From Candidatus Latescibacterota bacterium (lineage in GTDB: Bacteria > Latescibacterota > UBA2968 > UBA8231), in contig OZ241867.1 in assembly GCA_965203175.1 (NCBI GenBank), positions 2,080,001 to 2,144,000 on the forward strand: a DNA stretch of 64,000 bases, read 5' to 3'. Each line of letters starts with the position of its first letter. Positions within the stretch are counted from its first letter, which is position 1. The position numbers were made by a program, and so were the translations under genes. This document shows, one piece after another, positions 1 through 64,000 of the stretch. The notes under the pieces are model-generated. The model ran no database searches, was not told where the DNA came from, and was given only the letters and a program-made list of their open reading frames with translations.

Positions 1-32
1 TTAGGAGATTAATCGGGTACGTATTCGACGGG

Positions 33-875
33 ATGCCTTATGGAATTCAAGCAGAGTCGGAAGTCCACTTTGAATACACCGACGGCGAGCAAGTAAAAGA
101 GAAGACCGTACCCGTCGCGGTGGTCAAGTTCGAGCAGTATTCGAAAAAAAGGCATCCCGACAATCCCAAGTTCAGGGGACAGGTGTTCGACATGCGGGTG
201 GGTTCAGTCGAACTAAACGGCGAGGAAGTCGGACTAGCGGTAGTACCCAGCGGCGACGCGGCTACCTATCACTACAGGCGCAATCGCATCATTTGGGATT
301 TAAACAAGGATGGGATCTTTGAAAATGAAACCGAATCTCGCGAATGCTACCGGGCCAATAATTCCTTCAGCATCCTCGGCAGATCACTTCAGGTCGAGAT
401 GGTCAGTTCGTCCGGGGATGAGATCGTGCTGGTACCAGCCGACGTGGAAGTCCCCCCCAAGATCGAGATAACAGAAGGTGAACCCGCGCCCGAATTCGCA
501 GTTGTAGACGTCCACGGCGATACGCTCCGCCTCGCTGACTTCCGGGGACGCCACGTTCTGCTCGACTTCTGGTTCACGACCTGCGGACCGTGCATAGAGG
601 ATACGCCAGAGCTAGTGGAGATATATAGTGCGAAGCAGGCGCACGGCTTTGAAATCATCGGCATTAGCGTCGACCACAGCCGCGAGGCGGTGTTCCGCTA
701 TGTCGAGAAGCACGGGATCGAGTGGCCCCAGGTAATCGAAGTCGAAAACGAGACCAAGCCAACGGAGATATACCACATAAGCGGGTTCCCTTCGTACGTC
801 TGGATTGGCCCCGATGGCGTCGTAATTAACCCAGAGCTAAAAGGCGATCTGGACGATTTGTACGACGCCTTTTGA
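33..875 (+). CDS. TlpA/ResA-like thioredoxin-fold redoxin with N-terminal extension (probably 5'-partial)
   Basis: GEPAPEF...LADFRGRHVLLDFWFTTCGPC (CxxC) and GFPSY cis-Pro loop; the frame is open back to base 3, so the start may lie upstream of the window. Confidence 0.85.
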   Translation: MPYGIQAESEVHFEYTDGEQVKEKTVPVAVVKFEQYSKKRHPDNPKFRGQVFDMRVGSVELNGEEVGLAVVPSGDAATYHYRRNRIIWDLNKDGIFENETESRECYRANNSFSILGRSLQVEMVSSSGDEIVLVPADVEVPPKIEITEGEPAPEFAVVDVHGDTLRLADFRGRHVLLDFWFTTCGPCIEDTPELVEIYSAKQAHGFEIIGISVDHSREAVFRYVEKHGIEWPQVIEVENETKPTEIYHISGFPSYVWIGPDGVVINPELKGDLDDLYDAF

Positions 876-913
876 CGCGACCATGTTCGATCCCCGAGAA
901 AGGAGCGAGGGAC

Positions 914-1735
914 ATGAAAACCTTAGCATCGCTGCTGTTGGTCGCATACCTGTCGGCCGCGGCAGCCGGCTCAGCGGAGGTCTCCTACGAGGTACACTTC
1001 ACCGAAGAAGAGATGACCCTGGACGGCCGCGCCGACGAACAGAGTTGGAGCTTGGCCCCAACTATCGAACTGACGGATCGGGCCTACCCCAGCCTAGAGC
1101 CGATTAGCCCTGCAAGCACGAGGGTGAGAGCCCTCTGGAACGAGCAAGGACTCTTGGTTTTGTACCAGTGCCAAGACCAGAACATTTTGGCGACGGTTAC
1201 CAAGCGGGACAGCACCGTGTACAAAGACGATGACGTGGAATTGTTTCTCGACCCGGACATGGACGGCACCCACTATGTCCAACTGGCCATCAACGCGCTG
1301 AATACGCAGATGGACGTCCTCAAAACCGATATAGATAACAAGCCCACTTTCTCCAACTGGGATTCCGGCACTGAAAGCGCGGTCGTCGTAGTGGGCAGCT
1401 TGGAAAATGGAGCTGACCGGGACGAGTCGTGGACGGTGGAACTCTTCTTTCCTTGGAGCAGTATGGGCCAAGAGGCACTGGAACTAAGCCGGTTCTACAA
1501 GGTGAAAGAGAGGGATGTGTTGGGCGGCTTATCGGTTCCGCCAAAGGTCGGGGACAGGTGGAAGGCCAACTTCAACCGCTTTGATCACGGCCGGGGCGAG
1601 GTCAGACGCACTGATCTCAGTTGGGGGACGATACGCTACAAGGAAGGAGATATAGTCAGTGGGTGGGGCGTCTCGCCCACTTCGGGTTCTTTGCACGACC
1701 CGACGCATTGGGGCGTGCTGGTCTTCGTCAAGTGA
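914..1735 (+). CDS. Secreted carbohydrate-binding family 9-like (CBM9/DOMON) protein
   Basis: Signal peptide MKTLASLLLVAYLSAAAAG; LDGRADEQSW, DDDVELFLDPD, WTVELFFPW, WKANFNR motifs; GAGG RBS before ATG 914. Confidence 0.8.
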   Translation: MKTLASLLLVAYLSAAAAGSAEVSYEVHFTEEEMTLDGRADEQSWSLAPTIELTDRAYPSLEPISPASTRVRALWNEQGLLVLYQCQDQNILATVTKRDSTVYKDDDVELFLDPDMDGTHYVQLAINALNTQMDVLKTDIDNKPTFSNWDSGTESAVVVVGSLENGADRDESWTVELFFPWSSMGQEALELSRFYKVKERDVLGGLSVPPKVGDRWKANFNRFDHGRGEVRRTDLSWGTIRYKEGDIVSGWGVSPTSGSLHDPTHWGVLVFVK

Positions 1736-1786
1736 GGCACTTCGTCGGCGAGAACATCGCGGAATCGAGTGGGAAGGAGAATAACC

Positions 1787-4294
1787 ATGCTGCGCAATAA
1801 CCTGATCATCGCCTGGCGCAATCTGATGCGCCATCGCCTGCACACGGCAATCAACCTCGCAGGGCTGGGCTTAGGCATGGCGTTTTGCCTGCTCGCGTGG
1901 CGCTTTGCCTCTCAGGAGTGGTCGTTTGATCGCTTCCACAGTAAAGCGGATCGGATCTATCGCGCCTATGTCGAGTACATGGGGTCGGCGAGACAGGTGC
2001 GCTACGCCGACAGGATTGATTTGGCTTTTGCACCCGAGTTGGAGGCTCTCTCTCCGCACGTAGAGCGCACGGTACGCCTCAAAGCGACGAGGCGCAGTAA
2101 TCGCTATGTACGCACGACCTTCGCGGGCAGTTCGCGTGACGAGGAATTTCTCCTCGCTGATCCGGCGTTTTTCGAGGTCTTCGACTTTCCACTCCTGCGA
2201 GGTGATGCTGCGACGGCGCTGGCCGAGCGCAACTCAGTCGTCCTCAGTTACGAAATGGCCCAACGCCTATTCGGCGACGCCGATCCGCTGGGTCAGCACT
2301 TGGCGATCACCTCAATGTGGAACAGCACTAAGACCGAAGACTTCACTATCACCGGCGTGGCCGCGCCGGTTCCGCGCACGTCGTCGATTCAGTTCAACAT
2401 GCTGCTGCCGTTCGACAACACGGAGTTCCTCATGCACAACTCCCCGAATGAGTGGGACGGCTCGTGCGACTCATTTATCCTCCTTGCGCCCGAAGCGGAT
2501 CCGGCCGATGTAGCGCCAGCCCTCGCACAGGTCACGCAGATATGGCTCCAACACGGGGAAACGATCCCTGAAGCCCTCGCGGAGGGCGCTTCTGCATTTC
2601 ACTTGCAGCCGCTGATCGATATGCGCTCAGATACCGGCCTGCTGCCAGCGTACGGACACGGCGTGATAGAGCCGAGGGATCCGTATATCTCGTATGTGCT
2701 CGTCAGTATGGCCTTGGCGGTCTTGTTAATGGGGTGCATCAACTTCGTCAATCTGGCGATTGGCCGGGCCTCGCTGCGGGCAGCGGAGGTTGGTGTGCGC
2801 AAGGCAGTGGGCGCAGGACGTGGGCAGTTGATGCGTCAGTTCATCGGCGAGGCAGTGGTGCTCTCTATTGTAGGATTGGGTGCCGGGTGTGCGTTGGCGG
2901 CGCTGCTGTTGCCGGCGTTTAACGCCACCTTTTCGCAGGAGCTGTCGCTCGGTCTAAGCGAGCCGAGTATGCTGGCTGCGCTGGCTGCACTGCTGTTGTT
3001 GGTCAGTTTGGGAGCCGGTTGGTATCCGGCTCTCGTGCTGTCCCGTCTGGATGCGTTGAGCGCGATTCGGCGCAGCGTGTCCATGGCCGGGATTGCTCGG
3101 TTTAGCCGCATCCTCGTGGGTGTGCAGTTGGCCATTTCCGTGGGGTTGATCACCTGTACGCTGGTCATGTATCACCAGCTAGAGCACCTCATGGCGCGCG
3201 ACTTGGGGATCGACCAAGAGCGCGTCATCGCGGTAGATACGGACGCTCTCAAACAGCACAGGCCCCAACATCCCGTACTTATGGAGTCCTTTCTCCGCCA
3301 TAGTCGCATTGCCTCGGTCACTACGTTGAGAGAGAACTTCCTTAAAAAACCTTATTGGTTCAGAGTCGATTTCCGAGCCGGGATCGAGAGCGACCGGGAG
3401 ACGAAGGTCCGACCTTACGAGGTGGACCACAACTTTGTGGAGACCATGAACTTGGAGTTGGTGCGCGGGCGGAACTTCTCGCTGGCGCAGGGCGACAAGA
3501 AGAACCTCGCGCTGATCTCCGAGAGCGCGGCAGCACGCCTCGGACTCGCCGATCCGATTGGCGAGATGATTAAAGTAGGGTATATGTCGCGTTCGGGAGT
3601 GGTGTGGGGGAGGAAGGGAGGTGAAGATCGCATCATCGGCGTGGTCAAGGACTTCACCTTCGAGTCAGGGTACGAAGACGCCACCCCGGGTCTACTGCTG
3701 CTCAATCCCGACTTGGGACCAAGATACTCCCAAGGCAATCTCATCTTCAGGTACGAAGCTGATCTCATGCTCGTGCGCGTAAAGCCAGGAGATATGCAGG
3801 AAGTCGTCCAGTACATGCAGGAGACGTGGAGCAGCATCGTCGATTATGCGGACTTCAAATTCTCCTTCCTACAGCAGGACTTGGAAGCGGCCTATCGCGA
3901 CGAGTTGCACTGGCGACAGCTCATTACGTGGGCTGCGATCGGCGCAGTGTTCATCTCCGCTTTGGGTGCCTTTGCGCTCACTGCTCTTGCCGCCGGTCGC
4001 CGCACCAAGGAGATCGGCATCCGCAAGGCCCTCGGTGCCGATGTCTTCGGTCTCACCACGCTGATGACCCGCGAGTTTGCCTGTCTCGCCCTGATTGGGT
4101 CGCTGGTGGCGTGGCCTCTGTCGTGGTGGTGGATGCGCGACTGGCTGAACGGCTTTGCCTTCCGCATTGATCTGGCGGCGTGGCATTTTGCCGCTGGGGC
4201 TGCGATTGCGCTCGTCGCGGTTTTGCTCAGTTCTGGTCATCAGGCGTATAAAGCTGCTAAGGCAGATCCGGTAGAAGCTCTGCGCTATGAGTAG
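1787..4294 (+). CDS. ABC transporter permease, duplicated MacB-PCD/FtsX type (copy 1)
   Basis: MLRNNLIIAWRNL start, INFVNL...EVGVRKAVGA, RRTKEIGIRKALGA, DPVEALRYE end; AAGGAG RBS. Confidence 0.92.
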   Translation: MLRNNLIIAWRNLMRHRLHTAINLAGLGLGMAFCLLAWRFASQEWSFDRFHSKADRIYRAYVEYMGSARQVRYADRIDLAFAPELEALSPHVERTVRLKATRRSNRYVRTTFAGSSRDEEFLLADPAFFEVFDFPLLRGDAATALAERNSVVLSYEMAQRLFGDADPLGQHLAITSMWNSTKTEDFTITGVAAPVPRTSSIQFNMLLPFDNTEFLMHNSPNEWDGSCDSFILLAPEADPADVAPALAQVTQIWLQHGETIPEALAEGASAFHLQPLIDMRSDTGLLPAYGHGVIEPRDPYISYVLVSMALAVLLMGCINFVNLAIGRASLRAAEVGVRKAVGAGRGQLMRQFIGEAVVLSIVGLGAGCALAALLLPAFNATFSQELSLGLSEPSMLAALAALLLLVSLGAGWYPALVLSRLDALSAIRRSVSMAGIARFSRILVGVQLAISVGLITCTLVMYHQLEHLMARDLGIDQERVIAVDTDALKQHRPQHPVLMESFLRHSRIASVTTLRENFLKKPYWFRVDFRAGIESDRETKVRPYEVDHNFVETMNLELVRGRNFSLAQGDKKNLALISESAAARLGLADPIGEMIKVGYMSRSGVVWGRKGGEDRIIGVVKDFTFESGYEDATPGLLLLNPDLGPRYSQGNLIFRYEADLMLVRVKPGDMQEVVQYMQETWSSIVDYADFKFSFLQQDLEAAYRDELHWRQLITWAAIGAVFISALGAFALTALAAGRRTKEIGIRKALGADVFGLTTLMTREFACLALIGSLVAWPLSWWWMRDWLNGFAFRIDLAAWHFAAGAAIALVAVLLSSGHQAYKAAKADPVEALRYE

Positions 4295-4341
4295 AGGGAT
4301 TCCCTACAAGTCGTACCGATTTGAGGAGGAGAAAAATAACC

Positions 4342-6834
4342 ATGCTGCGCAATAACCTGATCACCGCCTGGCGCAATTTGATGCGCCATCGCCTGCACAC
4401 GGTCATCAACCTCGCGGGACTGAGCTTGGGCATGGCGTTTTGCCTGCTGGCGTGGCGCTTTGCCTCTCAGGAGTGGTCGTTTGATCGCTTCCACAGTAAA
4501 GCGGATCGGATCTATCGCGTTTATGTCGAGGCTATGGGGACGGAGGAGGGGCTGATGCGCATGGCCGACGTGATTGACTTTGCTTTTGCGCCCGAACTGG
4601 AAGCCCTCTCTCCACATGTGGAGCGCACGGTACGCCTCAGTGCGGCGAGAGGGAATGACAGAGATGATCGCGTCGTGCGCACGACATTCGAAGGTGGTTC
4701 GCGCGACGAAGAGTTCCTGCTGGTCGATCCTGTGTTTTTCGAGGTCTTCGACTTCCCGCTCATGCGGGGCAATGCCTCCACGGCCCTAGCCGAGCGCAAC
4801 TCCGTCGTCCTGAGCTACGAGATGGCTCAACGCCTGTTCGGCGATGCAGATCCGTTGGGCCAGAGTCTGAGGTTAGCCTCGCTGGCTACACGCGATGTCG
4901 AGGACTTCACCATCACCGGAGTGACGGCACCCGTTCCGCACGCGTCGTCGATTCAGTTCAACATGCTGCTGCCGTTCGACAACACGGAGTTACTCTTCCA
5001 CCATTCCTCGGATGAGTGGGAAGGTTCGTGTAATGCATACGTCCTGCTCAGGTCCGGCGCAGACCCGGCTGATCTAGAGCCGGCCTTCGTGCAACTTACA
5101 CGGAACATGATCCAAAGCGATGGACAGGAGATACCAGAAGACCTCCCGGAGGATTTTTCTCTATTTCGGTTGCAGCCGCTGACCGATCTACACTCGGATA
5201 CTGGCCTGATGAAATGGATCGGGCACGGCGTGGTGGAGCCGAGAGATCCGTACGTCTCGTATGTGCTCGGCAGTATAGCCTTGGCGGTTCTGTTAATGGG
5301 GTGTATCAACTTCGTCAATCTGGCCATTGGTCGAGCCTCGCTGCGGGCGGCGGAGGTCGGCGTGCGCAAGACGGTGGGTGCCGGACGTGGTCAATTGATG
5401 CGCCAGTTCATCGTCGAAGCAGCAGTGCTCTCTATTCTTGGATTGGGTGCTGGGTATGTCTTAGCGGCGCTGCTGCTGCCGGCGTTCAACGCGACCTTTT
5501 CGCAGGAGCTATCGCTCGGTTTGAGCGAGCCGAGTATGCTGGGTGCATTAGCGGCGTTGCTGCTGCTGGTCAGTGTAGGAGCTGGTTGGTATCCGGCGTT
5601 CGTGCTATCCCGTCTGGAGCCTTTGAGCGCGATTCGGCGCAGCGTGTCCATGACCGGAATCACTCGGTTCAGCCGCGTACTTGTGGGTGTGCAGTTGGCC
5701 ATTTCCGTGGGATTGATCACTTGTACGCTGGTCATGTATCACCAACTTGATCACTTAATGAGTCAGTACGGGTTTGAGCAGGAGCGCATCATCGCGGTGC
5801 ACACGGACGCTCTATACGACTTGAAGCCCGATCATCCCGTGGTCGTAGAGGCCTTCCTGCGCCATAGTCGGATCGCCTCGGTTGCCATGGTGGACGACGA
5901 CTTCCTACAAGGCTTTCATTGGTCCGACTACCGAGCCGTGACTGAGAGCGGTCGGGAGACAAAGGTTCGCCCTTACATTGTAGATCACAACTTTGTAGAG
6001 ACTATGAACCTGAAGCTGATAGCTGGACGGGACTTCTCGCTGGCCCAAGGCGACAAGCGGGACCTCGCACTGATCTCTGAGAGTGCAGCAGCACAGCTTG
6101 GACTCGCCGACCCGATTGGTGAGACGATCAAAGTAGGGAAGTTTAAGGACTCGGAGTTCAAACCGAGGAGGAGGACAAGTAAGGATGGGGCTCGCATTAT
6201 TGGCGTGGTCGAGGACTTCACCTTCGAGTCCGGGTACGAGGACATCCCCCCGGGCTTGCTGGTGCTCAATCCCGTCTTGGGACCAGGCTACTACGAGGTT
6301 GACCTCATGCTCGTGCGCGTGAAGCCGGGAGATATGCAGGAGGTCGTCCAGTACATGCAAGAGTCATGGGATAGCATCGTTGACTACGCCGACTTCCACT
6401 TCTCCTTCCTGCAGCAGGATTTAGAGGCGGCCTACCGCGATGAGTTGCGCTGGCGTCGGCTCATCACGTGGGCTGCGGTTGGCGCAGTGTTCATCTCCGC
6501 TCTCGGTGCCTTTGCGCTCACCGCTCTCGCTGCGGGTCGCCGCACCAAGGAGATTGGCATTCGCAAAGCCCTCGGTTCCAGCGTCTTTGGCATCACCGCG
6601 ATGATGGCCCGCGAGTTTGCCTACCTCGCTCTGATTGGATCGCTCGTGGCGTGGCCTCTGTCTTGGTGGTGGATGCGCGACTGGTTGAATGGCTTCGCGT
6701 TCCGCATTGACTTGGCGGCGTGGCATTTTGCCGCGGGTGCTGCGATTGCGCTCGTCGCGGTTTTGGTCAGCTCCGGCCATCAGGCGTATAAAGCTGCTAA
6801 GGCCGATCTCGTGGAAGCCCTGCGCTGCGAGTAG
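4342..6834 (+). CDS. ABC transporter permease, duplicated MacB-PCD/FtsX type (copy 2, close paralog of copy 1)
   Basis: Same motifs; long stretches near-identical to 1787-4294; GGAGGAG RBS. Confidence 0.92.
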   Translation: MLRNNLITAWRNLMRHRLHTVINLAGLSLGMAFCLLAWRFASQEWSFDRFHSKADRIYRVYVEAMGTEEGLMRMADVIDFAFAPELEALSPHVERTVRLSAARGNDRDDRVVRTTFEGGSRDEEFLLVDPVFFEVFDFPLMRGNASTALAERNSVVLSYEMAQRLFGDADPLGQSLRLASLATRDVEDFTITGVTAPVPHASSIQFNMLLPFDNTELLFHHSSDEWEGSCNAYVLLRSGADPADLEPAFVQLTRNMIQSDGQEIPEDLPEDFSLFRLQPLTDLHSDTGLMKWIGHGVVEPRDPYVSYVLGSIALAVLLMGCINFVNLAIGRASLRAAEVGVRKTVGAGRGQLMRQFIVEAAVLSILGLGAGYVLAALLLPAFNATFSQELSLGLSEPSMLGALAALLLLVSVGAGWYPAFVLSRLEPLSAIRRSVSMTGITRFSRVLVGVQLAISVGLITCTLVMYHQLDHLMSQYGFEQERIIAVHTDALYDLKPDHPVVVEAFLRHSRIASVAMVDDDFLQGFHWSDYRAVTESGRETKVRPYIVDHNFVETMNLKLIAGRDFSLAQGDKRDLALISESAAAQLGLADPIGETIKVGKFKDSEFKPRRRTSKDGARIIGVVEDFTFESGYEDIPPGLLVLNPVLGPGYYEVDLMLVRVKPGDMQEVVQYMQESWDSIVDYADFHFSFLQQDLEAAYRDELRWRRLITWAAVGAVFISALGAFALTALAAGRRTKEIGIRKALGSSVFGITAMMAREFAYLALIGSLVAWPLSWWWMRDWLNGFAFRIDLAAWHFAAGAAIALVAVLVSSGHQAYKAAKADLVEALRCE

Positions 6835-6898
6835 TGAACAACGATCGTTAATTCCCTACAAATCACACTGATTTAAAGAGAAAAGGAAGATACCAATC

Positions 6899-9331
6899 AT
6901 GCTCAAGAGCTATCTGCCCCAAAATGCAGGGGTCATGTCGCTTTTCATCGTCTGTCTTATCGGGCTCGTGTTCAGCATTGGCGTCGGCGCGGAGCCGCTA
7001 GTGGAAGGCCGGATACGCCTATCGTCCGGGTTGCCAGCCGCCGGGGTGCAAGTGCGGCTGTTCGATTTGAGCGACCTGCGCCAGTCCGTCGGCACGACGA
7101 CGGATGCGACCGGCTATTTTGCACTTTCGCTGCCAGCACTGTCTGGGGGAAGGAACGCGGCGCTGCCCGCCGACTTTGCCTTGGGGCAGAATTACCCCAA
7201 TCCGTTCAATCCTTCTACCCTCATTCCCTACCAACTGCCAGTGGCTGGTCCTGTGCGGCTGGAAGTGTTCAATATGCTGGGGCAGCGCTTGGCCAAGTTA
7301 GTCGATGGCGAACGGTCGGCGGGTGTACACACGGCGCGGTGGGACGGTACGGATGCGGCTGGGCGCGCGGTCGGGGCGGGAGTGTATATCTACCGGCTCA
7401 GCAGTGGCGGGATGACGGTGAGTCGGCGGATGGTGCTGATTGACGGGCAGGCTGGGGTTAGCAGCGGTGCGCCGAGTAGGCCCTATACGTCACCGGCTAC
7501 CCAAGATCAGGTGTATGGATTGGCCGTTTGGGGCTCGGACATGGTCGCCTACGTGGATCCCGCCTTCCAAGTTCGAGACGGGATGGCTCCAGTGGACATC
7601 GTCGTGGAAGCGCGTGGCCTGTCTGGGCGGCTGAAGGTGGCCGCAGGTAGCCTCTTGGGGGATGTCAACGGCGATGGTCGCGTCGATATTGTCGATGCTT
7701 TGTTCGTGGCCATGTACAGCGTCGATCCTTCGACTTTGGCGGCTCATATTCCCAACATTTCCCTCGGCGATGTGGATGCCGATGGCGACCTCGACTTTAC
7801 CGACGCTTATCTAATAGGGACGTACAGCGTCAATCCGTTGGATCCCATGTTGCCCGCGGGGATTGGCCAAGCCGTATCTGATCCTGAATTCCTGACTCCT
7901 GAGGCAGCCCGTAGTGCGCTAGATGAGCGGGGGATTGCGTATGCCCCGGCATCCTTTTTGGAGCGCATCCGCGCGGGGGATGTATCTGCGGTACGGCTGT
8001 TTATTGCGGCTGGGATGGACATCCACGCCCAAGATGATGATGGCAGGACGGCTTTGATGTGGGTGGCCTTTGGGGGCGATGTGGAAATGGTTCGTCTTTT
8101 GCTCGCCAACGGGGCCAATATCCACGCCCAAGATGCCGACAGCACTACGGTATTGATGTGGGCCGCTTCTGGGGGTGGTGTGGAGGTGGTGCATCTTTTG
8201 CTCGCCAACGGGGCCAATATCCACGCCCAAGATAAATACGGCTATACGGCCTTGACGTGGGCGGCTGGGGCGGGTCAGGTGGAGGTGGTGCATCTTTTGC
8301 TCGCCAACGGAGCCGACATAAGCGCACAAAATAGCTCCGGCATTACAGCTTTGATGTTAGCCGCTAGGGCGGGTCAGGTGGAAGTAGTGCGGCTCTTACT
8401 CGCCAATGGGGCCGACCTCCACGCCCAAGATGACCTCTTTGACAGGACGGTATTGATGTGGGCCGCTTCTGGGGGGCATGTGGAGGTAGTGCGTCTTTTG
8501 CTCGCCAACGAGGCCGACATTCACGCCCAAGATGACCTGTATGGTAGGACGGCCTTGGCGTGGGCCGCTTTTGGGGGCCATGTGGAGGTAGTGCGTCTTT
8601 TGCTCGCCAACGAGGCCAATATCCACGCCCAAAATAGCTCCGGCAGGACGACCTTGATGTATGCCGCTAGGGAAGGCCATATCGAGGTAGTGCGGCTCTT
8701 ACTCGCCGACGGGGCCGACATTCACGCCCAAGATGCCTACTATGGCAGGACGGTCTTGGCGTGGGCCGCTTGGGCGGGTCAGATGGAGGTAGTGCGGCTC
8801 TTACTCGCCGACGGGGCCGACATTCACACGCGAACTAACGAAGGCACTACGGCCTTGATACTAGCTGTTCTTGAGGGCCATGTCGAGGTCGCACGCATCT
8901 TAGTAGAACAATGGGTAGCAGAAGGAGATGTGGATGCCCGATATGACGACGACACTACGGTTTTGATGTGGGCCGCTCAGGCAGGCCATGTCGAGATGGT
9001 TCGCTTCTTGCTCGAAAACGACACCGATATTCACGCCCGAAATAACAACGGCACTACGGCCTTGGCGTGGGCCGCTTGGGGGGGCGCTGTGGAGGTGGTG
9101 CGTCTCTTGCTTGAAAGCGGCACCGATATTCACGCCCGAAATAACGGCGGCTGGACGGTCTTGATGTGGGCGGCTCGGGGGGGCGCTGTGGAGGTGGTGC
9201 GTCTCTTGCTTGAAAGCGGCACCGATATTCACGCCCAAAATAACGACGGCACGACGGCCTTGAGCTTGGCCAAAAATAGTGGTCGCCAAGAGGTGATAGA
9301 CCTTCTCGAAGCGGCTGGTGCCACGGAGTAA
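6899..9331 (+). CDS. Secreted ankyrin-repeat protein (13 repeats) with prealbumin-like/FlgD-Ig (T9SS-A-like)/dockerin-like N-terminal module
   Basis: Signal peptide; QNYPNPFNPST...WDGTD...GVYIYRL; GDVNGDGRVDIVDAL...GDVDADGDLDFTDA; repeated G-x-T-A/V-L-M-x-A-A-x-x-G-x-V-E-V-V-R-L-L-L; alternative start 6935. Confidence 0.92.
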   Translation: MLKSYLPQNAGVMSLFIVCLIGLVFSIGVGAEPLVEGRIRLSSGLPAAGVQVRLFDLSDLRQSVGTTTDATGYFALSLPALSGGRNAALPADFALGQNYPNPFNPSTLIPYQLPVAGPVRLEVFNMLGQRLAKLVDGERSAGVHTARWDGTDAAGRAVGAGVYIYRLSSGGMTVSRRMVLIDGQAGVSSGAPSRPYTSPATQDQVYGLAVWGSDMVAYVDPAFQVRDGMAPVDIVVEARGLSGRLKVAAGSLLGDVNGDGRVDIVDALFVAMYSVDPSTLAAHIPNISLGDVDADGDLDFTDAYLIGTYSVNPLDPMLPAGIGQAVSDPEFLTPEAARSALDERGIAYAPASFLERIRAGDVSAVRLFIAAGMDIHAQDDDGRTALMWVAFGGDVEMVRLLLANGANIHAQDADSTTVLMWAASGGGVEVVHLLLANGANIHAQDKYGYTALTWAAGAGQVEVVHLLLANGADISAQNSSGITALMLAARAGQVEVVRLLLANGADLHAQDDLFDRTVLMWAASGGHVEVVRLLLANEADIHAQDDLYGRTALAWAAFGGHVEVVRLLLANEANIHAQNSSGRTTLMYAAREGHIEVVRLLLADGADIHAQDAYYGRTVLAWAAWAGQMEVVRLLLADGADIHTRTNEGTTALILAVLEGHVEVARILVEQWVAEGDVDARYDDDTTVLMWAAQAGHVEMVRFLLENDTDIHARNNNGTTALAWAAWGGAVEVVRLLLESGTDIHARNNGGWTVLMWAARGGAVEVVRLLLESGTDIHAQNNDGTTALSLAKNSGRQEVIDLLEAAGATE

Positions 9332-9484
9332 CATAGACGGCCTAAGAAAAGCCGGATTAGACTGGCTCTACCTTAACACCGGGAGTACTGCCTTATGACT
9401 AAACTCACTGTGAACGCGCCGTGTCCTTTACCCGGCCATCAGTCGGTTTCCTCTAATCCGACATCCAATAAAGGAGTTGACCTC

Positions 9485-12400
9485 ATGCTGGCTTTCATCG
9501 CCTGTCTTATCGGGCTCGTGTTAAACGTTGGCGTCGGCGCGGAGCCGCTAGTGGAGGGCCGGATACGCCTATCGTCCGGGTTGCCAGCCGCCGGGGTGCA
9601 GGTGCGGCTGTTCGATTTGAGCGATCTGCGCCAGTCCGTCGGCACGACGACGGATGCGACCGGCTATTTTGCGCTTTCGCTGCAAACACTGTTTGGGGGA
9701 AGGAATGCGACCCTGCCGACCGACTTTGCCTTGGGGCAGAATTATCCCAATCCGTTCAATCCTTCCACTCTTATTCCCTATCAACTGTCGGCGACTGGCC
9801 ATGTACGGCTGGAAGTATTCAATATGCTGGGACAGCGCGTGGCCAAGTTAGTCGATGGCGAACGGTCGGCGGGTGTGCACACGGTGCGGTGGGACGGTAC
9901 GGATGCGACCGGGCGCGCGGTCGGGGCGGGAGTGTATATCTATCGGCTCAGTAGCAGGGGGATGGAGGTGAGTCGGCGGATGGTGCTGATAGACGGGCAG
10001 GCTGGGGTCCGCAGCGGTGCGTCGAGTAGGCCCTATACGGCACTGGCTGCCCAAGAAGATCAGACGTATGGGTTGGCTGTTTGGGGCTCGGACATGGTCG
10101 CCTATGTGGATCCCGCTTTCCAGGTCCGAGACGGGATGGCTCCGGTGGACATCGTCGTGGAAGCGCGCGGCTTATCCGGTCGGCGAAAGGTCGTTGAGAG
10201 TGGCCTCTTAGGGGATGTCAACGGCGATGGTCGCGTCGATATTGTCGATGCTTTGTTCGTGGCCATGTACAGCGTCGATCCTTCGACTCTTGCGGCTCAT
10301 ATTCCCAACATTTCTCTCGGCGATGTGGATGCCGATGGCGACATCGACTTTGCCGACGCCTATCTAATAGGGACGTATAGCGTCAATCCGTTGGACCCCA
10401 CCTTGCCCGCGGGGATTGGCCAAGCCGTATCTGATCCTGAATTCCTGACTCCTGAGGCAGCTCGTAGTGCGCTGAATGATCGAGGGATTGCGTATACGTC
10501 GGCATCCTTTTTGGAGCGCGTCCGAGCGGGGGATGTATCTGCGGTACGGCTGTTTGTTGCGGCTGGGATGGACATCCATGTCCGAGATAAATACGGCACG
10601 ACGGCCTTGAACGCGGCCGCTTTTATGGGCCATGTCGAGGTCGTACGCATCTTAGTAGAACAGTGGGTAGCGGAAGCAGACGCGCAGGCCCGAGATGCCG
10701 ACGGCACGACGGTTTTGATGTGGGCGGCTCGGGGGGGCGCTGTGGAGGTGGTGCGTTTTTTGGTCGCCAACGGGGCCGACATTCACGCTCAAAATAACGC
10801 TGGCACGACAGTCTTGATGTATGCGGCTTTGGGGGGCGCTGTGGAGTTCGTGCGTTTCTTGCTCGAAAATGGTGCCGACATTCACGCTCAAAATAACGCT
10901 GGCACGACAGTCTTGATGTATGCGGCTTTGGGGGGCGCTGTGGAGTTCGTGCGTTTCTTGCTCGAAAATGGTGCCGACATTCACGCTCAAAATAACGCTG
11001 GCCGGACGGCCTTGATGTATGCGGCTCAGGGGGGTGATGTGGAGGTGGTGCGTTTTTTGGTCGACAACGAGGCTGGCCTCCACGACCAAGATGACCGCAG
11101 CCGGACGGTCTTAGTGTGGGCGGTTTTTGGGGGTGATGTGGAGGTGGTGCGTTTTTTGGTCGACAACGGCGCTGACCTCCACGTCCGAGATGCCTCTGGC
11201 CGGACGGCCTTGATGTATGCGGCTCAGGGGGGTGATGTGGAGGCGGTGCGTCTTTTGCTCGACAACGGCGCTGACCTCCACGCCCAGAATAACACCGGCG
11301 AGACGGCCTTGACGTATGCGGCTGCGGGGGGCGATATGGAAGTGGTGCGACTTTTGTTCGAAAACGGCGCTGACATAAATAAAAAAACTGACTACGGCCT
11401 TACGGCCTTAACGAGGGCCGCTTGGACGGGCCACGTCGAGGTGGTGCGTTTCTTGCTCGACAAGGGGGCTGACCTCCACGTCCGAGATGACCACGGCAGG
11501 ACGGTTTTGATGTATGGTGCTCAGGAGGGCCACGTCGAGGTGGTGCGTTTTTTGCTCGAAAACGGCACCGGAGCCAACATAAATAAAAAAACTGACTACG
11601 GCACTACGGCCTTGATGAGGGCCGCTCAGGAGGGCCACGTCGAGGTGGTGCGTCTTTTGCTCGACAACGGGCCTGACATTCACGCTAAAGAGTTCCATTC
11701 TGGCAGGACTGCCTTGATGTTCGCTGCTGATGAGGGTCATGTCGAGGTCATACGCATCATAGTAGAACACTGGGTAGCGGAAGCAGGCCCGGAAGCCCAA
11801 GATGACAACGGTACTACGGTTTTGATGTGGGCTGCTTTGGGGGGCGATGTGGAGATGATTCGCCTCTTGCTCGACAACGGGGCCGACCGCCAAGCCCAAG
11901 ATGCCTCTGGCCGGACGGTTTTGATGTATGGTGCTTGGGGGGGCGCTGTGGAGGTGGTGCGTTTCCTGCTCGACAACGGGGCCGACCGCCAAGCCCAAGA
12001 TGCCTCTGGCCGGACGGTTTTGATGTATGGTGCTTGGGGGGGCGCTGTGGAGGTGGTGCGTTTCCTGCTCGACAACGGGGCTGATCGCCAAGCCCAAGAT
12101 GCCTCTGGCACGACGGTCTTGATGTATGCTGCTCGGGAGAGTGCTGTGGAGGTGGTGCGTTTCTTGCTCGCCAACGGGGCCGACATAAATAAACAAAATG
12201 ACTACGGTATTACGGTCTTGATGTATGCCGTTGGTTTTGGGTTCCCCGATAGGGAGATCGGTGTCGAAGTGGTGCGTCTTTTGCTCGCCAACGGGGCCGA
12301 TATACACGCCCAAGATGACAACGGCACGACGGTCTTGATGTGGACCGCTCGGGAGAGTGTTGTGGAGATGGTTCGTCTTTTGCTCGACAAGGGGGCCGAC

Positions 12401-12604
12401 CTCCACGCCCAAAATAACAACGGCTGGACGGCCCTGATGTTCGCCGCTCGGAGGAGCAACTTGGAGATGGTTCGTCTTTTGCTCGACAAGGGGGCCGACC
12501 TCCACGCCCAAAATAACAACGGAGATACGGCCTTGAGCTTTGCCAAAAAAGGTGGTCGCCAAGAAGTGATAGACTTTCTCAAAGCGGCTGGTGCTACGGA
12601 GTAA
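9485..12604 (+). CDS. Secreted ankyrin-repeat protein (20 repeats), same N-terminal module
   Basis: AAAGGAG RBS before ATG 9485 (ORF track starts at 9395); same domain motifs; C-cap ...AAGATE. Confidence 0.92.
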   Translation: MLAFIACLIGLVLNVGVGAEPLVEGRIRLSSGLPAAGVQVRLFDLSDLRQSVGTTTDATGYFALSLQTLFGGRNATLPTDFALGQNYPNPFNPSTLIPYQLSATGHVRLEVFNMLGQRVAKLVDGERSAGVHTVRWDGTDATGRAVGAGVYIYRLSSRGMEVSRRMVLIDGQAGVRSGASSRPYTALAAQEDQTYGLAVWGSDMVAYVDPAFQVRDGMAPVDIVVEARGLSGRRKVVESGLLGDVNGDGRVDIVDALFVAMYSVDPSTLAAHIPNISLGDVDADGDIDFADAYLIGTYSVNPLDPTLPAGIGQAVSDPEFLTPEAARSALNDRGIAYTSASFLERVRAGDVSAVRLFVAAGMDIHVRDKYGTTALNAAAFMGHVEVVRILVEQWVAEADAQARDADGTTVLMWAARGGAVEVVRFLVANGADIHAQNNAGTTVLMYAALGGAVEFVRFLLENGADIHAQNNAGTTVLMYAALGGAVEFVRFLLENGADIHAQNNAGRTALMYAAQGGDVEVVRFLVDNEAGLHDQDDRSRTVLVWAVFGGDVEVVRFLVDNGADLHVRDASGRTALMYAAQGGDVEAVRLLLDNGADLHAQNNTGETALTYAAAGGDMEVVRLLFENGADINKKTDYGLTALTRAAWTGHVEVVRFLLDKGADLHVRDDHGRTVLMYGAQEGHVEVVRFLLENGTGANINKKTDYGTTALMRAAQEGHVEVVRLLLDNGPDIHAKEFHSGRTALMFAADEGHVEVIRIIVEHWVAEAGPEAQDDNGTTVLMWAALGGDVEMIRLLLDNGADRQAQDASGRTVLMYGAWGGAVEVVRFLLDNGADRQAQDASGRTVLMYGAWGGAVEVVRFLLDNGADRQAQDASGTTVLMYAARESAVEVVRFLLANGADINKQNDYGITVLMYAVGFGFPDREIGVEVVRLLLANGADIHAQDDNGTTVLMWTARESVVEMVRLLLDKGADLHAQNNNGWTALMFAARRSNLEMVRLLLDKGADLHAQNNNGDTALSFAKKGGRQEVIDFLKAAGATE
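10775..11003 (+). repeat. Perfect 99-bp tandem repeat (about 2.3 units) encoding duplicated ankyrin repeats
   Basis: gccgacattcacgctcaaaataacgctggc recurs at 10775, 10874 and 10973. Confidence 0.9.
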
Positions 12605-12736
12605 CTAGACGGCCCCTATCTCACTCGACATCGGGAATACTGCCTTATGACTAAGCTCACTGTGAACGCGGTCGACTGGCCATTGGGTTCCTCTAATCCA
12701 ACATCCAACGTACATCCAGCTAAAGGAGTTGCCCTC

Positions 12737-15700
12737 ATGTTGCCTTTCATCGCCTGTCTTATCGGGATCGTGTTAAGTATTCGCGTCGGCGCGGAGCCGC
12801 TGGTGGAGGGCCGGATACGCCTATCGTCCGGGTTGCCAGCCGCCGGGGTGCAGGTGCGGCTGTTCGATTTGAGCGATCTGCGCCAGTCGGTCAGCACGAC
12901 GACGGATGCGACCGGCTATTTTGCGCTTTCGCTGCAAGCGCTGTCTGGGGGAAGGGGCGCGGCCTTGCCCGCCGACTTTGCCTTGGGGCAGAATTACCCC
13001 AATCCGTTCAATCCTTCCACTCTCATTCCCTACCAACTGCCGGCGACTGGCCATGTACGGCTGGAAGTGTTCAATATGCTGGGGCAGCGCTTGGTCCGGT
13101 TAGTCGATGGCGAACGGTCGGCGGGTGCGCACACGGCGCGGTGGGACGGTACGGATGCGGCTGGACGCGCGGTCGGGGCGGGAGTGTATATCTACCGGCT
13201 GAGCAGTGGGGGGATGACGGTGAGTCGGCGGATGGTGCTGATTGACGGGCAGGCTGGGGTCCGCAACGGCGTGTCGAGTAGGCCCTATACGGCACCGGCT
13301 ACCCAAGATCAGGCCTATGGATTGGCCGTTTGGGGCTCGGACATGGTCGCCTATGTGGATCCCGCTTTCCAGATCCGAGACGGGATGGCTCCGGTGGACA
13401 TCGTCGTAGAAGCGCGCGGCCTGTCCGGTCGGCTGAAGGTGGCTGCAGGCGGTCTCTTAGGGGATGTCAACGGCGATGGTCGCGTCGATATTGTCGATGC
13501 GCTGTTCGTGGCCATGTATAGCGTCGATCCTTCGACCCTGGCGGCTCATATTCCCAACATTTCCCTCGGCGATGTGGATGCCGATGGTGACCTCGACTTT
13601 ACCGACGCCTATCTGATAGGGACGTATAGCGTCAATCCGTTGGACCCCACCTTGCCCGCGGGGATTGGCCAAGCCGTATCTGATCCCGAATTCCTGACTC
13701 CTGAAGAAGCCCGTGGTGCGCTGAATGATCGAGGGATTGCGTATACGTCGGCATCCTTTTTGGAGCGCATCCGCGCGGGGGATGTATCTGCGGTGCGGCT
13801 GTTTATTGCGGCTGGGATAGACATCCACGCCCGAGATGCCGACGGCACTACAGCTTTGATGTTAGCCGCTTGGTACGGCCATGTGGAGGTGGTGCGTCTC
13901 TTGCTCGAAAACGGCACCGACATCCACGCCCGACGCGACAACGGCCAAACGGCCTTGATGATGGCCGCTGCTGCGGGCCATGTCGAGGTCGTACGCATCT
14001 TAGTAGAACAGTGGGTAGCGGCAGCAGGCGCACGGGCCCAAGATGCCGATGGCTCTACGGCCTTGATGTGGGCAGCTCGAGGGGGCGATGTCGAGATGGT
14101 GCGGCTTTTGCTGGAAAACGGGGCCAACATAAACGCCCAAGATGTCTCCGGCACGACGGTTTTGATGTATGCGGCTCGGGGGGGCGATGCTGAGGTGGTG
14201 CGTCTCTTGCTCGAAAACGGCATCGACATCCATGCCCGAAATAATAACGGCATTACGGTTTTGATGTATGCGGCTCGGGGGGGCGATGCTGAGGTGGTGC
14301 GTCTTTTGGTTGAAAACGGCACCGACGTCCACGCCCAAAATAATAACGGCATTACAGTTTTGATGTATGGCGCTCGGGGGGGCGATGTGGAGGTGGTGCG
14401 GCTCTTGCTAGAAAACGGCACCGACATCCATGCCCAAGATGACCACGGCGGGACGGCCTTGGGGGCGGGCGCTGATCGGGGCGATGTGGAAGTGGTGCGT
14501 CTTTTGCTGGAAAACGGGGCCGACATAAACACCCAAGATGTCTCCGGCTCTACGGCCTTGATGAAGGCTGCTTTGGGCGGCCATGTGGAGGTGGTGCGGC
14601 TCTTGCTGGAAAATGGGGCCGACATCCACGCCGAACAAGAAAAAGGCTTTACGGCCTTGATGTATGCTGCTTCGGGCGGCGATGTGGAGGTGGTGCGTCT
14701 TTTGCTGGAAAATGGGGCCAACATAAATGAAAGAAATGACTACGGCTATACGGCCTTGATGAGGGCCGCTCAGAGGGGCGATGTGGAGGTGGTGCGGCTC
14801 TTGCTGGAAAACGGTGCCGACCTTCACGCCCAAAATTTCTCCAATAGCAAGACGGTCTTGATGTTCGCCGCTGATAAGGGCCATGTCGCGGTCATACGCA
14901 TCTTAGTAGAACAATGGGTAGCGGAAGCAGGCCCGGAGGCCCAAGATGCGTCTGGCCGGACGGTCTTGATGTGGGCGGCTTTTGGGGGCGATGTGGAGAT
15001 GGTGCGCTTCTTGCTGGAAAACGGTGCCGACCTTCACGCCCAAGATGCCTCCGGTCGGACAGTTTTGATGTATGCTGCTTGGGGGGGTGATGTGGAGGTA
15101 GTGCGTCTTTTGCTGGAAAACGGCACTGACATTCACGCCCAAGATATTTCTAGCCGGACGGTCTTGATGTATGCCGCTTGGGGGGGCGATGTGGAGGTAG
15201 TGCGTCTTTTGGTTGAAAACGGTGCCGACATTCGCGCCCGAGATGTCTCCGGCCGGACAGTCTTGATGGATGCGGCTCGGGGGGGCGATGTGGAGGTAGT
15301 GCGTCTTTTGGTTGAAAACGGTGCCGACCTTCACGCCCAAAATGCCTACGACATTACGGTCTTGATGTGGGCGGCTTTTGGGGGTGATGTGGAAGTGGTG
15401 CGTCTTTTGGTTGAAAACGGCACTGACCTTCACGCCCGAGATATCTCCGGCACGACGGTTTTGATGTATGCGGCTCGGGGGGGCGATGTGGCGGTGGCGC
15501 GTCTTTTGGTTGAAAACGGTACCGACATTGACGTCCAAAATAACGACGGCTGGACGGCCTTGATGTTCGCCATTGATTTTGGGTACTCCGGTGGGGAGGG
15601 CGGTGTAGAAGTGGTGCGTCTTTTGCTCGACAACGGGGCCGATATTAACGTCCAAAATAACGACGGCTGGACGGCCTTGCGCCTTGCCAAAAACAATCCT

Positions 15701-15748
15701 CGTCAAAGGATAATAGACCTTCTCGAAGCGGCTGGTGCCACGGAGTAA
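12737..15748 (+). CDS. Secreted ankyrin-repeat protein (19 repeats), same N-terminal module
   Basis: AAAGGAG RBS before ATG 12737 (ORF track starts at 12647); same domains. Confidence 0.92.
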   Translation: MLPFIACLIGIVLSIRVGAEPLVEGRIRLSSGLPAAGVQVRLFDLSDLRQSVSTTTDATGYFALSLQALSGGRGAALPADFALGQNYPNPFNPSTLIPYQLPATGHVRLEVFNMLGQRLVRLVDGERSAGAHTARWDGTDAAGRAVGAGVYIYRLSSGGMTVSRRMVLIDGQAGVRNGVSSRPYTAPATQDQAYGLAVWGSDMVAYVDPAFQIRDGMAPVDIVVEARGLSGRLKVAAGGLLGDVNGDGRVDIVDALFVAMYSVDPSTLAAHIPNISLGDVDADGDLDFTDAYLIGTYSVNPLDPTLPAGIGQAVSDPEFLTPEEARGALNDRGIAYTSASFLERIRAGDVSAVRLFIAAGIDIHARDADGTTALMLAAWYGHVEVVRLLLENGTDIHARRDNGQTALMMAAAAGHVEVVRILVEQWVAAAGARAQDADGSTALMWAARGGDVEMVRLLLENGANINAQDVSGTTVLMYAARGGDAEVVRLLLENGIDIHARNNNGITVLMYAARGGDAEVVRLLVENGTDVHAQNNNGITVLMYGARGGDVEVVRLLLENGTDIHAQDDHGGTALGAGADRGDVEVVRLLLENGADINTQDVSGSTALMKAALGGHVEVVRLLLENGADIHAEQEKGFTALMYAASGGDVEVVRLLLENGANINERNDYGYTALMRAAQRGDVEVVRLLLENGADLHAQNFSNSKTVLMFAADKGHVAVIRILVEQWVAEAGPEAQDASGRTVLMWAAFGGDVEMVRFLLENGADLHAQDASGRTVLMYAAWGGDVEVVRLLLENGTDIHAQDISSRTVLMYAAWGGDVEVVRLLVENGADIRARDVSGRTVLMDAARGGDVEVVRLLVENGADLHAQNAYDITVLMWAAFGGDVEVVRLLVENGTDLHARDISGTTVLMYAARGGDVAVARLLVENGTDIDVQNNDGWTALMFAIDFGYSGGEGGVEVVRLLLDNGADINVQNNDGWTALRLAKNNPRQRIIDLLEAAGATE

Positions 15749-15782
15749 CTTGGACGGCCCAAGAAAAGCCGGATGAGATGAT

Positions 15783-18182
15783 ATGTGGAAGAGCAACCTG
15801 ATCATTGCCCTGCGCGTATTGGGGCGCAACAAGACGATCTCGCTGATTAACATCATCGGCCTGTCCGTGGCCTTTGCCGTGGCAGTCCTGTGTCTGCTGT
15901 TCGTGCGCCACGAGACCTCCTTTGACACTTGGCACGAAAAAGGGGACCGGATCTTCGCCATCTATCTTGATCCGCTAGAGCCCGAACCCGGTGCATTCTT
16001 TAACCGTTCCACGATGAGAGGTTACAGTCTGCGCGAGGACGTGCGTGCTAAAGTCGTCGGCATCCGCGAATCGGTTTCCATGCGGTTGGGCGTCGGTAAA
16101 GTCTCGTATGGAGATGCGACCTTTGATGAGTCCTTCCTCGCGGTCGATCCGGCTTTCCTCACTATGTTCACCTTGCCACTGGCTGCGGGCGATGCGGTGA
16201 CGGCTCTCGACGATTCTCAGAGCGTTGTTCTCGCCCATGAGACGGCCCAGAAGTACTTCGGTGCCGATGTTCCTGCCCACGCCCTACTGGGCAAGCGCAT
16301 CCGGCTGCACACCGTCGAGTGGGACCACTCGACATCGCCGCTGAAGGAGACGCCTATCGAGGTGGAGCGTACCATTGCGGGTGTACTGGCACCCCTGCCG
16401 GGGCCTTCCATTTTGCGTCTAAAGGTACTCGTGCCCGCAGTAACGGCCGAGGCCCTGTACTTCAGGGGGACAGGCGGACTCTTTGTTGAACTTGAAGAGG
16501 GCGTAGAGCCTGCCGAAGTGGAAACGCGGCTGGCACCCCTGATCTCGCGGGACCGATTGAAGTTGCAACCTTTTGCGGGTGCTCACTTAGGACCTAGGAT
16601 AATGGGACCCGTCCCCCTCGGTTATGGCTCGGTCGAGCATATCTATCTGTTGGCAGGGCTGGCCGCGCTCGTACTGCTGATAGCTGCCATCAACTTCGTC
16701 AACCTCGCCATGAGCCGCGCTATGACGCGGACCTTGGAAGTCGGGGTGCGCAAGGTGGTCGGCGCGACACGCTACCAGCTTTCCAACCAATTCCTCGCCG
16801 AAGCAATCGTAGTAAGCCTAATCGCCATCGCCGTTGGCATGGGCTTTGCCGAAATCGTGCTGCCGACGTTTAACGAGGTCATGCGTCAGCAACTCATGCA
16901 TCGGCAGCTAGAGATTGAGTGGCTGTCGGTCGAGACAGGGATAGGTGCCTTAACCCTTGCCGTGGTGGTCGGCGTACTCTCGGGTCTGTATCCGGCCCAA
17001 ATCGTTACGCGGCTCCATCCCGTCCGGGCACTGTCCCGCAAGACGCCTCAGCCGGGTCGCGGCTGGCTCGGTCGCGGTCTGATTGTCGTGCAGTTTGCGC
17101 TGTCGGCCGTTCTCCTCGTCGTGACGATCACTATGGCGCGACAGCTCGATTTTATGCGCACCAAGGATTTGGGCTTCGACGGCGACCAAGTCTTGCTGGC
17201 TATCCAATTTAAAGGCAGTCTCAATGCTTTGCAGATTGAGCGTCTCGCCGACGAGATCAATTTCCGGCCGGGACTTGTACAAGGAGTTACCGGTGCCTCG
17301 GCCGCACCCGGCTTTGGCGGCTTTCCCCCTATGACAATCCGGTCCGATGAGAACGAGCTCCGCGCTAAGCCCTTCTACGTAAGTCCAAACTTCCTGAGCG
17401 TCATGGGTATAGAGGTCCTCTCCGGGCAGGGCTTCGATCCCAATCTGCCGCACGGAGTTCTGCTCAACGAGACCGCCGCACGCCTCTTCGGCTCTGAAAA
17501 CCTAATCGGCCGCACCTTGACATCTACCCAAAATGATGGCGAGCCAATGACGGTGATCGGCATAGTCAAAGATTTCCACTTCGTGGATATGCGCCATACC
17601 ATAGGGCCGGCTTTTCTAACTACACCTATGCTAGAAGATCGGTTCAGGCGCACCCTGTTCCGGCTCGACCGCGCCGACCTGCCCGCGGCGGTCGAAGAGG
17701 TAAAGGCGCTGTGGAAGCGGGTTTTGCCGGAATACGAATTGTGGGGCGTGCGCTTCCTCGCCGAAGCCTTTGCCGAGAAATACGAGACTGAGCAGCGCAT
17801 CGGCCTTGTCATGCGATGGATGAGTGCCGTCGCCATTGCGATCTCCTGCATGGGGCTTTTTGGCTTGGTCGCTTTGGCATCCGTGCGGCGCACCAAGGAA
17901 ATTGGCATCCGCAAGGTATTGGGCGCTACGACCGGCAGCGTGCTGCTGTTGATGTCGCGCGAATTCGGCTGGCTGGTGGTGGCGGCCAATGTCATTGCTT
18001 GGCCTGTGGCTTATTTCGCGTTGAACCGCTGGCTCGCGCTCTACGCCTACCGCATTGACATGGGCGTGGGATGGTTTGTGCTGGCGGGCGTGGGCGTTCT
18101 CGCGGTTGCACTGGTCACTGTCAGCGGCCAAACGTGGCTGGCGGCGCGGACCAATCCGGCGGATGCGTTGAGATACGAATAG
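15783..18182 (+). CDS. ABC transporter permease, duplicated MacB-PCD/FtsX type (copy 3)
   Basis: MWKSNLIIALR start, INFVNL, EVGVRKVVGA, RRTKEIGIRKVLGA, NPADALRYE. Confidence 0.92.
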   Translation: MWKSNLIIALRVLGRNKTISLINIIGLSVAFAVAVLCLLFVRHETSFDTWHEKGDRIFAIYLDPLEPEPGAFFNRSTMRGYSLREDVRAKVVGIRESVSMRLGVGKVSYGDATFDESFLAVDPAFLTMFTLPLAAGDAVTALDDSQSVVLAHETAQKYFGADVPAHALLGKRIRLHTVEWDHSTSPLKETPIEVERTIAGVLAPLPGPSILRLKVLVPAVTAEALYFRGTGGLFVELEEGVEPAEVETRLAPLISRDRLKLQPFAGAHLGPRIMGPVPLGYGSVEHIYLLAGLAALVLLIAAINFVNLAMSRAMTRTLEVGVRKVVGATRYQLSNQFLAEAIVVSLIAIAVGMGFAEIVLPTFNEVMRQQLMHRQLEIEWLSVETGIGALTLAVVVGVLSGLYPAQIVTRLHPVRALSRKTPQPGRGWLGRGLIVVQFALSAVLLVVTITMARQLDFMRTKDLGFDGDQVLLAIQFKGSLNALQIERLADEINFRPGLVQGVTGASAAPGFGGFPPMTIRSDENELRAKPFYVSPNFLSVMGIEVLSGQGFDPNLPHGVLLNETAARLFGSENLIGRTLTSTQNDGEPMTVIGIVKDFHFVDMRHTIGPAFLTTPMLEDRFRRTLFRLDRADLPAAVEEVKALWKRVLPEYELWGVRFLAEAFAEKYETEQRIGLVMRWMSAVAIAISCMGLFGLVALASVRRTKEIGIRKVLGATTGSVLLLMSREFGWLVVAANVIAWPVAYFALNRWLALYAYRIDMGVGWFVLAGVGVLAVALVTVSGQTWLAARTNPADALRYE

Positions 18183-18230
18183 AGGAAAAGGGAGCGTGTA
18201 GAACAGACCCCAAAGCCGAAAGGGAATGGG

Positions 18231-18310
18231 ATGCTGAGAACCTAATCATCACGGCTGGACGCAATCTCGTTCGGCACAAGGCGTATGCGCTACTGAATGT
18301 CGTTGGACTG
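18231..18310 (+). pseudogene. Frameshifted 5' stub of another ABC permease
   Basis: ATG CTG AG, then a shifted frame reading NLIITAGRNLVRHKAYALLNVVGL, matching the permease N-termini; breaks off at the ankyrin-gene leader. Confidence 0.75.
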
Positions 18311-18347
18311 ACATCCAACATCCATGAATGATAAAGGAGTTGATATC

Positions 18348-21300
18348 ATGTTGCCTTTTATCGCCTGTCTTATCGGGCTCGTGTTAAGTATTCGCGTCGG
18401 CGCGGAGCCGCTGGTGGAGGGCCGGATACGCCTATCGTCCGGGTTGCCAGCCGCTGGGGTGCAAGTGCGGCTGTTCGATTTGAGCGATCTGCGCCAGTCC
18501 GTCAGCGCGACGACGGATGCGACTGGCTATTTTGCGCTTTCGCTGCAAGCACTGTCAGGGGGAAGGAATGCGACCCTGCCCGCCGACTTTGTCTTGGGGC
18601 AGAATTACCCCAATCCGTTCAATCCTTCCACGGTCATTCCCTATCAACTGCCAGCGGCTGGTCCTGTGCGGCTGGAAGTGTTCAATATGCTGGGGCAGCG
18701 CTTGGTCCGGTTAGTCGATGGCGAACAGTCGGCGGGTGTGCACATGGCTCGGTGGGACGGTACGGATGCGGCGGGACGTGCGGTAGGAGCGGGGGTGTAT
18801 ATCTACCGGCTCAGCAGTGGGGGGATGGAGGTGAGTCGGCGGATGGTGCTGATTGACGGGCAGGCCGGGGTCCGCAGCGGTGCGCCGAGTAGGCCCTATA
18901 CGGCATCGGCTACCCAAGATCAGGCGTATGGCTTGGCCGTTTGGGGCTCGGACATGGTCGCCTATGTGGATCCCGCTTTCCAGATCCGAGACGGGATGGC
19001 CCCGGTAGACATCGTAGTGGAAAAGCGCAGTCTGTCTGGGCGGCGGAAGGTCGTTGCGGGTAGCCTCTTAGGGGATGTCAACGGCGATGGTCGCGTCGAT
19101 ATTGTCGATGCGCTGTTCGTGGCCATGTACAGCGTCGATCCTTCGACTTTGGCGGCTCATATTCCCAACATTTCTCTCGGCGATGTGGACGCTGATGGCG
19201 ACATCGACTTTACCGATGCCTATCTGATAGGGGCGTATAGCGTCAATCCGTTGGATCCCACATTGCCAGCGGGGATTGGCCAAGCCGTATCTGATTATGA
19301 CTCTCTGACTCCTGAGGCAGCTCGTAGTGCGCTAGATGATCGGGGGATTGCGTATACATCGGCATCCTTTTTGGAGCGCGTCCGAGCGGGGGATGTATCT
19401 GCGGTACGGCTGTTTATTGCGGCTGGGATGGACATCCACGCCCAAGATGACGATGGCACGACGGCCTTGATGTGGGCAGCTCGGGGTGGCGATGTGGAGG
19501 AGGTGCGCTTCTTGCTGGAAAACGGGGCCAATATAAATGCCCGGAATAACAACGGCATTACGGCCTTGATGTTCGCCGCTGCTGCGGGCCATGTGGAGGT
19601 CGTACGCCTCTTAGTAGAACAGTGGGTAGCGGCAGCAGGTGCTCAGGCCCAAGATGACGATGGCACGACAGTCTTGATGTGGGCGGCTCGGGGTGGCGAT
19701 GTGGAGATGGTGCGCTTCTTGGTCGACAACGGCGCTGACGTCCACGCCCAAGATGCCAACGGCATTACGGTTTTGATGTATGCCGCTTGGGGTGGCGATG
19801 TGGAGGTGGTGCGTTTCTTGGTCGACAACGGCGCTGACGTCCACGCCCAAGATGCCAACGGCATTACGGTTTTGATGTATGCCGCTTGGGGTGGCGATGT
19901 GGAGGTGGTGCGTCTTTTGCTCGACAACGGCACCGACCTCCACGCTCGGAATAACAACGACTGGACGGTTTTGATGTATGCCGCTTGGAGGGCTCACGTC
20001 GAGGTGGTGCGTTTCTTGGTCGAAAACGGGGCCGATATTCACGTCCAAAATAACGACGGCTGGACAGCCTTAATGCGGGCGACTCAGAGCGGCGATGTGG
20101 AGGTGGTTCGTTTCTTGGTCGACAACGGTGCCGACATAAATAAACAAACTAAACACGGCTTTACGGCCTTGACGTGGGCGGCTTTTGGTGGCGATGTGGA
20201 GATGGTTCGTTTCTTGGTCGACAACGGTGCCGACATTAACGCCCAAGAAGCAAGGGGTAGTACGGCCTTAATACAGGCGGCTTTTGGTGGCGATGTGGAG
20301 GTGGTTCGTTTCTTGGTCGACAACGGTGCCAACATAAATAGAAAAGATGACTACGGCTTTACGGCCTTAATGCGGGCGGCTCAGAGCGGCGATGTGGAGG
20401 TGGTGCGGTTTTTGCTTGCCAACGGCGCTGACCTTCACGCCCAAGCATTCTACTCTGGCAAGACGGTCTTGATGATGGCCGCTGATGAGGGCCGTGTCGA
20501 GGTCATACGCATCTTAGTAGAACAATGGGTAGCGGAAGCAGGCACGGATGCCCGAGATGCCTCTGGCCGGACGGTCTTGATGTGGGCGTCTTTTGGTGGC
20601 GATGTGGAGATGATGCGCTTTTTGCTGGAAAACGGGGCCGACATAAACGCCCAAAATGACAATGGCATTACGGTCTTGATGTATGGTGCTTGGGGCGGCG
20701 ATGTGGAGGTAGTGCGTCTTTTGCTTGCCAACGGCGCCGACCTCCACACCCAAGATTCTTCCGGCCGTACGGTCTTAATGTGGGCGGCTCGGGGCGGCGA
20801 TGTGGAGGTGGTTCGTCTTTTGCTCGCCAACGGCGCTGACCTCCACACCCCAAATGTCTCCGGCCGTACGGTCTTGATGGATGCGTCTTTTGGTGGCGAT
20901 GTCGGGGTCGTACGTCTTTTGCTTGATAACGGTGCCGACATAAACGCCCAAAATGACAACGGCATTACGGTCTTGATGTGGGCGTCTTTTGGTGGCGATG
21001 TGGAGGTAGTGCGTCTTTTGCTCGCCAACGGCGCTGACCTCCACACCCAAGATGTCTCCGGCACTACGGTCTTGATGTATGCGGCTCGGGGGGGTGATGC
21101 AGAGGTGATGCGTCTTTTGCTTGATAACGGCGCTGACACCGACATAAACGCGCAAAATGACAACGGCAGGACGGCCTTGATGTTCGCCTCTGATTTTGGG
21201 TACTCCGGTGGGGAGGGTGGTGTGGAGGTGGTACGTCTTTTGCTCGCCAATGGTGCCGACATAAACGCCCGAGATAACGACGGTTGGACGGCCTTGAACA

Positions 21301-21368
21301 TTGCCAAAAGCAGGGGAGGGCAACCAAGGGTGGTAGACCTTCTTGAAGCGGCTGGTGCCACGGAGTAA
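18348..21368 (+). CDS. Secreted ankyrin-repeat protein (19 repeats), same N-terminal module
   Basis: AAAGGAG RBS before ATG 18348; repeat layout colinear with 12737-15748. Confidence 0.92.
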   Translation: MLPFIACLIGLVLSIRVGAEPLVEGRIRLSSGLPAAGVQVRLFDLSDLRQSVSATTDATGYFALSLQALSGGRNATLPADFVLGQNYPNPFNPSTVIPYQLPAAGPVRLEVFNMLGQRLVRLVDGEQSAGVHMARWDGTDAAGRAVGAGVYIYRLSSGGMEVSRRMVLIDGQAGVRSGAPSRPYTASATQDQAYGLAVWGSDMVAYVDPAFQIRDGMAPVDIVVEKRSLSGRRKVVAGSLLGDVNGDGRVDIVDALFVAMYSVDPSTLAAHIPNISLGDVDADGDIDFTDAYLIGAYSVNPLDPTLPAGIGQAVSDYDSLTPEAARSALDDRGIAYTSASFLERVRAGDVSAVRLFIAAGMDIHAQDDDGTTALMWAARGGDVEEVRFLLENGANINARNNNGITALMFAAAAGHVEVVRLLVEQWVAAAGAQAQDDDGTTVLMWAARGGDVEMVRFLVDNGADVHAQDANGITVLMYAAWGGDVEVVRFLVDNGADVHAQDANGITVLMYAAWGGDVEVVRLLLDNGTDLHARNNNDWTVLMYAAWRAHVEVVRFLVENGADIHVQNNDGWTALMRATQSGDVEVVRFLVDNGADINKQTKHGFTALTWAAFGGDVEMVRFLVDNGADINAQEARGSTALIQAAFGGDVEVVRFLVDNGANINRKDDYGFTALMRAAQSGDVEVVRFLLANGADLHAQAFYSGKTVLMMAADEGRVEVIRILVEQWVAEAGTDARDASGRTVLMWASFGGDVEMMRFLLENGADINAQNDNGITVLMYGAWGGDVEVVRLLLANGADLHTQDSSGRTVLMWAARGGDVEVVRLLLANGADLHTPNVSGRTVLMDASFGGDVGVVRLLLDNGADINAQNDNGITVLMWASFGGDVEVVRLLLANGADLHTQDVSGTTVLMYAARGGDAEVMRLLLDNGADTDINAQNDNGRTALMFASDFGYSGGEGGVEVVRLLLANGADINARDNDGWTALNIAKSRGGQPRVVDLLEAAGATE

Positions 21369-21398
21369 CATGGACAGCCCAAGAAAAAGCCGGATGAT

Positions 21399-23801
21399 AT
21401 GTGGAAGAGCAACCTGATCATTGCCCTGCGCGTGTTGGGGCGCAACAAGACGATCTCGCTGATCAACATCATCGGCCTATCCGTGGCCTTTGCCGTGGCA
21501 GTCCTGTGTCTGCTGTTCGTGCGCCACGAGACTTCCTTTGACGCTTGGCACGAAAAAGGGGACCGGATCTTCGCCATCTATCTTGAGCTTCTAAAGCCCG
21601 ACCCCGGTTCCTCCCCCAACCGTTCCACGAAGGTGGGTTACCGTCTGCGCGAGGACGTGCGCGCTAAAGTTCCCGGCATCCGCGAATCGGTTTCTATGAA
21701 GCTGGGATACGGCCAAGTCTCGTATGAAGATGCGAGCTTTGACGAGTCCTTCCTCGCTGTCGATCCGGCTTTCCTGACCATGTTCACCTTGCCGCTGGCG
21801 GCGGGCGATGCGACGACGGCCCTTGACGATCCCCAGAGCGTTGTTCTCACCCATGAGACTGCGCAGAAGTACTTCGGCCCAGATGTGCCAGCCCACGCCA
21901 TGCTGGGCAAGCACATCCGGCTGCATACCGTCGAGCGGGACTACTCGACATCGCCACCGAAGGAGACGCCTATCGAGGTAGAGCGCACCATTGCGGGTGT
22001 GCTGGCTCCCTTGCCGGGGCCTTCTATTTTGCGTCTAAAGGTACTCGTGCCCGCAGTAACAGCCGAGGCGCTGCACTTCAGAGGGGAAGACGGACTTTTT
22101 GTTGAACTCGAAGAGGGAGTAGAGCCTACCGAAGTGGAAACGCGGCTGGAGTCCCTGGTCTCGCGGGCCCGACTGAAGTTGCAACCTTTTGTGGGTGCTC
22201 ACATAGGACCTGAGATAGCGGGACCCGCCGACTTTGGTTATGGCAAGGTTGAGCATATCTATCTGCTGGCGGGACTGGCCGTGCTCGTGCTGCTGATCGC
22301 TGCTATCAACTTCGTCAACCTCGCCATGAGCCGCGCTATGACGCGGACCTTGGAAGTCGGGGTGCGCAAGGCAATCGGCGCGACGCGCCACCAGCTTTCC
22401 AACCAATTTCTCGCCGAAGCAATTGTGGTGAGCCTAATTTCCATCGTCGTTGGCATGGGCCTCGCCGAAGTCCTGCTGCCGACATTTAACGCGGTCGTGT
22501 ATCAGGAGCTAGAGATTGAGTGGCTGTCGGTCGAGACGGGGATAGGTGCCTTGACCCTTGCCTTGATGGTCGGCGTACTGTCGGGCTTGTATCCGGCCCA
22601 AGTGGTTGCGCGGCTCCATCCCGTCCGGGCACTGTCCCGCAAGACGCCTCAGCCGGGTCGCGGCTGGCTCGGTCGCGGTCTGATTGTCGTGCAGTTTGCG
22701 CTGTCGGCCGTTCTCCTCGTCGTGGCGATCACTATGGCGCGACAGCTCGATTTCATGCGCACCAAGGATTTGGGTTTCGACGGCGACCAGGTCGTGCTGA
22801 TTGCCCACAAAGGCGATCTCAATCCTTTGCAGATTGAGCGTCTCGCCGACGAGATCAATTCCCGACCGGGACTTTTACAAGGAGTCACTGGTGCTTGGCC
22901 AGCACCTGGCTTTGGCGGCTATCCCCCCATGCCAATCCGGTCCGATGAGAAAGTACTCCGCGCCAAGCCCTTCTACGTAAGTCCAAACTTCCTAAGCGTC
23001 ATGGGTATCGAAGTCCTCTCCGGACAGGGCTTCGATCCCAATCTGCCGCATGGCATCCTGCTCAACGAGACCGCTGCAGACTTCTTCGGCCCTGAAGACC
23101 TAATCGGCCGCACCTTGACAGGCCCTAGTGACGAGCCGATAACGGTGATCGGCATAGTCAAGGATTTCCACTTCGTGGATATGCGCCATACCATAGGACC
23201 GGCTTTTCTAACGACGAGTACGCTCATATCCAAGCCCAAACCCTTGGTGCAGGCAGACCAGTTCAAGTACACCCTATTTCGGCTCAACCGCGCCGACCTG
23301 CCCGCGGCAGTTGAAGAAGTAAAGGCGCTGTGGAAGCGGGTTTTGCCGGAATACGAATTATGGGGCGTGCGCTTCCTCGACGAGTCCTTTGCCGCGAGAT
23401 ACTGGGAAGAGCAGCGCGTCGGCGTTGTCATGAGATGGATGAGCGCCGTTGCCATTGCGATCTCCTGCATGGGGCTTTTTGGCTTGGTTGCCCTAGCGGC
23501 GGTGCGGCGCACCAAGGAAATTGGCATCCGCAAGGTATTAGGCGCTACGACTAGCAGCGTGCTGCTGTTGATGTCGCGCGAGTTCGGCTGGCTGGTGGTG
23601 GCGGCCAACGTTGTTGCCTGGCCTGTGGCTTATTTCGTCTTGAACCGCTGGCTCGCGTTCTACGCCTATCGGATTGACATCGGCCTGGGGTGGTTTGTGC
23701 TGGCGGGCGTGGGCGTTCTCGCGGTTGCGCTGGCTACCGTCAGCAGTCAGACGTGGTTAGCGGCGCGGACCAATCCGGCGGATGCGTTGAGATACGAGTA
23801 A
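21399..23801 (+). CDS. ABC transporter permease, duplicated MacB-PCD/FtsX type (copy 4)
   Basis: Close paralog of copy 3, same motifs. Confidence 0.92.
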   Translation: MWKSNLIIALRVLGRNKTISLINIIGLSVAFAVAVLCLLFVRHETSFDAWHEKGDRIFAIYLELLKPDPGSSPNRSTKVGYRLREDVRAKVPGIRESVSMKLGYGQVSYEDASFDESFLAVDPAFLTMFTLPLAAGDATTALDDPQSVVLTHETAQKYFGPDVPAHAMLGKHIRLHTVERDYSTSPPKETPIEVERTIAGVLAPLPGPSILRLKVLVPAVTAEALHFRGEDGLFVELEEGVEPTEVETRLESLVSRARLKLQPFVGAHIGPEIAGPADFGYGKVEHIYLLAGLAVLVLLIAAINFVNLAMSRAMTRTLEVGVRKAIGATRHQLSNQFLAEAIVVSLISIVVGMGLAEVLLPTFNAVVYQELEIEWLSVETGIGALTLALMVGVLSGLYPAQVVARLHPVRALSRKTPQPGRGWLGRGLIVVQFALSAVLLVVAITMARQLDFMRTKDLGFDGDQVVLIAHKGDLNPLQIERLADEINSRPGLLQGVTGAWPAPGFGGYPPMPIRSDEKVLRAKPFYVSPNFLSVMGIEVLSGQGFDPNLPHGILLNETAADFFGPEDLIGRTLTGPSDEPITVIGIVKDFHFVDMRHTIGPAFLTTSTLISKPKPLVQADQFKYTLFRLNRADLPAAVEEVKALWKRVLPEYELWGVRFLDESFAARYWEEQRVGVVMRWMSAVAIAISCMGLFGLVALAAVRRTKEIGIRKVLGATTSSVLLLMSREFGWLVVAANVVAWPVAYFVLNRWLAFYAYRIDIGLGWFVLAGVGVLAVALATVSSQTWLAARTNPADALRYE

Positions 23802-23882
23802 ATGTACGCCGCTTGGGTGAGAGTAGGCACTTGATATGCTAACTGTCCTCAAACTCTAAACAAGAATGCGAGAGATCACACT

Positions 23883-26282
23883 ATGTGGAAGAGCAACCTG
23901 ATCATTGCCCTGCGCGTATTGGGACGCAACAAGACGATTTCGCTGATCAACATCGTCGGCTTGTCTGCGGCCTTTGCCGTGGCGGTTCTATGTCTGCTGT
24001 TCGTGCGCCACGAGACTTCCTTTGACGCTTGGCACGAAAAAGGGGATCGGATCTTCGCCATCTATCTTGACCCGCTAGAGCCCGAACCCGGTGCTCCCTT
24101 CAACCGTTCCACTATGGTGGGTTACCATATGCGCGAGGCCGTGCGCACTAAAGTCCCCGGCATTCGCGAATCGGTTTCCATGCAGTCGGAATCCGGCAAA
24201 GTCTCGTACGGCGATGCGAGCTTTGACGAGTACTTCCTCGCTGTCGATCCGGCTTTCCTGACTATGTTCACCTTGCCGCTGGCGGCGGGCGATGCGGCGA
24301 CGGCCCTCGACGATCCGCAGAGCGTTGTCCTTTCCCATGAGACCGCGCAGAAGTACTTCGGCCCCGATGTGCCAGCCCATGCCATGCTGGGCAAGCACAT
24401 TCGGCTGCACACCGTCGAGCTAGATTACTCGACATCGCCAACGAAGGAGACACCCATCGAGGTGGAGCGTACCATTGCGGGTGTGCTGGCACCCCTGCCG
24501 GGGCCTTCTATTTTGCGTCTAGACGTACTCGTGCCTGCGGTAACGGCCGAGGCCCTGCACTTCAGGAGCCTATCCGGACTTTTTATTGAACTCGAAGAGG
24601 GCGTAGCGCCTGCCGAAGTAGAAACGCGGCTGGAATCCCTGATCGTGCGGGACCGGTTAAAGTTGCAACCTTTTGCGGGCGCTCACTTGGGACCTAGTAT
24701 AACGGGCCCCGCCGACTTTGGCCGCGGCACGGTCGAGCATATCTATCTGCTGGCAGGGCTGGCTGCGCTGGTCTTGCTGATCGCTGCCATCAACTTCGTC
24801 AACCTCGCCATGAGCCGCGCCATGACGCGGACCTTGGAAGTGGGGGTGCGCAAGGCGATCGGCGCGACGCGCCACCAGCTTTCCAATCAATTCCTCGCCG
24901 AAGCAATTGTGGTGAGCCTCATCGCCATCGTCGTTGGCATGGGCCTTGCCGAAGTCGCGCTGCCGATGTTTAACGCGGTCGTGCATCAGCAGCTAGAGAT
25001 CGAGTGGCTGTCGGTTGAGACAGGAATAGGTGCCTTAACTCTCGCCTTGATGGTCGGCGTACTGTCGGGCTTGTACCCAGCCCAAATCATTGCGCGGCTC
25101 CATCCCGTTTGGGCACTGTCCCGCAAGACGCCTCAGCCGGGTCGCGGTTGGCTGGGTCGCGGTCTGATTGTCGTCCAGTTTGCACTGTCGGCCGTCCTCG
25201 TTGTCGTGACGATCACTATGGCGCGACAACTCGACTTTATGCGGACTAAGGATTTGGGCTTCGACGGCGATCAGGTCGTGTTGGCTATCCAATTTAAAGG
25301 CGATCTCAATGCTTTGCAGATTGAGCATCTCGCCAACGAGATTAATTCTCGACCGGGACTTATACGGGGGGTCACCGGTGCCTCGGCAGCACCCGGCTTT
25401 GGCGGCAGGCATCCCATACCAATCCAGTCCGGTGAGAAAGCGCTCCGCGCCAAGCCCTTCTACGTAAGTCCAAACTTCCTAAGCGTCATGGGTATAGAGG
25501 TCCTCTCCGGGCAGGGCTTCGATCCCAATCTGCCGCACGGCGTCCTGCTCAACGAGACCGCCGCGCGCTTTTTCGGCTCTGAAGACCTAATCGGTCGCAC
25601 CTTGACGTCTCCCCAAGATGCTGGCGAGCCAATGACGGTGATCGGCATAGTCGAGGATTTCCACTTCACGGATATGCGCCATACCGTAGGGCCGGCTTTT
25701 CTGACGACACTTATGCCCAAGTCTAGATTGCGGAGAGATGGGTTCGGGCACACCCTGTTTCGGCTCGACCGCGCCGACCTGCCCGCGGCAGTTGAAGAAG
25801 TAAAGGCACTGTGGAAGCGGGTCCTGCCGGAATACGAATTATGGCGCGTGCGCTTTCTCGACGAGGCTTTTGCAGCGAAATACGAGGTAGAGCGGCGCGT
25901 CGGCATTGTCATGGGGTGGATGAGTGCCGTCGCCATTGCGATCTCCTGCATGGGACTTTTTGGCTTGGTCGCCCTAGCGGCGGTGCGGCGCACCAAGGAA
26001 ATTGGTATCCGCAAGGTACTCGGCGCTACGACTAGCAGCGTGCTGCTATTGATGTCGCGCGAATTCGGCTGGCTGGTGGTGGCGGCCAATGTCATTGCTT
26101 GGCCTGTGGCTTATTTCGTCTTGAACCGCTGGCTCGCGTTCTACGCCTATCGCATTGACATGGGCTTGGGTTGGTTTGTGCTGGCGGGCGTGGGCGTGCT
26201 CGCGGTTGCGCTGGCCACTGTCAGCAGCCAGACGTGGTTAGCGGCGCGGACCAATCCGGCGGATGCGTTGAGATACGAGTAA
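23883..26282 (+). CDS. ABC transporter permease, duplicated MacB-PCD/FtsX type (copy 5)
   Basis: Close paralog of copies 3 and 4. Confidence 0.92.
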   Translation: MWKSNLIIALRVLGRNKTISLINIVGLSAAFAVAVLCLLFVRHETSFDAWHEKGDRIFAIYLDPLEPEPGAPFNRSTMVGYHMREAVRTKVPGIRESVSMQSESGKVSYGDASFDEYFLAVDPAFLTMFTLPLAAGDAATALDDPQSVVLSHETAQKYFGPDVPAHAMLGKHIRLHTVELDYSTSPTKETPIEVERTIAGVLAPLPGPSILRLDVLVPAVTAEALHFRSLSGLFIELEEGVAPAEVETRLESLIVRDRLKLQPFAGAHLGPSITGPADFGRGTVEHIYLLAGLAALVLLIAAINFVNLAMSRAMTRTLEVGVRKAIGATRHQLSNQFLAEAIVVSLIAIVVGMGLAEVALPMFNAVVHQQLEIEWLSVETGIGALTLALMVGVLSGLYPAQIIARLHPVWALSRKTPQPGRGWLGRGLIVVQFALSAVLVVVTITMARQLDFMRTKDLGFDGDQVVLAIQFKGDLNALQIEHLANEINSRPGLIRGVTGASAAPGFGGRHPIPIQSGEKALRAKPFYVSPNFLSVMGIEVLSGQGFDPNLPHGVLLNETAARFFGSEDLIGRTLTSPQDAGEPMTVIGIVEDFHFTDMRHTVGPAFLTTLMPKSRLRRDGFGHTLFRLDRADLPAAVEEVKALWKRVLPEYELWRVRFLDEAFAAKYEVERRVGIVMGWMSAVAIAISCMGLFGLVALAAVRRTKEIGIRKVLGATTSSVLLLMSREFGWLVVAANVIAWPVAYFVLNRWLAFYAYRIDMGLGWFVLAGVGVLAVALATVSSQTWLAARTNPADALRYE

Positions 26283-26472
26283 ATGCACGCCGCTTGCTAG
26301 CACGCCGTCAGGACGAGTCGCATTGATCCAATAGAAGCGCTGCACTGTGAGTGGCTCAAGTGCAACTAGGCTCTTACAAAAAAATGTATGGGCCTTTTTA
26401 ATTTTCCCCTCTCTGGCCGTCTTTACTTGCAGACGGATTGATATGCGTCATCAGTCCCGCATTTGAATACCT

Positions 26473-28326
26473 ATGGACAACTTCCATCCCGAAAACTTCG
26501 TCGAGCGCTGCTTGGCGGGCAACGCGCAAGCCTTTGAGCCGCTCGTCCGGCACTACCAGAACGCGGCCTTTGCCACGGCCCTGCGCTACGTGCGCTCGCA
26601 GGTCGATGCCCAAGACATCGTGCAGGATGCCTTTGTCTCCGCGTACTGCCGCTTGGGGCAACTGCGCGATAGGGAGCGTTTCGGTGGCTGGTTGATGCAC
26701 ATCGTAGCCAATCGTTGCAAGGACTGGTTACGCGACCGCAGGCGGACACAGCCGTTGGATTCGGCAGAGACGACTCTGGAGAATGCGGCCGCGACCGAGC
26801 ACGCGGACCAGATGCGGCGGCTGGAGTTGCAGGAGGCCGTTGATCTGTTGCCCGAACACTACCGCTCGGCCGTGCTGATGTACTACCTGAGCGGCCTGTC
26901 CTACCGAGAAATCGCCGAGTTGATGGAAGTCCCTCTGAGTACGGTGTGCGGCCGATTGCAACAAGGACGCATCCGGCTGCGCCAGCTATGGGACGAACCC
27001 GACCACGAGGAGATTGCCATGAAGCCAATCGACGTGACCGAACAGGTCCAAGAGGTGGTGTGCCAAATCGCCACCCGACAGGTGCAGGAGACGATTCCGC
27101 TAGGGGATACCGAGCACATCGTCTTCTACTGCGCCCTGGACACCGATCTCGAGATCCGCCAAGCCGAGGGCGAAGACGCAGTGCTCGAAGGGACGCTCAG
27201 CGCAATTGGGTTGACGCGGGAAAAGGCCCGGGAGAGCGTCGAAAGCATTGAGATCGGGGCCGACCAAGTGGATAGTTTCCTCGAGAGCGGTCCGCATGAG
27301 GGCGAGGTGTTTATGAGGACCCACCAGCAGAACGACCAACTCGAGGCCGAGTCTCTGGATAGCGGACAATTGTGGCGAGCCTACGTGGAGGGAAGCCCCT
27401 ATCCCTGGGGCGTGACAAACGGCGTTAAGACGACGGATGCCTTTCCCCAGATGCAAGCATATACCGACGGCAGTATGCCGACTGATATGCGCTTGAGGTT
27501 GGGGCGGGCCACGCGGATAACGGTCTATCGCGAAAAACTCGAAGACATAATCCTGCCGCCCTCGGCTGTTACGGCAGAAGTCCAACAGGTCTTTCGCCCC
27601 AACAGCACGTCGCTCGAAAGGGTCCACGGACCAGTTGGTTCCGCCAGCTTAGTGTTGCTGGTGCCCAAGGGCAAGCGCGTGACTGTCATCAAAGGGAAGC
27701 AGATCCGCGCCTTTGGTTTGCAGGACTCAATTAGTTTTATCGAATCGACCTGTGAGGAAGTGGCCGATATTGAGGGCGATGTGGAACTCTTCGACAGCGC
27801 ATTGGAGACGGCACGCAATATCCGCGGCAAGCTCTACCAGCGCTACTACCGATACCTCGGCATGAGGATGGAGGGCCGCGAGGTCAGGCGTCAGGCAGCT
27901 AAAAATTGTCGTCTGGAGGATATTAGCGGCGGCGTGGATATTGACGTGGGCGGCGTACAAATTGAGGCCACCCGGTTGGGGGGCCGGGTGCGGATCTACA
28001 ACCGCTTTGGCCATACGCAGTTACATCAGGATCAACTCGCCACAGACAGCCGCATCGAACTGGAATCGTGTGGGGGCGACATTCATCTCTCGCTCAAAGG
28101 AGCCCTGCTGGACGAGGTTTTGCTGGACGAGGTACATCTGACAGTGCTCACGCTGTGCGGGCGGATCCAATCTACGGTCTTTAAGGATAGGGACAAGCCT
28201 CTCAGAATGGCCAACAACTCCGAGGTGATGGTCCTGTCGAACGCGCCTAGTGGCCCAGCGATACTAGCGGCGGATTTTATGCTCAAAAGCGAGGTCGGCG
28301 AGATCGTTGTCGAGCAGGCGAAATAG
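26473..28326 (+). CDS. ECF-type RNA polymerase sigma-70 factor with ~430-aa C-terminal extension
   Basis: Region 2 DAQDIVQDAF...FGGWLMHIVANRCKD; region 4 LPEHYRSAVLMYYLSGLSYREIAELMEVPLSTVCGRL; the extension ends in DUF4097-like beta repeats (tentative). Confidence 0.88.
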   Translation: MDNFHPENFVERCLAGNAQAFEPLVRHYQNAAFATALRYVRSQVDAQDIVQDAFVSAYCRLGQLRDRERFGGWLMHIVANRCKDWLRDRRRTQPLDSAETTLENAAATEHADQMRRLELQEAVDLLPEHYRSAVLMYYLSGLSYREIAELMEVPLSTVCGRLQQGRIRLRQLWDEPDHEEIAMKPIDVTEQVQEVVCQIATRQVQETIPLGDTEHIVFYCALDTDLEIRQAEGEDAVLEGTLSAIGLTREKARESVESIEIGADQVDSFLESGPHEGEVFMRTHQQNDQLEAESLDSGQLWRAYVEGSPYPWGVTNGVKTTDAFPQMQAYTDGSMPTDMRLRLGRATRITVYREKLEDIILPPSAVTAEVQQVFRPNSTSLERVHGPVGSASLVLLVPKGKRVTVIKGKQIRAFGLQDSISFIESTCEEVADIEGDVELFDSALETARNIRGKLYQRYYRYLGMRMEGREVRRQAAKNCRLEDISGGVDIDVGGVQIEATRLGGRVRIYNRFGHTQLHQDQLATDSRIELESCGGDIHLSLKGALLDEVLLDEVHLTVLTLCGRIQSTVFKDRDKPLRMANNSEVMVLSNAPSGPAILAADFMLKSEVGEIVVEQAK

Positions 28327-28342
28327 ATGAAGGAGGTTCAAG

Positions 28343-30784
28343 ATGCTGCGCAGTTACGTCGTAATCGCACTGCGGAACCTGATACGCGACAAAGTGGTGA
28401 CCAGCATCAACATCGTGGGCTTGTCAGTCGCTATCGCCGTCAGCGCAATCCTCGGCCTTGGCGTACACGGCGCCCTGACCGCGGATTGGAACCTTCGCGA
28501 GGATGACCGCCTCTTCCGCGTAGTGGCACGCGAGATTAGCTCTGCGGGTCACATACAGCGCCCGGCGTATCAGAGCGAGGATCTCGCCGCGGCGCTCGCA
28601 GAGACGTTCCCCGAGATCGCCCGCACCACGCGCGTAATCTCGACGAGTGTCCTGATGACAGTAGGCGAGCGCCATCTCGAGCACTCAGTGGTCGAGGTTG
28701 ATCCCCCGTTCCTACAGATGTTCCACTATCCGCTCGCGGCCGGTAATCCGGCCACGGCGCTAGACGACCTCGACCAAGTCGTCATTTCCAAGCGACTGGC
28801 CGAGCGCATGTTCGGAGATGAATTCAGGGACTACCCAGAACTCGTGGGCCGGCAAATCGTCTTGCACGGCAATGAGGGACCCGAGGCATACACGGTTGCC
28901 GGTGTCTTCGCCGATCTGCCAAAAAAGCGGAGCCTGGACCTTGACGCGGCGATTCGCTTTGAGAACCGGACGAAGTATGGCATGGCCAGTTACTGGGGCG
29001 CTACGGCTTCTACGTACATCGCGCTTCAGCCCCTTGCCGAGCGGAAGGCACTCGAAGCAAAGCTCCCGGAGTTCTCCCGCACGTTCATCGCGCCGCTCTG
29101 GGAACGCTACAAAGGTGTGCGCTGGAAGGACGATCCAGACGCCTTCCTCCTCGAACTCGAAGACGCACGGACGATCTACCTCGATCCGCAGGCCCAGACC
29201 TATTATAGCTCTGAAAAATCCGTGAGCATGGAGTCAATCCTCGCCCTCGTCGCTCTGATTGGCATCATCCTAACTGTTGCCTGCATCAATTTCACCACTC
29301 TCGCCGTAGCGGGTTCCATGGGCCGGAGTGCGGAAGTGGGCGTGCGCAAGGCACTCGGCGCTAACAAGGCACAAATCGCCCTGCAGTTTTTAGGCGAGGG
29401 CGTCCTGCTGGCCTTGTTCTCTTTGATCGCCGGACTGATCCTCGTGCAGTTGGGGTTGCCCGTCTTTAACGCGCTTTATGGACTTGACCATTGGGTCGGG
29501 CTGTCGCTCGGCGATCTAGGTCTGCCAATTCTCGTCGGCGGAGGTGTCTTGTTGGTGGTGCTGATCGGCATCGCCGCAGGAAGCTATCCGGCCCTAATCG
29601 TGGCGCGGATGCAGCCTGCGTCTGTCGTCCGCGAGGTGTCGCCGTGGCGCAGAAGAAGGGCGACGAGCGCGCTTCTGACCTTGCAGTACGGCATGGCGGT
29701 TTTCCTGATCTTCTGCACCATTGCGATTCGTCAGCAGTTGGATTTTGCTCAGTCGCGCGATCTGGGATACGCGGCTGAGGAGGTCGTCGTCGTCAAGCTG
29801 CGCGGTGCAGACCCCACGCGGCTCGGCGAACGCTTCAAGGAGGCAGCCCTTTCCCAGTCGGGTGTCGCTGGTGTGGCCTTGGCCGATCGCGAATTTTCGC
29901 TCAGTGCTAGCACCAATTACATCAAGCGGCCGGACGGGGAGCGCGTGAGCGTGTTCGTGTATGCCGTTGACCCCGACTTCTTCACCACCTTGGGCATCGA
30001 CCTCGTATCCGGCCGCTCCTTTGCGGCCGGACGGCTGGCTGATCGGACGGAAAGTGTCGTTGTCAATCAGCGCTTTGCGGACGCTTACGGCTGGGGGGAA
30101 AATGCCGTTGGCGAATTCCTGCCGGAGTACGGGGGCTACGGCGTGAGCAAAACGCCTACCGTCATCGGCGTCATACCGGACTTCCACTTCCGCTCTCTTC
30201 GGGAGCCGATCAAACCCGCCGTGTTCCACTATGGGCCGGAAGTGTCCTTTAAGCGGGCACTGGTGCGGCTGAATACACACGAGGTTGACGACGCGCTCGC
30301 GGGACTAGAGCAGCTATGGGAAAGGGTGGCACCCGAACAACCCTTTGAGTACGAGTTCCTCGACCGGGCTTTTGCCCGTCAGTACGAGAATGACAAGGAG
30401 AGCAGTCGCACCGTTACCTTTGCCTCCGTCGTCGCCATTCTCATTGCCTGCATGGGTTTGTTCGGCCACGCGACTATCGTCCTGCAGCGGCGCACCAAGG
30501 AGATCGGCGTCCGCAAAGTGCTCGGCGCTACGGTGGCAGAGATCCTCGCGCTCTTGTCGCGCGACCTGACGAAAATGGTTGCCTTGGCCTGCCTGTTGGC
30601 GTTTCCGCTGGCCCACTTCTTGGTAGGGCAATGGATGTCGCGATACGCCTATCAGTTTGGGTTGGGACTGACGACGTACCTCCTCTGCGGGACGATCGCT
30701 TTTGCGATTGCACTGGGCACGGTGGCGTACATCGGCGTCCGAGCCGCACGGGAGAATCCCGTACATGCCCTGCGCTATGAGTAG
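28343..30784 (+). CDS. ABC transporter permease, duplicated MacB-PCD/FtsX type (copy 6, divergent)
   Basis: MLRSYVVIALRNL, INFTTL, EVGVRKALGA, RRTKEIGVRKVLGA, NPVHALRYE; AGGAGG RBS. Confidence 0.92.
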   Translation: MLRSYVVIALRNLIRDKVVTSINIVGLSVAIAVSAILGLGVHGALTADWNLREDDRLFRVVAREISSAGHIQRPAYQSEDLAAALAETFPEIARTTRVISTSVLMTVGERHLEHSVVEVDPPFLQMFHYPLAAGNPATALDDLDQVVISKRLAERMFGDEFRDYPELVGRQIVLHGNEGPEAYTVAGVFADLPKKRSLDLDAAIRFENRTKYGMASYWGATASTYIALQPLAERKALEAKLPEFSRTFIAPLWERYKGVRWKDDPDAFLLELEDARTIYLDPQAQTYYSSEKSVSMESILALVALIGIILTVACINFTTLAVAGSMGRSAEVGVRKALGANKAQIALQFLGEGVLLALFSLIAGLILVQLGLPVFNALYGLDHWVGLSLGDLGLPILVGGGVLLVVLIGIAAGSYPALIVARMQPASVVREVSPWRRRRATSALLTLQYGMAVFLIFCTIAIRQQLDFAQSRDLGYAAEEVVVVKLRGADPTRLGERFKEAALSQSGVAGVALADREFSLSASTNYIKRPDGERVSVFVYAVDPDFFTTLGIDLVSGRSFAAGRLADRTESVVVNQRFADAYGWGENAVGEFLPEYGGYGVSKTPTVIGVIPDFHFRSLREPIKPAVFHYGPEVSFKRALVRLNTHEVDDALAGLEQLWERVAPEQPFEYEFLDRAFARQYENDKESSRTVTFASVVAILIACMGLFGHATIVLQRRTKEIGVRKVLGATVAEILALLSRDLTKMVALACLLAFPLAHFLVGQWMSRYAYQFGLGLTTYLLCGTIAFAIALGTVAYIGVRAARENPVHALRYE

Positions 30785-30908
30785 CACGCGGAATCTACCG
30801 TCATCGAGTGTACTTCGGGACGCTGCCTGCCGATCCTTGCTGTAATACAGTCCAACTCTATAATTGGAGGGTCGATGGCTCCGAGTAATTGATGAAAGGA
30901 GGGCCGCA

Positions 30909-33146
30909 ATGACGCCCTCACAACTCCAGTCGGCCGTTGTCGCCTCGGCCCTCGCCACTTCCGCAGCGCTTGCTGAAGAAAATGTAGTTTACTGGGTCTC
31001 AGCACCGGTTCAGCCCGGGGAGACCGTGATGATGTGTGGCTTTTTCCCGCAGCCCGACGCCGTGGAAATTGCGGTGGAGCGCCTTGCAGACCGAGATCCC
31101 GGCAAGCCTTTCGGGCAGCCGTGGCAGCCTCCCAAGCGCTTGCCCGGGACCGTCAAACCGCTCCAGACGAGCGAGACAGCCCTGATGTTCGAACTGCCCG
31201 AGCACGGCGCACCCGGCGTGTATTACTACGCTGTGCACTCGGATGCCGCCGCGAGCTTCGGACGCCTCAATGTGCCTACGCCTTGGTGGACACTCGGCGA
31301 TGTCGTTGCTACCGATACCCCTTTTGGCAAATGGCGCTTGGAGGACGGTGCCGCTTATGCCGGCGGCAGGCTGCGCATCCTTGGACGCTGCCTGAAGTTA
31401 GGGGAGAAAAAGCCAACCGTGGCTCTCCGATCCGAGGACGGACGCGTGACGCTGCTGCAACCAGAAAAAGCAGAGCCTTTCTCGCTCGCAGTGACGGTGC
31501 CGGAAGGGCTGGCCCCAGGCCGCTATGAGCTGTTTGTGCACAACGGGTACGGCGGACAGCACGCTTGGAGCGAACCACTCGACATTGCGGTCCTGCACCG
31601 GGAGGAGGAAGACCAACCCTTGATAAAGGTGGCTGATTTCGGGGCGGAGGGGGACGATGAGCGGGACGACACCGATGCGATCCAGTCGGCGCTGAAGGAG
31701 GCGGGCGAACTCGGCGGGGCCGTCGTGCTGGTACCGCGGGGACGCTTTGTCGTCAGCGAGAAGTTGGTAATTCCGCCGCACGTAACGCTTCGCGGTGCCG
31801 GGCGCGAGCTGACCGCCCTGTGCATGGCGGATACTGACGATCCGCCCGACGCCTGGATCGAAGGCTCCCACCACTTCGCCATCGAGGACCTTACCTTCTA
31901 CTGCAACCACCACTACCACGTCATCTCCAACAATACTGCGGCGGCCGTCCACGCCCCGGCTGCTCCCATAGAGAATCCGGAGACCGCTGGCCACGTGCGC
32001 CTTGCGCGGGTGCGCGTGCGGGCTGATTCGTTCAGGGGGCACCTGTCGCCGGACAAGCAGGAGGAGCGCGCCCGCACTCCTGGGCCACGCGATACCATCC
32101 GCCTGAGCGGCCCCGATATCCGCATAACGGATTGCGACGTATACGGGTCCGAGCGCTCCATCTACCTTCACTACGTGGTCGGGGCCTTAGTGGAGAACAA
32201 CATCTTCTATAACGGGCGCTCGGGTTGGATGAATTTCAACGGCTGTGAGAACATCGTCTTCGAGCACAACCGCATCGTCGGTGCCGATTTGATGTCCACC
32301 GGTGGGGGATACGCGTGCTTTACCCGAGGGGTTTCTCGCAATATCTACACCGCCCACAACAGCTATGAGAATATGAACGGCTGGGACCGGGAGGCGTTTA
32401 CCTCCGATGCTGGCGGCGGGGCGTACTTTGGCCCTGTGGTTGCGGTCGAGGGAGACTGGATTTTGCTGGCGGACGACCCGAAGTGGCAGCATCGGCATTG
32501 GACCAATACCCTCGTCGCCGTCATCGCCGGACGCGGGCGCGGCCAGTACCGGTTTGTGAAATCGTGGGATGGGAGGCGGGTGCAGCTCGACCGGTCGTTC
32601 GACGTTCCGCTAGACGAGACCTCGCGGGTCACGGTCACTATGACGCACCGGCGCTACATCTTCTACGACAACGAAACCCGCGACGCTGGCATTGCCATCC
32701 AGTTCTACGGCACGGCCACCGAACACATCGTGGCCAATAACCGCGTTTGGCGCGCCGACGGGTTCCGAGCTTATGGTTTCTCTTACACTGGAGGAGTCCA
32801 GCCCAACCTCTATCTCCAGTTTCTCGGCAACGAGATCCGCGAGGGCAACTGCTACCGCTACGACGACCCTTTGGTATATCCGGCGCGCCTGAGCGTGGAA
32901 GGCACTCTGCCGAGCCTGCACTTTGGCTCTGTTTTGCGCAATAATCACCTCCACAACAATGCGCAGATAGAGGTGGGCGTGGGTGCGGACAGCGATGGGG
33001 CGACGGAGAACGTGGTGGTCGAGGGCAACACGGTTGAGAACTCCGACCTCGGGATCCTCGTGGACGCAGGATGCCGGAACGTGTTGCTGCGGCGGAACCA
33101 GACCGAGCGCTGTCTCGTGCCGCTGCTGGACAACCGGGCGCGGTAG
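30909..33146 (+). CDS. Secreted pectate-lyase-superfamily / right-handed beta-helix glycan-active protein
   Basis: VADFGAEGDDERDDTDAIQSAL...VLVPRGRF...VTLRGAG and Asn-rich beta-helix; signal-peptide-like N-terminus; AAGGAGG RBS. Confidence 0.8.
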   Translation: MTPSQLQSAVVASALATSAALAEENVVYWVSAPVQPGETVMMCGFFPQPDAVEIAVERLADRDPGKPFGQPWQPPKRLPGTVKPLQTSETALMFELPEHGAPGVYYYAVHSDAAASFGRLNVPTPWWTLGDVVATDTPFGKWRLEDGAAYAGGRLRILGRCLKLGEKKPTVALRSEDGRVTLLQPEKAEPFSLAVTVPEGLAPGRYELFVHNGYGGQHAWSEPLDIAVLHREEEDQPLIKVADFGAEGDDERDDTDAIQSALKEAGELGGAVVLVPRGRFVVSEKLVIPPHVTLRGAGRELTALCMADTDDPPDAWIEGSHHFAIEDLTFYCNHHYHVISNNTAAAVHAPAAPIENPETAGHVRLARVRVRADSFRGHLSPDKQEERARTPGPRDTIRLSGPDIRITDCDVYGSERSIYLHYVVGALVENNIFYNGRSGWMNFNGCENIVFEHNRIVGADLMSTGGGYACFTRGVSRNIYTAHNSYENMNGWDREAFTSDAGGGAYFGPVVAVEGDWILLADDPKWQHRHWTNTLVAVIAGRGRGQYRFVKSWDGRRVQLDRSFDVPLDETSRVTVTMTHRRYIFYDNETRDAGIAIQFYGTATEHIVANNRVWRADGFRAYGFSYTGGVQPNLYLQFLGNEIREGNCYRYDDPLVYPARLSVEGTLPSLHFGSVLRNNHLHNNAQIEVGVGADSDGATENVVVEGNTVENSDLGILVDAGCRNVLLRRNQTERCLVPLLDNRAR

Positions 33147-33175
33147 CCGGGACTTTCGAGGTAATGAAATCTCAC

Positions 33176-33299
33176 TAGGACTTTTCTAGCCGCGTCGGTT
33201 TATTTTTTACGATCCTTGTAGCGGCGGCCCCGATCTTCGACGCGGCGCTCGCGCACTAATTCCATTACCGGGACGCTGTAGCCGCAACTAGTGCCGGTC
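33176..33299 (-). repeat. Duplicated 3' end (about 33 codons plus downstream flank) of the PNPOx-family gene at 49297-49806, copy A
   Basis: gatccttgtagcggcggcc...gccgcaactagtgccggtc is near-identical to 49308-49396; encodes TGTSCGYSVPVMELVRERRVEDRGRRYKDRKK*. Confidence 0.93.
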
Positions 33300-34404
33300 C
33301 CCCTCCCAGAGCCCGCCGCAGGAAATCCACCCCGCGCGGGATGGCACCTCTCAGTGAGAAGATCTGGTGTCCGCCTCCCTCGTAGATGAACGCCTCGAAT
33401 TCGGGAGGCTCACGTCCCAGCGCTTCCATGGTCCGGATCAGGGAATGAGCTTGGCTGACGGCGACGGTTCCGTCAGCGTCGCCGTGGTGGAGCTGGACCG
33501 CGGGCAGGTCCTCGGCGAACAGAACCGAGGAGCGGCGCACCAGCTCGAGGCGAACTTTTGCGAGGTCAACTTTACCTCTCATGTAGGGCTGAATGAAGGT
33601 AGTATCGATGTGGGCGACCCCGGGCAGGTCACGCGGAGAGCCCATGGCCGCGTCCCGCGCAATCTCCCGCACCCAGTCGTCGAAGAAGTCGGTGGGCCCG
33701 AACAAGGCCACAATGTTCTCGATGCGCTCGTCGCGGATTCCGGCCAGCAGGGCAACGCCTGCTCCTCGGCTGCCACCGACGATACTCAGGCCTTCGATTC
33801 TCGCCTGCGGCGTTATCTCCAATGCAACGTTGAGGAGCGCTAAGGCGTCGTCCACGTCGTAGTCCCAGTGACCGCCGGTGCCGGTCGAAACCCACTCCTG
33901 GTTCTCGTACTCGAGCGGTTCGCTGCGAAAGGACGGGATCACATAGACAAAATTGTCGCGCAGTTCGCCGAGGGCGAAGATCACGAGGGCGATTTCATCC
34001 ACCTCAACGCCGCTGTCGCCTCCGTGCAGGTACATCAGGATGGGCAAGCTGCCCGGAGCCGCGGAGTCGGGGGCGAGGATCGCTCCGTAGTGGAGTGCCT
34101 CCCCCACTCTGTGGGACACGATGCGCAGGGTTGCCGGGGTCTCGCTTAGAGGATACGACTCGGTGAGTTCGATGGTCGCCTCGGCCGCGGAAATGTCGCG
34201 CCGGGCCCAATCGGCGCGGACGGCTTCCACCTCGGCTGCGGTCGGAGGCGCGAAGAGGTCGTCGAGTTTGGCCTCTAGGTCGATCGCGTCGGCAGCGGGC
34301 TCCACCGGATCGCCGGCCTGGTCGCATCCCGCCACCAGCCCAAGCAGCAGCACAGCCGGCAATAGCCCGCGCCCGCGTCGAATGTCCAGACCACCTGTCT
34401 TCAA
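33265..34404 (-). CDS. Lipoprotein alpha/beta hydrolase (S9 peptidase/esterase-like)
   Basis: Lipobox LVAGC; LHGG, GGSRG nucleophile, HHGDAD, GGGH. Confidence 0.82.
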   Translation of the reverse strand: MKTGGLDIRRGRGLLPAVLLLGLVAGCDQAGDPVEPAADAIDLEAKLDDLFAPPTAAEVEAVRADWARRDISAAEATIELTESYPLSETPATLRIVSHRVGEALHYGAILAPDSAAPGSLPILMYLHGGDSGVEVDEIALVIFALGELRDNFVYVIPSFRSEPLEYENQEWVSTGTGGHWDYDVDDALALLNVALEITPQARIEGLSIVGGSRGAGVALLAGIRDERIENIVALFGPTDFFDDWVREIARDAAMGSPRDLPGVAHIDTTFIQPYMRGKVDLAKVRLELVRRSSVLFAEDLPAVQLHHGDADGTVAVSQAHSLIRTMEALGREPPEFEAFIYEGGGHQIFSLRGAIPRGVDFLRRALGGGPALVAATASR

Positions 34405-34502
34405 GAGCGACTCCTAAGTTCTCTGATATCAATCTGCCCTAAGCATCCTAATATAAGCCTGTTGCACCCACGCACGGGGGAGTGAGCCGAGCGCGGATCC
34501 TA

Positions 34503-34536
34503 TTGCCAAGACTATTGGTATTATATACAATACCAA
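34503..34536 (+). promoter_or_regulatory. Sigma70 promoter with palindromic operator for the PIN TA operon (probably leaderless)
   Basis: TTGCCA-17bp-TACAAT; inverted repeat TTGGTATT (34515-34522)/AATACCAA (34529-34536); ATG starts at the 7th base after the -10. Confidence 0.75.
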
Positions 34537-34537
34537 A

Positions 34538-34966
34538 ATGGAACTGGCTCAAGTTGTTTTGGATACCAACATCTTGGTCACAGCGCTTCGCTCTAAACGA
34601 GGCGCTTCCTTTAAGCTGATCTCTTTGATTGACAAGGGGCCATTTAAGGTCAATCTCTCGGTGTCGCTCGTCTTTCAATATGAAGAAATACTTCGACGCC
34701 AGAGACGCAGTTTACATGTTACCCAGGACGATATTGCAGATTTTCTTGATTATCTGTGTTCGGTGGCCAATTTGCATGAAATCTATTTCCTCTGGCGGCC
34801 GTACCTGCCGGATCCGCAGGATGATATGATTCTGGAATTGGCCGTCAATGCGGGCTGTAAGTATATCGTGACCTATAACAAACGGGACTTTCGAGGTGCG
34901 GAGACGTTTGGTATTGAGGTCGTAACGGCCAAAGAGTTTCTGGAAAGGATAGGAGCCTTATCATGA
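34538..34966 (+). CDS. PIN-domain toxin (VapC-like)
   Basis: VVLDTNIL, YEE, DPQDDMILELA, VTYNKRDF. Confidence 0.92.
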   Translation: MELAQVVLDTNILVTALRSKRGASFKLISLIDKGPFKVNLSVSLVFQYEEILRRQRRSLHVTQDDIADFLDYLCSVANLHEIYFLWRPYLPDPQDDMILELAVNAGCKYIVTYNKRDFRGAETFGIEVVTAKEFLERIGALS

Positions 34967-35199
34967 GTACGCTGAGCGTTCGATTGCCCGACTCACTACA
35001 TAAGCGAGTCAAGCAGATGGCAGAAGGAGAAGGGGTTTCAATGAATCAGTTCATCACCTTGGCAGTGACGGAGAAGGTATCGGCGCTGATGACAGTTGAG
35101 TATCTCGAAGAGCGTGCTAAGCGAGGTAGTCGCCAGAAGTTTGAAGCTGTTTTGGCAAACGTGCCGGACGTAGAGCCGGAAGTACATGATCGGTTATAA
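34963..35199 (+). CDS. Ribbon-helix-helix (CopG/HicB-like) antitoxin
   Basis: STLSVRLPDSLH...GVSMNQFI; ATGA overlap with the PIN gene. Confidence 0.88.
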   Translation: MSTLSVRLPDSLHKRVKQMAEGEGVSMNQFITLAVTEKVSALMTVEYLEERAKRGSRQKFEAVLANVPDVEPEVHDRL

Positions 35200-35259
35200 T
35201 CAGCCCTAACTAGGACTTTCCCTGCCGCGTATCGCAAGCGCCAAAGCCAGGGAGCAGCT

Positions 35260-36723
35260 ATGGGAAGTGAAAAATTGTTTACAACGGCACCCTCACCTGA
35301 AAGCTCGGGAATACCTTCGCGGGCGATTCTGAATTTTCTGCAGCGGATCGACGCCGAGCGAATCTGCATGCACGGGTTCCTGCTGGTGCGTCACAACAGA
35401 ATTGCGGCTGAGGGATACTGGGCCCCGTGGACGGCGGAACGCATGCACCGGATCTATTCGGTCAGCAAGAGCTTGGTCGCGTTGGCGGTCGGGATGATGA
35501 TCGACGAAGGCCGGCTCACCCTCGACGATCAGGTCGCCGAATACTTCCCGGACAAACTGCCGCAAGAACTTCATCCGTGGCTTGCCGCCTCGACCGTCCG
35601 GGATCTCCTGACGATGACGACTCCCCATTCGACAACCTCTTATACGCGCGACGATCCGGACTGGGTTTGGACCTTTTTCAACCGGACCCCCTCGCATCCT
35701 CCCGGAACGATCTTTTCGTACGACACTGCGGCAACCGTGGTGCTCACGGCCACGGTCGAACGGCTTGCTGGCATGCCCTTTCTGGATTACATGCGACCGC
35801 GATTTCTGGAGCGGATCGGATTCTCCGCTGACGCATGGTGCATCCGCACGCCCGAGGGTGTGTCGTGGGGCGGATCGGGAGTCATCTGTAGGCTTCGCGA
35901 TATAGCCAGAGTCGCACTCGTCTGTATGAATGGCGGCATGTGGGGCGATGAACGGGTCCTCCCGGAGGCGTACGTGCGCGCCGCGACCTCCAGCCAGATC
36001 GACAACGCCATCCGGGGGAACTGCGGATATGGATATCAGATCTGGCGAGAAAAAGAGAACGGATTCTCCTTCCGCGGGATGGGCAGTCAGTACGCCGTCT
36101 GTTTTCCCGACAAAGAGTTTCTGTTCACATGCATCGCCGATACCCAGGGCGCTTCGGCCGGCAGCGACATTCCGGTCGTGATGCGCGAGGAACTCTACCC
36201 CCACCTAGCAGACGCGCCGCTTGCCGAAAACCGCGATGCCCACGCGGAGCTCTGCGATAAGATCGAGCGGCTGGCAGTCCTGCCGATCCCCGGGACCCCC
36301 GACGCAAGGGCGGCTTTGGCAGTCAACGGAGCCTGGTATGCTTTGGAAGACAACCCGATGGGGATCACGCGGATGCGCCTGTTATTCAAGGAGGATGAGG
36401 GCGTCTGGGAGTACACCAACGGTCAGGGCGACAATGTGCTGCGGTTCGGTATCGGGCGCGTGCTGTCCGGCAAGTTCCCTCAACGCAACTACTTCGGCGA
36501 ACAGATCGGCTCGGTCCCCGGCATTGAATATGATTGTCTGGCCTCGGCCGCGTGGATCGACGAGCAGACGCTCAACATGGAAGTCTATATCACGGATATT
36601 TACTTGGGTGGGCTCAGGGTATCTCTCGCCTTCAAGGGGGAGGAGATCGGCGTCTTTATGACGAAGCAAGCCGAGTGGTTCTTGGACGAATTCAATGGAT
36701 TCGCCGGAGGAAGGTGCCTCTAA
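35260..36723 (+). CDS. Serine hydrolase, beta-lactamase class C-like family
   Basis: SVSK (SxxK), LLTM, PGTIFSY, GYGYQIW. Confidence 0.88.
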   Translation: MGSEKLFTTAPSPESSGIPSRAILNFLQRIDAERICMHGFLLVRHNRIAAEGYWAPWTAERMHRIYSVSKSLVALAVGMMIDEGRLTLDDQVAEYFPDKLPQELHPWLAASTVRDLLTMTTPHSTTSYTRDDPDWVWTFFNRTPSHPPGTIFSYDTAATVVLTATVERLAGMPFLDYMRPRFLERIGFSADAWCIRTPEGVSWGGSGVICRLRDIARVALVCMNGGMWGDERVLPEAYVRAATSSQIDNAIRGNCGYGYQIWREKENGFSFRGMGSQYAVCFPDKEFLFTCIADTQGASAGSDIPVVMREELYPHLADAPLAENRDAHAELCDKIERLAVLPIPGTPDARAALAVNGAWYALEDNPMGITRMRLLFKEDEGVWEYTNGQGDNVLRFGIGRVLSGKFPQRNYFGEQIGSVPGIEYDCLASAAWIDEQTLNMEVYITDIYLGGLRVSLAFKGEEIGVFMTKQAEWFLDEFNGFAGGRCL

Positions 36724-36765
36724 CTTGGCGCGGCGACGTGGGCTAAGAGTTAAGGGATTCTTACT

Positions 36766-37713
36766 ATGGCAAGCCAATTTCTCATAGATGGTGACCTGTT
36801 CGTCGAAGTGGTGGACAACGACGACGGAGGAGGTTTCCCGCAGAAACGGGTTGATGAACTCTCTCAAGCGAACAGGAAAGGTCTTTTTGACGACATCGCT
36901 TTCCCTTTTGAACGGGCGAACGGTTACAATGGCGTGCGCCAACTCTACAGCCGCCGCGGCCCACAGGAGAACATTTTCCGGTCATCTTGGGCAAGCAGCC
37001 TCAATTTTGAGTTCATCTATGACCGGTCCGGCAAGTCCATGATTCCCCGTTGGCTTGGCGGCAAACTCGGAACTCCGCCAACGCCAAGCCAACTCACTCG
37101 GCTCGACGACAACTCGGTCCGATTGACGACCGCGATCCCCGAACCCCGTCGCATTGAGGTCAGCACGACCTTTACCCTCGTACCACCGCATTACATTGAT
37201 TTGGAAACCACCTGCGTTGCCCATCCCGACGCTTTTGCGGGGGATTGGCTAGGGCTATTTTGGGCGAGTTATATCCACAACCCCGAAGACAAGACCACCT
37301 ATTTCCTCGGCCGTCCAGACGAAAATAGCCCTGAACAATGGATTGCATCGCTAAGGGAACAGCCACTGAACGCGCGTGCCTTTGCCAGTGAAGCCGATGC
37401 GCTAGTCGAGGGTGAGCCCAATCCAGATGGCGGCTTGTTCCACAACATTCGCCCCAGCCGATATGTCTATCCGTTCTTTTACGGATGCTGGCGCAATATG
37501 ATGCTCGAACTGATGTTCAAAAGCACCGAATCCCTGCGATTCGCGATTCAGCCAACAGGCGGCGGACGGACAAATCCAGCGTGGGATTTTGCCATGCTCA
37601 TAAGGAATTGCCAACCGCTGACCCACTATACCTTCAGTGCCCGCGTGGTCTTCAAACCGTTTGTGAGCCGTGAAGACGCATGGGAAGAGTATCAGAACTG
37701 GGTGGATGATTAG
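36766..37713 (+). CDS. Hypothetical protein, possible galactose-mutarotase-like beta-sandwich
   Basis: 315-aa ORF with GYNG, LNFE, LFWASY, GGGxxNPAWDF motifs; function not recognised. Confidence 0.55.
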   Translation: MASQFLIDGDLFVEVVDNDDGGGFPQKRVDELSQANRKGLFDDIAFPFERANGYNGVRQLYSRRGPQENIFRSSWASSLNFEFIYDRSGKSMIPRWLGGKLGTPPTPSQLTRLDDNSVRLTTAIPEPRRIEVSTTFTLVPPHYIDLETTCVAHPDAFAGDWLGLFWASYIHNPEDKTTYFLGRPDENSPEQWIASLREQPLNARAFASEADALVEGEPNPDGGLFHNIRPSRYVYPFFYGCWRNMMLELMFKSTESLRFAIQPTGGGRTNPAWDFAMLIRNCQPLTHYTFSARVVFKPFVSREDAWEEYQNWVDD

Positions 37714-37724
37714 CCCCTAGCCTC

Positions 37725-38714
37725 CTACCGCATTTCCGCCAGCGAGACCGTCCTGTGTTCTTTGGCCGAAACTGAGACGGCTGCGGCGATTTCGACATCG
37801 AGCAGGGCATCTGTCGGGGGATTGCGGGCTTCGCTGCGGCCCTCTATGGCATCGAGAAAGGCGGCGGCCTGCCGGACGAATGGAGACGGCTCGTTTGCAA
37901 AAGTGAGCACCTCGGAATGGCCCCCGTGAAAAACGGTAATGGAATCCTCGCCGGGCAGGATTCCGCCTTCGGTGCAGACAAATCGCGGCTGTGGATCGGG
38001 CATGCCCTCCGGGCCGATATAACTGGCCGTGGCCGAGGCGAAGGTGCCGTTTTCAAATCCGATTAGGGCCCCGCATGTCTCCTCCACTACGCGACCGGGT
38101 GCCGTATTTCGCAGCCGATTGGCCATCGCGGACACGGTGGTCGGCTTGCCGAGGATCCAGCGGACGGCATTGAGATAGCAGTAACTCATGTGGGTCAGCG
38201 GCATCCCCCCACTCGCCTCTTGGTCGTAGTACCACCCGTCTGGGTCCGGGTTCCACAGAGCCATGGTCACGGCCATCACCGGTGCCCCCAGTTCTCCTCC
38301 CGCCACTAGGCGCTGGATCTTCTCCCAAGCAGGGTCGTAACGGCGCTGGAACCCGGCCTCGACAATCAGACTGTTTCGAGCCGCTATTTCTGCGATCTGG
38401 CGCCCATTCTCCACACTCGAAGCGAGACATCCGCCCACGAGGAGGTCGTAACCGGCATCCAATGCCCAAATGGAGACCTCATCTTGAACGCGATGCGGAA
38501 CCTCGATTAGGATCGCGTCTGGTCCGGCCTCCCCTAATCGGCGAAAATCATCGCAGAAAACGTCGCACCCCAACTCCGCCGCGCAGCTTTCAGCGCGCTG
38601 TGTGCGCCGCGCGGCGACGCCGCAGATTTCCGCGCGGCCGGTGTCCAGCAACGCCCTGCCCCGCGCCCGGGCCATGTTCCCGGCTCCCACAATCGCTATT
38701 CGCTGTTTCGGCAT
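37725..38714 (-). CDS. Gfo/Idh/MocA family oxidoreductase
   Basis: RIAIVGAGNMA Rossmann motif, GFQRRYDP, SGGMPL; GGAG RBS upstream of ATG 38714. Confidence 0.88.
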   Translation of the reverse strand: MPKQRIAIVGAGNMARARGRALLDTGRAEICGVAARRTQRAESCAAELGCDVFCDDFRRLGEAGPDAILIEVPHRVQDEVSIWALDAGYDLLVGGCLASSVENGRQIAEIAARNSLIVEAGFQRRYDPAWEKIQRLVAGGELGAPVMAVTMALWNPDPDGWYYDQEASGGMPLTHMSYCYLNAVRWILGKPTTVSAMANRLRNTAPGRVVEETCGALIGFENGTFASATASYIGPEGMPDPQPRFVCTEGGILPGEDSITVFHGGHSEVLTFANEPSPFVRQAAAFLDAIEGRSEARNPPTDALLDVEIAAAVSVSAKEHRTVSLAEMR

Positions 38715-38889
38715 TGTGCTACTGCTCCCGTTTTTTGAGTTTAATGCCCGCTCTCGTAAAATATGAAACCCGCCGCAACTAGACCGTACTGGGAGTCTTG
38801 TCGACATGATCGGTTTCATGCAACATATGTAGTTGACAACTGATATAAAATCATTTAATTAATGATGTAAGATCGGTTGCAAACTGGTT

Positions 38890-40032
38890 ATGATCATGTT
38901 GTTCACGTATCGTACTTTAGACGATGAAGAGAAGCGGGTAGAAGAAGCTACGGCTCGCCTACGAGCCGATCTGCGTCGCTATGTCGCTACAGAGCCGCGC
39001 CGCTGGACGGGCTTGTTAGCCCGTATGACCCGGGCTCGCGCCCTTGCCGGATCCAATAGCATAGAAGGTATCAATGTGTCCGATGATGACGCCATCGCCG
39101 CGATTGATCGTGAAGATCCCGCCAACACGGACCGCGACACATGGCAGGCTGTCGTCGGCTACCGCGAAGCAATGGACTACATCCTCCAGCGCCGTCAGAG
39201 CCCGTCCTTCATGATCACCGAGGACGTGATCTTGGCCGTCCATTTCATGATCTGCCAGTCAGATTTGCAAGCAAATCCGGGTCAGTACCGCCCCGGATGG
39301 GTCGGTGTGCGAAACAGCAGGACCGGTGAATTGGTCCACGAGGGAGTGGATCGCGACCAATTAGAGCCCCTCATCCACGAGCTGCTAGACTACGTAAACA
39401 ACGATCAGGTCGATTCGGTCTTCCTACGCGCTGCCATGACACACCTGAACTTGGCGATGCTGCATCCATTTACGGATGGTAACGGGCGGACTGCCAGATG
39501 TATCCACACTGCGGTATTGGCCAGTGACGGGATCGTCGCGCCGACATTCTCTTCAATTGAAGAGTACATCGGCCACAATCAACAAAAATATTACGACGTA
39601 TTGGCCGAGGTCGGAGGGGGTGCATGGCAACCAGCGCGCGACGCTAAGCCGTGGATTCGCTTCTGCTTAACTGGTCACTATGTGCAAGCGCAAACACTGC
39701 TCCGTCGGATGCGAGAGTTGGAAAGGCTTTATGTAGAACTCTCGGATTTGGTAACTGCCAACGGATTACCCGACCGCATGGCCTTGGCCCTCATTCAGGC
39801 TGCCTTTGGCACTAGGGTGCGCAACTCGTCCTATCGGGTAAGCGCAGATGTGTCCAAGAATCTCGCTAGCCGTGATCTGAAGGTGCTCGTGGATACAGGA
39901 CTTCTAGTTTCCGAGGGCGAACGGCGTGGACGGTTCTACAGTGCGGCCCCCATTGTGGCGGAGATCCGTCAGAGGTTGCGGCTTCCCAAGAAGGTTGACG
40001 ATCCTTTTGCCGAGGGCGGGCCGGCTTCGTAG
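38890..40032 (+). CDS. Fic family protein with C-terminal winged helix
   Basis: HPFTDGNGRTAR Fic motif; SNSIEG inhibitory-helix motif; ASRDLKVLVDTGLL HTH. Confidence 0.93.
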   Translation: MIMLFTYRTLDDEEKRVEEATARLRADLRRYVATEPRRWTGLLARMTRARALAGSNSIEGINVSDDDAIAAIDREDPANTDRDTWQAVVGYREAMDYILQRRQSPSFMITEDVILAVHFMICQSDLQANPGQYRPGWVGVRNSRTGELVHEGVDRDQLEPLIHELLDYVNNDQVDSVFLRAAMTHLNLAMLHPFTDGNGRTARCIHTAVLASDGIVAPTFSSIEEYIGHNQQKYYDVLAEVGGGAWQPARDAKPWIRFCLTGHYVQAQTLLRRMRELERLYVELSDLVTANGLPDRMALALIQAAFGTRVRNSSYRVSADVSKNLASRDLKVLVDTGLLVSEGERRGRFYSAAPIVAEIRQRLRLPKKVDDPFAEGGPAS

Positions 40033-40098
40033 AAGTAAAATAAGAGTAGGTGAATGCGTCAGGAAACCCGACTTCGGGGACAGTTCTAGGAGGAGAGC

Positions 40099-41079
40099 AT
40101 GGAATACGTCAAGTTCGGCCGTTCCGGCCTGAAGGTGTCGCGCCTGGCCTACGGCCTGGGCCTGCGCGGCCAAGAGGACGCTGGCGAGGCCGAGCGCGCC
40201 ATTGAGCGGGCCGTCGAGTTGGGGATCAACTTCATCGACTGCGCCAACATCTACGGCTTCGGGGATGTGTACGAGACCCGAGGCACATCGGAGCAGGTCC
40301 TGGCGCGCGTCCTCAAGCGGCATCGCGACGACCTCGTGGTCACCTCGAAGGTGGCCAGCCGCGTCGGCGACGGGCCCAACGATGCCGGTCTGTCGCGCTA
40401 TCACATCATGCGGGAGATCGACCGCACCTTGGCCCGCCTCGAGACGGATCACATCGATGTCTACATCTTGCACGTGTACGACGACGAGACCCCTCTCGAG
40501 GAGACGCTGCGCGCCATAGACGACGTGGTGCGCGCCGGCAAGACGCGCTACGTGGGCGTCTCCAACTTTCAGGCCTGGCAGGTGCTCAAGGCGCTGTGGA
40601 CGCAGGACCGCCTCGGGCTCGATCCCCTGCTCTGCATCCAGAATCCCTACAACCTCCTCAACCGGGAACTGGAGCGCGAGATGTGGCCGGCGCAGCGCGA
40701 CCAAGGCTTCGGGGTTATGACCTACAGCCCCTTGGGCGTGGGCCTGCTCTCTGGCGTGTATACTCCCGGAGAGTCGCCGCCGGATGGCACCCTTTACGCC
40801 ACCGGCCGCGTCGGCGACTTGGAGCAGGACCTCAACGAGGCGGGGCGTCGGACCTTGGAGATCCTGCGGCAGATCGCCGACGCCCACGGTCGCACCGTGG
40901 CGCAGACGGCGATCAACTGGGTGCTCTCCCACCCCGAGGTGACGGCGGCTATCACCGGCGGCGATACGGTGGCTCACATGGAGGAGAACGTCGGCGCTGT
41001 GGGCTGGTCGATCACGCCGGAGGACCGGACTCGTCTCGACGAGGCCTCGGCCGGCCAGGATCGCGTCTTGGATGACTGA
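40099..41079 (+). CDS. Aldo/keto reductase
   Basis: GRSGLKVSRL, DCANIYG, YVGVSNF, YSPLGVGLLSG. Confidence 0.95.
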   Translation: MEYVKFGRSGLKVSRLAYGLGLRGQEDAGEAERAIERAVELGINFIDCANIYGFGDVYETRGTSEQVLARVLKRHRDDLVVTSKVASRVGDGPNDAGLSRYHIMREIDRTLARLETDHIDVYILHVYDDETPLEETLRAIDDVVRAGKTRYVGVSNFQAWQVLKALWTQDRLGLDPLLCIQNPYNLLNRELEREMWPAQRDQGFGVMTYSPLGVGLLSGVYTPGESPPDGTLYATGRVGDLEQDLNEAGRRTLEILRQIADAHGRTVAQTAINWVLSHPEVTAAITGGDTVAHMEENVGAVGWSITPEDRTRLDEASAGQDRVLDD

Positions 41080-41104
41080 CCGCCGTCCTCAGTAGGGTAC
41101 ATCA
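41076..41104 (+). repeat. 29-bp imperfect direct repeat, left copy
   Basis: ctgaccgccgtcctcagtagggtacatca matches 44084-44112 at 25/29. Confidence 0.85.
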
Positions 41105-41187
41105 TTGACAGAGGACCCTTTATTTTTTCTATATGTTCCTTTCAGCTAACAGTACGTTCTCCGTTAGTCGGAGAGAAAGGGTTTTAA

Positions 41188-41952
41188 GTGATAGCGCGTT
41201 CCATATTTCAATATTATTGGTTCGGCACCTGTCTTCGTTTTCTTCAGGATGCGCCTCTTGGTGTCCACATGCGTACCACCCCGGATCGTGGTGGAATTCG
41301 CGACAATATTGAGGCCTTTTTCTCCTACCTGGACGATCTTGGTCTCATAGTTACTCGTCGCGCATCCCGTGAGCTTGCTGATTTCGCCGAATCGTTGTCA
41401 GATGAGGAAGGAGTTTCCTTAACTCAGGGACAGAGTGAGCAACTCTCAGCAATCATGAGGCAGATTCGGAAGACTCTGGATGCTGAGCTTGAGGGCTTCG
41501 AGGCGTATATCGTAACTCCAAAACGGATTGATATTGAGAAGCTTTTAAAAGATACTCCGTCCCTTCTGGCCCCTGGGGTCTATAGTAAGCTTCCAGAAAT
41601 TGCACAGTTCGACCTAGCGGAGGCTGGAAAATGTATCGCCTTTGAACGATCAACAGCAGCAGCATTTCACATATTGCGTGGTACAGAGTCCGTACTCGAC
41701 TCCTTCTACGAAACGATTGTTCGCCAGAAGCGTATCCCCCTCCCTCGAACGTGGGGGCCAATGGTGAGCGATCTAAGAAAACGAAGAAAAGCGAATCAGT
41801 ATGAGGTTCTTCTAAACAATCTTGATAATATACGGAGGTCATTCCGAAACCCTACCCAGCACCCTGAGCTTACATACGATATCCACGAGGTTCAGGATCT
41901 CTGGGCATTGTGTGTCGATGCTATAAATCGGATGGCGGAGGCTCTTTCTTGA
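41188..41952 (+). CDS. Stand-alone HEPN-like (DUF4145-like) protein
   Basis: EAGKC...TAAAFHILRGTE and C-terminal RNPTQH (R-x4-H). Confidence 0.65.
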   Translation: MIARSIFQYYWFGTCLRFLQDAPLGVHMRTTPDRGGIRDNIEAFFSYLDDLGLIVTRRASRELADFAESLSDEEGVSLTQGQSEQLSAIMRQIRKTLDAELEGFEAYIVTPKRIDIEKLLKDTPSLLAPGVYSKLPEIAQFDLAEAGKCIAFERSTAAAFHILRGTESVLDSFYETIVRQKRIPLPRTWGPMVSDLRKRRKANQYEVLLNNLDNIRRSFRNPTQHPELTYDIHEVQDLWALCVDAINRMAEALS

Positions 41953-41989
41953 GTAAAGTAGGGTAGACCCTCTATATCTACCTGTATAC

Positions 41990-42270
41990 GCGATAGCCAC
42001 ACATAGTCATTAGCCAAGAAGGATACCGGTGCCCGGACAGGTCAAGATACGCCTCTGTCCGCCGCTTCGGCCGACCAGGCCGTGGAACTGGCGCATTGCT
42101 TTCTCCTTTATACGGTTGAATGGGTATCCCGGCTCGAAGAGATGCAGGTCTGGGTCGCCTTTACCCCGACTGATAGCGAGCCACGCTTTCGTGCGCTGCT
42201 GCCAGCCTCCGTCCTCTACCTGCCCCAACGGGGTAATAATCTTGGTGAGCGCGAGCTGAATATCTTCGTT
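41990..42270 (+). pseudogene. Frameshifted fragment of a TIGR04282/DUF2064-family glycosyltransferase-like gene
   Basis: PVPGQVKIRLCPPL in one frame continues as SADQAVELAHCFL...LPQRGNNLGER in another; boundaries approximate. Confidence 0.65.
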
Positions 42271-42318
42271 GTAGAGAGGTCAGTAAGAATAGCTTGATAT
42301 TAGGGGGAGAAGAGAAGA

Positions 42319-42933
42319 GTGCTCAATTGGCTTGAGAATATCACACCACCGGCCGTAATAATCTTCGTCGGTGTACTGATTAGTGCGTTTGGTGCGCTTT
42401 GGGCATCCCAGCGGCAGGCTAGCTTTGAACGAAATCTGCGAGAGAAGAGTGAGGAGATTGCCCGGCTGAATCGAGAGCTTGCGAACTCGGTGATCGGAGG
42501 AGACAGCTTCTGCTACTTGGTAGTTTCAAGTCCCGACCCAGTCACAAATACTGGCCTGCTCGTTGTAGTACACCAAGGAGAGCACAACCTCTACGATGTG
42601 CACGCTAGGATTGTCGACTTGGAGAAGTTTGATCAACTCAAGGGGAATCTATCGTTTGCCACGCTGAAGCAGACGGATACGAACATCTCAATCGGCAACC
42701 TCATCCCTTCTGCCCAGGTGTTACATCCATCATTCACGCTCGGCAATGGCAACACGCGGAGGTTCAACATCTTCTTTTCCGCCCGCAATGGGTTTTTCAC
42801 TCAACTCCTACGGTTCAAGAAGATCCATGGTAAATGGGTATATGCTACGAAGGTCGAGAGAGAAGATAAGGTGATCTACGAGAAGGTCGACGACGAGTTC
42901 CCTCGAACTGCTGAGGGCAACGTCGATTGGTAG
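42319..42933 (+). CDS. Hypothetical protein with N-terminal TM helix and coiled coil
   Basis: AVIIFVGVLISAFGALW followed by LREKSEEIARLNREL. Confidence 0.7.
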   Translation: MLNWLENITPPAVIIFVGVLISAFGALWASQRQASFERNLREKSEEIARLNRELANSVIGGDSFCYLVVSSPDPVTNTGLLVVVHQGEHNLYDVHARIVDLEKFDQLKGNLSFATLKQTDTNISIGNLIPSAQVLHPSFTLGNGNTRRFNIFFSARNGFFTQLLRFKKIHGKWVYATKVEREDKVIYEKVDDEFPRTAEGNVDW

Positions 42934-43175
42934 GAAGATGCTCCACGTCCTCCTTCCTGAGAGATCGATGCATTGAGCCCATTCGCTACCGGGAGTCCTG
43001 TCGAAGGACCCGCAAGCGCTCAACCCTGGTCTGGGCTAAGCGCCTTGACAGAGAATCCCCCAAAGTCTCTTTATTTTTTATACGTTAAATTGCGCGCCGT
43101 CAGCAATAGGCGATTTGGCTAAAATGCTGCGGGACTGGGGTCAAGCGAACACAACGAAAGCACAGGTATAGCAAC

Positions 43176-44030
43176 ATGCCTCAATTCGACACACACGCGT
43201 ACATCAAAAGCCTCGGCGAGGCGCTGGTACTCACATATAGCAGCGCAGGACAGGCAACCACTCCTGGGCTAATAGGGCAGGCGAGGGAAAGGGCCATCAG
43301 GGCAAAACTTGAATCGATTCTGCCAGGTGGTGTCGGAGTAGGAACCGGATGCGTCATTGATAACGAAGGTAACGCATCAGGACAAATCGACGTGATTCTT
43401 TATGAACAACAATTCTGTCCAGTCTTCAATATATCGGATGACGTGAGTTACTATCCGTGTGAGGCGGTAATTGCTATTGGTTCGATAAAAAGCACGATTG
43501 GGAAAAAGGAATTAAGAGACATATACAGTAATGTGGCCTCTGCAAGGAGGTTGAAGAGATTCGCAAGACCAGCAAGGGACAATGAACCGCCACAAGGAAG
43601 AGTCCAAGTTCGCACGTATCTTGACAAGAACACGCGTCTCATAGATGGCAATTGGGAAACAATACAAAATTCATCCTCTTCTGCGCAGATCTATGCGTTT
43701 GGGCTTGGTCAGTCATTCGGTGCCAAGCCTGAGACTATGATGAAGCATACTATGGATCTATACGATCAGTTTCCGGCAGAGTTGAGGCCAAACGTGGTAT
43801 TGACTGTCGACCAGGAAATGCTGGCACCGGCAGCGGAGAGGCAAATGTTCTATAGCGCGCTGGGTTGTCCGGGGGTTACTTTCGTGAAACCCGAAAATAG
43901 CCTCGAATATCTGCTCGTATCGCTGTTTAGCATCATACAAAACGGAATAACGGCACCAGGATACGCATTCGAGAGGTACGTAGTGCCGCCTCCGATGACA
44001 AGGATTCACACGCGGATGCCATCAAACTGA
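43176..44030 (+). CDS. DUF6602-like PD-(D/E)xK nuclease-fold protein
   Basis: GQARE...LP...GTG.VID...SGQIDVILYE...YPCEAVIAIGSIKST. Confidence 0.75.
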   Translation: MPQFDTHAYIKSLGEALVLTYSSAGQATTPGLIGQARERAIRAKLESILPGGVGVGTGCVIDNEGNASGQIDVILYEQQFCPVFNISDDVSYYPCEAVIAIGSIKSTIGKKELRDIYSNVASARRLKRFARPARDNEPPQGRVQVRTYLDKNTRLIDGNWETIQNSSSSAQIYAFGLGQSFGAKPETMMKHTMDLYDQFPAELRPNVVLTVDQEMLAPAAERQMFYSALGCPGVTFVKPENSLEYLLVSLFSIIQNGITAPGYAFERYVVPPPMTRIHTRMPSN

Positions 44031-44083
44031 AGTCCTGGAGTAATGGAGAGAGGGCGGTCAAATCGGATGTGGCGCAATTACGT

Positions 44084-44112
44084 CTGACTGTCGCCCTCAG
44101 TAGGATACATCA
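44084..44112 (+). repeat. 29-bp imperfect direct repeat, right copy
   Basis: ctgactgtcgccctcagtaggatacatca. Confidence 0.85.
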
Positions 44113-44217
44113 ACTCTCAGGCGCGCACGCCGTAACCTCCGAGGGTCGGGGTACACGGCGCGGAGATCTTCATTCCACCTTTATTTTATGTTCCAAAAAA
44201 ACCCAAGGGAGACCAGC

Positions 44218-45018
44218 ATGCGACTCAAAGACAGGACAGCTATCGTCACCGGAGCCGGGGGCGGCATGGGCCTCGGCATATCGAAATGCCTGACGCGCGA
44301 AGGGGCGGCCATCGTGGCGACCGACATCGACGGCGACAGGGCGCAGGCCACCGCCGACCAGCTCGCGAGCGAAGGGGCCACCGCGGTCGCCATCACCGCG
44401 GACATAACGGATGAATCCGCCTGCCAGGACCTCGTCGCGCAGGCGATCGAGCGCTTCGGTGCCATCGATATCCTCGTCAACAACGCCGGCCACTTCGGCA
44501 CCATCGTCGGTGCCCCGTTCACCAACTTCACCGGCGAGGAGTGGGATAGCAACTACGACATACACGTCAAGGGCCCCTTTTTCCTCTGCAAGGCGATCGC
44601 CCCGCACATGATCGAGCGCCGCTACGGCAAGATCATCAACATCTCTTCTGCGGCCGCCAAACGCGACCCGACCTTCCTGCCGACCTACGCGGCCGCCAAG
44701 AACGCGATGCTCAGCCTGACGCGGCTGACCGCCAAGGACTTGGGGCCGCACAACATCACCGTAAACGCCGTATGCCCCGGGTTCGTGTGGACCAACTTCT
44801 GGCACACGCTGGCACCGAAGATCGCCGAGGTAGATCCCACCTATGCCGGCAAAAGCGCCCGCGAGGTGTTCGACCTGTTCATCGCCAACTCGACGCCGAT
44901 GCAGCGGGAACAGTCGCCTGAGGACATCGGCAACATGGTCGCCTTCCTCGCTTCCGAGGAGGCGCGCAACGTCACCGGCCAGACGATAAACGTCAGCGGC
45001 GGCATGGTCTTGGATTGA
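44218..45018 (+). CDS. SDR family NAD(P)-dependent oxidoreductase
   Basis: TGAGGGMG, NNAG, YAAAK, NAVCPG. Confidence 0.95.
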   Translation: MRLKDRTAIVTGAGGGMGLGISKCLTREGAAIVATDIDGDRAQATADQLASEGATAVAITADITDESACQDLVAQAIERFGAIDILVNNAGHFGTIVGAPFTNFTGEEWDSNYDIHVKGPFFLCKAIAPHMIERRYGKIINISSAAAKRDPTFLPTYAAAKNAMLSLTRLTAKDLGPHNITVNAVCPGFVWTNFWHTLAPKIAEVDPTYAGKSAREVFDLFIANSTPMQREQSPEDIGNMVAFLASEEARNVTGQTINVSGGMVLD

Positions 45019-45133
45019 ACGATAGTGTAGATGCAAATGCAGCTAGTGTGGATGAACTGACACAGAGGTGTCTGTCATTGCTGGGCTTAGAGCACGCTGG
45101 GCTGCGTCCTGAACGAGATCACGACGGTTACAT

Positions 45134-45177
45134 ACCGGACATTTTTTTATTTATGCATAATTGATTAATTGTCCGGT
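45134..45177. promoter_or_regulatory. Inverted repeat, candidate operator upstream of the DUF4160/DUF2442 pair
   Basis: ACCGGACA (45134-45141)/TGTCCGGT (45170-45177) around the palindrome TTATGCATAA (45151-45160). Confidence 0.5.
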
Positions 45178-45219
45178 TTTGGATATGTTCTTTGGTAGAA
45201 AGAAGCGAGGAGCCATCTT

Positions 45220-45489
45220 TTGGGAAAGTTGGAATGCTTTCAATTGGCAGGCCTAGAATTATGGTTCAACTCCTCAGATCACGAACCTCCTCATTTTCAC
45301 GCTCGCAAACCGGACAAATGGGAGATACGCGTCTTTTTTGGTGCGTGTGAAGGCAGGAATCTAGTTTTTAATGTGAAGTTTCCTCCTTCGAAATCAGGCC
45401 CTTCGAGCAGAGAGCAGCGAAAACTGTTACGTCTAGTGCTTCAGCATAGAGACGCACTTTATGCCGAGTGGGAAGCCAAAGTGATATAA
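45220..45489 (+). CDS. DUF4160 family protein (putative toxin)
   Basis: DHEPPHFH motif and LYAEWE C-terminus; TTG start with GAGGAG RBS. Confidence 0.85.
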   Translation: MGKLECFQLAGLELWFNSSDHEPPHFHARKPDKWEIRVFFGACEGRNLVFNVKFPPSKSGPSSREQRKLLRLVLQHRDALYAEWEAKVI

Positions 45490-45499
45490 GGAGATAAAA

Positions 45500-46312
45500 A
45501 TGGCAAAGACGGCTGAAATGATTGTCTGGGCTCAAGACTTATTTAGCTATAACATTATTCCGCCCTCTTTCTCCGTTTTTAGAGAACCAGATGTGAACAA
45601 GATGAAAGCTCGGAATATTTTCGTATTAACTTCTGTTGCCGACCTTCCTACTGTAAGTGAGTTTGTCCGCGATCCCAATCATCGAAACCATCTTCGAACC
45701 CTTTTCGTCCGCGAAGACAACAACGCTCAGTTTTTGCCACAGATGCTTTACGAGGCAGACCTCAAAAGCCGCCGACATATTCTTGTGTATTCAACTGAGG
45801 ATGTGCCAAAGCGCGTTCTAACAGCTTGGAGTCTTGGATGTCCCGATCAACTCATTGCCACGGCACGGGTCGTAGATGAGGAACTCTTTATCATGGCGTG
45901 TGATAACACCCTATTCAGAGTGGGTTTTGCAGAAATGCCCGCACTGGAGCGCATTCCAATCCAACAGCGTTCTTTATTTTCTATCTCCAGTGAAGGCAGT
46001 TATATACACTGGCCTGAGGTTGATGTACATATTGACCTAGATGCTGTTCGCTATCTAAAAGACGAAACATGGCGTGAGAAAAAGGATCGGGAAAAACTAA
46101 TGTACGACCTCCGATTCGGAGAGGCCGTTGCCGCATTGCGCAAGCAGTATGGGCTTAAGCAAGCCGAGATACGAGGGCTTTCTGAACGCCATGTGCGAAG
46201 GATCGAAAAGGGGGAACGGACAAAGATTGATACGCTAGCGATTTTGGCAAGAAGCCACGGATTGTCTCTTAAAGAGTATCTCGATGAAATTGCCGAAATG
46301 TTCTCCTCTTAG
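45500..46312 (+). CDS. DUF2442 + XRE-HTH protein (putative antitoxin)
   Basis: ISSEGSYIHWPEVDVHID; LRKQYGLKQ...VRRIEKGE HTH. Confidence 0.82.
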   Translation: MAKTAEMIVWAQDLFSYNIIPPSFSVFREPDVNKMKARNIFVLTSVADLPTVSEFVRDPNHRNHLRTLFVREDNNAQFLPQMLYEADLKSRRHILVYSTEDVPKRVLTAWSLGCPDQLIATARVVDEELFIMACDNTLFRVGFAEMPALERIPIQQRSLFSISSEGSYIHWPEVDVHIDLDAVRYLKDETWREKKDREKLMYDLRFGEAVAALRKQYGLKQAEIRGLSERHVRRIEKGERTKIDTLAILARSHGLSLKEYLDEIAEMFSS

Positions 46313-46457
46313 GACTTTTCTTGCCGCGTCGGTTTAATGTAGCGGCGGCCTCGATCTTCGACGCGGCGCTCGCGCATTAATTCCATTGCTGGGACGCCAT
46401 AGCCACAACTAGTGCCGGTTAGTTCGACGGCAACTTCGATTATTTAGCGTTTGGTAC

Positions 46458-47617
46458 GGCGTTGTTGCATGAAAGCTGTGTTCGGGTCTTGAAATGAGTC
46501 AGGCTCTTCGGTTAGATTGGTTCGTGGTTTCCAGCAAGAAACACGTTCCTTTCTTCCCAAAGAGCCTGTGATGAGCAAAGTATCTGGCAGTTCGCCCTCG
46601 GTCAAGTCGCAACCGGTGTATCGGGTTAAGAATTGGTCGTCGTATAATCGGGCGTTGGTGGCTCGTGGTAGCCTGACGGTGTGGCTGGACGATGGTCTGT
46701 GGAAGCAATGGTATGCTCAGGGGCCATCGCAACGGGGTGCTCAGTTTGTCTATTCGGATCCAGCGATTGAATGGATGTTGACGATGCGGGTGTTGCTTGG
46801 GTTGCCGTTGCGCCAGACGCAGGGGTTTATCCAATCGCTGTTGGACTTGATGGGGTTGGCCTTGGCCGTGCCGGACTACTCGACCTTGTCGCGTCGCCAA
46901 GGGGCCTTGGCGGTGGAGTTGCCGAAAAAGCAGCCCGATAGCCCGGCTAGCCCGATGCACTTGGTAGTGGATTCGACGGGTTTGAAAGTCTATGGCGAGG
47001 GCGAGAGGAAAGTCCGTCAACACGGCTGGACCAAACGGCGCACGTGGCGCAAACTGCATGTGGGGGTCAACGAGGCCACCGGCGAGGTGGTCGCGCAGAC
47101 GTTGACGTCCCATCGGATCGATGATGCCTCGCAGGTGGCCCCTCTGTTGACCCAAGTCGACGAGGCGGTGGAGGCGGTAGGCGGCGATGGGGCCTATGAC
47201 AAACAGAAGGTGTTCGACGCCTTGGCCACGCGGAGTGATCCCTCGATTCGGCCGATCATCGCACTGCGCAAAGACGCTACAATCCATCAGCATGGTAATT
47301 GTAAGGTCCCCCCGTTGGCGCGCGATGAAATCCTGCGGGCCATACGACGAAAGGGACGCAAGGAGTGGAAACAGGCCAGTGGCTATCATCGACGCTCGTT
47401 GGCCGAAACGCAAATCTATCGCTATAAGCACCTCATCGGCGACAAGCTGAAGGCGCGTAGCTGGATCAACCAACAGGTCGAAAGTCGCCTCGGCTGTGCC
47501 CTCCTCAATCGAATGATCCATGTGGGCAAACCCCAGTCGTATCGAGTAGAAAAAATCAACTGAACAAAAAACAACATTCGACAATGATGCCCCAGATATG
47601 ATTCATGCAACAACGCC
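46458..47617 (+). mobile_element. IS5 family (IS903 group) insertion sequence, intact
   Basis: Perfect 16-bp TIR GGCGTTGTTGCATGAA (46458-46473 / 47602-47617); 9-bp target duplication GTTTGGTAC (46449-46457 / 47618-47626). Confidence 0.96.
46571..47563 (+). CDS. IS5 family transposase
   Basis: NWSSYNRALVARGSL, VDSTGLKVYGEGE, WRKLH, DGAYD, YHRRSLAET. Confidence 0.95.
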   Translation: MSKVSGSSPSVKSQPVYRVKNWSSYNRALVARGSLTVWLDDGLWKQWYAQGPSQRGAQFVYSDPAIEWMLTMRVLLGLPLRQTQGFIQSLLDLMGLALAVPDYSTLSRRQGALAVELPKKQPDSPASPMHLVVDSTGLKVYGEGERKVRQHGWTKRRTWRKLHVGVNEATGEVVAQTLTSHRIDDASQVAPLLTQVDEAVEAVGGDGAYDKQKVFDALATRSDPSIRPIIALRKDATIHQHGNCKVPPLARDEILRAIRRKGRKEWKQASGYHRRSLAETQIYRYKHLIGDKLKARSWINQQVESRLGCALLNRMIHVGKPQSYRVEKIN

Positions 47618-47760
47618 GTTTGGTACACAGGTATTCGGACTCCGTTTGCAGGAGTAATGCGGCGTGGGGCGATTCTTCAAGCGGGGTGGCTGTGGCTTTG
47701 CCCTAGAGGCGGATGATACCGGCGTCCGCCTCCTTTCTCATCAGTTGAGGATTGACCCCA

Positions 47761-48339
47761 ATGACGATTCATCTAGCTGGTGACGGTATAAATTCACACT
47801 GGAATGTCCATCGTTCTTTGGAGATGCTCCAGGGTCTTCAGAACTCGGCCATGCTTCTCATTCGAGAACTGGATAATCATGTCAAACAGCGAGATACCGG
47901 TGGCGGAAAGCACCCAAATATGATGGGAAATGCTGTGGCTGCAATTGTCTTGACTTCCTATGCAGCAGAAATCGCCTTAAAGACATTGCATGCACAAACC
48001 AAGCCGAACGAGCCGCCACCCCGAGGTCACTATTTGCTAGACCTGTACGATGAGCTTGACCCCGCAACAAAATCAGAAGCGCAAGAGTTAATTTGCAAGT
48101 TGACGCCGATGGGTTCTCCAGAGTGGATAGGCAAGAATCCGGATATTCGAGCTTTGGTTAAACAAGGAAATTCCAATTTCTCGGACTGGAGATACCTTCC
48201 AGAAAAAGCCCATATGACCAGCGGTGTACCAAAGGTTCTCGTGAATGTAGTCCAAGTGCTGCAACACATCTGTCTCCAACAAGTGTTGCTCTCGCTGCCT
48301 AATTTGACTGATAGCTCAGGCAATCAAAAGCCGCAGTAG
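47761..48339 (+). CDS. Stand-alone HEPN-domain protein (PF05168-like)
   Basis: AAEIALK...GHYLLDLY...FSDWRY. Confidence 0.65.
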   Translation: MTIHLAGDGINSHWNVHRSLEMLQGLQNSAMLLIRELDNHVKQRDTGGGKHPNMMGNAVAAIVLTSYAAEIALKTLHAQTKPNEPPPRGHYLLDLYDELDPATKSEAQELICKLTPMGSPEWIGKNPDIRALVKQGNSNFSDWRYLPEKAHMTSGVPKVLVNVVQVLQHICLQQVLLSLPNLTDSSGNQKPQ

Positions 48340-48502
48340 GTCGCCCGCGCACGCATCGACGCCAGCGGGGCACGCACGCTCTCACCCTTCGTAATAATGC
48401 ACCATCCTCTGCGGAACAGGCGTTCTGATCGCCTTGACAGAGAATTCCCGACCTTATACGTATACGTATAGTTTCCTGACGTTGCTGATAGATGAGGGCT
48501 TC

Positions 48503-49264
48503 ATGCTCCGATTGTCACCCCTAACCCAATACAAGGACAAGATGGGACGCGAGTTTAGCATGATCTTCGACCGCCTGAATAACGACTGGGCCTCTGCTCT
48601 CATTAGATACAAGGAGTTCCTAGAACTGTTCGGCAACACCGAGCGTGTAAAGCTCTTGAACGCGATCGGCGGCGGGTTGTTCTGGGATGTTCAGCAGATG
48701 TCCCGGAATGACTTGATATTGCGCTTGACGAGATTGACGGACCCTCCGCAGAGTGCCAGCAAGGACAACCTGACGGTCCAAAGACTGCCGGCCCTCTGCG
48801 ACGATCTGGAGCTACGGCAGGAAGTATGCCGTCTCGTTCAGAGAGCCGTCGACGCCGCGGGGTTTGCCCGCGACTGGCGAAATCGGTACATCAGTCATTC
48901 GGATCTCACTCGGGCAATAGACCCAAGCGCGGAGCCACTGGCCGAGGCTGATCTACAGAAGGTAAAAGCGGTACTGGATGCGGTACACGCCGTCCTGAAC
49001 ACGATTAGCGTGCGTATGCTCGGCAACGGGGGTATTCGAAACGACGTTATCATCACGCCCCGTGCGCGCGCCTTCCTAGCCTATGCTCGCCAGCTTGTTG
49101 ATGCTGTGCAGTACGTCGACTCCCTCATTGATCCGAGCGGCACCGTGTCCTTCTCCGACACAACAGCCGCAGCAACTTTCCTGCATAAGCTCGATCGCAG
49201 GCCAGAGCGGGAGGAGACGAAACAGGTCATCGAGTTACGGGAAGCAGCCCGAATGTTCAGATAG
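48503..49264 (+). CDS. HEPN AbiU2-like protein
   Basis: LILRLTRLTDP...NLT and WRNRYISHSD (R-x5-H); start uncertain (48503 or 48542). Confidence 0.7.
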   Translation: MLRLSPLTQYKDKMGREFSMIFDRLNNDWASALIRYKEFLELFGNTERVKLLNAIGGGLFWDVQQMSRNDLILRLTRLTDPPQSASKDNLTVQRLPALCDDLELRQEVCRLVQRAVDAAGFARDWRNRYISHSDLTRAIDPSAEPLAEADLQKVKAVLDAVHAVLNTISVRMLGNGGIRNDVIITPRARAFLAYARQLVDAVQYVDSLIDPSGTVSFSDTTAAATFLHKLDRRPEREETKQVIELREAARMFR

Positions 49265-49296
49265 AGTGTATGGGCCGTGGCTCCAGCCGCGTCAAT

Positions 49297-49806
49297 TTAT
49301 CTTTTTCGATCCTTGTAGCGGCGGCCTCGGTCTTCGACGCGGCGCTCGCGCACTAATTCCATTACCGGGACGCCGTAGCCGCAACTAGTGCCGGTCAGTT
49401 CGACTTCCACTTCGATTACTTGGCGTTTGGTGCGCAGGTGTTCGGACTCCGTTTGCAGGAGCAAGGCGGCGTGAGGCGATTCTTCGAGCGGGGTGGCCGT
49501 GGCTTTGCCGTAGAGGCGGATGATGCCGGCGTCTTCTCCTTCAAAAGAACAGACCATAACGGTGATCGGGCCACCGGCTATCGCATGACGCGCTGTTTCG
49601 TTGCCGCTGCCCAAGTAGTCGAGGAAGGCCACGCGGTTGGGGTCAATCACATGTAGGGGTACGCCGCCCTTGGGCGAAAGGTTGATTGGGCCAATGCCTT
49701 CGGGACCGGGGGCGAGCGCGGGACCGGCGGAAGCGACGAAGAACAACGGCGCGTTGTGGATCAGCGCAGCTTGGTCGTCGGTGATGTAGGGATAGTAGGT
49801 GGCCAT
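49297..49806 (-). CDS. Pyridoxamine 5'-phosphate oxidase family (FMN-binding) protein
   Basis: LFFVAS, NLSPKG, LDYLGSGNET, IRLYG, TSCGYGVP. Confidence 0.9.
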   Translation of the reverse strand: MATYYPYITDDQAALIHNAPLFFVASAGPALAPGPEGIGPINLSPKGGVPLHVIDPNRVAFLDYLGSGNETARHAIAGGPITVMVCSFEGEDAGIIRLYGKATATPLEESPHAALLLQTESEHLRTKRQVIEVEVELTGTSCGYGVPVMELVRERRVEDRGRRYKDRKR

Positions 49807-49895
49807 AGGTTTTTTCCTCGTTGGGAGGCAGGTTTTGCGTTTGCAGCATGTCATGTGTTGGGCTGCATTGAAAATCCGTGGGAACTGATTTTCGC

Positions 49896-50156
49896 TCAAG
49901 CGGCTGCGTTCTGTTTGATCTCCCAACCGGGGAAGACCAAAACAGCCGGATGGCACTGCAAGGCTTGCGCTAGTACTTTGGCGCGTTCAACTCCAAGCTG
50001 TACGCGGTTATTTTCGATGGCTGAAATAGTAGATTGGGGAATGCCAGTACGTCGGGCCAGTTCATTCTGGCTAAACTCCTGAAGCTCGCGGATAATACGG
50101 ACGGACTCACCTACAGACACCTCAACCTGCTTCTTGGCACGGCGGTAATTTTTCAT
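49896..50156 (-). CDS. XRE-HTH antitoxin (HigA-like)
   Basis: SQNELARRTGIPQSTISAIEN; immediately downstream of the toxin. Confidence 0.88.
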   Translation of the reverse strand: MKNYRRAKKQVEVSVGESVRIIRELQEFSQNELARRTGIPQSTISAIENNRVQLGVERAKVLAQALQCHPAVLVFPGWEIKQNAAA

Positions 50157-50157
50157 T

Positions 50158-50439
50158 TCATGGTCTCCGATAGTCGTGTGGCGTCAGACTGACAACCTGT
50201 ACGAGGATTTCGCTGGCTTCAATTTTGTATATGACGCGATAGTGAAGGCCGAGCCGGGACGATCTGTATCCTTTCCATTGACCTCGCAGTGCTTCGTCGT
50301 GAAATCCTTTGATAAGCCTCAAGCCTTCGGGACCAGAGATCATAACGAGATCCTTCCACTTTTCGTAACGCTTGAGGATTTCTTGGGGCATGGATTGTAG
50401 CTGCTTATCCACCCTCCGGTGTTCGAAAATACTCCACAT
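50158..50439 (-). CDS. RelE/HigB/YoeB-like mRNA interferase toxin
   Basis: DEALRGQWKGYRSSRL...YRVIY...HDY. Confidence 0.88.
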   Translation of the reverse strand: MWSIFEHRRVDKQLQSMPQEILKRYEKWKDLVMISGPEGLRLIKGFHDEALRGQWKGYRSSRLGLHYRVIYKIEASEILVQVVSLTPHDYRRP

Positions 50440-50473
50440 ACCATATAAAGTATAGATTGATTATGGTATGTCA
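50436..50473 (-). promoter_or_regulatory. TA promoter/operator
   Basis: Perfect 10-bp inverted repeat ACATACCATA (50436-50445)/TATGGTATGT (50462-50471) overlapping TTGACA and the start codon. Confidence 0.7.
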
Positions 50474-50584
50474 AATTCATGGGGACCGCCACTTTTATTC
50501 GGCAAACGCGCCGGACGTAGAGTTGGACAGTATATAATCGGTTACAGCCGTAAACAGGACGCGTTTGGGCAGGCTAGTTGTGTC

Positions 50585-52363
50585 TTAAGTAAGCGCTTCG
50601 TTGTATTGCAATTGATGTAGGCGGGCGTAGATGCCATCTTGGGCTAGGAGTTCTTCGTGGCGTCCCTCTTCGCGCAACTGACCCCGGTGCAGCACTAAAA
50701 TTTTGTCGGCGCTGCGGATGGTGGATAGGCGATGGGCAATGACGATGGAGGTGCGGTCGCGCATGAGTTTTTCCACCGCGTCTTGGATCCAGCCTTCGGT
50801 CTCGGTGTCGATGTGGGCGGTAGCTTCGTCCAGTACCAGAATGTCCGGGTCGGCAGCTAGGGCGCGGGCAAAGGACAATAGTTGGCGTTGGCCGGCAGAC
50901 AGGGCCCCGCCGCGCTCTTGCACGTCGTGGCGGTAAGTGTCGGGTAGGCGGTCGATAAAGCGGTCGGCGTTGACATAGCGGGCTACCTGCGCGATGGCTT
51001 CGTCCGACAGCTCGGGAGCACCGAGGCGGATGTTGCTGGCAATGTCGCCGGCGAAGAGAAAGACGTCTTGCTGCACCAGACCGAAGCGCCGCCGCAGTGC
51101 TTCCACATTCCACTCGCGGATGTCGATGCCATCGACCAAGATTTGCCCGCGTTGAATCTCGTAAAAGCGGCACAGCAAGCTGATGATGGTAGTCTTGCCC
51201 GAGCCGGTGGCTCCGACTAAGGCCAAGCTCTGGCCCGGCTCGGCGCAGAAAGAGACGTCACGCAGGACCCACTCTTCGCCTTCATAAGCAAACCACACGT
51301 GGCGGAATTCAATGGCGCCGGCGATGCGCTCTTGGCACACGGGACCGCCGATCGGCTCTGGCTTGGCGTCCATCAGTTCAAAGATGCGCTCGGAAGAGGC
51401 CATAGCCATCTGCACGGTGGCGTATTCCTCGGCGAGGTTGCGGATGGGCATGAAGAAGCGGGGCACGTATTGCAGCATGGCCACCAAAACGCCCCAGGCG
51501 ATTTCCTCGCGCAGCACTTGGCCGACGCCGTACCACAGCACCAGCGCCATCAGGGCAGCACCGCACAATTCCATAAAGGGGAAGTAAGCCGAGTGGTACA
51601 GGGTGCGCACCAAGCGGGCGTCGAGGTATTCGTCGGTGCCGTGGTTGAAGCGGCGGGCACTGCGCGGCTCGCAGTTGAATAGTTTTACGACTTCTATACC
51701 CGACAAGGTTTCCTGCAAATCGGCACTGAAGCGGGCAAAGCGAGTGCGGGCTTGGCGAAAAGCCTGGAAGGTGCGGTTTTGCAGCCACAGGGTAGCGGCG
51801 AAGGCCACGGGCAAAAAGGCGCAGGTGAGCAGACCCAATTCGACATCGAGATAGTAGAAAATGTAAAACAGGATGGAGGCGATGGTGATGGTTTCGGTCA
51901 CTAGGGAAACCGCGCCGTAGGTGAAAAATTCGTTGAGCGCATCGACATCGCTGGTATTGCGCGCCATCAGCCGACCGATGGGTGTGCGATCGAAGAATTT
52001 GAGCGGCAGGCGCTGTAGGCAGGTAAAAATGTTCAAGCGCACGTCGCGCATGGTCCACTGCCCGACCATGCTGGTGATCCAGCTCTGGGCGTAGCCAATG
52101 GCGAATTGGGCCACCAACAGTGCGGCGAAGAGCAGGACGAGGGTGCCTAAGCCATCCAAGTCACTGGGTACGATGTGCTCGTCAACGGCTATTTTGGTCA
52201 GGACGGGACCGGCTTGGCGGGCTAGCGAGGCGGCGAGGATGAGTACCAACGTCGAGACCGCCCAAGGCCAGTAGGGACGCAAGAAACCCAACAGCCTAGC
52301 CATCAGGCGGAGATCGATGGATTTTTTGTCGATTTCCTGCTCGTCGCGGATGGTTGGCGGCAT
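50585..52363 (-). CDS. ABC exporter TMD-NBD subunit (MdlB-like)
   Basis: GATGSGKT, LSAGQRQ, LDEAT, IAHRLST. Confidence 0.93.
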   Translation of the reverse strand: MPPTIRDEQEIDKKSIDLRLMARLLGFLRPYWPWAVSTLVLILAASLARQAGPVLTKIAVDEHIVPSDLDGLGTLVLLFAALLVAQFAIGYAQSWITSMVGQWTMRDVRLNIFTCLQRLPLKFFDRTPIGRLMARNTSDVDALNEFFTYGAVSLVTETITIASILFYIFYYLDVELGLLTCAFLPVAFAATLWLQNRTFQAFRQARTRFARFSADLQETLSGIEVVKLFNCEPRSARRFNHGTDEYLDARLVRTLYHSAYFPFMELCGAALMALVLWYGVGQVLREEIAWGVLVAMLQYVPRFFMPIRNLAEEYATVQMAMASSERIFELMDAKPEPIGGPVCQERIAGAIEFRHVWFAYEGEEWVLRDVSFCAEPGQSLALVGATGSGKTTIISLLCRFYEIQRGQILVDGIDIREWNVEALRRRFGLVQQDVFLFAGDIASNIRLGAPELSDEAIAQVARYVNADRFIDRLPDTYRHDVQERGGALSAGQRQLLSFARALAADPDILVLDEATAHIDTETEGWIQDAVEKLMRDRTSIVIAHRLSTIRSADKILVLHRGQLREEGRHEELLAQDGIYARLHQLQYNEALT

Positions 52364-54108
52364 TAGAGGTCGCTCAATTCCTCGGTGAGGTGTTGGCGGC
52401 GGTACATGTCGGCGTATAGGCCATCGTGCGCGAGCAATTGGTCGTGGGTGCCCTCTTCGATAATGCGCCCTTCATCGAGCACAATGATGTGATCCGCGGC
52501 CATGACGGTGGAGATGCGATGGGCGATGAGGATGGTGGTGCGCTCGGCCATGATGTCGCGCAGGCGCGTGAGGATTTGCTCTTCGGTGCGGGTATCGACG
52601 CTGGCCAAGGCGTCGTCTAGGATGAGGATTTTCGGTTGTCGCACAACTGAACGGGCTAGGGCCGTGCGCTGCTTTTGTCCGCCCGACAGGGTGACGCCGC
52701 GCTCGCCGACGATGGTGTCCAGCCCCTGGGGAAAGGTCTTGAGGTCTGTGGCTAGTTGGGCTACCTCGATGGCGCGTTCGACGTCGTCCGAGGAGGCCGA
52801 GTCAAGGGCGATGTTGTCGCGGATGCTCTCGGAGAACAGGAAAGTGTCCTGCGGCACGTAGCCGATGGCGCTTCGGAAGGCGCGCATTGACATTTGTTCG
52901 ATGGGTTTGCCGTCGATGAGGATCTGGCCCTCGCCGGCTTGGATGAGGCGGGGGATGAGCCGGGCTAGCGTGCTCTTGCCCGACCCGACCCGACCGACGA
53001 TGGCCAGGGTGCTGCCGGCCGGAATGTGGACATCTATATCGCGCAGCACGGCTTGGCCATTGTACGCAAAGGAGGCGCGGCGGAATTCGATTTCGCCTTT
53101 GATCGCTAAGTCGTCGTCTCGGTACTGGTCGGGCTGGGGCTGTTCTTTGAATACGGACTCGATGCGCAGCATGGAAGCCATGGCGCGCTGGTATTCATCG
53201 ACGATGCGGCCCATCATCATCATCGGGCGGCTCATGCGGATCAAGTAGGCGTTGAAGGCGACAAAGGCCCCCAAGGTGAGCGTCCCTTCGACGACACGGG
53301 TGCCGCCCAGCCACAGGATGAACAACATGGATAGGCCGCTGATGAGGAAGGTGAAGGGGAAAAACGTGCTGTAGAGGTAGATCAGGCTGCGACTGCGCTC
53401 GACGTACTCATCATTGAGCTGGGTGAAGTGGTCGATCTCGCCGCGGCGGCGGGCAAATGCCTTGACCACGCGCATGCCCGAGAGGTTTTCCTGCAAGCAG
53501 GTGCTAATGGCGGCAAATTGCTCTTGGACCATGCGATAGCGCTGGCGCACTCTACTGCCTACGAAGCGCAGGATCACAGTCATAATGGGCATGGGCAACA
53601 GCGCGTAGAGGGTCAGTTCCCAGTCGTACAGGCACATGGCTACCATGCTGAAGCTGAAGCCGAGGATGGCGCTCAGGAACATGCGGAAGCCGTGGCTGAG
53701 GTAGCGCTGCACGGCCTCGACGTCGTTGGTCGCTCGCGCCATCAAATCGCCGGTGCGGGCCTGTTGGAAATAGCCGAGGGGCAAGGTGAGCAGGTGGGCG
53801 AAATAGCGCTGGCGGATGTCGCGCTCGACGCGGTACGAGGTGGAGGCCAAGTGCCAGCGCATGCCAAAGGCCATGCTCCACTGCGCTAGACCCAAGCCGA
53901 CGATGAGGGCGGCGTAGCGCGTTAGGAAAGTCAGATCCGGTGCGGTTTGATCTAAGCTGGCCCGGGCTTGGTCAATGGCGCGTTCGAGAATGAGGGGTAT
54001 GGAGACGGAAATGAGCTGTTCGCCCAGCAAGAAGGTTAGGCCGATGACTAAGGCCCAGCGGTAGGGGCGGAGGTACGAGGCGAACGGTTTGAAGGGATTG
54101 AGACTCAT
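52363..54108 (-). CDS. ABC exporter TMD-NBD subunit (MdlA-like, degenerate LDD site)
   Basis: TGDLMARATND, GRVGSGKS, LSGGQKQ, LDDALASVD. Confidence 0.93.
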   Translation of the reverse strand: MSLNPFKPFASYLRPYRWALVIGLTFLLGEQLISVSIPLILERAIDQARASLDQTAPDLTFLTRYAALIVGLGLAQWSMAFGMRWHLASTSYRVERDIRQRYFAHLLTLPLGYFQQARTGDLMARATNDVEAVQRYLSHGFRMFLSAILGFSFSMVAMCLYDWELTLYALLPMPIMTVILRFVGSRVRQRYRMVQEQFAAISTCLQENLSGMRVVKAFARRRGEIDHFTQLNDEYVERSRSLIYLYSTFFPFTFLISGLSMLFILWLGGTRVVEGTLTLGAFVAFNAYLIRMSRPMMMMGRIVDEYQRAMASMLRIESVFKEQPQPDQYRDDDLAIKGEIEFRRASFAYNGQAVLRDIDVHIPAGSTLAIVGRVGSGKSTLARLIPRLIQAGEGQILIDGKPIEQMSMRAFRSAIGYVPQDTFLFSESIRDNIALDSASSDDVERAIEVAQLATDLKTFPQGLDTIVGERGVTLSGGQKQRTALARSVVRQPKILILDDALASVDTRTEEQILTRLRDIMAERTTILIAHRISTVMAADHIIVLDEGRIIEEGTHDQLLAHDGLYADMYRRQHLTEELSDL

Positions 54109-54139
54109 GCGCTGTTTGGTGGGCCGCTAAGGCCCTACT

Positions 54140-54186
54140 TAGACTATATATGTTTATAAACCGTGTCAAAGCAGGACGATTAGGAG
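54140..54186. promoter_or_regulatory. 47-bp divergent promoter/RBS element, copy 1
   Basis: Minus strand TTGACA-17bp-TAGTCT; plus strand TAGGAG RBS; 43/47 identical to 57360-57406. Confidence 0.8.
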
Positions 54187-54196
54187 ACCCATCCAA

Positions 54197-55024
54197 GTGA
54201 ATGCCTTCCGAATGACTCCTGACGAGATTCAGCGTTGGGAGCGCGATGGATATTTTGTGCGCGAGAACGTCTTTTCGTACGAGGAAAACGACCACTTGCG
54301 GCAAGTGGCCGAAGACATTGTAGCGGGGAAGCGCAGAATACCAATGGCCCACATCGACCACAATGCCTTGATCCGAGACGGCAAAGACGCGCGATCTGGG
54401 ATCTATGGTATGCACAAGATCCATCACCCCAGTTGCTACATCCCGGAGTTCCTCGCCCGCGTGCGGGATTCGCGTCTGACCGATCCGCTCGTCGATATTC
54501 TTGGCCCCGACCTTCTGGGCATCAACAACCTCTTCATTTGGAAAGCTCCCGAAATCGGCTTGGGCTTCCCTTGGCACCAAGACAAGTTTTACTTTGGCAA
54601 ACGGTTCAAAACAGCAACGACCGTCGGCACTTGGACGGCCATTGACCCAGCAGATCGCGAAAATGGGTGCCTATACGTGATTCCGGGTAGCCACAAACAG
54701 GCCATTGCCGAACACGACGACATTGAGGGGGCGCAGCAGACGGAATTCAAACTGGCCCGCAATGCCCGCGACGAGGACGGCATTGCCGTGGAAGTTCCTC
54801 CCGGTGCGGTCATCTGGTTTCACTCTCACCTGTTGCACAAAAGCACCAATAACCACAGCCAGCGATTTAGACGCAGCTATGTGTCGCATTACTTAAGCGC
54901 ACAGGCAGAATGGTATAGTCCAGAAAAAGCTGGCAAAGGTCAGCCGGTTATGTGGGTAAGGGGACGAACGTTTCCCGGTAAAGTTCGGGAGGTTACACGA
55001 GACGTTCTTCCCGTTCCCGACTAA
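54197..55024 (+). CDS. Phytanoyl-CoA dioxygenase (PhyH) family 2OG-Fe(II) oxygenase
   Basis: DGYFV, WHQD, NGCLYVIPGSH, LHKS.N.S..R. Confidence 0.92.
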   Translation: MNAFRMTPDEIQRWERDGYFVRENVFSYEENDHLRQVAEDIVAGKRRIPMAHIDHNALIRDGKDARSGIYGMHKIHHPSCYIPEFLARVRDSRLTDPLVDILGPDLLGINNLFIWKAPEIGLGFPWHQDKFYFGKRFKTATTVGTWTAIDPADRENGCLYVIPGSHKQAIAEHDDIEGAQQTEFKLARNARDEDGIAVEVPPGAVIWFHSHLLHKSTNNHSQRFRRSYVSHYLSAQAEWYSPEKAGKGQPVMWVRGRTFPGKVREVTRDVLPVPD

Positions 55025-55044
55025 GGTTAAGAGAGAGCACATCC

Positions 55045-55566
55045 ATGAAAACGGTCACTCTTGTCGTCGTTCTGCTCTTTTTCGGTGCTCTTCACATACA
55101 AGCTCAGTCAGGGCGTACCGATCAGCATCGCATGCGGGCGGAGCAGCTTAGTTACGAAGAATTCGCCAAGTCTGTGGAGTGGACCAGAAGTCGCTTGATG
55201 GAGTTTCGGGAATTCACCCGTTTGCTGTTTGAACACTGCAATTTGGAAAAGGTGCGCGAGCAGGGTTTGTTCGATACGTACGGACTGCCGAAGGACACGA
55301 CAGTAATTTTCGAGGTTCCTTTAGAGAAACTCGATGAGTACTCCATCCTAGACTGGGCTGTGCAATACATAGGCTTCGAGAACTTAATGCTGAGTATTAC
55401 TGGCTATGGATTGGTCAGTCGAGCGGAGATATTGAGGCTGAAGGTTGAAAACATGAAGCTGTCGAATGCGCCGGCCGACACGACTAGGAAATTGGAGTTG
55501 CGGTACTTGGAAGCGCAGAAGGAGCTTGACGAGTATGAGCGGCCCCCAAAGCTTGGATCACTTTAG
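55045..55566 (+). CDS. Secreted hypothetical protein whose C-terminus is replaced by IS3 sequence
   Basis: Signal peptide; IS starts at 55536; the original tail YLATQRWVD* resumes at 56769-56798. Confidence 0.75.
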   Translation: MKTVTLVVVLLFFGALHIQAQSGRTDQHRMRAEQLSYEEFAKSVEWTRSRLMEFREFTRLLFEHCNLEKVREQGLFDTYGLPKDTTVIFEVPLEKLDEYSILDWAVQYIGFENLMLSITGYGLVSRAEILRLKVENMKLSNAPADTTRKLELRYLEAQKELDEYERPPKLGSL

Positions 55567-56426
55567 ATGTGAGTTGGCCGGGTCTCGGCGGGCTGATAGT
55601 TTAGGGCTTGGGCAAATTCATCGGGTGTTTTATATCCGAGGCTACTATGGGGTCGTTGCTGGTTGTACAGGCACCGATAGTCCTCCACGACGACGCGGGC
55701 TTCGGCGATCGAAAAGAAGATTTCTGGCGTAAGACACTCGGCTCGAAAACGGCTATGAAAACTTTCGATGAGGCCATTTTGCCACGGGCTACCCGGCTCG
55801 ATATACAGCGTCTGGATGTCGGCGGCAGCGCACCAATCCTGAATGAGTCGGGCGATAAATTCCGAGCCATTATCCGAGCGCATAAACGCCGGTGCGCCCC
55901 ACGCTTCGACCAGCGCTTGAAGCGTATCCAACACGTGGTCACTGGGGATCGAACGCGCCGGGTGAATGACCAAACACTGCCGGGTATATTCATCTACGAC
56001 CGTCAGCATCTTCACCGGCCGACCGTCGGTGGTTCGATCCAAAATGAAATCCCATGACCAGACATGGCCGGGATAGGCCGCCTGCACCGGAGTGCGCCGC
56101 GCCGACCGGGGGCACCGTTTCCGGCGCTCCACCGGTGGTACGCCTAACCCGGCTTGCCGCCGCACCCGCTGGACGCGTTTGCGATTGACCGTCCAACCCT
56201 CGCGGCATAAGAGCTGATGAATAAGCCGATAGCCCCAGCGCGGATGCTGTTTCGACAAGGTGATAATGCGCTGCTCCAGCCGCTGCCGCCGGTCGGTGGG
56301 GCCTTGCGGCCGATGATAATAACTCGAGGGCGCCAGCCCGACCACAAGGCAGGCCCGCCGCGTCGAGCACATCCCCTGTTCGGCGACATAGTGGACGGCT
56401 CGTTTTTTATGCGACGGGCTTACCAT
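55563..56426 (-). CDS. IS3 transposase OrfB (DDE integrase core)
   Basis: WSWDF, VDEYTR, SDNGSEF, PGSPWQNGLIESF, RPHSSLGYKTP. Confidence 0.95.
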   Translation of the reverse strand: MVSPSHKKRAVHYVAEQGMCSTRRACLVVGLAPSSYYHRPQGPTDRRQRLEQRIITLSKQHPRWGYRLIHQLLCREGWTVNRKRVQRVRRQAGLGVPPVERRKRCPRSARRTPVQAAYPGHVWSWDFILDRTTDGRPVKMLTVVDEYTRQCLVIHPARSIPSDHVLDTLQALVEAWGAPAFMRSDNGSEFIARLIQDWCAAADIQTLYIEPGSPWQNGLIESFHSRFRAECLTPEIFFSIAEARVVVEDYRCLYNQQRPHSSLGYKTPDEFAQALNYQPAETRPTHI

Positions 56427-56695
56427 TTTTTTGCGTTGATCGCTTGCAACACCCGATTATCCAGCATCGCTTCGGCCAGCATCTTTTTCAACTCGGCGTT
56501 TTCTTTTTCTAACGCTTTCAAGCGCTTGGCATCGGCTACATCCATACCGCCGTATTGCTTTTTCCAGCGATAGAAGGTGCCTTCGGCGATGTTATGCACG
56601 CGACAGAGTTCGGCCACCGTTTGGCCGCCATCCGCCTGCCGCAAAATGCGGATAATTTGCTCGACAGTACGAGATTTGCTCCCTTTGCGCTTCAT
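56420..56695 (-). CDS. IS3 transposase OrfA (HTH), joined to OrfB by a -1 frameshift
   Basis: TFYRWKKQYGGM...LEKENAELKK; A7 slippery run at the ...KKW* overlap. Confidence 0.93.
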   Translation of the reverse strand: MKRKGSKSRTVEQIIRILRQADGGQTVAELCRVHNIAEGTFYRWKKQYGGMDVADAKRLKALEKENAELKKMLAEAMLDNRVLQAINAKKW

Positions 56696-56804
56696 GAGTA
56701 TGCTCCTCGTTAAGAAACAAGAAAATACTCACATCCAAACCTGTCCAGGTTTAAGGGGGCAGGCCAAGTACTTGGCGACACAACGTTGGGTGGATTGACT
56801 GCTC

Positions 56805-57074
56805 CTATATTCGCTTGAGAAGCCGGTCGTACTCGTGATGTGGACCAATCCAGAACCACACGATATCGCCTTCGTCTAGGACGCCGAGGGCACGATAGTC
56901 AATGCTCACGCGTACCGAGTACACCGGACGCCGCTGACTCACGCGCTTGAAGTCCAAGCTGGGATGACGAGGATCCGACACGAAAAACCGATAGGATTCG
57001 CGTGCTTGCCGTTGTACGTGTTCAGGAAGGTGATGATAGGCATCCCAGAAACTCGTCAGTGTAAACGAACGCAC
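56805..57074 (-). CDS. RelE/ParE-like toxin
   Basis: FWDAYHHLP...DPRHPSLDFK...YSVRV..YRALG...WFWIG.H.EY. Confidence 0.85.
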   Translation of the reverse strand: MRSFTLTSFWDAYHHLPEHVQRQARESYRFFVSDPRHPSLDFKRVSQRRPVYSVRVSIDYRALGVLDEGDIVWFWIGPHHEYDRLLKRI

Positions 57075-57076
57075 GC

Positions 57077-57301
57077 CTATAATTCTTCTATATCGAGAGG
57101 CTGAGTTCGTCCTGTTCGGTGCGCTGCTAGGGCCTCATCGGCCAGCCCCTCCAGCAAATCCTCTGATTCGGAACGGCTAAATAGCTCAGTCCATTGCCGC
57201 TCCGATTCAAGTTCTGCTAGGAGGAAACGCGCAAATTTGTCCTGTTCCTCTTGTGGAAGTTTGGCGGCTCTCTCGAAAGCCTTTTGCAGAAGTTGGGTCA
57301 T
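57077..57301 (-). CDS. Putative antitoxin
   Basis: MTQLLQKAFERAAKLPQEEQD, small acidic protein 2 bp upstream of the toxin. Confidence 0.8.
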   Translation of the reverse strand: MTQLLQKAFERAAKLPQEEQDKFARFLLAELESERQWTELFSRSESEDLLEGLADEALAAHRTGRTQPLDIEEL

Positions 57302-57359
57302 CTGTTTTTGCTCCTCGCTTTTAATTGTCCGATTTGCGCTCTACGGACTGTGCTCAAAC

Positions 57360-57406
57360 TAGATTATACATGTTCATAAACCGTGTCAAAGCAAGACGAT
57401 TAGGAG
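57360..57406. promoter_or_regulatory. 47-bp divergent promoter/RBS element, copy 2
   Basis: Minus strand TTGACA-17bp-TAATCT; plus strand TAGGAG RBS. Confidence 0.8.
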
Positions 57407-57409
57407 CCT

Positions 57410-57655
57410 ATGGAAATCCCTCATAAACAAGTCGAGACACTTCTTCGCGAAGCGTCCGAGCAAAAAATCATGCCTCTCTGGCAAAATCTCAGACAGGGTG
57501 ATGTCGCAGAAAAGACTCCCGATGAAATCGTCACTATAGCGGATAGAAGCTGCGAGTCATTCTTAATGGATCATCTGCCCAAGTTGATGGAGGGGTCGTT
57601 AGTCTTAGGTGAAATTAGTGAAATGCTGTCGGAGGATGACGCAGATGAGAAGTAG
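57410..57655 (+). pseudogene. 5' fragment of an inositol monophosphatase family gene
   Basis: K...EIVTIADRSCE...L...LVLGE matches the IMPase N-terminus and ends before the WxxDPxDGT motif. Confidence 0.75.
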
Positions 57656-58304
57656 CTACGTAGATCTGTACAATCACGACGAGGATGCGGCTACCTATGA
57701 TCGGGATGTGCTTAGATCTGAAGATCCTATTCGGGAGGGCTATACTGAGGTCCTCGACTGGATCGCACAGAACGCTGGCATCACCCAAGACTCGGTCGTT
57801 ATAGAGCTTGGTTCTGGGACTGGAAATTTGACCGCTCGCTTACCGCCGTGCCAGTCTCTTGTTTGCGTCGATGTCTCTGCTGAAATGAGTAAGATCGCCC
57901 AACAAAAGCTCGATGGCGCATCCCATATCTCGTATGTGCAAGAGGATATACTGGAGTACTTCGACGCCGATCCTCCTCCATTCGATGTCGCGCTTAGTAC
58001 ATACGTCGTACATCATCTCACTCAGCAGGAGAAAGAATTTCTATTTGACCAGCTCGTAAGGCGGCTATTGCCTGGGGGACGTGCGCTATTTGGGGATCTA
58101 ATGTTGGGGAGCTCACAGGAAGAACGGGTTTTGATTGATCGCTATCGTTCCATTGGCGACGACGCTACAGCGGACGCCATTGAAGAAGAGTTTTTTTGGC
58201 ACGTCGATGCGTCTGTCGGATACCTGCGTAGTCTGGGTCTCTCCGTGGAGACGATCAGATTCTCCACTCTGTCGTGGGGAATCAAGATTCAGGTGCCAAG
58301 GTGA
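57645..58304 (+). CDS. Class I SAM-dependent methyltransferase
   Basis: IELGSGTG, VDVS, YVVHHL, LLPGG; GGAGG RBS. Confidence 0.9.
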   Translation: MRSSYVDLYNHDEDAATYDRDVLRSEDPIREGYTEVLDWIAQNAGITQDSVVIELGSGTGNLTARLPPCQSLVCVDVSAEMSKIAQQKLDGASHISYVQEDILEYFDADPPPFDVALSTYVVHHLTQQEKEFLFDQLVRRLLPGGRALFGDLMLGSSQEERVLIDRYRSIGDDATADAIEEEFFWHVDASVGYLRSLGLSVETIRFSTLSWGIKIQVPR

Positions 58305-58311
58305 ACTGGCT

Positions 58312-59118
58312 ATGAACAGCATGCACGATTCCAACCGACGTCACTGGAACGAAGCCGCTAAGCAGTGGGAGTGGCTTCGCGACAAGGACGGATTGTGGCA
58401 GCGTTGCCCCAACGAGCCTGATCTCGGCTTTGCCGGCGGCGCGCTTCAACTGATTCGCGAGGCTGCCGGCAATATAGCGGGCAAGGATGTGTGCGTCATT
58501 GGCAGCGGCGATAACTACGCGGCGTTTGCCCTTGCTGGAATGGGGGCAAACGTCACGTCGATAGATATCTCTGAGCAGCAGCTAGAAGTGGCCGCTAGAC
58601 GAGCGGAGCAGCTAGGGTTATCTATCGCCTTCGTGCAAGCCGATGCTGCCGAGCTAAAGTCTATAGGAGATGAGGGGTTCGACCTAGTCTGTTCTTCTAA
58701 CGGGTTTTTCGTTTGGATTGCAGATTTGCACTCGGTTTTCAATGAGATCTTTCGCATCCTGCGTCTAGGGGGCCACTACGTCTTCTATGATATTCATCCG
58801 TTCCAGCGGCCTTGGAAAGATCAGGTTAGACCGATTGAGGTTGAGAAGCCCTATTGGGAAACTGGGTCCATTGAGAGCGAGAAGAATGGCACATTTGAGT
58901 TCAACTGGACACTGGCGGACATTCTCAATCCCGTGGCGACCTCGGGATTCATCTTGCGGCAAATTTTGGAGCGTCCTGCTGAGGATTCGAGATACTGGCA
59001 GGACTCTTCATATCTGTCGGGGACTGATGAGCGTCTGTTGGACTGGAACGAGAACCCCCGGGCCGCACTGCCAGTCTGGCTCACAGTAGCTTTGCAGAGG
59101 CCAGCGCAATACAAGTAG
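58312..59118 (+). CDS. Class I SAM-dependent methyltransferase
   Basis: VCVIGSGD, IDISEQQL, FDLV, LRLGG, DIHPF. Confidence 0.88.
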   Translation: MNSMHDSNRRHWNEAAKQWEWLRDKDGLWQRCPNEPDLGFAGGALQLIREAAGNIAGKDVCVIGSGDNYAAFALAGMGANVTSIDISEQQLEVAARRAEQLGLSIAFVQADAAELKSIGDEGFDLVCSSNGFFVWIADLHSVFNEIFRILRLGGHYVFYDIHPFQRPWKDQVRPIEVEKPYWETGSIESEKNGTFEFNWTLADILNPVATSGFILRQILERPAEDSRYWQDSSYLSGTDERLLDWNENPRAALPVWLTVALQRPAQYK

Positions 59119-59141
59119 CGACAAAGGCCGCTTCGTTGCTC

Positions 59142-60968
59142 CTATCCAGCGGCCCGTTGACTATCCAGCAAAAAGCCTTCGGCCTGCATGTTGAACAGTT
59201 CGGCGTAGAGTCCGTCTTGGGCCATTAGCTCTCGGTGACTGCCGCGCTCGGCAATGCGTCCCTGCTGAAACACGTAGATCGTATCTGCCATGCGGACGGT
59301 CGAAAAGCGGTGCGAGATGAGGATGGTGGTCTTGCCGGCGGTCAGTTCGAGGAAGCGTTGGAAAATGTCGTATTCGGCGCGGGCATCGAGGACGCTGGTC
59401 GGCTCGTCCAAAACGAGGATGTCGGAGTGGCGAAAAAAAGCGCGCGCTAAGGCGATCTTCTGCCACTGTCCGCCCGATAGGTCGGTGCCGCGCTCGAACC
59501 AAGAGCCGATGCGGGTCTGATAGCCCTCGTCCAGCGTCTCGATGAATTCGCGCAAGCCAGCTTTCTCGGCCGCGGCCGCGATGCCGTCCAAATCGTCGAG
59601 TCGCTCGTATTGCGCGTAGCCGATGTTCTCGGCGACCGTCCCGTGATAGCGCATATAGTCCTGAAAGATGACGCCAAAGCGCTGGCGATACGTTTCCACG
59701 TTGTATTCGCGCAGGTCGCGGCCGCCGAGGTGAATGCATCCCTCGGTTGGATCGTAGAGCCGGGTCAGCAGCTTTACAAAGGTCGTCTTGCCAGATCCGT
59801 TCTCGCCTACCAACGCAATGCGCTCGCCGGGTCGAATGGTCAGCGACACCCCTTCGATTGCGGGTTGGTCGCTCGTCGGATAGGTCAGGGAGACGTCTTC
59901 GAACACAATGCCCGAGCCGAGATCGGTCGGCACCGCGGGAAGGTTCGGTTCAGGTCTGATTTGCGGCTGTATGTCGAGAAAGGCTTGGTAGCCTTGGATG
60001 CCTTCCAGTGAGCGTTCCCAAGCCCACGTCATCCTGGAAATGCCCGATACGGCCTGATGGGCAATGAAGACGACGACAAGAGCCATGCAGGCCAGCCCTA
60101 GGGAAATTTCTTTTGCCATCACCTGCTCGACGAGCCAGTAGCCGAAACAAAGGGCGATTGCTAGAAAAGGCAGGTAGAAAACCAAATTTCTGGCTGCATT
60201 TCCTATGGTGAATAATCCCCTACTGTAGAACCGTTCGGCCGCCTCCTCGGCCATGCCTTTGAAATAGGGGATGAGACCAAACAGACGGATCTCTTTGGCC
60301 GGATGCTGGCCCGAGAGCAGATGCTCAAGGTTGGCTTTGAGCGTAAATTCCTCATCTTGTGAATCCTTCTGTGGCCGAGTCAGCCACTGGACGAGGCTCA
60401 CGACCAACAGGGCCGTCCCGGCCATGAGGATCGGCCAGCCAATCAAGGCACAGAGAACCACTAGCCCCATCGCTTCGACGCCGAGGAAAATGAAGCTATA
60501 AATCGAATCCATTACCCCGCAGGCGGTGTAATCGAGTGCGTGCCGGTTCTTCAGCAGATCCCGTTCGCCGGCGGCTTCGATTTCTGCTAGGTCGAGTTCG
60601 GCTGATTTGGCGATGAATTCACGCTGCAAAAGCATCTCAAGGTGAAATCCCGCCCGCGAACCTAGCCAATAGGCAATCTGTCGCCCGACAGCCTCCGTCG
60701 CCAGCAGCCCCCCGGCCAACAGTGCCAGCCGAGTCAGCATTGATTCGCTTTGCTGCGGATCCTCAAGCGCCACCATGAGCCAGTCCACCCCCCACCAGAT
60801 GGCAATGCAGCGCAAGATGACAAACAGTCCTTGGACCACTGAGAAAACGGCGCGGGCTACAAATAGGGCAGGAGAGGCTTCCCGCGACTTGTTGGTCGTC
60901 CACCGCATCACGTACAGCCATTCGTCTATTTGGTCCCTGAACGACTGCGGCAGTTTTATCGTTGTCAT
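59142..60968 (-). CDS. ABC exporter TMD-NBD protein
   Basis: GENGSGKT, LSGGQWQK, LDEPT, ISHRFST. Confidence 0.93.
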   Translation of the reverse strand: MTTIKLPQSFRDQIDEWLYVMRWTTNKSREASPALFVARAVFSVVQGLFVILRCIAIWWGVDWLMVALEDPQQSESMLTRLALLAGGLLATEAVGRQIAYWLGSRAGFHLEMLLQREFIAKSAELDLAEIEAAGERDLLKNRHALDYTACGVMDSIYSFIFLGVEAMGLVVLCALIGWPILMAGTALLVVSLVQWLTRPQKDSQDEEFTLKANLEHLLSGQHPAKEIRLFGLIPYFKGMAEEAAERFYSRGLFTIGNAARNLVFYLPFLAIALCFGYWLVEQVMAKEISLGLACMALVVVFIAHQAVSGISRMTWAWERSLEGIQGYQAFLDIQPQIRPEPNLPAVPTDLGSGIVFEDVSLTYPTSDQPAIEGVSLTIRPGERIALVGENGSGKTTFVKLLTRLYDPTEGCIHLGGRDLREYNVETYRQRFGVIFQDYMRYHGTVAENIGYAQYERLDDLDGIAAAAEKAGLREFIETLDEGYQTRIGSWFERGTDLSGGQWQKIALARAFFRHSDILVLDEPTSVLDARAEYDIFQRFLELTAGKTTILISHRFSTVRMADTIYVFQQGRIAERGSHRELMAQDGLYAELFNMQAEGFLLDSQRAAG

Positions 60969-61037
60969 GAGTCGGTCTCCTGTTGACAGCAGATCCGGGC
61001 AAAGGCCGAGATACAGCTTCCGGGGGAATATCGAATT

Positions 61038-61397
61038 TCAGCGCGTGGTGTCGTTTTCCAAATCGTCGAGCATCTGTTGTATCGTCGCCTGTAGAGTAGG
61101 TAACTGCTCGTGCACGGCATTCCAGAGAATTTCGTGTTTAATAGAGTCATAGCCGTGGATGAGCCGATCCCGCATTCCGGCGATGGCCCGCCACTCCACT
61201 TGGGTATAGCGATTGCGTAGGTCGTTGGGCAGGCGTTTTACTGCTTCGCCGAGAATTTCCAGTGCTCGTTCTAGGGCCAGAGTCGCTTGCCAGTCGCTCA
61301 CCAAGTCATCCAGAGTTTTGCCCGCACAAATCTCCTGTGCCCGACCGGCATATTCCTCTATTTGCCGCAGCGTAACCCGATAGTCATGCTTGCTCAT
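61038..61397 (-). CDS. hepT: HepT-like (DUF86) HEPN ribonuclease toxin
   Basis: LEILGEA, MRDRLIHGY (R-x4-H-x-Y). Confidence 0.9.
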   Translation of the reverse strand: MSKHDYRVTLRQIEEYAGRAQEICAGKTLDDLVSDWQATLALERALEILGEAVKRLPNDLRNRYTQVEWRAIAGMRDRLIHGYDSIKHEILWNAVHEQLPTLQATIQQMLDDLENDTTR

Positions 61398-61692
61398 AGA
61401 GCGGCAGCATTTCCTGACGAACGAGGGGTTCTATCCACCTATTCAGCCCTGAAAACAAATCGACCTTGTGTCCAAAAATGGCCTCTAACTCTTCATGCCA
61501 GATAAAAAATTCCCAACCCGGGGTCCGGTCAGGTAGAAACTCCACTAGCACATCTACGTCGCTGCGAACCGGATCAAAATCATCCCGCAGGACCGAGCCA
61601 AATAGACTCAGCCGGCCTATCCCGTGCGTACGGCAGAAGACGGCGATTTTTTCTCGATCAATTTTGATGGGTAAATGTTTAGCTGAGGCCAT
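61384..61692 (-). CDS. mntA: MntA-like minimal nucleotidyltransferase antitoxin
   Basis: LFGSVLRDDF...SDVDVLVEF...KVDL. Confidence 0.9.
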   Translation of the reverse strand: MASAKHLPIKIDREKIAVFCRTHGIGRLSLFGSVLRDDFDPVRSDVDVLVEFLPDRTPGWEFFIWHEELEAIFGHKVDLFSGLNRWIEPLVRQEMLPLYEQA

Positions 61693-61741
61693 AATGGAAA
61701 TTATAGAGCTTGCAGCCTGTTCAGGACCTATTTTAGGCAGA

Positions 61742-62050
61742 TTAGCCAGCGGCTGATTGCAGTCCCTTCCACGGCTTGATCTTCGCCAGATCGGCGGCGA
61801 GCGTTTCTTCCGCCACTTCGGTGTCGTACGCTATCTGGGCCCTCAGCCAGTAGCCCTTGGAGAGGTTGAAAAAGCGACACAAGCGCAGGTCCGTATCCGC
61901 TGTAATGGTCCGCTTTCCAGCTACAATCTCACTGATTCGCTGGGCGGGAACACCGATTTCTTTGGCGAGGCGATACTGCGAGAGTTCCATGGGGACCAAG
62001 AACTCCTCTCGCAGCAATTCTCCGGGCGTCACAGGGTTGAGCTTGGACAT
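61742..62050 (-). CDS. higA: HigA family antitoxin
   Basis: PGELLREEFL, SQYRLAK, ITADTDLRL, YWLRAQ. Confidence 0.92.
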   Translation of the reverse strand: MSKLNPVTPGELLREEFLVPMELSQYRLAKEIGVPAQRISEIVAGKRTITADTDLRLCRFFNLSKGYWLRAQIAYDTEVAEETLAADLAKIKPWKGLQSAAG

Positions 62051-62063
62051 ACTCTTTGTGTTC

Positions 62064-62147
62064 CTAATGGTAATCGACGATCTCGACATCTTCCGCACCG
62101 GCAGCCGACCAGCGGAAGCACACCCGAAACTGGTCGTTCACGCGAAT
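62064..62147 (-). pseudogene. higB: 3' remnant of higB toxin
   Basis: IRVNDQFRVCFRWSAAGAEDVEIVDYH* with no start codon, directly abutting the promoter. Confidence 0.88.
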
Positions 62148-62152
62148 GTAAA

Positions 62153-62181
62153 TAGTAACGTGATACGTGATTAATATCAAA
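62153..62181 (-). promoter_or_regulatory. higBA promoter with operator-like inverted repeat
   Basis: TTGATA-17bp-TACTAT on the minus strand; TAACG-N5-CGTGA; coordinates approximate. Confidence 0.65.
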
Positions 62182-62214
62182 CGGGACAATCTAGCTGCTG
62201 TGTGGCTACCGCTG

Positions 62215-63117
62215 TTATCCCTTCACCGCCCCTAGCTGAATCCCGCTGATAAACCACCGCTGAAAAAAGACGAAAACCGCGATCATCGGCACGAGCATCA
62301 ATACCGACCCCGCGCAAATCAGCCCGTAGTCGTTGACATACAGGTCCGACAGCTTGGCCAATCCCACCGGCAGCACCATCATCGAATCCGAATCCGTCAT
62401 AATCAGCGGCCAGAGAAAAGCCCGCCAACGTCCGAGGAAGGTAAAAATTGCCAAGGCCCCTAGCGCTGGCTTGGCCAGCGGCACCACCACGTGCCAAAAC
62501 ACGCCCCACGCCGAGCATCCGTCGATGAGCGCCGCCTCCTCGATCTCGCGCGAAATGCCTAGCAAAAACTGCCGCAGCATAAATGTTCCGTACGCGCTGA
62601 AACACCCCGGCGCGATGAGGGCGAAGAAACTATCTAGTCCCACTGGATGGCCGATGTAGTGACTCTTTAAGTAGAGGAAACCGCTGAAAAAATCCGTTGC
62701 TAATACCGCGTTCAGCCATTCGGGGATCTTCTTCATCAGTACGAATTGCGGGATCATCAACACGTCGGCCGGAATCATCATCGTCGATAGATAGCCGAGG
62801 AAGAGCACGTCGCGGCCCCGGAACTGCAAGCGGGCAAAGGCGTACGCCGCCAGTGCGCTAGTGGCGACTTGGACTACAGTGACGGCGGTGGCGATGAACA
62901 GCGAATTGGCGTAGTAGCGGAGGAAGGAGAAGGCGCGGAACACGCCGGCGTAATTGTCCGTTGTCCAGCGCGGCGGAATCCACCCGAGCGTCACATCGAC
63001 GTTGTACTTGAAGGAGGTGAGCAGGGTCCACACCAGCGGCACCACCATGCCGCTGAGCACGAGGAGCAAGATCGCATAGATCAGGACCGTTGATTGGTGC
63101 TGACGCCAGCGCGCCAT
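62215..63117 (-). CDS. Carbohydrate ABC transporter permease (MalG-like)
   Basis: NSLFIA, AAYAFAR, EEAALIDG EAA loop. Confidence 0.93.
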   Translation of the reverse strand: MARWRQHQSTVLIYAILLLVLSGMVVPLVWTLLTSFKYNVDVTLGWIPPRWTTDNYAGVFRAFSFLRYYANSLFIATAVTVVQVATSALAAYAFARLQFRGRDVLFLGYLSTMMIPADVLMIPQFVLMKKIPEWLNAVLATDFFSGFLYLKSHYIGHPVGLDSFFALIAPGCFSAYGTFMLRQFLLGISREIEEAALIDGCSAWGVFWHVVVPLAKPALGALAIFTFLGRWRAFLWPLIMTDSDSMMVLPVGLAKLSDLYVNDYGLICAGSVLMLVPMIAVFVFFQRWFISGIQLGAVKG

Positions 63118-64000
63118 TAGACGGCCTCCAACCGCTTGCCGCCGTAGCGCCAGTTGAGCAAGGTCGCCGCGAAAATCAGCGCGAAGAGCACCATTGAAAT
63201 CGCCGCAGCGTACCCTACTTCTAGCTGCTCGTACGCCTGGGTGTAGATGTAGTAGCTCATGGTGGTCGTCGATCCCTCGGGGCCGCCTCCGGTCATTACA
63301 TAAGCAGCTTCAAAGCCACCTTGCAGGCCGCCGATTATACTGGTGACGAGGATGAAAAAAGTCGTGGGCGCTAGCTGGGGCACGGTGATATGGACGAGCT
63401 GGGACCACCAGCCAGCGCCGTCCATTTCAGCGGCCTCGTAGAGTTCGAGCGGGATGTTTTGCAGGCCGGCCAAGTAGAGAACCATGTTGTAGCCGCCGAC
63501 GCTGGCCCAGATGAACATGATGATCAGCGCGGGCTTGGCCCAAGATGCGTCGATTAGCCACCCCGGCAGGAGCGCGGCGGCTCGCTCGGGCGCGATGCCC
63601 AATACCCCAAAAATCTGCCACAAAAGCCCATTGATGATGCCGACGTTTGGCTCGTAGGTCAGGAGCATCTTCCAGACCATATAGATGGCGATGCCCGTAC
63701 ACAGGTGGGGAATAAAGAACAGGGTGCGGAAGAAGATGCGGCCGGGCAGTTCTTTGTTTAACAGCACGGCCAAGAGCAGGGAACCGGCCATGGCGAGCGG
63801 GATGTTGAGCATCAAAAAGAGCGTGTTGCCGAGGTACTTCCAGAAGTACGGGTCGCGCGCCACCCACTCGCCATCGACTTTTTTGAAGAGCACTAGATCC
63901 GCAAAATTGTCTAGCCCGATGAAGGCGGGTGCGCCCGAGGCGAGTTGATAGCGGTAGAAGCCCATGCCCGCAGCCACTACGACCGGACCAAGCGCGAAGA
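63117..64000 (-). CDS. Carbohydrate ABC transporter permease (MalF-like), 5'-partial
   Basis: FIGLDNF, LAGLQNIP.ELYEAAEMDGA; frame stays open to the window edge. Confidence 0.92.
   Translation of the reverse strand, partial: FALGPVVVAAGMGFYRYQLASGAPAFIGLDNFADLVLFKKVDGEWVARDPYFWKYLGNTLFLMLNIPLAMAGSLLLAVLLNKELPGRIFFRTLFFIPHLCTGIAIYMVWKMLLTYEPNVGIINGLLWQIFGVLGIAPERAAALLPGWLIDASWAKPALIIMFIWASVGGYNMVLYLAGLQNIPLELYEAAEMDGAGWWSQLVHITVPQLAPTTFFILVTSIIGGLQGGFEAAYVMTGGGPEGSTTTMSYYIYTQAYEQLEVGYAAAISMVLFALIFAATLLNWRYGGKRLEAV

What the first reader, a model, noticed from the sequence alone, without database searches (positions are those of the whole stretch)
6899..21368. Natural DARPin-like repertoire: constant scaffold and caps, variable code positions
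Seen: four paralogs share a near-identical ~330-aa N-module, an N-cap (TPEAAR.AL..RGIAY...RAGDVSAVRLF) and a C-cap (...AAGATE) around 13, 20, 19 and 19 repeats. Variation concentrates in the hairpin and in T-x-L-M-[W/Y/R/F/D/K]-A-A-[R/W/F/Q/L/D]-x-G. Proteins 3 and 4 have the same layout but different residues at these sites. Known: these are the target-contacting positions randomised in designed ankyrin libraries. Inference: a modular binder repertoire with an RVD-like code that is reshuffled by repeat-level recombination.
Basis: partly seen in the sequence, partly recalled or inferred. Interest (0 to 1): 0.72.

Follow-up and report, generated by a model that had tools for sequence, protein, structure and literature searches.

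The report
Secreted ankyrin binder family, sponge symbiont
Four neighbouring genes of an uncultured sponge-associated bacterium encode exported ankyrin-repeat proteins that share one carrier module and differ mainly on their binding face; that pattern is normal for ankyrin repeats, but the shared carrier module appears undescribed.

Summary
Four same-strand genes (810, 1069, 1033 and 1014 aa) share an N-terminal module (89-92% identical), an N-cap and an AAGATE C-cap. They carry 13, 20, 19 and 19 ankyrin units. Variability peaks at unit columns 2, 3, 5, 10 and 13.

- **Generic pattern:** these are the same five columns that vary most in natural ankyrin repeats generally (PMC4308713), so designed libraries copied nature.
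- **No positive selection shown:** between orthologues in three sister species these columns have pN/pS about 0.77, against 0.30 for the rest.
- **Little shuffling:** arrays stay collinear between species. Change comes from single-unit duplication or loss, and the scaffold halves of units look homogenised within a gene.
- **No RVD-like code** is shown.

New points:
- DNA 99% or more alike lies in sponge metagenomes.
- Sister species have two such genes and this genome has four.
- The N-module is a signal peptide, beta-sandwiches including a T9SS type-A sorting domain placed near the N-terminus, and a dockerin. In relatives it carries LRR, WD40, YWTD-propeller and ankyrin payloads.
- The genes sit inside a MacB-type exporter super-cluster.

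Best reading: exported eukaryote-like host-binding proteins, a known kind with an apparently undescribed carrier.

The parts
6899..9331 (+). A1: exported ankyrin protein, 810 aa, 13 units (leader 6899-6991, N-module 6992-7891, N-cap 7892-8032, array 8033-9328)
9395..12604 (+). A2: exported ankyrin protein, 1069 aa, 20 units (leader 9395-9541, N-module 9542-10444, N-cap 10445-10585, array 10586-12601); 'a' lineage, with orthologues in G012, G021 and G011
12647..15748 (+). A3: exported ankyrin protein, 1033 aa, 19 units (leader 12647-12793, N-module 12794-13693, N-cap 13694-13834, array 13835-15745); 'b' lineage, with orthologues in G012, G011 and G021
   Evidence: array model pLDDT 90.7
18324..21368 (+). 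A4: exported ankyrin protein, 1014 aa, 19 units (leader 18324-18404, N-module 18405-19304, N-cap 19305-19445, array 19446-21365); divergent 'b'-type paralogue seen only in this genome among the four compared
12995..13237 (+). T9SS type-A sorting domain (Por_Secre_tail / FlgD_ig-like beta-sandwich) inside the N-module of A3, near the N-terminus instead of at the C-terminus; the same domain is in A1, A2 and A4, with its NYPNPFNP motif starting at 7190, 9740 and 18603
   Evidence: TIGR04183 40.4 bits against cut-off 23, profile positions 2-70 of 72; FlgD_ig in all four; fold hits to FlgD and to PorU, PorZ and RgpB CTD entries
13457..13618 (+). Dockerin type I-like module of A3 with two Ca-loop motifs; the equivalent loop motifs span 7658-7789, 10211-10342 and 19071-19202 in A1, A2 and A4
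   Evidence: Dockerin_1 25.4-27.9 bits against cut-off 22.9 in all four; pLDDT 74-90 in the model; no cohesin in the genome
10793..10990 (+). A2 units 3 and 4: a tandem duplicate, 99 of 99 nt identical
11900..12097 (+). A2 units 14 and 15: a tandem duplicate, 97 of 99 nt identical
14837..14944 (+). Example of the special 36-aa 'EQW' ankyrin unit (A3 unit 11). Others: A1 8834-8941; A2 10586-10693 and 11693-11800; A3 13934-14041; A4 19545-19652 and 20448-20555. The second helix is longer, and these are among the most conserved units between species
15539..15655 (+). 39-aa penultimate unit of A3 with a 6-aa insert after column 15 (also A2 12197-12313 and A4 21156-21272)
15783..18182 (+). p3: duplicated MacB/FtsX (ADOP-like) permease lying between A3 and A4. 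It is not an ankyrin gene. It is 85-87% identical to p4 and p5, and 86-88% identical to the permease downstream of the ankyrin pair in the three sister species
1769..6834 (+). p1 and p2: ADOP-like permeases upstream (1769-4294, 4321-6834)
21399..30784 (+). p4 (21399-23801), p5 (23883-26282), ECF-sigma fusion (26473-28326) and p6 (28343-30784): downstream part of the exporter super-cluster

Best explanation
The four genes are a lineage-specific expansion of a family of exported ankyrin-repeat binding proteins. Three sister species have two such genes each; this genome has four. The organism is an uncultured bacterium, and DNA 99% or more alike occurs in sponge metagenomes.

Each protein has these parts in order:
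- a Sec-type leader (hydrophobic core, then VGA|EP);
- a roughly 300-aa carrier of beta-sandwich domains, including a T9SS type-A sorting-domain fold, plus a dockerin-like Ca-binding module;
- an N-cap;
- a long ankyrin solenoid;
- a C-cap.

The solenoid's beta-turn and first-helix face (columns 2, 3, 5, 10, 13, rich in W, Y, F and R) is the likely ligand-binding surface. It differs between paralogues, so each probably binds a different partner.

The most likely role is that of the eukaryote-like repeat proteins of sponge symbionts: extracellular or surface-exposed binders of host (sponge) proteins that help the bacterium to persist, for example by avoiding phagocytosis.

The arrays evolve by duplication or loss of single units, and the scaffold halves of units appear to be homogenised within a gene. 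The binding face is under weak constraint. The N-module appears to be kept alike between paralogues, probably by gene conversion.

**Shown:** gene structure, domain content, unit counts, variability profile, orthology and collinearity, dN/dS classes, the occurrence of near-identical DNA in sponge metagenomes, and the distribution of the carrier module.

**Inferred:** export, the binding face, host proteins as targets, and gene conversion.
For: **Domains.** Ankyrin, FlgD_ig, Dockerin_1 and CarboxypepD_reg (the last below its Pfam cut-off) are found in all four proteins. TIGR04183 scores 40.4 bits against a cut-off of 23.

**Export signals.** The leader has a hydrophobic core followed by VGA|EP. 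The mature parts, 779-1020 aa long, contain no cysteine.

**Structure.** The A3 array model has pLDDT 90.7 and pTM 0.71, with regular helix pairs. The best fold matches are the 24-repeat ankyrin-B/R domain (E 3e-38) and DARPin fusions (by sequence).

**Variability and selection.**
- Variable columns average 2.83 bits and the rest 0.95 bits. Aromatic residues and Arg dominate columns 10 and 13.
- The scaffold is under purifying selection (omega 0.15-0.29). The variable columns run at 0.53-1.35 in pairwise comparisons and 0.77 pooled.

**Orthology.** Orthologous gene pairs lie in the same permease context in G011, G012 and G021. Arrays are collinear between species.

**Unit turnover.** Some tandem units are identical or nearly so: 99 of 99 and 97 of 99 nt. 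Scaffold halves match best within the same gene (92-98%), while the binding halves match orthologous positions.

**N-module history.** Its tree is star-like. The a and b lineages are monophyletic in none of 200 bootstrap trees, and the four copies of this genome group together with weak support, 79/92.

**Habitat.** Runs labelled sponge metagenome hold the stretch. In X2, 134 of 375 laid contigs are 99% or more alike; in X3, 67 of 235.

**Published context.** Sponge-associated MAGs are enriched in ankyrin, LRR, TPR and HEAT repeat proteins. Such proteins let E. coli evade phagocytosis when expressed in it (passages read in PMC8163846, and PMC4850255).
Against: - No expression, localisation or binding data exist. 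No RNA run held the stretch.
- The signal peptide was judged by eye only.
- The sorting-type domain is not at the C-terminus, so the route across the outer membrane is unknown.
- No cohesin partner for the dockerin is present in the genome.
- The variable face evolves at about the neutral rate, which could mean that parts of it are not under selection for any ligand.
- The genes are embedded co-directionally, with gaps of 30-141 nt, in a MacB-type exporter cluster. This could point to a periplasmic or envelope role instead of host binding.
- The habitat inference rests on run labels and on contigs.
Confidence: 0.6

Rival explanations
1. One reading: a programmable binder repertoire. Each unit contributes a code residue set, as in TALE RVDs, and new specificities arise by shuffling units within and between genes under diversifying selection.
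For: - The scaffold is constant and five sites are hypervariable.
- Very recent unit duplications exist.
- Unit numbers differ between orthologues: 20, 20, 20 and 17 in the a lineage; 19, 20, 20 and 18 in the b lineage.
- Complete close homologues (ending in AAGATE) from other assemblies hold roughly 9 to 14 units by regex splitting; some are undercounted where a unit was missed.
- One sponge-metagenome contig shows an in-frame two-unit deletion in A2.
- A2 against its orthologues has omega 1.13-1.35 at the variable columns.
Against: - Arrays are collinear between species.
- 74-83% of variable-column residues are kept between orthologues.
- Pooled omega at the variable columns is 0.77, significantly below 1 (p 0.013). 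Only column 13 exceeds 1.
- The nearest neighbours of binding halves are orthologous positions, not units of other genes.
- The variability profile is the generic one of natural ankyrin repeats.
- Ankyrin domains bind through a continuous surface spanning several units, not one unit per target element (established knowledge).
Confidence: 0.08
2. The N-module is a dedicated export and display carrier that feeds repeat payloads to the type IX secretion system through an internal, N-proximal sorting domain. The ankyrin arrays would then end up on the cell surface or be released together with the sorting domain.
For: - The sorting domain passes the NCBIfam cut-off over its full length.
- In this genome about 132 of 146 tblastn hits to the same domain lie at protein C-termini, like ordinary T9SS cargo. 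Thirteen are N-proximal or internal.
- The genome encodes PorU (632 bits against cut-off 420), an adjacent PorV-like gene (147 bits, below cut-off 250) and SprA_N (82 bits against cut-off 27).
- All 120 of 120 best homologues have the NYPNPFNP motif at residues 60-128, at least 459 residues after it, and a dockerin motif.
- 379 clusters at 50% identity match at E 1e-30 or better, and in nearly all of the best 150 the match begins near the N-terminus.
- The payloads are binding modules: CARDB in 17, YWTD in 15, LRR in 14, PD40 in 9, WD40-type propeller models in 3 to 8, and ankyrin in 3 of 59 representatives.
Against: - All T9SS signals characterised so far act at the extreme C-terminus (recalled, not checked in a paper). 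Here 640 or more residues follow the domain.
- GldM was not found, although the control search was silent too.
- The PorV-like gene scores below its cut-off.
- The domain may simply be a structural beta-sandwich re-used as a spacer.
- The N-module model is of low overall confidence (pLDDT 62.6, pTM 0.37).
Confidence: 0.15
3. The ankyrin proteins work with the surrounding MacB-type exporter cluster, either as periplasmic cargo expelled by the pumps or as periplasmic partners or regulators of the permeases' large periplasmic domains.
For: - Thirteen of the genome's 14 full-length ADOP-like permease matches lie in one co-directional cluster of about 49 kb that contains the four ankyrin genes.
- The cluster starts with a HlyD-family adaptor and an ABC ATPase, and holds a second ATPase and an Omp85-like gene.
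- Gaps between the ankyrin genes and the adjoining permeases are 30-141 nt.
- The same ankyrin-between-permeases arrangement is kept in three other species, and the [ankyrin + permease] unit seems to have duplicated together.
- MacB pumps expel periplasmic substrates (recalled).
Against: - The other N-module proteins of this genome (LRR, WD40, propeller and CARDB payloads) are not next to ADOP-like permeases.
- Proteins of about 100 kDa are far larger than known MacB substrates (recalled).
- Tandem clusters attract further tandem duplications, so the linkage may be historical.
Confidence: 0.1

Closest known systems
Ankyrin-repeat / eukaryote-like repeat proteins (ARPs, ELRs) of marine sponge symbionts. 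Nguyen et al. 2014 and Reynolds & Thomas 2016 were seen only as citations; passages were read in PMC8163846 and PMC4850255.
   Same: - Multi-unit ankyrin proteins in a bacterium whose DNA occurs in sponge metagenomes.
- Present as paralogous families.
- The genome also encodes LRR and WD40 relatives.
- Presumed extracellular host interaction.
   Different: - Here the arrays are fused to a conserved N-terminal carrier (sorting-type beta-sandwich plus dockerin). My searches found this in no paper.
- PMC8163846 states that the export route of such proteins is unclear.
- No functional test exists for this family.
Designed ankyrin repeat proteins (DARPins) and the ANK-N5C library (PMC8683736 and PMC4308713, passages read)
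   Same: - 33-residue units with N- and C-caps.
- Variable columns 2, 3, 5, 10 and 13 are identical to the ANK-N5C randomised set.
- They overlap the DARPin set, which I recall as 2, 3, 5, 13, 14 and 33 (not checked).
- 34-44% identity to DARPin chains.
   Different: - These are natural proteins with 13-20 units rather than 2-5.
- The motif is T-[AV]-L-M instead of TPLH.
- Special 36- and 39-residue units occur.
- Scaffold identity between units is only 67%.
- The likeness reflects that the designs were derived from natural consensus and natural entropy.
24-repeat membrane-binding domain of ankyrin-B / ankyrin-R (PDB 4rlv, 5y4d, 8cs9)
   Same: - The best sequence match (E 1e-110) and the best fold match (E 3e-38).
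- A long uninterrupted ankyrin solenoid of similar length.
   Different: - 29-33% identity.
- TM-score only 0.36-0.45, so the overall curvature differs.
- The eukaryotic domain is a cytosolic adaptor, whereas this is a bacterial exported protein.
T9SS type-A cargo proteins (TIGR04183 C-terminal sorting domain)
   Same: - Sec leader plus a full-length type-A sorting-domain fold.
- The genome holds PorU, a PorV-like gene, an SprA-like gene and more than 130 ordinary C-terminal cargo candidates.
   Different: The domain sits at about residues 90-200 and is followed by 640 or more residues, so the defining C-terminal position is not met.
TALE repeats with repeat-variable di-residues
   Same: Tandem units with a conserved scaffold and a few hypervariable sites; unit number varies.
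   Different: - Units here are not near-identical.
- There are at least five variable sites per unit.
- The fold is a protein-binding fold.
- There is no evidence for a one-unit, one-target rule or for DNA binding.
Poribacterial haem-LRR-cohesin-dockerin surface proteins with a C-terminal T9SS domain
   Same: A sponge symbiont; a repeat binding array combined with a dockerin and a T9SS sorting domain.
   Different: - There the sorting domain is C-terminal and cohesins are present.
- Here it is N-proximal and no cohesin is found.
- The payload and the phylum differ.

Membership tests
Ankyrin repeat proteins (Pfam Ank, Ank_2 and related models) | Tandem units of about 33 residues matching the Pfam ankyrin models above the gathering score | tested here: met
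   Ank_2 E 4.6e-147 to 1.1e-209 in all four proteins; helix-turn-helix units with pLDDT 90.7
Ankyrin repeat proteins (Pfam Ank, Ank_2 and related models) | Canonical TPLH tetrapeptide at the start of helix 1 | tested here: not met
   T invariant in 71 of 71 units and L in 71 of 71; the P position is V (37) or A (33); the H position is M in 55 of 71. This is a sub-family variant and not grounds for exclusion.
DARPin-like consensus ankyrin binders | Variability confined to the beta-turn and helix-1 surface columns, with a constant framework and caps | tested here: met
   Columns 2, 3, 5, 10 and 13 average 2.83 bits against 0.95 for the rest. The same five columns top the entropy of natural repeats (PMC4308713), so the feature is generic to ankyrin repeats.
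Diversifying (positively selected) binder repertoire | dN/dS above 1 at the variable sites | tested here: not met
   Pooled pN/pS is 0.77 over three orthologue pairs, below 1 at p 0.013. Column 13 is 1.23, column 5 is 0.92 and column 10 is 0.77. Pairwise values range from 0.53 to 1.35. No site-model test was possible.
TALE-like coded repeats | Near-identical units differing at about two code residues, with one unit per target element | tested here: not met
   Random unit pairs are 67% identical outside the variable columns. There are at least five variable columns and 63 distinct combinations in 71 units. The target rule cannot be tested here.
T9SS type-A cargo | Type-A sorting domain (TIGR04183) above the cut-off | tested here: met
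   40.4 bits against cut-off 23, profile positions 2-70 of 72
T9SS type-A cargo | Sorting domain at the extreme C-terminus | tested here: not met
   The NYPNPFNP motif lies at residues 94-116, with 640 or more residues after the domain
T9SS type-A cargo | T9SS machinery encoded in the genome | tested here: inconclusive
   PorU 632 bits (cut-off 420) and SprA_N 82 bits (cut-off 27) are met. The PorV-like gene scores 147 bits, below cut-off 250. GldM was not found, but the control genomes were silent too.
Cellulosome-type dockerin proteins | Dockerin type I module | tested here: met
   Dockerin_1 25.4-27.9 bits against cut-off 22.9 in all four; weak PDB matches to cellulosomal dockerins, E 0.01-0.07
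Cellulosome-type dockerin proteins | Cognate cohesin in the same organism | tested here: not met
   PF00963 gave 0 matches; 4 candidates were scored; genome completeness 93%
Sponge-symbiont eukaryote-like repeat proteins | Encoded by a sponge-associated bacterium | tested here: met
   Runs labelled sponge metagenome from at least three studies hold 22-37% of the sampled words. Laid contigs 99% or more alike number 134 of 375 in X2 and 67 of 235 in X3.
Sponge-symbiont eukaryote-like repeat proteins | Interferes with host or amoebal phagocytosis, or binds host proteins | not testable with these tools
   This needs expression and cell assays
ADOP duplicated permeases (neighbouring genes) | TIGR03434 above the curated cut-off | tested here: not met
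   Full-length matches score 224-286 bits against a cut-off of 622. They have two MacB_PCD and two FtsX stretches each, so they are ADOP-like only.

The most novel reading that the evidence does not exclude
The roughly 300-aa N-module is a so far undescribed export and display carrier. Through its N-proximal T9SS sorting-type domain and its dockerin, it would take eukaryote-like binding payloads (ankyrin, LRR, WD40, YWTD propellers) out of the cell in this sponge-symbiont lineage. That would answer how such proteins reach the host without classical effector secretion systems. In this reading the four ankyrin genes form a constant/variable family: gene conversion keeps the carrier and the scaffold uniform while the binding faces diverge.
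Probability: 0.15. Interest if true: 0.7.

Novelty: new variant of a known kind. Interest (0 to 1): 0.42.

Why it matters
Ankyrin and other eukaryote-like repeat proteins are the best-known genomic signature of sponge symbionts. How they leave the cell and what they bind remain open questions: PMC8163846 states that classical secretion routes are mostly absent.

This locus contributes three things.
- It gives a clean, complete-genome example of such a family.
- It shows that in this lineage ankyrin, LRR, WD40 and propeller payloads all hang on one conserved N-terminal module, which contains a secretion-type sorting fold in an unusual position. This makes the export question testable with reporter fusions.
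- It corrects an attractive but over-read idea. The DARPin-like variability pattern is what any natural ankyrin family shows, and here it carries no signal of positive selection or of a repeat code.

Tried and rejected
- **Promoter and terminator scan of 4000-23900.** It found 5 promoter-like and 16 terminator-like sites, no more than in shuffles (7.7 and 19.3), so it says nothing about operon structure.
- **Cohesin search.** No match.
- **GldM search.** No match, but the control genomes were silent as well, so it is uninformative.
- **Laying contigs of four runs.**
  - Contigs in the arrays are short (about 250-750 nt).
  - Most joints have a short side under 35 letters or are unclear.
  - The lack of cover over the 3' half of A4 in X17 and X3 cannot be interpreted.
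  - The one clean joint is in X2: it skips 198 nt (10997 to 11196), with flanks of 124 and 269 nt and no mismatches. The two units share a 48-nt tract that fits both sides of the joint. My inference is that a graph assembler can jump across such a tract, so I treat this as a hint only.
  - The same caution applies to the 98-nt 'goes back' joint in X3.
- **RNA.** No RNA run held the stretch.
- **N-module structure.** The model is of low overall confidence (pLDDT 62.6, pTM 0.37), so only domain-level fold hits were used.
- **Pfam scan of all 120 homologues.** It exceeded the size limit. I scanned 59 representatives at 50% identity instead and used an HMM built from the window's own units for the 120.
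- **Literature searches.** No paper was found for ankyrin repeat + dockerin + eukaryotic-like proteins + symbiont or for Latescibacter + type IX secretion. One irrelevant paper was found for dockerin + ankyrin + sponge. Seven papers were found for type IX secretion + ankyrin + symbiont; I opened two, and neither links the sorting domain to ankyrin arrays in one protein.
- **Unavailable paper.** Reynolds & Thomas 2016 is not held.
- **Earlier findings of this scan.** The look-up by sequence found nothing.
- **Phylum.** I did not verify it.

Full report
**What is there**

The interval holds four + strand genes for ankyrin-repeat proteins:
- A1, 6899-9331, 810 aa;
- A2, 9395-12604, 1069 aa;
- A3, 12647-15748, 1033 aa;
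- A4, 18324-21368, 1014 aa.

All four proteins give very strong Pfam ankyrin matches. In their first third all four also match CarboxypepD_reg (below its Pfam cut-off), FlgD_ig and Dockerin_1. Tandem Repeats Finder reports 99-nt arrays with 73-83% matches.

Splitting at the invariant T-x-L motif gives 13, 20, 19 and 19 units, 71 in all. The N-modules are 89-92% identical to that of A3. The N-cap (LTPE[A/E]AR...RGIAY...RAGDVSAVRLF) and the AAGATE C-terminus are present in all four.

**Variability profile**

In a 33-column register, with the invariant Thr at column 6:
- entropy is 2.6-3.1 bits at columns 13, 5, 3, 2 and 10;
- it is about 2 bits at columns 14, 16 and 1;
- it averages 0.95 bits over the 28 columns outside the top five.

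Columns 10 and 13 are dominated by Y, W, F and R.

The paper describing the ANK-N5C library states that, among natural internal repeats, the five positions with the highest entropy were 2, 3, 5, 10 and 13. [quoted passage not shown] DARPin framework and paratope design likewise derive from natural consensus (PMC8683736, passages). The DARPin position list 2, 3, 5, 13, 14, 33 is my recollection. The designed libraries copy the natural pattern.

One real departure from the canonical repeat is the motif T-[AV]-L-M in place of TPLH.

**Relatives and orthology**

A whole-genome search of 40 relatives found syntenic copies only in G011, G012 and G021. Each of these has two ankyrin genes between ADOP-like permeases.

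- A2 is the orthologue of the first gene (lineage a) and A3 of the second (lineage b).
- Unit by unit, A3 matches its G012 orthologue along a diagonal shifted by one unit at 86-100% nt identity. A2 matches its orthologue at 83-100%.
- Unit numbers are 20, 20, 20 and 17 in lineage a, and 19, 20, 20 and 18 in lineage b.
- A4 is a more divergent b-type copy, with array dS of about 0.44 to A3 and 0.42 to the G012 b gene.
- A1 belongs to a third lineage, with A1-like layouts in other assemblies such as P0006 and P0009.
- The permeases p3, p4 and p5 are 85-87% identical to each other, and 84-92% identical to the permease that follows the ankyrin pair in the sister species. An [ankyrin + permease] segment therefore seems to have duplicated here.

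**Selection**

Nei-Gojobori estimates give omega 0.15-0.29 for scaffold columns and 0.20-0.27 for the N-module. For the five variable columns, individual pairs give 0.53-1.35. The highest values are A2 against its orthologues (1.13-1.35). A3 against A4 gives 0.88.

I pooled three orthologue pairs column by column and compared with the pooled synonymous rate (0.195):
- column 13 has pN/pS 1.23, column 5 has 0.92, column 10 has 0.77, column 2 has 0.49 and column 3 has 0.45;
- the five together give 0.77, below 1 at p 0.013;
- the rest give 0.30, and the two classes differ at p 1e-8.

At the protein level orthologues keep 74-83% of the variable-column residues. Random unit pairs keep 17%.

So the face is much less constrained than the scaffold, but positive selection is not shown. 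Site models on many strains could not be run here.

**How the arrays change**

- A2 units 3 and 4 are identical over 99 of 99 nt, and units 14 and 15 over 97 of 99.
- I split each unit into a binding half (columns 1-16) and a scaffold half (columns 17-33). In A2 and A3 the binding half mostly finds its best match at the orthologous position in another species. The scaffold half often finds its best match inside the same gene: A1 units 1, 2, 5 and 6 at 92-94% and units 11 and 12 at 98%; A4 units 3 and 4 at 96%, units 7 and 9 at 94%, and units 13, 14 and 16 at 94-96%; A2 units 18 and 19 at 98%.
- This is the pattern expected from short conversion tracts within an array that survive when they do not alter the binding face. 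I saw no clear case of a unit moved between genes.
- The N-module behaves differently from the arrays. Its synonymous distances are flat (0.20-0.39) across all ten genes. Its tree is star-like. The a and b lineages are monophyletic in none of 200 bootstrap trees. The four copies of this genome group together only weakly, 79/92. Gene conversion of the constant part is the simplest reading. A burst of duplication just before speciation, followed by rapid array turnover, is the alternative.
- Population evidence is thin. One contig in a sponge-metagenome run joins A2 across an in-frame 198-nt (two-unit) gap with perfect flanks. The joint lies in a 48-nt tract shared by the two units, so an assembly artefact is possible.

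**The N-module**

- After a leader with a hydrophobic core and VGA|EP (judged by eye) comes a small beta domain.
- Next is a domain that passes NCBI's model for the T9SS type-A sorting domain: TIGR04183, 40.4 bits against cut-off 23, covering profile positions 2-70 of 72.
- Then come a short beta segment and a dockerin-type module.
- The AlphaFold model is confident only per domain: overall pLDDT 62.6, sorting-type domain 70-89, dockerin 74-90. Foldseek finds FlgD and the PorU, PorZ and RgpB C-terminal-domain entries among other Ig-like stalk domains.
- In this genome the same domain occurs in 146 tblastn hits. About 132 lie at protein C-termini, like ordinary T9SS cargo, and 13 are N-proximal or internal, including the four ankyrin genes.
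- The genome encodes PorU (632 bits), an adjacent PorV-like protein (147 bits, below its cut-off) and an SprA-like protein. There is no cohesin.

The module is a family-wide carrier.
- Within this genome it also precedes an LRR array, a PPC-CARDB protein, a GSDH-type propeller and two PD40+WD40 double propellers. A shortened form precedes an LRR-M66-like protein.
- All 120 of the 120 best database homologues have the NYPNPFNP motif at residues 60-128 with at least 459 residues after it, and 57 of them carry ankyrin units.
- Against 1.84 billion representatives, 379 clusters match at E 1e-30 or better. In nearly all of the best 150 the match begins near the N-terminus.
- Among the 59 best representatives the payloads are CARDB (17), YWTD / LDL-receptor class B (15), LRR (14), SGL (11), PPC (10), PD40 (9), WD40-type propeller models (3 to 8) and ankyrin (3).
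- I found no paper describing this architecture.

**The arrays as structures**

The A3 cap-plus-array model has pLDDT 90.7 and pTM 0.71, with regular helix pairs. The cap is one extra helix plus an ankyrin-like helix pair. The two 36-residue 'EQW' units have a lengthened second helix and slightly lower confidence. The 39-residue penultimate unit has a longer first helix.

The best solved relatives are the 24-repeat domains of ankyrin-B and ankyrin-R (sequence E 1e-110, fold E 3e-38, TM 0.36-0.45) and DARPin fusions at 34-44% identity.

**Habitat and context**

Runs labelled sponge metagenome from several studies hold the stretch. Laid contigs are 99% or more alike in 134 of 375 cases in X2 and 67 of 235 in X3. 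NCBI names for the closest homologues say Gemmatimonadota MAGs. I did not check either.

Sponge-associated MAGs, including Latescibacterota and Gemmatimonadota, are known to be enriched in ankyrin, LRR, TPR and HEAT repeat proteins. Such proteins helped E. coli to escape phagocytosis. The authors note that classical secretion systems are mostly missing (PMC8163846, passages; PMC4850255 and PMC12993501, passages).

The four genes lie inside a co-directional super-cluster of about 49 kb. It starts with a HlyD-type adaptor and an ABC ATPase and holds 13 of the genome's 14 full-length ADOP-like permease matches. Gaps between the ankyrin genes and their neighbours are 30-141 nt. The other N-module genes of the genome are not next to such permeases.

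**Verdict**

The locus is a real, intact and selectively maintained family of exported ankyrin binders of a sponge-associated bacterium. This is a known kind of protein.

The 'natural DARPin repertoire' framing over-reads a generic ankyrin property. The 'RVD-like code' and 'reshuffling' are not supported. What is seen is unit-level duplication and loss, probable scaffold and N-module homogenisation, and paralogue-specific binding faces.

It is the conserved N-terminal carrier, with a secretion-type sorting fold in the wrong place and a dockerin without a cohesin. This lineage attaches the carrier to ankyrin, LRR, WD40 and propeller payloads alike.

Noticed in passing
window 1-30784, continuing upstream to about G000:C1:2058855 (L019, L020): A co-directional MacB-type exporter super-cluster of about 49 kb. 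It holds a HlyD-family adaptor, two ABC ATPases, an Omp85-like gene, 13 of the genome's 14 full-length ADOP-like duplicated permease matches, a redoxin and a CBM9-like protein. A divergent sigma-54 two-component pair lies at its head.
   Followed up: partly
window 26473-28326 (+): A 617-aa protein with ECF sigma-70 regions 2 and 4 in its first 175 residues, followed by about 440 residues with no family match. It sits among the permease genes.
   Followed up: no
window 8834-8941, 10586-10693, 11693-11800, 13934-14041, 14837-14944, 19545-19652, 20448-20555: 36-residue 'EQW' ankyrin units in which ...ILVEQWVAEAG.. replaces the usual loop. They sit at fixed places in every array and are among the most conserved units between species (98-99% nt at two of them). 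They have a lengthened second helix in the model. Their role (hinge, sub-domain boundary or specific site) is unexplained.
   Followed up: partly
window 42000-48500, 38890-40032 and 55563-56426: A lower-GC stretch (51-54%) with a DUF6602 protein, a DDE transposase and an AbiU2-type HEPN protein. Elsewhere there are a Fic-domain protein and an rve integrase. Together these look like a small mobile or defence island.
   Followed up: no
G000:C1:4797750-4799927 (-) (L018): A fifth long ankyrin protein (725 aa). It has its own signal-like leader and the same type of N-cap but no N-module. Its units are 47.5% identical at best to the A3 array.
   Followed up: partly
G000:C1:2232687-2246048: Another ankyrin-rich region elsewhere in the genome, including one tblastn locus of 6951 nt (about 2300 aa of ankyrin-like sequence, 33-34% identity to A3).
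   Followed up: no
window 9332-9394, 15749-15782 and 21369-21398: A short conserved motif (GGAC[GA]GCC.AAGAAAA.GCCGGAT) follows the stop codons of A1, A3 and A4. It can form a 4-5 bp hairpin. No terminator-like T tract follows it on the + strand.
   Followed up: no
P0019-P0103 (database homologues): A sister family of about 1010-1120 aa has the same N-module (about 64% identity), a middle YWTD / LDL-receptor-B-type region, only about 4-10 ankyrin units by the regex split, and a different C-terminus (…LRSVEDAG).
   Followed up: partly
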